Assembly (NCBI GenBank): GCA_900128565.1
Contig: LT635912.1
Span: forward strand, 50,927-70,926
Reading direction: 5' to 3'
Source of the DNA: Stramenopiles sp. TOSAG23-6
Lineage: Eukaryota
Length of the DNA: 20,000 bases
In this document: one piece after another, positions 1 to 20,000 of the stretch
How the letters are laid out: the number at the start of each line of letters is the position of its first letter
Position numbering within the stretch: the first letter of the stretch is position 1
Translations under genes and position numbers: made by a program
The notes under the pieces: model-generated
What the model was told of the DNA's origin: nothing
The model's input: the letters and a program-made list of their open reading frames with translations, nothing else
Databases searched by the model: none

Positions 1-2981
1 TACTCATGAGACAACTAGCATCATCGGAATTACCACAGTTGTCCCAGTCCATAAAACAACCATCTTTCTCTCGAAGTCTTTCAGTATTCTGATTCTGATT
101 ATTAAAACTGTCAATACATTTCTGGAGTACTGTAGTTGGAAAATCAGATTCGTGGCCAATACCCATTTCTATCCAAGTCAGTGCTCTTGCGGACCACCTA
201 CTATATGCCCAATATGCGAACTTGCCAGCCTTTGGGACATATCCACCAAAGAGATTAATCAATACTGCAAATATGACAGAAGTTAACGTAGCAAGTGACA
301 AATCAGTTTGAAATGCACAGCCAACTGCGTAACCCATTCCAGATACAGTCCATACAACACAGAGAGCCCATTGTAGATATGAGCTTGTTGGGCCTGCAAC
401 ATCTACAATGAGTGCTACAGGTGCGATAAAACAAACAGCCCCGATACACTGGAGGGGGAAATCAACCAAAACTACTGCCAGAAAATACGCAAGTTTATTT
501 ACACCAGCACTTGCTTCACGCCAAAACACAATCTTCTTTTGACCACAGAATGATACACAAGAGACAGATGCTGCACAGACACCAAGAGCCATTGTCATGA
601 AAAAACCAAATGGGCCCAATTCATTTCGAAGAGGTTCAAAGCATATTTGTGTAAAAATATTCTTTTTGTACAATTTGTTAGGTATGGAATTTCGTACGAA
701 AAAAGAAATCGAAATGGAAGAAAAATAGAAACATACATTTCCATTCAGCACCCGATGGGCAATTTTTCGAATATTCATTGGCACCTCCTCTTGGCTCAAT
801 TAACAGTGGTTCAGATCCAAAGATGATAGCAATAACAAAACCATCAAATACAAATGCAAGTAAGTCAAATCCCAATTGGTATGTGCGAAAAAAACGAATT
901 CTAATATTTTGTACAATAAAGGCTCTCAATTGAACAAAAAAAACAGGAGCTTCTTTCGACGTATCTGACATTGTTTTGTTGTTTTCTGGTGTAAGTTTTG
1001 TATCTGACTTCGTTTCCGTTTTCATTTCCTGAAATGCTTTTGATAATTGGTTAGATGCAAGACGAGATGCATTAATCTGGGATTTCACATTTTTTGTAAT
1101 AGTGCTACTTTTGCTTTGACCACCATCATTTTCAATTCTACCGCATAAAACATCCAACACAAAATCTGCGAAATTGTCATCAGAATCTTTTTGGTACCCC
1201 ATTTTTGCAAAGTGAGCTTCCGCGAGGCTAGCTTGACCTAAATAAACAGTTTTACCACCATATCCAAGTAACATCAATGTATCGATTTGATTGTATATTT
1301 CAAGCCGAGGTTGATGTAGTACACTCACGACAGTAACTCCACCATTTGCAATGGTTTTCAATGCTTTCATTACCCCAACTGCTGTACTCGAATCTAAGCC
1401 ACTCGTTGGTTCATCTAATAAAATAGCTAAAGGATCCATTACCAACTCTAATGCAATATTGACTCTTTTTTTCTGTCCGCCACTAATTCCTCTTCTGTAC
1501 TCATCTCCAATGATGACGCCTGCAACGTCTTGAATGCCCAGAACATTCAGTACAGCTTCGACTCTATCTTTAATACTTTTCTCTGATACTTGTCTTGCAC
1601 TTAAACGCGTTTTGGCAGAATGTGTTATGGCTTCTCGAACTGTGAGTTCTGGATGCATGACATCAGATTGAGGCACAAAACCAATACGTGACTTAAAATC
1701 TGTTAAACATCCTTCTTTTTCATTGATAAATACTGTACCATCAGTATGCTCCAATTTCCCCGCAATGATATTAAGAAAAGTAGATTTCCCCGCTCCACTA
1801 GCACCAAGAATACACATTAAATTACCAGGTTTAATTTCGCCATTCGTCCCAGATAAGCGAAACTTCTGCGATTGTTTTTTTTTGATACAACAACCACAAT
1901 ATTTATATTGAGTTGGAATCTTCAATGCGAGGGAATGAAATTTAATAGATATCGAATCCTTTTTCGTTGTAGAGATTTTTTCGACTTTACTTTCTTGAGT
2001 TTTATTTTCTTGAGTTCCGAGATTTTGCATTTCAACTTGTGGTTGTTGGGAAACTTTACTTTGTCCTTTTCGAAAAAAACATACCAAAAAAAATTGTCCG
2101 CCCACTAAAACAATTACAATAATAAGCAAAAATGGTTCTGAATTTGATTTTGCCCCTTCGGCGCAAATGGATAATTTCCCACATTTTTTTGGAGTTTTTG
2201 ATCCCCTTGGACAATAATAACCTTTAGGACAAATTGTTTTAGTACCTGCATATTTGTCACAATAGTACCCAGACGGACATGCCACAGGATATTGATTTTC
2301 CTCGCAGTGTAAGCCTGGAGCACATGCAGTCAATGTGACGATACATTGAGATAAATCTCCAGCTTCTTGATAGATGTGTCCTGGTTTATGAGACACCCAT
2401 TTATATGGATCCTTACAAGTATTTTGGGTGGTTGCAGAGGCGTTTCCTTCACAACTACCTAAAAAACTTCGAAATTCATGACTGTTCATTGTGGCTTTTG
2501 CTTTTGTGTTTTTTTTTTCTAAATCACAGACAGATAATAATTGCTCGCGAAAGAAAAGTATTAGAAATGTGTCCTTTTCGTGGGCAGAGTTAAAATCAGC
2601 ACCATCTATTGGCCGTGTGCACACAGCTTTTGGCTTCTGACTCATGGCATGATACAGTTCAAGAAGTAGCGTTCGTGAAGCAGTGACATCTTTACACATA
2701 CTGCACTCGTTAGAAAAGTTACTTGAATTATCAGAAACACTCGTATCACCCATTTTTTCAAAGAATATTCTTCCAAAACATGTATTTCGTTGATTTTGGT
2801 TCCCCATTACCCCAATAATATTTTGAACTGCTTCTTTCGTTGGACTAGAGGAAATGTTCAATTTGTTTGTTAGCCAAACTTGAACCTCTGTGAGACAGCT
2901 CGACGTAATAGAAGAATTAAGTTGACTCGCATTCACATTCAATATCACTAAACACAGAAGTAGCATTAAAATATATTCCAT
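1..2981 (-). CDS. ABCG-family half transporter with signal peptide and Cys-rich N-terminal ectodomain (ABCG24/28/ADP1-like); exons 2981-737 and 642-<1; runs off the window
   Basis: Walker A GASGAGKST, GFVPQSD, signature ISGGQKKRV, Walker B LLDEPTSGLD, H-loop VLHQP, CPSGYYC/CPKGYYCP repeats. After removing 643-736 the frame is open to base 1 and encodes a hydrophobic TMD (WK/CFEPLRNELG...VFWREASAGVNKLAYFLA...YSRWSARAL). Confidence 0.93.
643..736 (-). other. Non-canonical intron (94 nt, GTATGT...AAATAT), member of the repeated intron family
   Basis: Junction TGG AAA T|GTATGT...ACAAATAT|GC TTT GAA restores W-K-C-F-E. TACCTAAC at 684-677, 34 nt before the 3' end. The first AG after the motif gives TAA and is out of frame. 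Confidence 0.8.
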
Positions 2982-3260
2982 GGCGAAAGTAATCCAAATT
3001 TACTCGCAATATAAATTTTCTTGGGGAGTTTAGGTTCTTTTTTGTCGAAGAGAGAAACTTTCAAATTTCAGCAAGTGAAAATTTCAAAATTCGCTGAAAA
3101 TCAAATTTGAAATTCAAATTCAAATTCAAATCGAAATATAATTGACAAGGTACAAAAAAAACATATAAATGCAAGTCCCTTACCGCAGAATTTATACATA
3201 CGTAGATATTAGATATATTTGAGATACTGCTTTATTTTTTGGTAATTAAAAAAAAACGAA

Positions 3261-3299
3261 TTCTATCTATTCTGGAATCTTCTATCTATTCTGGAATCT
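3261..3299 (+). repeat. 19-bp exact tandem duplication (TCTATCTATTCTGGAATCT x2) just upstream of the ATG at 3309
   Basis: Direct reading: 3262-3280 equals 3281-3299. Confidence 0.9.
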
Positions 3300-3308
3300 G
3301 GATGAAAA

Positions 3309-5183
3309 ATGGTTCATTTCTTGACTACATTGATATATCTTTTGTATTATCACTGCATACATGCAAATGATGACCAATGTAATGAAGCTATAAAAAAGCA
3401 AAAGATAAACGTGAATAGTTCAGAGTGGAAACTGTCACCAAATCGTGTTGTTATGGACAGTAACTTTAAATGGGGTCGAGTTGTAGTTCCCATCTGGACG
3501 TCAGTATTTTTAGGCACTAATGATTCTCTCCCACACTTGGATAACACTTTACAAATTTTATCCTCATTTGAGAGTGATGAACTTGCGCTTGTTACAGTCG
3601 TAGGTGGTGGCGCTTATCTCCGTATTCTTGAACATATGGAATTTAGTTCTATTCATTTCTTTGACGCAAACGTTAACGAGTTAAGTAAACTTCGACTTGT
3701 TCATGACGATATTATCAAATATGACTATGATACATGGATAGCAAATGGTGGAATGCAGTCTGTAGCTAATAAAATTTCCTCACTGCGGGAAAAATTTTAC
3801 CTGCCAGCCCCACTTCTAACAGCAGGTGTAACCCTGCATCCTGCAACTGACTTTGAGTGGCCGATTCCTGGTCAGAGTAGTTATTATGATCCATTAGGTC
3901 GACGAAATCCACTTTGGTCAATTTTCCCTCCTTTATCTTACCCAGAGTATGCATGGAAACCAACTCGAAAGGGTTATGAGAGAGTACGCAGACAATTGAA
4001 ATATCGTGTGGCAAATGAATTTTATTTATCAGTTCCTTGTGGCATCATTCCACCTAATATTCTTTCAATAGTTTATGTTGATGGAATCAAAATTCCAAAA
4101 TCAACAATACGTGCGGTTTCACGTTCGGGTGATGCTATTGGTTTATGGTCGATGGTTGAAGACCAAAAATTACTCGGTAGGGGAAATAATTCAGATTGGT
4201 CAGATTCCCATTTCTTTTGGGAGCTCGCAGTTCGTTGGAGGATTGAAAGTAGCACTACAGTAATAAATAATACTAGAATCGGTATGGATAATATTGTAAA
4301 TAATGTAATGCATATTTGGGCAATTGAAGATATAAATATGATGGGAACAATCTACGATTGGATGTTTACAAGTAGCATGGAAGCATCGTCATTTGCTTCG
4401 TCTACTGTGACGACTTCAACACCCAATAAAAAGGAGACAGACAAATCTTTCAATGAAATCATTGTTTTCCATATTCTACTTGGTAAAGCAACTACTAAAA
4501 CGAATTGTTCAAAACGCGAAGAATTATTTATGAATGCGTTGATTCGAGCTGTAAAAGAACCACATGTAAGAAATGTTCTAGTTACTGAGCATAACACCTC
4601 TTCAAAACAATTTGATATTTTAACTAATCCATGTGCATTAAATGCAGCTAATATCAGAAAACTTATCAACAAAACATTGTCATTAACACCAGACAACATC
4701 AAAACGAACATAATAGCTACTCGTTTTCTACCTGGTGGTGGTACTCATGATAGAAATGTATTATTTGATATTGCAGTAAATGAAGGAATTCCATCAAAAA
4801 ATGGTAATAAAAAAGAAACTTTCCTTGAAGATAATAATAAATCTATGAGACCAGCAACTATTCAACTTCAGATTGATGAAAACACGAAAAAAAGGCCTAT
4901 TATTTTTCCATATGATGGGTCTGTAAAAGTATTACAATCTCTCGCGGCTGCTGCGTGCATGGATATTCCTCTTACTGATAAATCATGTATGTTTTATTTT
5001 TTTTAATTTCGATTTTTTTTTCGTACGCAATTTTGTACCTAACAAAAATATTGAATGTAAAATATTTTTCAAAATACATGCATAGACCAAATTATGAATG
5101 AAATGAAAAGAATTATAAAAGAAGATAAAAAATCTTCTGCGAGGGCGATTCGCCCTGAAAAAGAGAGCAAGGTGATTCAATAA
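3309..5183 (+). CDS. Hypothetical secreted protein; exons 3309-4986 and 5080-5183
   Basis: 565-aa ORF with a hydrophobic N-terminus (MVHFLTTLIYLLYYHCIHA). It runs into a family-type intron; splicing gives ...DKS/CIDQIMNEMKRIIKE...KVIQ* with TAA at 5181-5183. Confidence 0.75.
4987..5079 (+). other. Non-canonical intron (93 nt, GTATGT...ATACAT), member of the repeated intron family
   Basis: TCA T|GTATGT...AAAATACAT|GC ATA, flanked by a CATG direct repeat. TACCTAAC at 5036-5043. In-frame TAA inside. Boundary inferred from alignment to the other copies because no protein homology was available. Confidence 0.7.
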
Positions 5184-5257
5184 GGATAATTACAAAAGTA
5201 TTACTTTAATAATGAATAAGTAAAAAGTTTGTTAGTTTTGGTTTGTCTTCCTTTTTT

Positions 5258-5983
5258 TTAGTTTATCGTCTTTTTTTTCTTAGAAGGTAGTTTACTTGCA
5301 ATTGTTGGCTGAACTCCCTCATCCAATCTTTTACGCTTCTTCTTTGTAGTTTGTTTTTTCATACTTGTCTTTTCATCATCTTCAATATCGACGTGTTTTG
5401 ATAAATCTTTTTCTGTCTGAGCATTATCTTCAAGAGATAGATTATTATTATCTTCAAGAGATAGATTATTCAATATCCATTTAAGTAACTCATCACCTTC
5501 AATCATACCAAATCTTTCTATTAGAGTATAATTCTTATCATTTATTGGACGAAATGTTTCATACCCGTGGCGAAGTTCTGCCATACGATTGATGGTTCTT
5601 TGATCCCATCCAGGACGAATATTTCGCGAAACTGCTTCAAGAGCTTTTTTGTTTGATTTAGACATGAGTGAAATGACAAGAATTTTATAGCCTTTCTTCT
5701 CAGCCAAAGCTGCCAAAACTCGAAAGTTCCTGAGTTTCATGTTTAAATTATCTAATATTACCAAAGGCTTCTTATCCATAAGGGCTAATGTGCACTTGTT
5801 TGCACACCAAGGTATTGCACAATCACAGTGAGTGCTAAGTTGCCATCTTCGGCCTTTATTTTGTGGTTGTAGCCACCATCGATCGTTGCTACACACAACA
5901 GCACCATGGTCTTTTTCAAGTTGATTGGAAAGATAACTTTTACCCATTCCTGTTGTGCCTCTCAAAATAATAAAATTCTGCAT
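5258..5983 (-). CDS. P-loop kinase-like protein (AAA_33 / NEDD4-binding protein 2-like) with basic C-terminal tail
   Basis: N-terminal IILRGTTGMGKS Walker A, VCSNDRW, LVILDNLN motif typical of N4BP2/PNK-like kinases, KKKRKR NLS-like tail. Confidence 0.75.
   Translation of the reverse strand: MQNFIILRGTTGMGKSYLSNQLEKDHGAVVCSNDRWWLQPQNKGRRWQLSTHCDCAIPWCANKCTLALMDKKPLVILDNLNMKLRNFRVLAALAEKKGYKILVISLMSKSNKKALEAVSRNIRPGWDQRTINRMAELRHGYETFRPINDKNYTLIERFGMIEGDELLKWILNNLSLEDNNNLSLEDNAQTEKDLSKHVDIEDDEKTSMKKQTTKKKRKRLDEGVQPTIASKLPSKKKKTIN
5423..5470. repeat. 24-bp exact in-frame tandem duplication (encodes NNLSLEDN x2)
   Basis: ATTATCTTCAAGAGATAGATTATT at 5423-5446 and 5447-5470. Confidence 0.9.
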
Positions 5984-6266
5984 GTTGTTGGGTATATTAC
6001 AATTTGAAACAGTTTAATTATCAAATCAAACTGAAGATATATCTTATTTTCTTCAAAGATACTGATTTGAGATTGATTAGGCCTAATTCCGAGTGACACG
6101 ATCGCCGAAGATCGACTGTTTCTGTTTTTTTTCGTTTTTCGTGTCGGTGTTTGTTTGCCGTTTGTTGGTTCGGGAAAATTTGAATTCAAATTTCAGCAAA
6201 AATTTCAACAACAAAACAACACAACACACAATAAAGAGTTTTGAATTTATCGTTTTAAAACTTACG

Positions 6267-8749
6267 ATGAGATTGATGAGACTTTTTATATATCATTTTG
6301 CATTCGTTCACACTGTTGCAGCAGAAGCATCTTTTGTGTTAAAAAGTTATGAATGCGTCGCTGGCTTCGATTGTATGTATCAAAACAGTTGTGCTAATGA
6401 TGAAGGAGTTTCTTGTCCCATTGGCCGGTTCTGTGGCAGACCCAGTTCTTTCCCCAATGGACTTTTTCAATGTGATGGTGACCATAATCAAAGTTGTCCA
6501 GGTAGTGAATTCCCAGATGATAGGTGGAGAACTTCAAAGTGTGCCACGGGTGCATACTGCCCGACGACAGTAACAAATCAAAAATGTGAAGCTGGATACT
6601 TTTGCCCAAGAGGGTCTGTCAAAAGAGTCAAGTGTTCAATAGGTTCAATATGTGGCGAAGCATCACACTTTCCAATTGGATTTTTGCTGTTTGGTTTCGC
6701 AATACTTTTGTTTATTTTTTATATTTTATGCCGTCGCTTTTGTCTCACGACAAAAATTGGTCATACGATTTCAAATGATGGTTGCGAAAACAAAAAAGAA
6801 CTTCCAGTTTCTAAGAAACTGAAAATGCCATTTCCTCTTCAATTCGAATTTGATAATATATGCTGGAACTTTCGAGATAAGCCTATTCTTCGTGGTGTAT
6901 CGGGTTCTGTCAAAGCAGGTGAAATGATTGCAATTATGGGTCCATCAGGAGCAGGTAAAAGTACACTAGTAAATTGTCTAATGTCACGGTATACCCCCAG
7001 TACCGGAACAGTAACAATAAATGGATACAAAGATATTGAATTCTCTAGTATATGTGGAATAACTGGTTATGTCCCACAAGATGATATAATGTTGGCTAAA
7101 TTAACAGTCAGGGAGAATTTAATGCATTCAGCAAATACTCGAATAAATTCTCAAGTAAAAGCAAATTACTCTTCAAAGGCTCGTGTTGATTCTGTACTCA
7201 CCAGTCTAGGTCTAGAACATGTACAACATTGTATAGTTGGAGATACCCGTAAGCGTGGACTAAGCGGTGGTGAAAAAAAACGTGTATCGATTGGTCTTGA
7301 ACTAGTGGCTAGTCCGTCTGCAATTTTTCTTGATGAGCCTACGACAGGGTTAGACTCATCCGCGGCTGAAGTTGTGATTAATCAATTAAAACTCTTTGCT
7401 AATGAAGGACACGCGGTTATAGTAATTTTACACCAACCACGTGCTAGTATATTCAAACAATTCGATAATATCCTTTGCTTAACATCTAGAGGCGAAACAT
7501 TTTACTTTGGAAGTCCTCTTAAAGTTCGTGACTTTTTAAACCAAATACAAAATCCATGTCCATCGGGGAAAAATCCAGCAGATCATTTAATTGACATTGC
7601 AACGAAAAAGGGTAAAGTATCAATGACATCTACCCCAACAAGTATTTCGGATAAATCTAAAACAATCTCAGAGAATACAGTAAAATTTGAAGATCCAAGA
7701 TTAAACATCAAAGGAAAATTAGCGAGTTGGGGAGCCCAGTTTTTATTCTACTGGAAACGTTCCTGTGTACAACAGCTACGAGATTCCATGGCACTGTATC
7801 TTTATTGTGGTCTTGTTTTCCTCATGGTTGCTTCTCTCTCAACTGGTTTTTCACCTTTTATCCAAGAAAATCTGGAGAGTGTTTACAAACCACCCCTCGG
7901 CAAATCATTGAGAGATTATTGTCCACCACACAATAAAGCATGTTCTGGCAGCATTAACGACGATGGATTAATACAAATGATGTTTTTCTACTGTATGTCA
8001 ATTGGATCAATTGGAATGCTTGCTGCATCTCGAACATTTTACAGAAGTGAAATGATAGTAATGAAAAGAGAATCAAATATTGGTCTATCCTCATCTGCTT
8101 GCATCATTGCAAAAGTTTTTGCTGATTTAAATGTAATTATATTACTATCATTGCTCGCATCAGGACTATGGCTTGCCATGGGTTATCCGGGTGGACCTGT
8201 TCGTTGGTTTGTTCTTACTTTTTCATTGTTGTTTACTTGCTACGGATGGGGATATTTTGTTTCACAAATTGTATCCGATGATATGATTATGACAGTATGT
8301 ATGGTGTACGTTTTCATACTAAATTTTGTACCTAAGATTCTTTTCATCCTAGTGTTTCTCTTTTGCTCACATTTTCTAAAAATAATTTTACTTTTCGAAT
8401 GATTCCAGTTGTCATATTCTAATTTTACATTTTTTCTGACGTATAATTTAATTACAGCACTGCTCTTGGCTTATCTGCTTTTAATGGTGTGAATCCAAAA
8501 CTTGTGGATGTTCCTTGGCCGTGGAGAACCATCTGGGGCATGGGATATAGTAGGTGGATTTCCGAAGCCATATTTTCCACCTTTACAATGCATGATAGAA
8601 ACAGTGGCTTACCTGTGCAATTTGCTGCATCGAGATTTGGCTATGATGTCTCCGACAATCAATTTATTCTTGATATTGTAGTTGTAGTGATACAAGGAAC
8701 CTTATTGAGAATATTTACAGGATTTTTGATTGTTAAAAAGAATACATAA
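6267..8749 (+). CDS. Second ABCG-family half transporter with Cys-rich ectodomain; exons 6267-8305 and 8458-8749
   Basis: ATG at 6267 gives a signal peptide (MRLMRLFIYHFAFVHTVAA). CPIGRFC/CEAGYFCP repeats, GPSGAGKST, LSGGEKKRV, FLDEPTTGLD, ILHQP. The TMD is completed by the spliced exon (MV/TALGLSAFNGVNP...YSRWISEA). Confidence 0.93.
8306..8457 (+). other. Canonical GT-AG intron (152 nt) carrying a degenerate copy of the family motif
   Basis: ATG GT|GTACGT...TTCTGAC...TTACAG|C ACT restores the frame. Contains AAATTTTGTACCTAAG at 8321-8336. Confidence 0.85.
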
Positions 8750-8869
8750 AAGATTTAGAAATAAAAACCATCAGAGATATTTTTTAAATGGCTTAATATT
8801 CAGAGCACTTCTTCAGAATGCAGGATTTTATTTGAGTAAAGTTGAACCGTTTATAAATGACCTAATCGT

Positions 8870-10106
8870 TCACGCATTTGCTGCTATTTTATCTGCTTCA
8901 CCTACTATTATCGTTGATTCTGTCGATATTGCAAAATCTTCGGCCATATCCAAACTAGAACTTCTTTCTTCTTCTTTTGCTGCTTGTACTGTTGTTTCTG
9001 CTTCTTTCAATTTCAAATTTGCAACTGAAAAAACAAATGTTTCCTCTTCTTTCTTCCTCTGACAACGAAATTTCCAACGGACCTGATTTACATTTGTTTT
9101 ATCTGGATCATTAGATGTCACTTCGTATCCTTCAAATGTTGGTATACCTCCTAACCATTTTTGCTTTTTTGTTTTTGGAAATCCACTTTGAATTACGCTA
9201 TTTCGTGCAATTTCAGATATATCAGTTGTACTAAGGCACCATATCTGTCGAGCTATGGAATATTCTTCTAGTAGAGGTGCATCTGATAAATGAAATATCA
9301 TAGGATCATCCGTGGATAAACTAACATTTAACCCTCGCTTGAAGAATTTATAAAAGGGTTGATCTTCGTATCTCATGAATAGAACATTGTTTGATACTGG
9401 TGAAACTGCGAGCCCAATATTATCTAGATAGTAAAGATATTGCATAACTATATCATTTGCTAATCCAATTCCGTGATTAATTCCATTAGCCAATAAATAA
9501 GTAGTACAAAGATGATGTTTGGAACCACTTTCACCTGCATGTGGACGCAATGAAAAAGTATTCATTCCTTTAGAACGCCTTAATGAATTCAATCGGCTAA
9601 TATTTGCATAAAGGTAATATAATTGATAAGAATATGGAGGATTTTGTTCCGATGTCCAATCTTTTGGAGTTGTAACCTTTCCATCAATTGTTGCAAGAGG
9701 GAGATCAAGTAAGCTTTCATCATCGACAGAGTCAAATCCTGAAACATCTTTTAGAAATTCTGAAAGCTCCGGATATTTTTTTGGTTTCTCAGTTGCATCA
9801 AAAAGAGGTTGAAATATATTATATATAACTTCTTGATATGATGTTACTTTTTTCAATTTGTGAAATATGCGGTAAATGTATTGTGAAAAAATATTTTTAC
9901 TCGAAATATTTTGTTAGGTACAAATTTGGTATAGAAAAAAATTAAATTTAAATTTTGAAAACATATATTCTTGGAATTTGAATAAGCCATCGATTGTGTG
10001 GCTGCTGGACTAGCTTATTATTGAGAGCCCATTTTGCAAGTTTATCCCATGCATCAATGTTATCACCATAAATGGATAAACGATACTCTGCCCACGTCCA
10101 TTGATG
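8870..10106 (-). CDS. AMPD: AMP deaminase, C-terminal half only (upper boundary approximate); exons ~10106-9967 and 9875-8870
   Basis: AEYRLSIYG, WDKLAKW, WLIQIPRIY, GFDSVDDES, NPPYSY, LRPHAGESG, INHGI, SPVSNN and the SLSTDDP signature. No N-terminal half upstream on this strand. Confidence 0.92.
9876..9966 (-). other. Non-canonical intron (91 nt, ATATGT...ATACAT; can be slid to AT-AC)
   Basis: CCA AGA AT|ATATGTTTTC...CACAATACAT|T TAC CGC restores the AMPD motif QIPRIYRIF. TACCTAAC at 9920-9913. No usable in-frame AG nearby. Confidence 0.85.
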
Positions 10107-12565
10107 CAGACATCCGGCGATATTGCTGCAATTGTTTTTCAAATTGATTACTTTGTGTGTGCGTATCATTCAAAGAGTGTGACATATTTATATCAAAATT
10201 ATTTTTCATATATTGCGTCATTTCTTGTATTCCGCCAAGAGAACCACTACGCCCACGTCTTACAGGAGGCGATTTGACAAATTTTGACCCAGATGAAGAT
10301 GCACGAGCTCGTTCAGGCCAAAGTGAGTGCAAATCAGGGTCTGACGGAGTTCTGCTCATGTTAAAACTATTTCTTTGCTGACGAACATTTCTACTATTAT
10401 CTGGTGTTTGCCTCAAATAACCTCTTATTTGTGTAGGTGTTGTTGGTGAACCCAAAAAAGTTGAATTAGGATGTCGTGGGGGTGTTGACCCCAGAGGGGT
10501 TGGCAAATTTGATCCTAGTATCATTATAGGCGATTTTCTTGAGATATTAGTGTTAGGGGACGCATGTCCTATTTGTTGAAATTGCGGCGGCGTATTTATG
10601 GAACTGTTCAAACTTGTTGGCATGCTATTATCTGATGATGTGCTTAGTCTATGTACCCTGTCTGCAGTCATAGGAATACTATTATCTGATGACAAGCTTA
10701 GTCTATGCCTTTCAACGACTTGTCCGACAGTTAACGGTGCATTTGAATGTAATCTTTCTAATGAACTTGCAACACTGTATTGAATAGGACTTGATGATGA
10801 TGCAACCTGCATATTAGGATTCGATCTATTGCTTCCAGGTGATAAAGGGTGACAATTCCGAGGTATAGATAAAGGTAATGCAACAGACATTGGGGAACCA
10901 GCATCATTTTTTACATTGGTATATTGATTATGAGAACCAATACGTGATTGCTGTTGGGGTGACCAATTCTGTGCACTTTGAGATGGATAGGTTCTTTGAT
11001 GTTGAATCATATGAGGCATCATTGGCTGTCGTGGGGAGTAATGTGGACCTTCACTCATTGGAGAAGATATTGAAGGATGTTCCATCGACCGATCATTCTT
11101 ATACATGACTTTCATTTGTCCCATATTTTGACGTCGTGCAGAGTGTTCCATACCAGTAGATGAAGACAATGCACCTTGAGGTCCAGAATATTGTATATAC
11201 TGCTGACGAGAATTCGAATAAATATTATTTGGATTGGGTTGAAATTCAGGTTCAACATATTTTTGTGGTTCAATAGCAATATTATTCTGTTGGCCTCTTT
11301 GCTGTTGATAGTATCTATTCTGTACCATCATAGCAAATCCTGGTCCTAAATGGTCTGGAAGTGAATGTGGTCGGAAATGATCATGTATTTCGGAAAAATA
11401 TTATTTTTAGTAAAAATTTGTTAGGTACAAAATTTGGTACAAAAAACAAATTCGAAATTCAATTTTGAAAACGTACATTTGGTTGACTTGCTCGGTATAA
11501 CTCTGGAGGAGATCTATAAGGAGAGTCTAATCGCAAAGGGTAGCGATACATGAGATTATGATTCCCACTATGTATTACACTCTTAGTCTGTTGTTGTATA
11601 TCTTGGGTATAATGAGTATCATGATAGTGTCTTGCTTGGTTTCGTACTCTTGGGATATTTGAACTCTGTTTTTCTACCTCTTGATTAGGGTTAGGGTTAC
11701 GTTTCTTTCTCACGTCTTGGCCATCAGAAGCATCTTTCCCTTCCGGTCGATCAGCATAATTATTAATAATACAATCAGTGACATTTGGTTGTCCAAGAAT
11801 TGAACCTGAGAGATCAAATCCACAGTCTTTTGCATACATTACGCTAGCTTTTAATTCACCGAACGGTGTTCCAATGGGAGAAAAAAAATATTTAGAAGTT
11901 TCCCGATTTGAGTTAAAGCTCAATGGCAGAGAACCATCATTGCTCACTGCATTTGCGCCAAATTCATAATTTATATGTGTTGTTGACAAATTGGACCGTT
12001 TCGTATTTCGCATCAGACCATATGCAGGTAGAACTCTAACAAAAGCAAATACCGATCGAAGAAATATTGCAATTCGCTTATAAACCTGTCTTAGTTGAGA
12101 GGTCATATCTCCATACTTTTTTAAACTTAAGTCTGCACCACCAGATGGATCAAAGTGTAAACTCCAACGCTCAAGTAATATACGTGACGAAGTTGTGTTA
12201 TCATTGTGATTCTTGGCTTCTACAGAGGGTATTCCGACACCAGAAAAATGACCAGCACAAGCTCCACCCCCGCCCATCCAAAATATGTCACACTCTTTGA
12301 ATGGTAAATATGGATCATGCTTCCATGGTTCTAGCTCTTTGCGCACAAAATCTATGTTTTCTATGTGCAAATTAAATGGCGGCCTCGTCTTCTTCTTTTG
12401 AGTCCTTTGAGGAGACTGAAAACGAACACGAGATTGTAACACAATCTCCGATATTTTGAACAAAGATTCAAGTACAATACGTTCACACTTTCCTCGCTCA
12501 TTCTTTTCCAAAGCATTACCTTGTGCAGATTGCCGGCGTTTAATTGCACTAGAAGGTGCAGACAT
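10063..12565 (-). CDS. ATG13: Autophagy-related protein 13 (HORMA domain plus long disordered S/P/Q-rich tail); exons 12565-11477 and 11382-10063; extreme C-terminus probably chimeric
   Basis: HORMA motifs EIVLQSRV, FNL, LLERWSLHF, VYKRIAIFLRSVFAFVRVLPAY, SPIGTPFGELKASVMY, followed by a low-complexity region. Confidence 0.85.
11383..11476 (-). other. Non-canonical intron (94 nt, GTACGT...ATACAT)
   Basis: CCA AAT|GTACGTTTTC...GAAATACAT|GAT CAT joins the two ATG13 ORFs in frame. TACCTAAC at 11427-11420, 37 nt before the 3' end. Confidence 0.78.
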
Positions 12566-12818
12566 TATGAAAGTCCCACGTGGGTGGGAATGATTCCCGC
12601 TGTCCCCAAGAAATGCTTTTATAATATTTTATCAGTGAAATACTAATGTTGTCCGATTTCGAGATTGATTGTGTTTTGTCGAGAAGAACTTTCTTTTCAC
12701 CAAAATGAAACTGTTTTTTCCTGTTCAACTGACGCAACATTTTTTCATAATTAATTAAACGTATATTTGTGACAGTGATACATTTTACAACAATAGTTGA
12801 AATTAAAAGCGACGATAG

Positions 12819-13523
12819 ATGGATTTGGCAGAAGAATATGAACAATGTGGTCTTGGTGCATATCAGCCATATTACGACAAACTTTTACTTGAACACCCTA
12901 AAACTGTTGGCTCATCTGTGTCGTCGAAAGAACGTCGAGGTAAAACATATACTGGCTCTAAATTTGTGTATGGTGAAATACGATTTGACTCTTTTTCTCT
13001 GGCAATACATAAAGTTCGAATATATGGTGGATTGAAAACCCCCGGAGGAATTTTCTACGACCTTGGGTCGGGTATAGGAAAGCCATGTTTTGCTGCAGCT
13101 CTACTGCACGACTTTGACAAGGTCTATGGGATTGAAATGCTACCAGGTTTGAATAAAGTAGCTAATGACATACTCGTCAAATGGAACGAATTAGTCGGCG
13201 ATAAATATGCTTGGAAAGAAACCCGTGCTGTGAAAGAATTCAAGAAAAAAAAGAACAATATTGGTATAGAATTTATATGTTCGGATCTTTGCACGTTTGA
13301 TTGGACAGACGCGACTGTTGTGTTTGCTAATTCAACTTGTTTTACTGAAGAACTTATGGCAAAAATCGCAGAAAAGGCTCTATCCTTAAAGAAAGGCACG
13401 TTTTTCATTACATTTACAAAAGCATTGCCAAATGTGGAAGGTTTCTGGTACATTCATGAAGCTAAGTCATATACCATGTCATGGGGACCTGCGACGGTGT
13501 ATATACAGGAAAAGATTAGATGA
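12819..13523 (+). CDS. DOT1-domain (histone H3K79-type) SAM-dependent methyltransferase
   Basis: YGEI, FYDLGSGIGK (motif I), YGIEML, DATVVFANSTCF and MSWG motifs of small protist DOT1-like proteins. Confidence 0.8.
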   Translation: MDLAEEYEQCGLGAYQPYYDKLLLEHPKTVGSSVSSKERRGKTYTGSKFVYGEIRFDSFSLAIHKVRIYGGLKTPGGIFYDLGSGIGKPCFAAALLHDFDKVYGIEMLPGLNKVANDILVKWNELVGDKYAWKETRAVKEFKKKKNNIGIEFICSDLCTFDWTDATVVFANSTCFTEELMAKIAEKALSLKKGTFFITFTKALPNVEGFWYIHEAKSYTMSWGPATVYIQEKIR

Positions 13524-13556
13524 ATGAACCAAATAATTACAGTCGTCGTGAACAGC

Positions 13557-13608
13557 CCCAATAGACCCTAGGACCTAAAACCTAAAACCAATAACCTAAA
13601 CCCAATAG
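13557..13608 (+). repeat. Degenerate ~7-nt-period CCTAAA-like array, telomere-like, intergenic
   Basis: CCCAATAGACCCTAGGACCTAAAACCTAAAACCAATAACCTAAACCCAATAG; CCCAATAG occurs at both ends. Confidence 0.55.
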
Positions 13609-13732
13609 TCACCGGTTATACATTTAGAATAAAGTTATTAGATTTGAATAGCAATAATTCATAGTATTCTTTTGTTACATTGAATATATATATATTTCAA
13701 CAAAGCTTTTTTATATTATATATACTTAATAC

Positions 13733-15070
13733 TTAAGTAGAAGCGTCGAGAAAATTGTCAACATTTTTGATTTGCATTTCTGCAAGAAGTTTCAATGCTT
13801 CTTCGTCTTCAACGTCCAATTCACGCATTTCACTTAATAATTCTTGAGCAACTTCATAAAACCCAACTTCATTATCATCTAACATTTCACTTTCAGATAC
13901 ATCGGAATGATTTTCAATTTCTTTCTGACATACTGCCAAAGCTTCCGCATATGTTTCTACTCCGAATCTAGATTTCATTCCTTGCAATACACTACCCAGT
14001 ACCATATTCGTATTCAAGTCATTCAATATTTCGTGTTCTTTAGAATGCAAAATTTTGCTAGCTTCTGTTCCAGTTTGTGTTGAGTGTTGTAATTGTTGTG
14101 CGCTACAGATTTCATCTCTACTCTTCAAAGATCGCGCCCCACTATGCCATAAGCCAGGTCTCCGATTTAAACGTTCAGTTAATTCATCCAATGCACTCAC
14201 AGTAACTACGCACTGTTCCCGCAATAATAAGTCATACACGTTACAATTTTCAGAACTGATCACAGTCAAATACGGTATATTTCGGGAAGCCCAGTAAAAG
14301 TTTTCATCCACTTCATCAGTACCGCGAACAAATAGAATTCCTTTTTTACCGACCCAGCCATGAGCTTCGATGGCTTTAACCAAAGCTGACGTTTTTCGTG
14401 TTGGCATTACAGCTTCATCAACAACAGCAATATTACCTTCACGCCACTTGGCAGCTAAAGCCGTTTTAATTCCCAATTGAACTATCTTTTTATTCAATTT
14501 TTGTGACCAAACACGGGTTTGACGAGGACCGTGAGCCTTACCACCACCCCGCCAAATTGGTGAACGAATTGAACCGTGCCGGGCGCGTCCTGATCCTTTT
14601 TGTTTCCATGGTTTCCTCCCACCACCACTGACTTCCGCGCGATTTTTTACTTTAACTAGGCCGCCACTTTTGACTTGACGCCTGTTTGCACGCTGCCAGC
14701 AGACTACACGATGAACTAAATCACGGCGGATGGGTACTCCAAACACACTATTTTCTAGTGTTACTTCCGCGACTGGATCTGAATGTAGGGCACCAACTTC
14801 CATCTTCGCAACAGGCATGTGTTTCACGGTTGTGTCGGATCTTCCTAATGATGCGATGTCTAGCTGTCCAACATTGTCTGCAAAGAGGCTATCCACACCA
14901 TTAAACGTTTCTTCTGGTACTACAACGTTAGATGGAAGGTCAAGGTTGATAGAAGTCCTATTAAGGCTGGATTCAGTGGCAACACAGAAAAGACGCACTG
15001 TATTAACACGCAATCGCATAACTCTGGAACATGATGCACCAAGTAACTGGGAGATGGCGGGGGAAAACAT
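13733..15070 (-). CDS. MRPL4: Mitochondrial (bacterial-type) large ribosomal subunit protein uL4 with presequence and acidic C-terminal extension
   Basis: VFGVPIRRDLVHRVVCWQ, RAEVSGGGRKPWKQKGSGRARHGSIRSPIWRGGGKAHGP, SRNIP, NVYDLL; Arg-rich N-terminal transit-like peptide. Confidence 0.92.
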   Translation of the reverse strand: MFSPAISQLLGASCSRVMRLRVNTVRLFCVATESSLNRTSINLDLPSNVVVPEETFNGVDSLFADNVGQLDIASLGRSDTTVKHMPVAKMEVGALHSDPVAEVTLENSVFGVPIRRDLVHRVVCWQRANRRQVKSGGLVKVKNRAEVSGGGRKPWKQKGSGRARHGSIRSPIWRGGGKAHGPRQTRVWSQKLNKKIVQLGIKTALAAKWREGNIAVVDEAVMPTRKTSALVKAIEAHGWVGKKGILFVRGTDEVDENFYWASRNIPYLTVISSENCNVYDLLLREQCVVTVSALDELTERLNRRPGLWHSGARSLKSRDEICSAQQLQHSTQTGTEASKILHSKEHEILNDLNTNMVLGSVLQGMKSRFGVETYAEALAVCQKEIENHSDVSESEMLDDNEVGFYEVAQELLSEMRELDVEDEEALKLLAEMQIKNVDNFLDAST

Positions 15071-15294
15071 TGAACTTCAGTTGCAGTATATACAAGCTAC
15101 AAAAACAGTAGTACACGTACTAATAAGGTAAGGCAAAGTGTAAACTGGATGCAGTGTGCAAAGACACGTGCAAAAAAGACCGACACGTGGCAAAACGACG
15201 ACGACGCAGACATGGCCAAAACTAAGGCCTTACTTACTAAAAGTAAAAGTTATTATATTACTTTTACCGCTTTCTCTACGATAGTACCGTTTCG

Positions 15295-18200
15295 ATGGGA
15301 ATGAGTGGTGATTCTGCTAATGTAGAACAGCAACTTAAGGAAGTGAAACTTGCATTTGCGGACTATGACTGGAATACAGTCGGAAAGATCTGCGCAAGAC
15401 GTGAAATCGCACACTTGTCTATTTTTAAGTCATATGCTGCGCGAGTTGCCAGTATCCGTAGAGATTATACACGCGCAGTTGCACTTTGTGATGATATCGC
15501 ACGATCTTCTCCTACATGTACCGATCCAGAAACACTCTCAAATTTGCGACATATCTATAGCTTGAATGGCTTAGATCGGCAAGTCGTTGACCTGTATGAA
15601 AAAGCCTTAACAGCAGCAGCACCATCCTTTTCTTCCCAGAAAATCGATATTGATGCTGAACCTACTCTTGTCGAACGACTTTCTCGAGCTCTTTTTGATG
15701 CATACGGCAATGTTGGTTCGAGCAAAAAACAGCAGGCCATTGCGCTTAAATTATACAAAATGACTCAAAAGAAACAATACATGGTCTGGGCGACGACTTG
15801 TCTATTGCTTCAATGTCCATCTGAAAAATCTAATAGAGGTAGTGAACGTGAAGCTACTCTTAATCTTGCAATATCCATGCTACGCCGCGTACTTGATATC
15901 GATAATGTCTCATCAAGAGGTAATGATGGTGAATCTGTTCGCTTGTATGTTGAAACTTTACTAGAGTTAAAAAAGTTCCAAGACGTTTTGACAGTTTTAG
16001 ACTCTACAATTGTTCAATCAAATTTTAAACAAAAACAAGATGATACAAAAGATGAAGAGTCATCAATTACAAAAGATGACGCAGATGATGGTGCGTTTGC
16101 TGGTGCTTTTACATACCGCGAAAGTCTCCTAATTCGTGCTGACGTTTTATCGAAAATGGAAAGATGGAACGAAGCTGCTGATTCCAATCGCGAATTTCTT
16201 CTTGAAGTTGATGTGAATGACTGGGTTTCGTGCCGTTCCTTTATATTTAATACAAATTCTCTCTATAGTAATGCTTCTACGGAACTAGAGAAATCCACAA
16301 TTGATTCAAATTCTGATAAATTTGTTGAGTTATTACAAGAAAAAGCAAAATCTTTTCCATCTGTCCCGAGAGCTCCTTGTACGTTTTCATCATTTCAATG
16401 TCGATGTTTTTTCATACGAAATTTTGTACCTAACGATTTTTTTTATTTCTAAAAAAAAATATTTTTCACAATACTTTTCTTCTAGAAATTGCGTTAGCAC
16501 ATAGTCGCATTGTAAATCGTACCAAAAACAGCTCATGTGACATGTCTACTTCTATAGAAATGTTATGTCAAGCCTCTGGTGATTTTCTTGATTTAATCAA
16601 AAATTATTGGAAAATATTTGGTAAGAAATTATGCTGTTTTCTGGATGTTCAGCATTTTTTAAATATTTTAACCATTCCAACAGAATGTTCTCGGAATGAA
16701 ATGAAATGTTCTACAGAATTAGCACGAAACATCGATCAAGCTATTGGTCGTATAAAAACTGTTTTGTGTACAATGATAAATTCTTCACAATCAAACCGGA
16801 CAAACCCTAAACCTAATTCATCTTTAAAAGTTTCAAAAGAAAGGCTGAATAATTTACATTCTTACATTACTGCACAGCAAATCTCTCGATTTATTGGTTT
16901 ACATCGGTTAAATGATAACAATCAATTACTTGAAATTGCACGTGATCTCATTATTGAATGGAAAATAACATTAGATTTGAATTCTAAAAAATCTTCCATG
17001 GGAGATACTACTCTTAATAATATATCGAATGAAATTAAGAAATTAGATTTTCAGAAAAAGAAAGAAAACGAAAATCCTAATGATGACCAAAGAGAAGTTC
17101 AACACGGTGATGATTTGCTACTCCTTGCGGCGCATATTTTCATAGAATTATCTATCCGTTACACCTTCGCTGCTCAACAACTGTCAACATCTATCGAAGA
17201 AATGTCGAATAATAAAAGAAAAGGCTGGTCATTTTTAGTCGATGCAATTGTTGCAGCAGAATTGGGACTGAAACATTCCGCATTCAACTTTCAAATGAAG
17301 TTAGTAGTAATAAGAGTGTACAATGTACTGGGTGCATTTTCTTCCGCGATGGCTCGGTTTAAGGAACTCGATATTAAACACATTCAAATTGAAACTTTAT
17401 CATATGTTGCACTTGATAATTCTATAGCCACTGGATTTCATGACAATGCTATCCAGATGTGTGAAAGTATTGAATCATTTCATGGACATAGTTCACGTTG
17501 TATTCCAAAATATACTAGTACTGCATATAAATATGGAAATGTGTGTCAAGTGCGAGAATTCTTCAAGTTAAAAGAGAAATTAAGACGATCTCATCAATTA
17601 GTATCATCTCAAATTGATCTTTTTCATTTAAATATGATGAAACTTCCCAAATATTCTCACCAATGGCTTAAAGAACAATTTATGATGGGACATTTAAAAG
17701 ACATTCCCATGACAGAGCTCGAAAAACTTTTGGAAACAGAAGATAGAAATATTGCAAGTTCCTGGGATGCACCTATTCACGCATTAGCTGGAATTAAAAA
17801 TGCCGAAAACCTTAAAGGGAGTGCTACTCCTCAAATACAAAAGATTGAAGCTGTTGACTTGCGTATACGTTGTTTATATCCTATACTTTTAATGTTAAGT
17901 AGTTCGTTTACCGAAGAAAAACGTCTGAAAGAAAAACTTGTTGAATTTAAACGTTTGGTCAAAACATTACATGAAATTCGGATAATTTCTCCAAATAAAA
18001 CTCTTCATGAAAAGATTATGCAAGGTACATTTCAAATGAAATGTAATTGCTATGAGATAATTGCTGATGCCTTTGATATTGCATTAGATATTTCAAGTTT
18101 AATGGGAACAGAGCTGTCGTCTGATGTGAAGTCAGAATTGCGTAATTCTTTACAACCTAAATTAATATCTATGAGCAAACGTCTCACAAAACTGGCTTCA

Positions 18201-18854
18201 TTTTCAGCGTATTCATTATGTGAAGAAATAGATAGTAATCATGTGGATGAATTATGTACCGTAGATATGTCTACAATTGATTGGGGATTTCGTGCATGGG
18301 ATATTATAAAACATGGGGATTCCGTTCCTCTCTCTGCCTCGAATGATGGAAAAGGTTTACGAGGTTGTTGGATTTTTTTAATGCATTTGTCTACTTGGTT
18401 GACCAAATTGATACCTGAGTGGTACGGCGCATTACAAATTACTGGTTCCAAAGTAAAAGGAAAGAATAAAAGTAAAGGTAAAAATAAGAAAGGTAAAAAA
18501 AACAAAACAAAAAAATCTTCAAAAGGTAATGATGCTCCCATCTCTGCTCTAAAAAACATCACCGCTGTTCTTGATGATATACTTATGGGAATGGCAAAAC
18601 AAGCGAAAGTTGCTCAAGGTAAACTTGCAAAAGGTTTGTCTCCAAAACTTCAACTAGAAGGGTTAGGGTTAGGATCCACACCTATTTCTGTACTAGATAT
18701 AGCTTTGCAAGAATCTTCAGCAATGCTTGAAAAACTTCATCAAGTTAGAATGGAAACTTTGCGGAAAATTTCGTGTGATCATAAGGAAGCACTTTCGAAA
18801 GTGTTGAAAGCTGCGTTAGATGGCAGTGCGTTATTACGAAAAATTCGCAGATGA
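15295..18854 (+). CDS. NAA25: N-terminal acetyltransferase B auxiliary subunit (NAA25/MDM20); exons 15295-16378 and 16477-18854
   Basis: TPR-like N-terminus, KQQAIALKLYK...YMVWA, RAP/FLLEI, FGKKLCCFLDV, SAFNFQMKLVVIRVYNVLG, FKELDIKHIQIETLSY, AYKYGNVCQVREFFKLKEKLRRS. Confidence 0.88.
16379..16476 (+). other. Non-canonical intron (98 nt, GTACGT...ATACTT)
   Basis: GCT CCT T|GTACGT...CACAATACTT|TT CTT gives RAPFLLEIAL, matching the NAA25 RGPxLAxLEL-type helix. CTT direct repeat. The first downstream AG (16484-16485) creates TAA; a later AG (16497) is in frame but would delete the helix. Confidence 0.72.
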
Positions 18855-19019
18855 TTTTAATCATTTTATATAAAAAAAATATTTGTATTTTTTGTATTTT
18901 TAACGCATCCGTTTCGTTTATATCCAATTTAAATTGGTTACCGTTAAAATTTGTATCCTCTTTCATCACCTTGCAAGTTGTAACTAAAGTAGAAAAATAT
19001 TTTACAGTACTCTTAATCA

Positions 19020-19926
19020 ATGAGTTGCTGTCATGGTAGTCTCAGCACAATGATGTGGGATATGACAAAGAAAAAGATTTTGGATGAAAATGGTTCTGCA
19101 AAATTTTTCAAGTTGTCGTTATCCGAAGCTGCTGAAAGCTCAACCGCAGACGCACGAAAGGCGTGTGCAATGATATCTAAAGCACGTGAGCTAAGAGCTA
19201 AATACAGGAATAAATCAGGTGATCTGGGCTTTTCCTGTGATGAAAACTCACCGAGAAGGGGAGTGTTGAGTGTTGATAGCGGGGCGTATGAGCTTGTAAA
19301 TATCGCAGATCAAGTAATAAAAGATGACCTTCCAACAATGGGTGACTTTGTCAGTGACTATCGGGAACTTATATCAATCAGAAACAGTGGTGCGTGCAAA
19401 ACTCTTTGCCATAAGCGATTAACACTTTTAGAAACGACATTTGAAATACACAAATCTATGAACGGTGATCGAGAAATGGCACTTGAACGAGCTTCAAAAA
19501 CAGATTTTTATGGGATACATAAGGTGGACACACATGTTCATGCTGCAGCTGCAGTTGCAGCTCCAGATATTTTGTCTTTTATTAAAAAAAAAGTCAAAAA
19601 TTGTGGAGATGATGTGGTGGACGGCGAAAGGACACTAAAAGAAGTATATGATTCAGTTGGGGTTCCTCTCGACGAGCTTACTGTTGATGCAATTGACATA
19701 GCTGCTGATGCAACACTTTTCAATCGTTTTGATCACTTCAATGCCAAATGTATGTTTTCATCAGGAATTTCAAATTTTAATGATTTTCATTTCTTAGTTA
19801 TTACGTACAGTATACCTAACAAATTTCAAATATTAAATATTATTTCACAAAAAATACAATCCTTGTGGAAATGCATCACTTCGACGTTTATTTCTCAAAA
19901 CTGATAATGACGTGAATGGTACTTAT
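19020..19926 (+). CDS. AMPD: AMP deaminase, N-terminal half; exons 19020-19749 and 19856-19926, continuing past the window
   Basis: ELRAKY, KTLCHKRLTLLE, DFYGIHKVDTHVH (Zn-binding His pair), TLKEVY, FNRFDHFNAK/YNPCG...LRRLFLKTDN. Confidence 0.92.
19750..19855 (+). other. Non-canonical intron (106 nt, GTATGT...AAAAAT)
   Basis: GCC AAA T|GTATGT...CACAAAAAAT|AC AAT CCT restores the conserved FNAKYNPCG. TACCTAAC at 19813-19820. No AG between that motif and the next donor at 19927. Confidence 0.9.
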
Positions 19927-20000
19927 GTATGTTGTATTTTTTTTTAATTTCGAATTTATTTTTCATACGAAATTTTGTACCTAACGATTTTTTTTTGAAA
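19927..20000 (+). other. Family-type intron, truncated by the window end
   Basis: ACT TAT|GTATGT donor; TACCTAAC at 19978-19985; 37 nt identical to the NAA25 intron. Confidence 0.85.

Follow-up and report, generated by a model that had tools for sequence, protein, structure and literature searches.

The window, that is, the whole 20,000-nt stretch of DNA that was analysed, carries eight related introns in six reading frames, and all eight lie in the sense orientation of their host genes. The family is described here from these eight copies, all of which come from this single window. The introns and their hosts are as follows.

Intron 1, 643..736, minus strand: 94 nt, GTATGT...ATAT, in ABCG-type transporter gene A
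Intron 2, 4987..5079, plus strand: 93 nt, GTATGT...ACAT, in gene B, secreted-looking and without a Pfam family
Intron 8, 8306..8457, plus strand: 152 nt, GTACGT...TTACAG, in ABCG gene E, a paralogue of gene A
Intron 3, 9876..9966, minus strand: 91 nt, ATATGT...ACAT, in a C-terminal AMP deaminase (AMPD) piece
Intron 4, 11383..11476, minus strand: 94 nt, GTACGT...ACAT, in an ATG13-like gene
Intron 5, 16379..16476, plus strand: 98 nt, GTACGT...ACTT (the TT case), in NAA25
Intron 6, 19750..19855, plus strand: 106 nt, GTATGT...AAAT, in an N-terminal AMPD piece
Intron 7, 19927..20000, plus strand: 5′ part only, the rest cut off by the window end; AMPD homology stops at 19926-19929

The original prediction had placed introns 1 to 6 at these coordinates, with these lengths and in the sense of the host reading frames, and all six were found as described. 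The same is true of their starts (GTATGT in three, GTACGT in two, ATATGT in one), of the internal motif that they share, and of their ends, which are AT in five and TT in one. A 3′ AG is near-universal at intron ends. Here the introns of the non-AG type make up seven of the eight in the window, intron 7 being cut at the window end, and none of the 2–4 nt boundary slides allowed for introns 1 to 6 yields an AG.

The six complete copies share sequence modules, with pairwise identities of 56–79%, and the introns have a GC content of 16–24% against 37% outside. GTAYGT also starts introns 7 and 8. The motif TACCTAAC lies 34–42 nt from the end of all six complete copies. It occurs seven times in the window, against 0.34 matches expected and with none of 200 shuffles reaching seven, and every match is in sense inside a family intron, one in each of the seven copies. 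Intron 7 is the seventh of these, having the 5′ end of the family, its internal module and TACCTAAC, and following an exon that ends in AT. Intron 8 is a relative that has the family's 5′ module (85% identity with introns 5 and 7 across 34 nt, repeat family D1), a different 3′ half and canonical GT-AG borders; its upstream exon ends in GT, which differs from its terminal AG, and the frame of gene E is open and aligned to paralogue A only with the donor/acceptor pair 8306..8457. A run of T follows TACCTAAC in the family introns. The extended GT 5′ consensus, the branch-like motif, which is a predicted branch site, and the pyrimidine-rich tract are those of U2-type introns; the AG of that class is at the end of none of the six complete copies. 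Sequence common to introns of unrelated genes along their whole length, as found here, is also what is expected of introners.

The inverted repeats by which a TIR DNA transposon or a MITE is recognized are lacking in the family: the termini reach at most GTAT/ATAC (4 nt), which some copies do not have and which pairs in the predicted fold of intron 2 only. We know of no autonomous element for this intron family. Hairpin-type introns such as those of Amoebophrya and the euglenids have complementary ends, and the introns of the window were rejected as members of that class. Their consensus structure has 0 pairs and the single-sequence fold z-scores range from -1.72 to +0.75; end-pairing does not define the cut.

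Comparison with homologues shows that the predicted removal restores the coding sequence exactly at four junctions, those of introns 2, 3, 5 and 6. Where the join of intron 2 gives Cys-Ile, homologues P0124, P0125 and P0151 show a conserved Cys with Ile or Val after it, and the GT..AG alternative 6 nt downstream deletes the conserved Cys. The original prediction that AMPD and NAA25 are restored by removal was borne out, since their homologues run contiguously across introns 3 and 6 (AMPD) and 5 (NAA25). For seven of the eight AMPD homologues tried, both AMPD repeats appear as two tblastn segments abutting at the join of intron 3 (for example, P0001 q991-1039, then q1038-1333), P0005 and P0006 being clear for one AMPD repeat only, and the Pfam AMP_deaminase profile resumes at position 349. 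Use of the in-frame AG of intron 3, 24 nt from its end, would insert 8 residues that are missing in the homologues. At intron 6, each of the eight homologues has at least one AMPD repeat contiguous across the join (P0001 q56-296, then q293-321, is an example), and AG is absent from the final 45 nt of the intron and from the 30 nt that follow. The NAA25 orthologue P0121 (~37% identity) is contiguous across intron 5, with q3-327 on 15325-16377 and q328-1052 on 16476-18848. The join falls within the conserved block RAP + (F/Y)LLEIALA; the AG at +9 leads to a stop codon and the AG at +21 to the loss of the block. For intron 1, the frames require a length of 1 mod 3, paralogue gene E aligns gap-free across the join, and an internal AG, which lies 19 nt from the end, is out of frame and goes unused. 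The junction of intron 4 is the weakest supported: homology across it is nil, and its 3′ end would follow from frame logic and from analogy with the family.

The other source of information on these introns is environmental sequence: X3, an independent seawater DNA metagenome, and X7 and X10, which are RNA libraries possibly containing DNA. In X3, the bins with introns 1 to 7 have summed depths of 77–9657, the bin of intron 8 has 21.8 and the intron-free bins 3.9–10.5, every organism in the sample contributing to each sum. On depths so summed, the intron family is a high-copy repeat in the metagenome. At least 49 X3 contigs, which differ in their flanks, have one end in common, their matches beginning exactly at 9876, the last letter of intron 3; 30 contigs cease matching at 11478, just 2 nt outside intron 4 on its 5′ side. 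From these edges, the repeated unit is AT plus GTAYGT through the final AT. The X3 DNA contigs break inside introns, extending 27–65 nt into introns 1 and 4: they enter intron 1 by 60–65 nt from either side, and record 14 continues to 11450 in intron 4. Three RNA-library contigs quit the genome at the intron edges 641, 736 and 11476, and their continuing letters do not fit the intron. They are X10 record 1, ending at 641 with 134 further letters unplaced; X7 record 25, beginning at 736 with 15 letters unplaced; and X7 record 30, aligning from 11695 down to 11476, the 5′ edge of intron 4, with 42 letters unplaced. The first two, lying at both edges of intron 1, support its removal as predicted. 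The contig joints listed, 15 of 119, are all repeat-to-repeat. The RNA libraries also contain the intron family, at a summed depth of up to ~2000, so retained introns or carried-over DNA must be present in them.

The last two letters of the upstream exon are the same as the last two of the intron in all six complete copies, AT/AT in five of them, and the four-letter exon and intron ends that the original prediction had set against each other are correct as written. The third letter from the end also matches in only three of the six. The boundaries of introns 1 to 6 can slide leftward by 2, 3, 2, 2, 3 and 4 nt, respectively, with an unchanged product. It had been claimed further that the terminal dinucleotide co-varies with the exon. 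The identity itself stands at six of six, but the sole informative case is TT/TT; by our own arithmetic, the chance that the lone deviant exon end and the lone deviant intron end coincide and have the same letter is ~1/6 × 1/3, or ~0.06. Empty sites, that is, sites without the insert, were not seen. Since the introns form a repeat family, with members in several unrelated genes and a very high copy number in the metagenome, the simplest reading, and the most likely one by analogy with other mobile introns, would be that the matching ends are the target-site duplication of a mobile intron. Of the AG-independent 3′ end first proposed, what holds is that the interruptions are genuine and have to be excised precisely, and that the excised stretch has AT or TT at its end, nearby AGs going unused; a rule of exon-end identity or an unknown splicing system is not needed.

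We propose, as the probable explanation, that these are introner-type mobile introns whose 3′ cut follows a 2-nt target-site duplication and has no AG. In a marine protist, probably a stramenopile-like one, many protein-coding genes would have received sense-oriented insertions of a short AT-rich element of about 91–106 nt. The element would bring with it a yeast-like 5′ site, GTAYGT, a putative branch-site motif, TACCTAAC, with a CTAAC core, a T-rich tract and then a conserved end similar to CACAATAC. Insertion most likely duplicates two target nucleotides, usually AT and once TT, so that the element would be flanked by two copies of the dinucleotide. The major (U2-type) spliceosome would then make its 5′ cut just before GTAYGT and its 3′ cut after the second copy, skipping the AGs between the branch motif and the end, and the element would leave together with one copy of the duplication, giving the original reading frame back to the letter. 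With AT or TT as the duplicated target, a 3′ AG would be missing. From the joins described above, each copy seems to leave the transcript with a cut after AT or TT and not after AG. Spliceosomal removal, the register of the cuts within the 2–4 nt slide, duplication as the source of the matching ends and a relaxed recognition of the 3′ site by this organism are what we infer here.

Could the introns simply be spliced from GT to nearby AGs, with slightly different products? There are same-donor, in-frame, stop-free options at introns 1 (+72), 2 (+6), 4 (+63 and +81) and 5 (+21), and an in-frame AG at -24 in intron 3. However, those at introns 2, 3 and 5 remove or add residues in disagreement with the homologues, intron 6 has no AG nearby, and the +72 option of intron 1 is excluded because an RNA-library contig has gene A exon 2 up to 641. 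Ordinary GT-AG splicing may therefore apply at intron 4 only; it is largely refuted and we consider it very improbable. Just as improbable is that the inserts are removed from, or absent from, the DNA itself, by insertion polymorphism or programmed excision, or that their ends are assembly errors. Terminal direct repeats that leave one copy behind would also fit precise excision of DNA, and the RNA libraries may contain DNA. Yet DNA excision predicts neither the sense orientation of all eight introns nor their splice and branch signals, and X3 DNA contigs with the strain marker of the RNA contig (637 C>G) run into intron 1. As for assembly, and for the consensus error that the original prediction had itself foreseen, six independent loci have the same end, and among the differing letters listed, all but 29 rows, none falls on one of the twelve boundary positions.

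A different register would put both cuts 2 nt upstream, making of the family an AT-AC class (AT + GTAYGT...ATAC) handled by a minor-type or AT-AC-tolerant spliceosome. The mRNA would be the same, all six introns permit the slide, and introns 2, 3 and 4 then read AT...AC, as do U12-type AT-AC introns; the other three, however, read AT...AT, TT...AC and AT...AA. In U12-type introns the 5′ site is a conserved ATATCCTT or GTATCCTT, and the branch site, TCCTTAAC, lies only ~10–15 nt from the 3′ end. Neither consensus is present here, nor is the short distance: the 5′ ends are GTAYGT or ATATGT and the branch-like motif is 34–42 nt from the end, and membership of the U12 type was rejected. Moreover, the shift would leave the conserved GTAYGT without a role at +3 to +8, whereas at +1 to +6 it is a standard U2-type 5′ site. 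We therefore regard this register as unlikely. The matching ends might also be functional, with the 3′ site chosen because it repeats the final letters of the 5′ exon and no relic of insertion involved. The dinucleotides are identical in all six, the TT case included, and the site is not explained by an AG, a fixed distance or a fold. Nevertheless, a single case is informative, and we know of no step in spliceosomal chemistry that compares the end of the exon with that of the intron. Target-site duplication gives the same pattern and is documented in other mobile introns, and intron 8, judging by frame and paralogue, splices with unmatched ends. A functional match is, in our view, quite improbable.

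How, then, does an introner-type intron cut after its target-site duplication compare with known systems? Aureococcus anophagefferens is a stramenopile too. As is proposed for the window family, the introners of Aureococcus and of Micromonas pusilla are short, non-autonomous elements that recur as near-identical introns across many unrelated genes; a short target-site duplication flanks them, with one splice site borne by the element and the other supplied by the duplication (PMC11282704); in Micromonas, the 3′ AG derives from the duplication (PMC11282704). They differ in that their ends are canonical AG and their terminal inverted repeats are clear and constant in length (PMC7789003), whereas in the window family the proposed duplication, AT or TT, gives no AG and the inverted termini are of at most 4 nt. 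The MITE-derived introns of the tunicate Fritillaria borealis also repeat the exon end as the intron 3′ end, an exonic TAC being repeated as the 3′ splice site (PMC11282704), and show non-AG 3′ ends on a genome scale with a modified major spliceosome (PMC11282704; PMC13326754). In Fritillaria, however, the 5′ end is non-canonical too, AG-AC and AG-AT being the most frequent types, and inverted repeats occur; the window family has a canonical, strongly conserved 5′ site and branch motif. Amoebophrya, another marine protist, has repeated introns with direct repeats of 3–5 nt at their borders and ambiguous ends (PMC7789003), but these have inverted repeats of 8–20 nt, a hairpin joining the ends and unconserved terminal dinucleotides; the window family has no predicted structure and a 5′ end fixed as GTAYGT. 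The nonconventional introns of euglenids likewise have non-GT-AG borders and duplication-like repeats at their junctions (PMC11282704). A secondary structure that pairs the ends defines them, and they lack a pyrimidine tract; neither is true of the introns described here. The combination of canonical 5′ and branch signals without AG and without end-pairing was not found in the literature searched.

Whether this extends to the whole lineage is, to us, evenly balanced. In that case, the major spliceosome of the lineage would perform the second step without AG, genome-wide, on mobile introns cut after a duplicated W-T: thousands of such introns would supply yeast-like 5′ and branch signals, and true AGs between the branch and the end would be ignored. 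This would imply a remodelled recognition of the 3′ site (U2AF, Prp18/Slu7, Prp8 or Prp22 proofreading) that arose independently of tunicates and Amoebophrya and in which the 3′ end alone has escaped the rule. U2AF is reported to be duplicated in Fritillaria.

If confirmed, gene finders and splice-aware mappers bound to GT-AG would mis-model most intron-containing genes of an abundant uncultured marine organism, with genes truncated, split or frame-shifted, and published intron statistics could be affected. PMC5269757, which may concern other organisms, describes uncultured marine stramenopiles as having “few but long introns” on the basis of automatic models. Confirmation would also give one more lineage whose mobile introns spread through a spliceosome's tolerance of any duplicated dinucleotide. 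In the earlier cases (Fritillaria, Amoebophrya and the euglenids), both ends are scrambled or dependent on a hairpin. Should RNA reads confirm the junctions, this family would be a clean natural experiment on the choice of the 3′ splice site, its 5′ site and branch being textbook and the AG alone missing.

The AG-less introns of the window are copies of one another, a point absent from the original prediction. Together with a truncated copy and an intron that ends in AG, they are:

643-736 (-), intron 1, 94 nt, in ABCG gene A
4987-5079 (+), intron 2, 93 nt, in gene B
8306-8457 (+), intron 8, ending in AG, in ABCG gene E
9876-9966 (-), intron 3, 91 nt, in an AMP deaminase piece
11383-11476 (-), intron 4, 94 nt, in an ATG13-like gene
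16379-16476 (+), intron 5, 98 nt, in NAA25
19750-19855 (+), intron 6, 106 nt, in an AMP deaminase piece
19927-20000 (+), intron 7, 5′ part only

Introns 1-6 lie exactly where the original prediction placed them, all in sense orientation, and their starts (GTATGT in three, GTACGT in two, ATATGT in one) and ends (AT in five of six, TT in the other) are as it described, as is TACCTAAC, found 34-42 nt before the intron end in all six. This 8-mer has seven matches in the window against 0.34 expected, a count reached in 0 of 200 shuffles. In the alignment, the family displays a 5′ module, GTAYGTTTTCA, a common AATTTCGA-like block, a core similar to TTTTCRTACGAAATTTTGTACCTAAC, and a 3′ module in which a AATATTTTT-like run is followed by CACAATAC and then two letters. 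Pairwise identity is 56-79%, and intron GC is 16-24%, compared with 37% outside the introns. The seventh copy begins at 19927, its remainder being cut off by the window end. Intron 8, in the second ABCG gene, carries the family 5′ module with an internal deletion and a 3′ half unrelated to the family, ending TTACAG; the frame stays open and aligned with the paralogue only if this GT-AG pair is used. Since intron 8 appears to be spliced at AG, the organism can use AG as well. The non-AG type accounts for seven of the eight introns in the window, and all eight family-related copies are in sense orientation.

The window (GC 36%) holds tightly packed eukaryotic genes on both strands, identified by Pfam except for NAA25, which rests on PDB and orthologue matches:

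738-2981 (-), ABCG-type transporter
6267-8749 (+), ABCG-type transporter
19020-19926 (+), AMP deaminase, N-terminal piece
about 10172-8873 (-), AMP deaminase, C-terminal piece
AAA_33 P-loop protein
ATG13-like protein
DOT1-like methyltransferase
ribosomal L4-family protein
NAA25

The best AMP deaminase match has only about 53-55% identity, and the matches that follow the best one for NAA25 are from oomycetes; the source organism is probably stramenopile-like. The two ABCG-type half-transporters form a divergent, head-to-head pair, each with a Cys-rich N-terminal extension ahead of the ATPase domain, and their intron positions differ. The AAA_33 gene contains a perfect, in-frame 24-nt tandem duplication (8 codons; 5423-5470). 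Telomere-like short runs of CCTAAAA/CCCTAAA type occur in the spacer that follows the DOT1-like gene (13540-13610), and another, GGTTAGGGTTAGG, lies within the NAA25 coding sequence (18655-18670).

The AMP deaminase pieces differ in strand and are separated by about 9 kb. The N-terminal piece covers Pfam profile positions 99-264 plus a 23-residue exon and ends at intron 7, and the C-terminal piece covers roughly positions 300-624; judged by homologues, only about 13-20 residues are missing between them. A true inversion, a second copy that is truncated, or a mis-join at the repeated intron 7 could account for the split. The segments 10164-10189 and 12281-12306 form a 26-nt inverted repeat with 96% complementarity. 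One arm is in the ATG13-like coding region, and the other is at the exact spot where the ATG13-like frame enters the AMP deaminase C-terminal piece with no stop or spacer; the frame of this run shifts by one near 10130. The site has the look of a breakpoint, from a rearrangement or a chimera. Among AMP deaminase homologues, the best (P0001-P0009) have 1200-1800 residues and two tandem AMP deaminase domains, and each piece aligns twice to them; the gene in the window looks single-domain.

As read from sequence homology, precise removal of the introns restores the gene exactly at the four junctions tested in this way (introns 2, 3, 5, and 6). The claimed restoration of AMPD motifs is borne out by tblastn. 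At intron 6, each of the eight homologues tried has one or more AMPD repeats that align contiguously over the join; in P0001, the segment of residues 56-296 reaches 19748 and that of residues 293-321 starts at 19843, so that residue 297 falls on the split codon. At intron 3, seven of the eight homologues have both AMPD repeats abutting over the join, with P0005 and P0006 showing clear abutment for one repeat only; P0001 aligns over residues 991-1039 and then 1038-1333, and the Pfam profile picks up again at position 349. The NAA25 claim also holds at intron 5, the TT case: P0121, the only close orthologue found (identity about 37%), aligns over residues 3-327 to 16377 and 328-1052 from 16476, and a conserved block, RAP then (F/Y)LLEIALA, crosses the join. 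Matches of NAA25 to solved structures end well short of this junction on both sides. At intron 2, three gene B homologues have a conserved Cys followed by Ile/Val exactly at the Cys-Ile made by the join. At intron 1, the in-window paralogue aligns over the join without gaps, at low identity, and no transcript-derived protein fragment across the junction scored (one candidate). Around intron 4 the ATG13-like gene is of low complexity, and only frame logic and an RNA-library contig edge at 11476 bear on the junction.

Thirteen public sequencing runs were listed, the best independent sources being seawater metagenomes, together with four marine metatranscriptomes with small shares; the DNA metagenome X3 and the RNA libraries X6, X7, and X10 were compared with the whole window. 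The summed depth of X3 is 3.9-10.5 in intron-free bins, 21.8 in the bin with intron 8, and 389.7, 6483, 77, 1425, 2857.6, and 9657.4 in the bins with introns 1-7. X3 contigs break off 22-65 nt within introns, as expected of a high-copy repeat. In 49 X3 contigs with unrelated flanks, the match begins precisely at the final letter of intron 3 (9876), and in 30 it ends at 11478, two letters outside the 5′ edge of intron 4; the repeated unit therefore spans from the AT just before GTAYGT through the terminal AT. A 15-letter family pattern, too short for the purpose, gave 119 stretches in public metagenome contigs, all of them isolated chance hits lacking family context; a longer gapped pattern gave none in viral contigs and two in prokaryotic genomes, both chance matches. 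Compared with the window, the X3 strain has small indels (2, 2, 4, and 19 nt absent) at 3049-3261, in the divergent promoter spacer of genes A and B, and only scattered substitutions in coding regions.

The RNA evidence comes from the parts of the window with RNA cover. Record 25 of X7 begins at 736, preceded by 15 unplaced letters; record 1 of X10, a library of the same study, stops at 641, the 134 letters beyond being unplaced; and record 30 of X7 stops at 11476, followed by 42 such letters. These positions are edges of introns 1 and 4, within one-letter ambiguity. A strain marker, 637 C>G, is common to the X10 record and to an X3 DNA contig that runs on into intron 1. That the RNA contig stops where the DNA contig continues gives a good hint that splicing occurs at the predicted edges, and no more than a hint. 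The intron family is also present in the RNA libraries, with a high summed depth, and each of the 15 joints listed, out of 119, leads from one intron copy to another, none being exon-exon.

A repeat family that lies in sense in unrelated genes, brings a 5′ site and a branch motif with it and is flanked by a repeated dinucleotide is an introner family, and these introns are probably one. In all six cases, as claimed, upstream exon and intron end in an identical pair of letters, so the boundary pair can slide 2-4 nt to the left with the product unchanged. For the proposed co-variation of the terminal dinucleotide, five of the six pairs are AT/AT, the sole informative pair is TT/TT (a chance coincidence of about 0.06 by arithmetic), and the third letter matches in only three of six. 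A 2-nt target-site duplication would be the simplest account of the match; no empty site was seen. Removal of the element with one duplication copy would restore the original gene exactly. According to PMC11282704, Micromonas introners co-opt their 3′ AG from a target-site duplication, and Fritillaria repeats an exonic TAC as 3′ splice site; the logic would be the same here, with the 3′ site drawn from the duplicated target. Unlike the introners of Micromonas and Aureococcus, these introns have no AG and no clear inverted repeats (inverted termini of 4 nt at most), and unlike those of Fritillaria, their 5′ end is canonical. Neither this family nor GT...AT introners in general were found described in the literature searched, which excluded subscription journals and supplements.

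How are the introns removed? GTAYGT and the CTAAC-containing motif followed by a T-run suggest removal by the major spliceosome. Placing the boundaries 2 nt upstream would yield AT...AC introns and a U12-type reading, but it does so in no more than three of six and leaves GTAYGT without explanation, so it was set aside. A hairpin-type reading was likewise set aside: no fold joins the intron ends (consensus fold with 0 pairs, z-scores -1.72 to +0.75), no conserved RNA structure or end-pairing was found in the introns, and an Rfam search of the window gave no matches. In this the introns differ from those of Amoebophrya and euglenids, as described in PMC7789003. DNA excision and assembly error were also considered and set aside. 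As for major-spliceosome removal, the suggestion that branch-site distance sets the 3′ site fails, since a motif-to-cut distance varying over 34-42 nt is no ruler. The sole constant near the 3′ cut is the conserved CACAATAC-like end, then W-T, which a relaxed second-step or U2AF-type recognition may accept; the divergent U2AF heterodimer of a tunicate is a precedent (PMC13326754).

Use of cryptic AGs was considered too. If the donors are kept, GT..AG options that are in frame and free of stops lie at +72 (intron 1), +6 (intron 2), +63 and +81 (intron 4), and +21 (intron 5), and for intron 3 there is an in-frame AG at -24. The AG at +6 of intron 2 would cost the conserved Cys; at intron 5, the AG at +21 would delete the conserved NAA25 block and that at +9 creates a stop; the AG at -24 of intron 3 would add eight residues found in no homologue; and an AG within intron 1, 15 nt past the branch motif, is out of frame. 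Intron 6 has no AG in the 45 nt upstream or 30 nt downstream. The cryptic-AG reading was set aside: in this intron family, AG appears to be neither required nor, where present, selected.

Follow-up and report, generated by a model that had tools for sequence, protein, structure and literature searches.

A single AMP deaminase (AMPD) gene was found as two complementary pieces on opposite strands of the 20,000-nucleotide stretch of DNA that we analysed (the window). The gene is broken mid-exon at one sharp junction, 10094|10095, where minus-strand coding sequence of a second conserved gene, ATG13, abuts it in a different frame (10090..10100). We ranked a misassembly or amplification chimera above a recent or polymorphic inversion, and we consider it about an even chance that the join at 10094|10095 is an amplification or assembly chimera. 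A joining error in the assembled DNA is likelier than a working split gene.

Two complementary pieces of AMP deaminase

The N-terminal piece lies on the plus strand (19020-19926) and comprises two exons, which together cover positions 114-288 of the Pfam AMP_deaminase profile PF19326. Exon 1 (19020..19749) is an open reading frame that opens with the ATG at 19020 and closes with ...RFDHFNAK and one further base, the first of the following codon; it contains the metal-site motif KVDTHVH, and the plus-strand ORF at 19017-19904 matches profile positions 114-265 (E 2.3e-35). Exon 2 (19856..19926), reading (Y)NPCGNASLRRLFLKTDNDVNGTY, was placed by its Pfam match and by BLASTP: the translation of 19855-19926 (YNPCGNASLRRLFLKTDNDVNGTY) matches profile positions 265-288 (E 1.5e-06), and the exon corresponds to residues 576-599 of a full-length relative, P0052. 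The N piece aligns with residues 174-328 of the solved AMPD 2a3l_A, with KVDTHVH over kvdthvh. The plus-strand gene ends where it does because the window end falls inside an intron.

The C-terminal piece (minus strand, 10094-8870) likewise has two exons and covers profile positions 308-624. Its upstream exon is present only as a 3' part (9967..10094; WAEYRLSIYGDNIDAWDKLAKWALNNKLVQQPHNRWLIQIPRI), from which the first 18 codons are absent; the minus-strand translation of 9963-10094 (WAEYRLSIYG...PRIY) matches profile positions 308-349 (E 1.5e-13), and the exon corresponds to residues 620-660 of P0052 by BLASTP. The last exon (8870..9875) carries the PHAGE and SLSTDDP motifs and closes with a TGA at 8872-8870, and the sequence at 8870-9913 matches profile positions 348-624 (E 5.5e-111). 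This exon aligns with residues 385-653 of human AMPD2 (26xc_A) and 416-688 of 2a3l_A, and RPHAGE and SLSTDDP fall over rphcge and slstddp of the human enzyme. The four exon pieces scored 372.3, 122.5, 50.5, and 27.3 bits against PF19326, all above the curated cut-off of 27 bits. The metal-site and catalytic motifs of AMPDs are an HxH near the start of the barrel, the H of PHxGE, and the D of STDDP; in the window, the metal-site and zinc-site motifs are divided between the two pieces.

The initial annotation had proposed that the two halves belong to one gene and lie 15 to 20 residues apart without overlapping, and both proposals hold: the profile ranges (114-288 and 308-624) are complementary, and on P0052 the end of the N piece falls at residue 599 and the start of the C piece at 618-620, leaving a gap of 18 residues and zero overlap. 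Profile positions 289-306, 18 core residues, are absent from the window, and the catalytic domain is not encoded by one continuous coding sequence there, the pieces lying about 9 kb apart. When the N piece was searched against longer proteins for the native AMPD join, the best matches reached only 32-43% identity. All the AMPD exons are open, and metagenome relatives differ from the window at four AMPD codons, three of them synonymously, which is not the look of a long-broken gene. The further claim that both halves look intact is correct for the exons but not for the intron at 9876-9966: its donor is ATATGT in the window, whereas metagenome X3 has GTATGT there (variant 9966 T>C), and GT is present in seven of the eight copies of its intron family.

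The junction, ATG13, and the metagenome comparison

An inversion-type break had been placed at about 10100, and the Pfam match start together with the codon-usage change-point now fix it sharply at 10094|10095. The PF19326 match begins exactly at W10094, the optimum for the change from the ATG13 frame to the AMPD frame lies at 10093-10096, and codon usage penalizes an AMPD frame stretched to 10162 by 7.7 bits. BLASTP stretched its AMPD match upstream of 10094 to residues 7-14 of the 73-residue frame over the junction, but we rejected this extension because the matching part of P0079 is intron-derived junk before the usual exon start EV.SDLEESKYQ, the Pfam match reaches no further than its start at W10094, and codon usage disfavours it. 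No intron signal or splice site was detected at the junction. Breakpoint repeats, which the initial annotation had suggested looking for, did not turn up: no copy or remnant of the intron family was found at 10095-10400 (nhmmer, all filters off, E up to 10), and no other match of at least 11 nt was significant at the junction. A protein search with the 73-residue frame gave 69% as its best match and none from the same species. Exact-pattern and protein scans of metagenome, genome, and viral contigs recovered neither this locus nor a related one; the metagenome contig scan produced 84 pattern hits, none of which was confirmed.

The gene beyond the junction is ATG13, as had been annotated, and its minus-strand frame runs into the AMPD exon. 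ATG13 exon 1 (11477..12565; HORMA part) matches the Pfam ATG13 family (E 8.9e-28) and is 48% identical to residues 1-176 of P0114. Exon 2 (10063..11382; an ORF encoding the disordered C-terminal part) is collinear with P0114 up to RSGSLGGIQEM, past which P0114 has 124 more residues and the window has 40 up to the junction. Past the junction, this frame continues out of register for 10 codons of the AMPD exon (VGRVSFIHLW) up to a stop codon at 10065-10063; the C-terminal tail of about 80 residues in P0114, including its terminal IDEDLAFFDEVD motif, is lacking. By comparison with this sole relative, ATG13 looks clipped. An exhaustive search with the ATG13 tail returned one distant relative only, and no same-species or close protein showed the native tail.

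We also found an inverted repeat of 26 nt (23 nt exact), with one arm at 10164..10189 (plus), 70-95 nt from the junction, and the other at 12281..12306 (minus) inside ATG13 exon 1 (PFKECDIF); the match was recovered in none of 200 shuffles. At 12291-12299, 2.1 kb from the junction, the window sequence is the reverse complement of 10167-10189, with five listed differences from X3 and one from X4. In X3 record 3 the changes form a tight cluster at 12291-12298, within the second arm. The HORMA strand reads PFKECDIF in the window versus PLSIDIF as read from the X3 differences. The sequence at 12291-12299 resembles a patch copied by template switching from the opposite strand.

Between the two AMPD pieces (segment 12819..18854) lie, by Pfam matches, genes for a DOT1-like methyltransferase (12819-13523, plus), a mitochondrial-type ribosomal protein L4 (13733-15076, minus), and a NatB/MDM20 subunit (about 15290-16378 and 16477-18854, plus), and over 12718-16433 the window is collinear with an X3 contig. 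Several seawater samples contain the organism in abundance, at about 99% identity. Both flanks of the junction are covered in the independent seawater metagenomes X3 and X4, and among the listed contig pieces none spans 10094|10095. Coverage is missing over 10005-10232 in the RNA contigs of X6 and X7 and over 10005-10149 in X4, and these are uninformative on the junction. The X3 bins over the junction have a normal depth of 10.9, which is compatible with natural DNA spanning it. Depth arithmetic for X3 contig ends had one solution at the junction (one contig ending near 10092 and another beginning near 10063), on which we did not rely because unlisted contigs clearly feed the neighbouring bins as well. 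Depth over the C piece is 6.7-7.8 in X3 and 3.0-4.4 in X4, and elsewhere 3.7-9.1 and 1.8-6.9, respectively; it is therefore ordinary and points to one natural copy rather than two. A further X3 contig (8285-9522) links the C piece to the ABC transporter gene next to it.

Relative to the metagenomes, none of the 12 listed indels (of 17) shifts a reading frame, and 18 of 30 coding differences are synonymous. Given this good base-level quality, the contig is not generally poor. The best matches to the window DNA came from a single sample, in two small runs of 2015 with contigs of 16-18 million letters, and the study also contains another organism; such data would fit a partial genome obtained from very little DNA.

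Origin of the join

The anatomy of the break, the fit of the two pieces, and the clipping of both genes are visible in the sequence; an artificial join and amplified source DNA are what we infer. The organism would then have one ordinary AMPD gene of at least four exons, and one false join at 10094|10095 would interrupt it in the assembly. The plus-strand gene from 19020 would, in the true genome, pass through the intron at the window end and 18 further codons and then run into 10094-8870 in the opposite orientation, the left 10 kb of the window being the reverse complement of the true sequence past its right end. As the initial annotation had anticipated, turning the segment from 10095 to about 20085 would rebuild a minus-strand AMPD. 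The false join would connect, in inverted orientation, points about 10 kb apart, which is the usual form of a template-switch chimera in whole-genome amplification, and the assembler could have favoured it because the true path enters a thousands-copy repeat within 54 nt.

A chimera has the merit that one junction accounts for everything, the pieces fitting with an 18-residue gap and no overlap. That junction breaks two conserved genes at once, both in coding sequence, and all the exons are open, the donor base at 9966 aside. In geometry, it joins in inverted orientation two points that would be about 10 kb apart in the rebuilt order; in one study, 406 of 475 amplification chimeras were inverted joins, mostly of points less than 10 kb apart (PMC1855051). 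Besides, the best-matching runs are small, as would be consistent with a partial genome from little DNA, the patch at 12291-12299 is a second opposite-strand anomaly only 2.1 kb away, and the depth of the C piece is ordinary in X3 and X4. Against a chimera, amplification of the source DNA is presumed, the base quality of the window is good, and the normal X3 depth over the junction is compatible with natural spanning DNA. If the private donor change at 9966 (AT versus GT) disabled splicing, it would have arisen more easily in an already-dead AMPD, which would favour a real inversion, and the patch alters a conserved HORMA strand, which fits relaxed constraint on a truly clipped ATG13.

A serious contender, although less probable than a chimera, is that the lineage of the cell or strain sequenced here underwent a real and recent inversion, or a complex rearrangement by template switching, of about 10 kb. 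Its breakpoints would lie in AMPD exon 3 and in the C-terminal coding region of ATG13 just past the window, leaving AMPD dead and ATG13 clipped. The break anatomy would be the same as that of a chimera, and private, possibly damaging changes occur in exactly the two broken genes (9966 G>A at the donor and the 9-nt HORMA patch) in an otherwise accurate window, no comparable change having been seen in DOT1, L4, or NatB in the metagenome comparison. Some organisms can do without AMPD; yeast, for instance, survives deletion of amd1. However, an inversion needs two breakpoints, the second predicted at about 20085, and it would have broken two conserved genes at once despite the abundance of the organism, while four AMPD exons stayed open and conserved, the donor base aside. 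For any given 20 kb, a misjoin in a genome assembled from little DNA is also likelier a priori than a private inversion that breaks genes, and the donor change may be harmless, since the intron family already splices without AG. It is possible, though less likely than not, that the junction is real and that the window comes from a wild marine protist cell with a very young template-switch rearrangement of about 10 kb, in which AMPD was killed, ATG13 was clipped, and the first marks of decay (the 9966 donor and the 9-nt patch) are already visible.

A true inverted partial duplication, with a complete plus-strand AMPD continuing past 20000 and the minus-strand 8870-10094 being an extra truncated copy fused to ATG13, seems improbable. 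It would agree with the plus-strand gene ending solely at the window end, but in X3 and X4 the C piece does not show twice the depth of the single-copy flanks, the X3 contig running from the C piece to the ABC transporter gene represents an ordinary single genomic context, and an extra copy starting 18 codons past the window end would be a coincidence unless the contig ends there. We regard a naturally split gene, rebuilt through trans-spliced transcripts or programmed DNA joining, as very improbable. Trans-spliced split genes are known in some protists, such as those for Hsp90 and dynein heavy chain in Giardia, and the N piece does run into a normal intron 5' end that carries a branch-point motif. 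The 3' piece of such a gene should follow the 3' part of an intron at an exon boundary, and the C piece instead starts mid-exon without 18 conserved codons, downstream of sequence that scores as ATG13 coding and in which the nhmmer search described above found no part of the intron family upstream of 10094. Trans-splicing and programmed rearrangement, both raised by the initial annotation, are thus unsupported, because the break has no intron signal, repeat copy, or splice site; besides, with the standard genetic code and long ORFs, the window shows no hint of genome processing of the ciliate kind.

Should the join be artefactual, neither this contig nor, probably, others of the same assembly would be a sound basis for claims on gene order or gene loss, and annotation would wrongly yield AMPD as two fragments and ATG13 as a short gene. 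A real join would be a natural AMPD knock-out within a few mutations of its origin, which is of modest interest.

A single intron family and comparison with known systems

The introns are a by-product of this analysis and its more valuable result, as they bear on intron spread and on 3' splice-site choice. All eight window introns are copies of one repeat family of about 95 nt with thousands of copies, and their host, apparently a marine organism of high abundance, would thus have introns, at least these eight, that derive from one short element. The intron at 19750..19855 (plus; nhmmer 19752-19859) reads GTATGT...TACCTAAC...AAAAAAT, and its cut is fixed by the conserved KYNP of relatives. The copy truncated by the window end (19927..20000, plus, 5' part; nhmmer 19933-20000) lies in the window bin with the top metagenome depth, 19816 versus 4-11 in repeat-free X3 bins. 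The other two that concern us are on the minus strand, at 9876..9966 in AMPD (nhmmer 9967-9876) and at 11383..11476 in ATG13 (nhmmer). No GT-AG model of the intron at 19750-19855 keeps the frame, and those of the introns at 9876-9966 and 11383-11476 would remove residues that relatives conserve; GT-AG splicing is thus ruled out by the adjoining conserved protein sequence for at least three window introns. We detected no conserved RNA structure in the family, including a hairpin between its ends, and no Rfam match over the whole window, and a literature search with the branch motif as a word returned primers only.

In being near-identical copies of one short, many-copy element, the window introns resemble the introner elements described from Micromonas, Aureococcus, and Amoebophrya, and they share non-GT-AG splice ends with those of Amoebophrya (PMC7789003). 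The Amoebophrya introners are characterized by inverted repeats of 8-20 nt and no fixed end motif (PMC7789003), whereas the window element has a yeast-like 5' end (GTAYGT) and the branch motif, with no conserved hairpin between its ends.

Both AMPD pieces match their family strongly and in order when set against the solved enzymes (Arabidopsis 2A3L and human AMPD2 8HU6/8HUB), although the window AMPD, unlike these, is non-contiguous. The window shares with the trans-spliced genes of Giardia two separate loci and a first piece ending at an intron 5' end, but its second piece is without an intron 3' part and the first 18 codons. As in gene-disrupting inversions, including replication-based template-switch events, two genes are broken in coding sequence and the intervening segment is intact and collinear with natural contigs; such inversions have reciprocal breakpoints, whereas the window shows one, with the second predicted past its end. 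The inverted chimeras of multiple displacement amplification (MDA) were described in reads (PMC1855051), whereas the window is an assembled contig for which amplification of the source is presumed. Like those chimeras, the window shows a single inverted join of nearby points in unique sequence (Lasken and Stockwell 2007, PMC1855051), and it also has a short opposite-strand patch nearby.

Two complementary AMP deaminase pieces in a gene-dense window

The window is eukaryotic, gene-dense sequence in the standard code, with a G+C content of 30-46% in 1-kb windows. Based on Pfam matches, two ABCG-type transporter genes and two unnamed ORFs occupy positions 1-8749. An ORF at 3306-5003 (+, 566 codons) had no Pfam match at E values up to 0.01 and is directly followed by an intron-family copy, and an ORF at 5261-6013 (-), with a weak AAA_33 kinase-like match, contains a perfect 24-nt tandem duplication (two copies, 5423-5470). 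These are followed by the C part of an AMP deaminase (AMPD) gene (8870-10094, -) and by ATG13 (10063-12565, -), to the right of which lie genes for a DOT1-like methyltransferase (+), a mitochondrial-type ribosomal protein L4 (-), and a NatB/MDM20 subunit (+), and finally the AMPD N part (19020-19926, +) with an intron cut by the window end.

The initial annotation described the AMPD halves as lying on opposite strands, complementary and nonoverlapping, and this is borne out by their positions in the Pfam AMP_deaminase model (114-265 and 265-288 on the + strand; 308-349 and 348-624 on the - strand) and on P0052, one full-length relative. In P0052 coordinates, residue 599 is the last one covered by the N part and residues 618 to 620 mark the start of the C part; the two do not overlap, and 18 residues are absent between them. 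The N part aligns to residues 174-328 of a solved structure of Arabidopsis AMPD (2a3l_A), and the last AMPD exon aligns to residues 416-688 of 2a3l_A and 385-653 of human AMPD2. The HxH motif (KVDTHVH) is located in the N part and RPHAGE and SLSTDDP in the C part; the zinc ligands are presumably divided between the pieces, neither of which would be an enzyme alone.

The window in independent DNA and RNA

Among the 13 public runs listed for 10001-20000, sampled words of this region were recovered at 98% in two small runs from 2015 that share one sample and may be the source, at 54-84% in three seawater metagenomes (2024), and at 6-19% in four RNA runs. Scans of further sequence collections did not find the same or a related locus. 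We compared 8000-20000 with contigs of two seawater metagenomes (X3 and X4) and two metatranscriptomes (X6 and X7). Natural contigs about 99% alike matched long stretches of the window collinearly (e.g., 12718-16433, 11450-12677, and 8285-9522). Eighteen of the 30 coding differences listed against the metagenome contigs were synonymous, as were three of the AMPD codons listed, with one nonsynonymous, and none of the 12 insertions/deletions listed, of 17 in all, shifted a coding frame. The window is accurate at the base level. An in-frame stretch of 18 nt at 14041, in the C-terminal extension of L4, is present in the window and X3 and absent from X4, a natural polymorphism in length.

The eight introns identified in the window (seven by nhmmer) are all members of a single family, 92-111 nt in length, with copies at 641-736 (-), 4986-5079 (+), about 8290-8400 (+; the eighth, seen at about 8311-8344), about 9876-9967 (-), about 11383-11477 (-), 16378-16476 (+), about 19750-19859 (+), and 19927-20000 (+; cut by the window end). 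The family has a 5' T|GTAYGTTTT, internal AATTTCGA...CRTACGAAATTTTG-TACCTAAC, and a 3' AATATTTTTCACAATAC(AT), with copies ending in ...TTTTCACAATAC; TACCTAAC was seen 7 times versus 0.34 expected. In X3, depth reached about 3100-19800 in the four bins richest in intron copies, 30 and 85 in two bins with more diverged copies, and 4-11 in bins without copies, and the RNA runs gave the same contrast between intron-rich and intron-free bins. This contrast suggests that the family has thousands of copies, and it looks introner-like. As judged from the sequence, three introns would not be GT-AG spliceable without a frameshift or loss of conserved residues: no GT-AG reading of 19750-19855 keeps the frame, and those of 9876-9966 and 11383-11476 remove residues that relatives conserve. 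In these three introns, the cuts that keep the frame end in AT or TA, not AG. Cutting out T[GA]TAYG...ATAC[AT] (i.e., GT...AT) preserves the frame in four of the six complete copies, and for the remaining two the cut has to be shifted by a few bases; we infer the exact cuts on this basis. No conserved hairpin joining the ends of the family was found, by which it differs from the noncanonical introner elements of Amoebophrya (PMC7789003).

The break at 10094|10095 and changes private to the window

The ATG13 frame (exon 2, from 11382, -) enters the AMPD exon without a stop and continues out of frame for 10 of its codons, up to a stop at 10065-10063. The Pfam AMPD match begins at W10094, and a two-frame codon-usage change-point model, with 12 other coding stretches from the window as its training set, had its optimum at 10093-10096, with extension of the AMPD frame to 10162 costing 7.7 bits. 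BLASTP alignments offered AMPD similarity upstream of 10094, which was rejected because the matched residues of the database fragments are intron-derived. No intron-family copy or remnant was detected in 10095-10400 by the family profile with all filters off. The break is thus a sharp point in the interior of an exon and coincides with neither an intron nor a repeat, leaving no basis for the trans-splicing or programmed rearrangement considered in the initial annotation. Among the X3, X4, X6, and X7 pieces listed for 8000-20000, which are mostly intron repeats, none spans 10094|10095, and none of the listed joints and loose ends falls there; a further 6664 pieces, 443 loose ends, and 50 joints lay outside this listing.

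ATG13, too, seems to be clipped. Exon 2, searched exhaustively, gave a sole relative, the EukProt protein P0114, which is collinear with exon 1 (48% identity) and with exon 2 up to the island RSGSLGGIQEM. P0114 continues past this island for 124 residues, the last of which are IDEDLAFFDEVDTERLFD, and the window for 40 unrelated residues up to the junction; nothing elsewhere in the window corresponds to the P0114 tail. This comparison, with a single relative and in a disordered region, suggests the truncation. The disordered part also carries two 35-nt direct repeats (10619-10707; 54 nt apart, 86% alike) encoding a repeated peptide (..HRLSLSSDNSIPMT.. / ..HRLSTSSDNSMPTS..).

Besides the junction, a changed base at 9966 and a cluster at 12291-12298 are private to the window. 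Position 9966 opens the intron that separates the two - strand AMPD exons, where the window reads ATATGT versus GTATGT in X3; the remaining seven copies in the window have a GTATGT-type 5' end, like X3. The A may disable the donor site, as a mutation confined to the source. The cluster, in ATG13 exon 1, comprises three substitutions and three deleted bases relative to the metagenome contigs, and converts PLSIDIF (deduced from the X3 differences) to PFKECDIF at what we take to be a conserved HORMA strand. It falls inside one arm (12281-12306) of a 26-nt inverted repeat within ATG13 (23 positions exact; matched in 0 of 200 shuffles), the only inverted repeat of such length in the window outside the introns. 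The other arm (10164-10189), at a distance of 70-95 nt from the junction, has none of the differences listed against the metagenomes; hence, the arm at 12281-12306 looks like a patch copied from it on the opposite strand.

Origin of the inverted arrangement

We give an even chance to an amplification or assembly artifact, namely, one false inverted join at 10094|10095, which would explain all observations. A genuine private rearrangement, either an inversion or a complex template-switch event, is possible but less probable: the donor-base change at 9966 and the patched HORMA strand would be expected from relaxed constraint on two dead genes, and amplification of the source DNA is itself only presumed, although this reading calls for another, unseen breakpoint and has an organism abundant in the sea lose two conserved genes at once. 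A true inverted partial duplication of AMPD is improbable, being disfavored by the depth of the C part, which is ordinary in the metagenomes and not doubled. That the AMPD gene is naturally split into these two pieces we consider scarcely credible.

If the join is false, the true path from 10094 would within 54 nt enter the intron copy that the window end cuts. This copy lies in the bin of highest metagenome depth (19816 versus 4-11), and such an early entry into the intron repeat would be a reason why an assembler might take a chimeric link, and the contig may stop there for the same reason. In one study of amplification chimeras (PMC1855051), inverted joins made up 406 of the 475 chimeras and mostly linked points less than 10 kb apart; the inverted join, the commonest kind there, is the same kind as that proposed at 10094|10095.

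Follow-up and report, generated by a model that had tools for sequence, protein, structure and literature searches.

Bursts of intron gain are at present best explained by introners. The introner-like elements of Dothideomycetes are about 100 nt long, carry their own splice signals, occur only in genes and only in the sense orientation, and decay to ordinary-looking introns; their ends are standard GT-AG, and a stable fold is predicted for them. U12-type (AT-AC) introns have long, strongly kept 5′ and internal boxes and tolerate 3′ letters other than AG. The internal eliminated sequences of ciliates are excised at the DNA level, have TA borders, show no strand preference and usually occur together with a variant genetic code.

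As excerpted, the introner literature reports such elements in Micromonas, Aureococcus, Chrysochromulina, Symbiodinium and others (PMC9860276; PMC12130899). In one architecture described there the 5′ site is part of the element and the target duplication supplies the 3′ site; terminal inverted repeats or an autonomous partner are not obligatory for every described family, and fungal introners without a TSD or TIR are mentioned (excerpts of PMC9860276). The families described in these excerpts have GY-AG (or AT-AC) ends, and the surveys begin from annotated introns (PMC9860276; PMC12130899). These annotated introns being GY-AG, a non-AG family is invisible to such surveys. In the marine protist Amoebophrya, the excerpted account describes repeated introns with non-GT-AG borders and 3–5-nt direct repeats over the exon-intron borders; inverted repeats of 8–20 nt fold these elements into a hairpin that brings their two ends together, and the terminal letters are not fixed (PMC7789003). 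In Fritillaria borealis the major-type spliceosome removes non-AG introns, which the excerpts link to diverged U2AF paralogues (PMC13326754). A literature search on MAST-3, Incisomonas and stramenopile GT-AT introns, supplements excepted, returned no description of introns like those reported here, and among the matches listed for TACCTAAC and UACCUAAC there was nothing on splicing.

The intron family and its host genes

The window (the whole 20,000-nt stretch of DNA analysed) contains eight box-bearing introns, spread over six gene loci (seven ORFs typed by Pfam or PDB) and all sense-oriented:

643..736, minus strand: intron A, ABC transporter gene; 94 nt; GTATGT...AAATAT; box TACCTAAC at 677-684
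4987..5079, plus strand: intron B, unnamed gene; 93 nt by family geometry; GTATGT...ATACAT; box TACCTAAC at 5036-5043; 3′ block at 5062-5077
8306..8457, plus strand: intron D, second ABC transporter gene; 152 nt; GT-AG; variant box TACCTAAG at 8329-8336
9876..9966, minus strand: intron E1, AMP-deaminase C-terminal ORF; 91 nt; ATATGT...ATACAT; box TACCTAAC at 9913-9920
11383..11476, minus strand: intron E2, ATG13 gene (Pfam ATG13); 94 nt; GTACGT...ATACAT; box TACCTAAC at 11420-11427
16379..16476, plus strand: intron H, NAA25; 98 nt; GTACGT...ATACTT; first copy of the 37-mer; box TACCTAAC at 16427-16434; 3′ block at 16459-16474
19750..19855, plus strand: intron I1, AMP deaminase; 106 nt; GTATGT...AAAAAAT; box TACCTAAC at 19813-19820
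19927..20000, plus strand, cut by the window end: intron I2, AMP deaminase; second copy of the 37-mer at 19959-19995; box TACCTAAC at 19978-19985

The 8-mer TACCTAAC has seven exact matches in the 20-kb window against 0.34 expected, a count never reached by shuffles, and all seven lie inside short introns of the family. The 37-mer TTTTTCATACGAAATTTTGTACCTAACGATTTTTTTT occurs in two exact copies (16408-16444 and 19959-19995, both on the plus strand) and recurred in 0 of 200 shuffled sequences. A sequence-only reading had drawn attention to these 37 nt as shared by the introns of NAA25 and AMPD, and both the exact repeat and the gene names are borne out: the host of intron H is an NAA25/MDM20-type gene, having matches with PF09797 of which one is named N-alpha-acetyltransferase 25, and the AMP deaminase gene that holds I1 and I2 has PDB 2a3l and 26xc as homologues. 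The close variants of the left part that this reading had quoted from other copies are present, as is its second motif, AATATTTTT(T)CACAA, shortly before the 3′ end.

The eight introns lie in unrelated genes and can be aligned end to end. Seven copies are 91–106 nt long (one cut by the window end) and the eighth is the rearranged 152-nt GT-AG copy; five of the six complete copies, leaving out D and I2, measure 91–98 nt. Searches of the window with the 5′ block or the 3′ block found no more copies. In intron D the 5′ site is fused straight to the core (CATACTAAATTTTGTACCTAAG), while its 3′ half shows no relation to the other copies; only GTACGT..TTACAG restores the frame, and one RNA-library contig spans 8240-8481 unspliced. 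The assignment of I2 is based on its sequence, the family alignment and the exact 37-nt repeat.

Conservation within the motif

Mean pairwise identity along the introns is 0.87 in the 5′ site GTAYGT, 0.69 in the next five nucleotides and 0.54 in the spacer that follows; it is 0.66 in the left 14 nt of the motif (0.76 without I1 and D), 0.97 in TACCTAAC, 0.49 in the right spacer and 0.81 in the 3′ block ATATTTTTCACAATAC. Conservation is thus lasting only in three blocks, GTAYGT, TACCTAAC and ATATTTTTCACAATAC. Compared with its flanks the long motif falls into two parts: the left part is kept near the spacer rate, is altered in A and E1 and is unrecognisable in I1, the oldest copy, whereas TACCTAAC is retained almost throughout. 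The core of H and that of I2 agree at 37 of 37 positions although their 5′ thirds visibly differ in the alignment. Since the long motif outside TACCTAAC decays nearly as the spacers do, the 37-nt identity reflects recent common descent: judged from the alignment, NAA25 and AMPD carry two young copies of one subfamily, and within the 37-mer only the 8-mer looks functional and lastingly constrained.

RNAalifold applied to six copies returned 0 conserved pairs, and thus no stable pairing of the intron ends of the kind known from the hairpins of euglenid and Amoebophrya introns; the folds of single copies are weak (−3.3 to −12.4 kcal/mol) and mutually inconsistent. Three candidate pairings were rejected. 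A stem between spacer and core (AATTTCG with CGAAATT) has uncompensated changes in E2 and B and is likewise without pairs in RNAalifold, a hairpin from the palindromic GTACGAAATTTTGTAC is not kept in A, E1 and I1, and base pairing between the ends of exon and intron is contradicted by H, where TT at both places is a direct repeat and not a complement.

Intron removal and the 3′ ends

The removed stretch runs from GTAYGT to 10 nt past the T-run of ATATTTTT, that is, 2 nt past ...ATAC, and this one fixed geometry gives an open frame in all six complete copies. The joints are supported by two RNA contigs (A and E2) and by three gapless homology checks (E1, I1 and H), so that homology confirms three of the four copies that lack RNA evidence. 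For intron A, a 355-nt contig from run X4 links 641 directly to 736, leaving out 94 nt with an ambiguity of 3 nt, and removal restores the frame of a gene with the Pfam domains ABC_tran and ABC2_membrane_7. For E2, a 262-nt contig from run X2 joins 11381 to 11476, again with 94 nt skipped, 3 nt ambiguous and the frame restored. Both contigs were assembled from mixed communities, and element-free alleles are a possible source of them; the two joints leave 3 nt of the register open, so that AT..AC is equally allowed in E2. The RNA runs have sampled-word shares of 0.06–0.19, and their interpretation covers the parts of the window that they reach.

In E1, removal restores the frame and the exons align to PDB 2a3l up to residue 411 and from residue 413, the split codon being residue 412. 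In I1, the most diverged of the copies, the last residue of exon 1 corresponds to K328 of 2a3l and the first of exon 2 to N330 (K292 and N294 of 26xc), and the split codon TAC supplies a conserved Y; no AG follows the box before the joint is reached, or within the next 12 nt. A protein search with AMPD exon 1 gave a single match, at 42% identity, and no transcript-derived protein of the organism that spans this intron. In H, homology is gapless over the joint (spliced RAP/FLLEIALA against RAPYLLEIALA of P0005, where the slash marks the joint), and the next AG, 9 nt downstream, would produce a stop codon if used. For B the reading frame is the one line of support, and the copy is ambiguous because the frame also stays open with a GT..AG intron whose end lies 6 nt downstream, at 5085. 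Three other registers (TTTTTC/AC, CACAA/TAC and /ATAC) are in frame for some copies, but homology in AMPD and NAA25, together with the RNA joints, excludes them.

In the GT register the introns end in AT in five copies (A, E2, E1, I1, and B if the family geometry holds) and in TT in H. An AG end is found only in D, so that outside D the YAG expected of major-type introns is missing, and in A and E1 an AG is present between the box and the joint and is left unused. The sequence-only reading had missed these non-AG 3′ ends. The 5′ hexamer is GTATGT or GTACGT, a GT-type site compatible with U1 and U6, in seven of eight copies and ATATGT in E1. The last two exon letters before the intron equal its own last two letters in all six copies (AT five times, TT once), and the repeat reaches 3–4 nt in B, H and I1; because it is AT in five of six, the border repeat is indistinguishable from a fixed splice signal combined with a site preference, and only H (TT on both sides) is locus-specific. 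The genes in the window are readable with the standard genetic code and its stops.

The putative branch box

It had been stated that TACCTAAC matches neither the U2 nor the U12 branch consensus. This is literally true, TACTAAC and TCCTTAAC being found in no copy, but the box contains a CTAAC core, which we take to be an ordinary U2-type branch core. TACCTAAC is probably the branch site. It lies 35–43 nt before the 3′ joint, and at this distance the branch may instead fall within the 3′ block. An Rfam search of the window gave 0 matches at E up to 1, snRNAs included. The U12 5′ box RTATCCTT is absent from all eight copies (its two matches in the window lie away from introns), and the U12 branch box TCCTTAAC has 0 matches in the window.

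Evidence for spread

The suggestion that the motif is the footprint of recent spread from one element fits the eight alignable sense introns, their unrelated host genes and read-through in another assembly. Two EukProt CDS, P0003 and P0004 (labels GSMAST32..., “MAST3”), have VCFIFF.F.FFVRNFVPNKF at their ends, a peptide that corresponds to read-through of the element; the protein search gave 6 candidates, of which only these 2 are read-through proteins, and their E-values are weak (0.19 and 6.7). Across three RNA libraries the summed depth was 227–1959 in four of six motif-bearing bins and at most 5 in motif-free bins, a contrast that is a hint only, since the depths sum all organisms.

Scans with the element patterns yielded chance matches only: 28 loci in a viral collection, 0 with the flanking blocks; 37 loci in metagenomes, all lacking both left motif and 3′ block; and 4 loci in prokaryote genomes, all bacterial. 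These three collections hold few protist contigs and are uninformative on absence. The eight copies of the window include no intergenic copy, antisense copy, empty site or autonomous partner, so that mobility is deduced from the similarity of the eight DNA copies alone. The window has no transposase-like ORF with a Pfam match, and the elements have no terminal inverted repeat of at least 6 nt, their ends sharing at best GTAT/ATAC.

Discussion

The reading we prefer, with a probability of roughly 70%, is that the motif is the middle of an approximately 95-nt intron family spread by copying, an introner-type element. By the look of its sequences the family resembles a mobile introner with copies in unrelated genes of a marine protist. 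Such an element would supply its own 5′ splice site, GTAYGT, as in intron-poor yeasts, and its own branch site, TACCTAAC, whose CTAAC core would pair with U2 and leave the A bulged 35–43 nt before the 3′ joint. A short T-rich tract and the CACAATAC block, both element-borne, may position the second cut, and the terminal dinucleotide would be a copy of the target, through a 2-nt target-site duplication or a preference in the insertion site. The 3′ site would then be picked by position and not by AG.

As far as the excerpted accounts go, the algal and protist introners are likewise near-identical short introns in unrelated genes that leave mRNA length unchanged after insertion and splicing, and they are AT-richer than exons (element GC here is 0.16–0.26 against 0.36 for the window); unlike them, the present family has an AT or TT 3′ end and lacks a clear terminal inverted repeat, and its duplication, if it is one, is limited to 2 nt. 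The Dothideomycete elements offer a parallel for I1 and D, which resemble decayed copies keeping only the signals, whereas neither AG nor a conserved fold is seen here. Amoebophrya, in the excerpted description, is also a marine protist with repeated non-GT-AG introns and border repeats, but the present family has a 5′ site and a branch box that are both yeast-like, no hairpin was found, and the genome is intron-poor. Fritillaria borealis shares the 3′ ends other than AG; it belongs to an animal lineage that in the excerpts has non-GT 5′ ends too, whereas seven of eight copies here keep GT.

The introns might instead be of the AT-AC type, read in a register 2 nt upstream (AT/GTAYGT...ATAC/) and removed by a minor-type spliceosome that has diverged or by a major one that has adapted. 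The branch would then lie in the 3′ block, some 9 nt before the cut, and TACCTAAC would have another role. The RNA joints allow this register (3 nt fit both sides); the ends would become AT-AC in E2, B and E1, AT-AT in A, AT-AA in I1 and TT-AC in H, and the 5′ block RTATGTTTT is like RTATCCTTT except at +5 and +6. U12-type logic combines strong 5′ and 3′-proximal blocks with a tolerance for loose terminal letters, a combination that the family, with no AG, resembles. We nevertheless regard this as unlikely: RTATCCTT and TCCTTAAC occur in 0 of 8 copies, TACCTAAC is farther from the joint than the about 10–20 nt of U12-type branch boxes, the textbook major-type 5′ site GTAYGT would sit 2 nt inside the intron, H would begin with TT, and D has the same 5′ block but GT-AG ends. 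Improbable, too, is that the whole 22–37-nt motif is kept for full-length pairing with a variant U2/U12-like snRNA or a guide RNA, an alternative raised in the sequence-only reading. The departure of TACCTAAC from both consensus boxes, the left 14 nt being kept somewhat better than the spacers (0.49–0.54) and the identical cores of H and I2 speak for it, but the left part decays, and is lost or altered in I1, A and E1, whose splicing is still required; no compensatory or conserved pairing is seen, the window is without an snRNA, and the sequence upstream of the box is presumably not complementary to the conserved U2 region adjoining GUAGUA.

Two further explanations dispense with a spreading element or with splicing. 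An intron-poor genome that imposes the same strong signals could make unrelated introns converge, which would account for the three best-kept blocks being the expected splice signals and for their presence in all eight window introns, the rearranged D too. It is a very poor candidate, however, because the spacers are alignable as well (AATTTCGA, T-runs), the lengths are so uniform, 37 nt are identical between two genes, and the read-through peptides of another assembly match the 5′ third too (VCFIFF). Still less credible is that nothing is removed from RNA, the elements being insertions missing from other alleles or subject to ciliate-like somatic DNA excision, and the RNA contigs stemming from element-free DNA. 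The joints do equal exactly the element plus one copy of the short repeat, as an empty transposon site would, and 1–2 further letters distinguish the spliced contigs from the window; yet all eight copies have a 5′ splice site at their start and are sense-oriented, although DNA excision would be indifferent to gene strand, six gene loci within 20 kb would otherwise be broken, and the AT/GT and AT/N borders and standard stops are unlike those of ciliate eliminated sequences.

Under the introner-type reading, a long identical motif in unrelated introns is mainly a sign of young copies, and functional constraint seems limited to 8 of its 37 nt. Introns without AG break gene models, as the two EukProt CDS that stop inside the element illustrate. 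If AG-independent removal is confirmed, the family would offer a compact natural system for studying how the second-step site is found, would show how few demands the spliceosome makes on a newly inserted element, and would allow better gene prediction for abundant uncultured marine grazers. More tentatively, and at somewhat less than even odds, a stramenopile lineage, possibly MAST-3-like, may have most of its introns as young copies of one small element, with the 3′ site chosen by position and a non-standard branch box, UACCUAAC, invariant. If this is true, any 2-nt target duplication (AT, TT) could end an intron and the element could form a clean intron almost anywhere, and a free-living protist would show, naturally and across its whole genome, a second splicing step that picks its site independently of AG.

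Results

Interrupted genes in the window

The 37-mer that the sequence-only reading had reported is real. The window contains exactly two copies (16408-16444 and 19959-19995), and 200 shuffles produced none. The 8-mer inside it, a box reading TACCTAAC, has seven matches in the window where 0.34 are expected, and a reading of the window combined with a pattern scan places each match inside a short AT-rich interruption of an ORF. An eighth interruption carries the variant box TACCTAAG at 8329-8336. Based on Pfam, PDB and protein matches, the interrupted genes are two ABC transporters (copies A and D), an unnamed gene (B), an ORF for the AMP-deaminase C-terminal half (E1), ATG13 (E2), NAA25 (H) and an AMP deaminase gene with two interruptions (I1 and I2, the latter clipped by the window end). 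All eight interruptions are in sense orientation relative to the host gene (one-sided chance 1/256), and they can be aligned along their length. Searches with the 5′ block and the 3′ block returned no further family copies in the window.

Common layout of the intron family, 5′ to 3′, and the rearranged copy
5′ end: GTAYGTTTTCA
Left spacer: A/T spacer with AATTTCGA
Next: T-run
Core: C(R)TAC(S)AAATTTTG, then TACCTAAC
After the core: second spacer
3′ end: ATATTTTT(C)ACAATAC
8306-8457, + strand: copy D, rearranged; the 5′ site directly abuts the core (GTACGTTTTCATACTAAATTTTGTACCTAAG), followed by ~120 nt unrelated to the family

Several host genes and their surroundings have features of their own. 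Both ABC transporter genes open with a signal-like segment and a region that is rich in cysteine and looks extracellular (2040-2470, - strand; 6330-6660, + strand), ahead of the ATPase domain, an N-terminal addition that is unusual for this transporter type. Just before the unnamed gene, whose start is at 3306, a 19-nt unit (TTCTATCTATTCTGGAATC) is perfectly duplicated in tandem, its two copies spanning 3261-3298. Degenerate telomere-like repeats (CCTAAA, ACCTAAAA and CCCTAGG units) occupy 13561-13610, in the short spacer between a DOT1-like gene and a ribosomal L4 gene. The AMP-deaminase C-terminal half (8870-10133, - strand) aligns to residues 368-688 of the Arabidopsis AMP deaminase structure 2a3l, starts abruptly near 10133 and overlaps, in a different frame, the end of a long ORF of low complexity that comes after the ATG13 domain (10063-11400, - strand). 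No N-terminal half of the enzyme is present there, and a separate AMP deaminase gene starts at 19017 (+ strand); the half gene may be a paralogue that was truncated, the product of fusion via an unrecognized intron, or an assembly chimera. The intron within it, E1, begins with ATATGT in place of GTAYGT (9956-9966, - strand), though the ORF is intact and well conserved. Either a +1 A is tolerated along with a T at the last intron position, or the gene fragment is no longer expressed.

Intron ends and joints

Metatranscriptome contigs from two polyA runs provide two clean joints on the window, 641->736 (copy A) and 11381->11476 (copy E2), each leaving out 94 nt and showing 3 nt of microhomology. 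In the GT register, the introns joined in this way read GTATGT...AAATAT and GTACGT...ATACAT. One geometry, with a cut before GTAYGT and a second cut 10 nt after the T-run of ATATTTTT, leaves the frame open in all six complete copies. Homology independently confirms three (E1, I1 and H) of the four copies that have no RNA joint. The exons flanking E1 align to 2a3l through residue 411 and again from residue 413, those flanking I1 align through K328 and from N330 with the conserved Y329 as the split codon, and the spliced H product is gapless against its best NAA25 relative (RAP|FLLEIALA versus RAPYLLEIALA). The best protein match of NAA25 is an unnamed EukProt protein, followed by oomycete proteins. 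Copy B has frame support only, and its frame is also kept by a GT-AG reading that ends 6 nt later. The RNA joints, the frame geometry and the homology checks demonstrate that five introns have no AG end; they terminate in AT (A, E2, E1 and I1) or TT (H).

Unused AGs are located within A and E1 and just downstream of H. AG-ended readings were tried for H, I1, A and E2, and none preserves the reading frame.

Copy D keeps the frame open only as a GT-AG intron, using a distant AG with CTGAC 17 nt upstream of it. Its box has a C to G substitution, the sole change seen in the box, and D looks like a deletion derivative of the family element. Since D has a normal AG end, AG ends also appear to be in use in the same organism.

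Conservation and structure

Mean pairwise identity by segment, gaps scored as mismatches
GTAYGT: 0.87
Next 5 nt after GTAYGT: 0.69
Left spacer: 0.54
Left 14 nt of the motif: 0.66 (0.76 leaving out I1 and D)
TACCTAAC: 0.97
Right spacer: 0.49
3′ block to the end: 0.81

The conservation of the long motif was compared with that of the rest of the intron, as the sequence-only reading had proposed. Outside the 8-mer, the motif decays almost as the spacers do, and the 37-nt identity of H and I2 thus points to two young copies of one subfamily. This pattern lends no support to the suggestion that an snRNA pairs over the long motif. The most diverged copy, I1, has lost the left part of the motif and retains the three best-conserved blocks (the 5′ site, the box and the 3′ block). 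RNAalifold found 0 conserved pairs, and single folds were weak and inconsistent. Because it has no conserved structure, the family differs from the introns of Amoebophrya (an extract of PMC7789003) and of euglenids, which are defined by hairpins.

Discussion

With the introns removed at these joints and the conservation distributed as observed, GTAYGT would serve as the 5′ splice site and TACCTAAC, which lies 35-43 nt upstream of the joint, as the putative branch site. The CTAAC core of the box matches that of ordinary U2-type branch sites. The T-run together with CACAATAC would place the second cut whatever the terminal letters are. The box had been described as neither the U2 nor the U12 consensus, and indeed neither TACTAAC nor a U12 box occurs in any copy. 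An Rfam search of the window returned no snRNA. Minor-type or otherwise adapted splicing machinery may be involved.

In all six complete copies, the intron and the exon upstream of it end in the same two letters (AT in five, TT in one), and the match reaches 3-4 nt in B, H and I1. Such a border repeat is what one would expect of a short target-site duplication, with splicing taking out the element and one copy, an architecture described for some introners (an extract of PMC9860276). Since AT dominates the border repeats, a fixed signal coupled with site preference may also account for them. The register of the joint is ambiguous by 2-4 nt. In a less likely reading, shifted 2 nt upstream of GT, the introns would be of AT-AC type and be handled by minor-type machinery, with the branch in TTTTTCACAA of the 3′ block. 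The shifted register yields AT-AC for E2, B and E1, AT-AT for A, AT-AA for I1 and TT-AC for H.

The shared motif looks like the result, in the main, of the recent spread of a mobile intron, as judged from sequence comparison. Such a spread from one element had been suggested earlier, and it gains support from the alignment of the eight copies and from read-through of the element in other CDS. The RNA runs in which parts of the window occur come from seawater metatranscriptomes. In three of four runs, summed depth was 227-1959 in four of the six motif-bearing bins, 3-20 in the bins with A and E1, and at most 5 in bins without the motif, while 368-424 of the 573-703 contigs placed on the window fit two places. 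The double-fitting contigs and the bin depths, which sum all organisms and are not copy number, suggest many copies. Direct scans of viral, metagenome and prokaryote collections returned no further copies of the element.

Introners, fungal introner-like elements, Amoebophrya elements and the non-canonical introns of Fritillaria are each partly alike. Paper searches turned up no description of the family or the box, nor of introns without AG in MAST-3 or its relatives, though supplements may hold intron statistics; in extracts of the MAST single-cell papers, introns are named only in methods or as genome fractions. The notable outcome is a 3′ end that lacks AG and appears to be chosen by position.

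A protein search with the read-through translation of copy B matched two EukProt CDS (P0003 and P0004) with GSMAST32... labels, taken here to denote a MAST-3 assembly. The C-terminus of each is VCFIFF.F.FFVRNFVPNKF, the element read through, and in the kinase domain of P0004 the APE and CDLWSIG motifs are separated by ISYLTNIFEKKNIFFHNT, the 3′ half of an element. These two gene models are evidently broken by family introns, and the published models of the GSMAST32... assembly are probably truncated or padded wherever an intron of this family occurs.

Follow-up and report, generated by a model that had tools for sequence, protein, structure and literature searches.

Towards the end of a 20,000-nt stretch of DNA (the whole stretch that was analysed, hereafter ‘the window’), an AMP deaminase gene is interrupted by a 106-nt intron, at 19750–19855 of the plus strand, that has no usable AG at its 3′ end. 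This intron, designated c6, is one of eight copies (c1–c8) of a single repeat family in the window, all of them within genes and in the sense strand. In all six complete copies, frame or homology is kept only by an excision that runs from the first base of the element to 2 nt past its ...AATAC end. The family probably consists of introners that carry their own 5′ splice site and branch motif, and that take a 3′ splice site other than AG from the duplication at their border.

An AMP deaminase intron with no 3′ AG

The window is eukaryote-like and gene-dense, with 32–44% G+C per kb. Pfam matches named two ABCG-type transporters, an AAA_33 kinase-like protein, ATG13, a DOT1-like methyltransferase, mitochondrial uL4, a NatB/MDM20 subunit and two AMP deaminase pieces. 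Exon 1 of the plus-strand AMP deaminase piece (19017–19749) is an open frame from 19017 that matches PF19326 over profile positions 99–264 (E 4e-35), and eight homologues matched it by tblastn over 19065–19748. Read directly and by script, the exon terminates in ...GCCAAAT at 19749 (...FNAK plus one base), this last base being the first of a split Tyr codon. The exon that follows, of 71 nt (19856–19926, plus strand), begins with the AC at 19856, continues through 23 codons (...NGTY) to ...ACTTAT at 19926, and is succeeded by GTATGT from 19927; it matches profile positions 266–288 (E 1.9e-5) and is gapless against the homologue motifs. Since exon 1 stops at profile position 264 and the small exon covers 266–288, position 265 is the split Tyr codon (T|AC), and PF19326 passes over the junction without a gap.

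The junction AAA T|...|AC AAT CCT, which the original prediction had fixed from conserved AMP deaminase sequence, is indeed required, both by the profile and by 47 matches to the motif F-D/N-x-F-N-x-K/R-Y-N-P-x-G in 45 of the 120 homologues fetched (1087–1941 aa as listed). The joined reading fits this motif without a gap, and the alignment to homologues that had been proposed as a check is likewise gapless at 19749|19856. Around this site, all homologue sequences displayed (24 of the 47 motif matches, plus variants) have Tyr at the junction. Taken over all exons in the window, coverage of the profile comprises positions 99–264, 266–288, 305–347 and 349–624, with none of positions 289–304 seen there.

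Transcript assemblies contained no near-identical protein spanning the c6 junction (100-aa query), and a 244-aa query recovered one protein, at 42% identity. This protein, the only mid-length relative of exon 1 (P0001, from a G+C-rich contig), ends ...FDNFNR, within one codon of the end of exon 1, and an intron may interrupt its gene at almost the same position. The nearest AMP deaminases are unnamed or belong to several supergroups, and a protein atlas placed the mitochondrial uL4 of the window only at the level of Eukaryota.

The intron delimited by this junction begins with GTATGT from 19750 and ends in AT. Within 19750–19930, a script found AG at 19763, 19796 and 19809 only, and the sequence is AG-free from 19811 to position 20000 (190 nt). 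The expectation that no AG would be found between the putative branch-point motif and the donor at 19927 was thereby confirmed, the AG-free run extending to the end of the window. The motif itself, TACCTAAC, is present, although 19820, the position originally given for it, is its last base: it spans 19813–19820, 35 nt before the 3′ junction. Also as predicted, an acceptor placed after the AG at 19809–19810 would be in frame and meets TAA nine codons later. An exhaustive script (first intron base 19600–19899, intron of at least 21 nt, frame open over 19017–19926) returned no GT-AG and no GC-AG solution for c6, which lacks the 3′ AG required of canonical U2-type introns.

An AG-free stretch is by itself unremarkable, because AG-less runs of at least 117 nt occur eight times on the plus strand. 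What goes beyond chance at c6 is the excess of TACCTAAC in the window, together with the gapless PF19326 junction. The 3′ end of the intron, CACAAAAAAT, falls in the same alignment columns as the family's CACAATACAT and differs from it by two substitutions; since CACAAAAAAT occupies the CACAATACAT columns, the ‘TAC’ that comes after c6 is exon rather than the end of the element.

The repeat family and its excision rule

The eight copies are distributed over five genes and the two AMP deaminase pieces, so that many similar copies are present in unrelated genes, as is characteristic of introners. Pairwise identity among them is 61–79%, c6 being the most diverged. A profile built from six copies (nhmmer) returned only those six (c6 with E 9.3e-10), c7, which is cut by the window end, and the partial c8. 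TACCTAAC has seven matches in the window against 0.34 expected, a number reached in 0/200 shuffles, and is invariant in seven copies.

Elements are 91–106 nt long and start with GTAYGTTT (GTAYGTTT/ATATGTTT at the 5′ ends of the complete copies), after which comes a T-rich stretch with TTTCGA. The middle consists of TAC(G/C)AAATTTTG and then TACCTAAC, about 20 variable bases follow, and a 3′ block, AATATTTTT..CACAATAC, closes the element. The distance from the end of TACCTAAC to the 3′ junction is 34–42 nt in complete copies. Judged by sequence, both a GT-type 5′ site and an upstream branch motif, as expected of U2-type introns, are present (GTAYGT in 5/6 complete copies, with ATATGT in c3; TACCTAAC in 7/7).

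Two of the complete copies join long frames in phase: c4 (11476–11383, minus strand; 94 nt, GT..AT) unites frames of 389 and 445 aa in the ATG13 gene, with PF10033 upstream, and c5 (16379–16476, plus strand; 98 nt, GT..TT, flanked by TT) unites frames of 377 and 791 aa in the NatB/MDM20 subunit gene, with PF09797 downstream. Copy c1 (736–643, minus strand; 94 nt, GT..AT) is in an ABCG transporter gene, and c2 (4987–5079, plus strand; 93 nt, GT..AT) lies close to the 3′ end of an unnamed frame of 566 aa, where the 34 open codons after the junction make it weakly informative. Copy c3 (9966–9876, minus strand; 91 nt, AT..AT) is in the C-terminal fragment of AMP deaminase, and only for the cut given by the excision rule is the profile continuous (347 | 348 | 349). 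The same cut leaves 17 residues between PR-I/L/V-Y/F and NIF, as in 13 of 15 homologue domains, compared with 19 and 20 residues for two other cuts.

Under the excision rule, the ends are GT..AT in four copies, GT..TT in one and AT..AT in one. In 6/6 copies, excision by the rule leaves long frames open on either side, and the excised piece closes with the same 2 nt that immediately precede the element (AT five times, TT once). Because of this repeat, moving any junction 2 nt leftwards leaves the mRNA unchanged. Ends after sliding are, for c1 to c6 in order, AT-AT, AT-AC, AT-AC, AT-AC, TT-AC and AT-AA; the earlier remark that an AT-AC slide is possible for other copies therefore holds for three of the six complete ones (c2, c3 and c4).

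Several other cuts were tried and rejected. Homologue spacing and the Pfam profile exclude c3 as TT..AT (with Asp kept after PRIY) or as GT..AC, and homology rules out as acceptor the inner AG that c3 possesses 11–13 nt past TACCTAAC (9900–9912, minus strand). A cut before ...AC in c2, c4 and c5 was dismissed on hand reading, with c4 and c5 running into stops; the cut 2 nt past the AC keeps the frames open. The first base of c3 is A rather than G (ATATGT), in a host frame that is intact and needs the family-homologous cut, and first-base changes seem to be tolerated in the family.

The two remaining copies are incomplete. Copy c7 starts at 19927 and runs off the window end (19927–20000, plus strand), presenting the 5′ part of the element and TACCTAAC at 19978–19985 (nhmmer 19945–19989, E 2.4e-6). 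Copy c8 (8294–8459, plus strand) is a predicted GT..AG intron of the second ABCG gene, its frame read by hand (nhmmer 8306–8336, E 0.007). It begins with the family's GTACGTTTTC and contains TACCTAAG, its 3′ part of approximately 135 nt is unrelated, and it has an ordinary ...TTACAG end; c8 may be a copy, either old or hybrid, that gained an AG. The two ABCG genes are diverged paralogues with Cys-rich N-terminal regions, located 3 kb apart at 678–2999 (minus strand) and 6087–8749 (plus strand). By eye from the frames, the site of c1 is uninterrupted in the paralogue.

The 2-nt repeat is like a target-site duplication, but with AT so common a target preference is also compatible with it, and the TT/TT case of c5 is the sole direct sign of true duplication. 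Bases before the insertions are AAAT (c1, c4 and c6), GAAT, TCAT, TTAT and CCTT, in mixed insertion phases (0, 1 and 2), and suggest, at the level of sequence, that insertion favours sites whose last bases are (A)AT. Inverted ends, GTAT/ATAC, extend over just 3–4 nt, leaving a transposon origin weakly founded: the element may have spread as a DNA transposon with 2-nt duplication, or by reverse splicing that favours sites after AT.

Beyond the window, the core pattern of the family was absent from viral contigs, and in JGI metagenome contigs it was found at 23 loci, none of which on inspection was this family. Two metagenome loci in G+C-richer DNA (L005 and L023) have approximately 37 nt like the core (..TTTTCGAAATGTTTC TACGCAATTTTGTACCTAAC) and lack the remainder of the element; these stretches may represent a distant relative or chance. 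Rfam gave no match on the window.

Precise removal from mRNA is documented by RNA for c1, and for the five other complete copies by continuity of frame or profile only. Four metatranscriptome runs contained 0.09–0.19 of sampled words of 10001–20000, and their contigs were mapped to the whole window at 90% likeness. Among the best-supported joints listed, there was one clean intron joint, that of c1: in the poly(A) metatranscriptome X10, a contig of 355 nt (depth 7.6) covers 421–641 and 736–869 but omits the 94 nt between them. Joining leaves the frame open, and the RNA joint agrees exactly with the excision rule. Its position is ambiguous by up to 3 nt, and on the coding strand the possible ends are TA..TG, GT..AT, TG..TA and AT..AT: never AG, never AC. 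This spliced contig is environmental, and an allele without the insertion would yield the same sequence. RNA across c6 had been proposed as a check on that intron, and its joint, 19749|19856, was not among the best-supported metatranscriptome joints listed.

Other contigs bear on splicing less directly. The alignment of one X7 contig starts exactly at 736, with 15 letters unplaced, and that of another stops exactly at 11476, the 5′ site of c4, with 42 unplaced; as support for splicing these breaks are weak. Against splicing stand contigs from the X8 RNA library that cover the interior of c6 at 19775 and 19824 (depth 2.2–5.6), and another that covers c8 unspliced (8240–8481); they may derive from pre-mRNA, from introns that were retained, from other copies or from DNA carry-over. 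Between 412 and 474 contigs per run (X6–X8 RNA libraries) fitted at least two places of the window, and summed depth over the repeat core was approximately 250–2000 (5004–5046, the 11340–12006 bin, 16407–16448 and 19937–19996; poly(A) libraries included) versus approximately 0–5 in most other bins. The multi-place contigs and high core depth indicate a large family in the communities that were sampled; the excess depth may come from numerous unspliced copies, from excised introns that are stable or from DNA carry-over.

Mechanism and competing explanations

In the explanation preferred here, a short (91–106 nt) introner-like element would have spread into many genes of a low-GC marine protist, with c6 as a diverged copy. 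Each copy would supply a 5′ splice site at its first base (GTAYGT), an invariant branch-type motif, TACCTAAC, and the conserved 3′ block, and is bordered on both sides by a direct repeat of 2 nt, in most cases AT. The RNA removed would comprise the element plus the downstream copy of the repeat, exactly restoring the uninterrupted frame; because that downstream copy leaves with the element, the last two bases of the intron are the repeat (AT or TT) and not AG. In c6, the end of the element would have mutated from ...ATAC to ...AAAA, the cut remaining in the same alignment column. The major spliceosome is the presumed agent: it would cleave at |GTAYGT, use TACCTAAC as branch site and pick a 3′ site 34–42 nt further on, with no need of an AG, and c6 itself would be spliced in this manner.

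The main rival retains the junction and the family and shifts the chemistry leftwards by 2 nt. On this view the introns would be AT-AC in type, handled by a major-type spliceosome through compatibility of a first A with a last C; the duplicated target would furnish the 5′ AT and the element the AC, with c6 (AT-AA), c1 (AT-AT) and c5 (TT-AC) as tolerated variants. GT..AT and AT..AC cleavage are indistinguishable here, as the 2-nt slide gives the same mRNA. Major-spliceosome AT-AC introns and first/last-base suppression do exist, three of the six copies (c2, c3 and c4) become AT-AC on sliding, and c3 begins with A whichever way it is read. However, the slid 5′ site, ATGTAT.., is a poor match, while a perfect GTATGT or GTACGT occurs 2 nt further in in 5/6 copies. 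The slid last base is C in four copies and T or A in the others, whereas under GT..AT cleavage the last base is T in 6/6, the preceding base is A in 5/6, and the first base is G in five and A in one. Cleavage at GT..AT is further favoured by the predicted intron c8, which starts with the same GTACGTTTTC and, on hand reading, is in frame only if cut before its G. An AT-AC chemistry for the family is rather unlikely.

It is improbable that the copies are removed by something other than the spliceosome, whether as nonconventional introns with paired ends or as elements that are simply missing from the DNA of some cells or alleles. The sole RNA joint is environmental in origin, and the combination of non-canonical termini with a short direct repeat at the border is found, in passages of the available accounts, in euglenid, diplonemid and Amoebophrya systems (PMC7789003, PMC11282704, PMC12621601). 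Passages on the introns of Euglena, hemistasiid diplonemids and Amoebophrya describe non-GT-AG borders, direct repeats at junctions and repeated copies, all of which are shared by the present family; the euglenid-type systems are described there as having extensive pairing of intron ends and variable borders, in contrast to the uniform 5′ end seen here (PMC12621601, PMC7789003). RNAalifold predicted no pairs in a consensus structure of the six introns, and hence no end-to-end helix, so that the paired-ends mechanism is inapplicable. In addition, nonconventional-intron systems have neither an invariant branch-type motif nor a strict 5′ consensus, and six genes in 20 kb (including those for ATG13, the NatB subunit and AMP deaminase) require removal of the elements for their frames to be open.

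It is more improbable still that the AMP deaminase copy is a pseudogene or an assembly artefact, in which case c6 need not be spliced at all. The suspicion has its source in the layout of the gene, which is found in two complementary pieces, one on each strand: the plus-strand part (profile 99–288) and a C-terminal fragment at 8870–10166 of the minus strand (profile 305–624). The minus-strand piece has no upstream AMP deaminase exons and overlaps the last 104 nt of the ATG13 frame, out of frame (10063–10166), as might be expected of a rearranged or chimeric contig. In addition, the sequence probably originates from a small data set of 2015. Both pieces, however, have intact frames and gapless profile matches, the same excision rule operates in four unrelated genes, and seawater metagenomes of another study contain 0.54–0.84 of the words of 10001–20000. 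The minus-strand fragment is not an intact copy, and therefore offers no proof that the plus-strand copy is a pseudogene.

Inverting 10170–20000 would put the two AMP deaminase pieces in order, and the layout points to an inversion, either genuine or chimeric, that has its breakpoint close to c7. A possible assembly chimera leaves the analysis of the junction unaffected; the gene is not traceable past base 20000. Trans-splicing of the two halves was considered and dropped, c7 having its own branch motif and looking like a complete intron. The eight homologues matched by tblastn (P0003–P0007, P0009, P0024 and P0050) each match the AMP deaminase pieces of the window twice, and so carry tandem AMP deaminase domains; they originate from Amoebozoa, Euglenozoa, Amoebophrya and unnamed marine transcripts.

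Least credible is c6 as an AT-AC intron at 19752–19857, which loses the Tyr found in all printed homologue sequences at the site (Lys-Cys-Asn instead of Lys-Tyr-Asn), and whose equivalent cannot be the rule of the family, given that the site corresponding to the AT at 19752 is AC in c4 and c5 and that the RNA contig rules out the corresponding cut for c1. This pair nonetheless keeps frame and length, and to that extent qualifies the original assertion that neither GT-AG nor AT-AC explains the intron, which stands as regards GT-AG (no solution) and the 2-nt slide (AT..AA).

Known systems and significance

By copy number, genic location and precise removal, the family is of the introner type. 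As portrayed in passages of two sources (PMC11282704, PMC7789003), the introners of Micromonas pusilla and Aureococcus anophagefferens are likewise short, multi-copy, non-autonomous and genic, with a short target duplication; one splice site lies in the element and the other in the duplication, and the element is removed with one repeat, restoring the frame. For Micromonas, the element is described as holding the 5′ site and the duplication as holding the 3′ site and supplying its AG (in the relevant passage of PMC11282704). Those passages give both sets of introners a canonical AG, from a duplication of at least 3 nt, and clear terminal inverted repeats (PMC11282704, PMC7789003), whereas the present family has a duplication of 2 nt (AT or TT), introns whose last two bases are AT or TT, and inverted ends of only 3–4 nt.

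A non-AG 3′ end formed with the help of a duplication has a parallel in the MITE-derived introns of Fritillaria borealis (AG-AC and AG-AT), which a passage in PMC11282704 presents as transposon-derived, with an AC or AT 3′ end made in this way, and as thought to be processed by an adapted major spliceosome. According to the same passage, these introns start with AG and are without a standard 5′ site (PMC11282704), in contrast to the GTAYGT and TACCTAAC of the present family. The hosts also differ, a tunicate in the one case and a gene-dense protist in the other.

A likeness to U12-type AT-AC introns is seen in the three copies that read AT-AC after the 2-nt slide. U12-type introns tolerate varied 3′ dinucleotides, have the 5′ consensus ATATCCTT, and place the branch site approximately 10–15 nt from the 3′ site. 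In the complete copies, ATATCCTT is absent and the branch motif is 34–42 nt from the 3′ site.

A search of full-text literature, outside which most subscription journals and supplements lie, found no description of such a family, and ‘GT-AT’ together with ‘introner’ gave no full-text match. A published introner screen accepts only AG and AC as 3′ ends, as described in a passage of PMC12130899. Since screens of this kind take just those ends, a family such as this one would be discarded or mis-annotated, and, as far as that passage goes, the screening criteria may be the reason that such families are missed (PMC12130899).

Introners are the best current explanation of bursts of intron gain. In the present family the 5′ site and branch motif look standard and the AG alone is missing, which isolates the choice of a 3′ site made without an AG. 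Gene models built on the GT-AG rule would truncate or frameshift many proteins of this organism. We suggest tentatively, as a broader proposal that has a real though somewhat less than even chance of being correct, that most introns (7/8 of those seen) are young introners, spliced by the major spliceosome at an AG-less 3′ site that is set by the 3′ block and falls on the 2-nt duplication (A/U then U). If this is true, it would constitute a natural splice code in which the G-G contact between first and last bases has been replaced, and an element duplicating only 2 nt could colonise coding sequence harmlessly.
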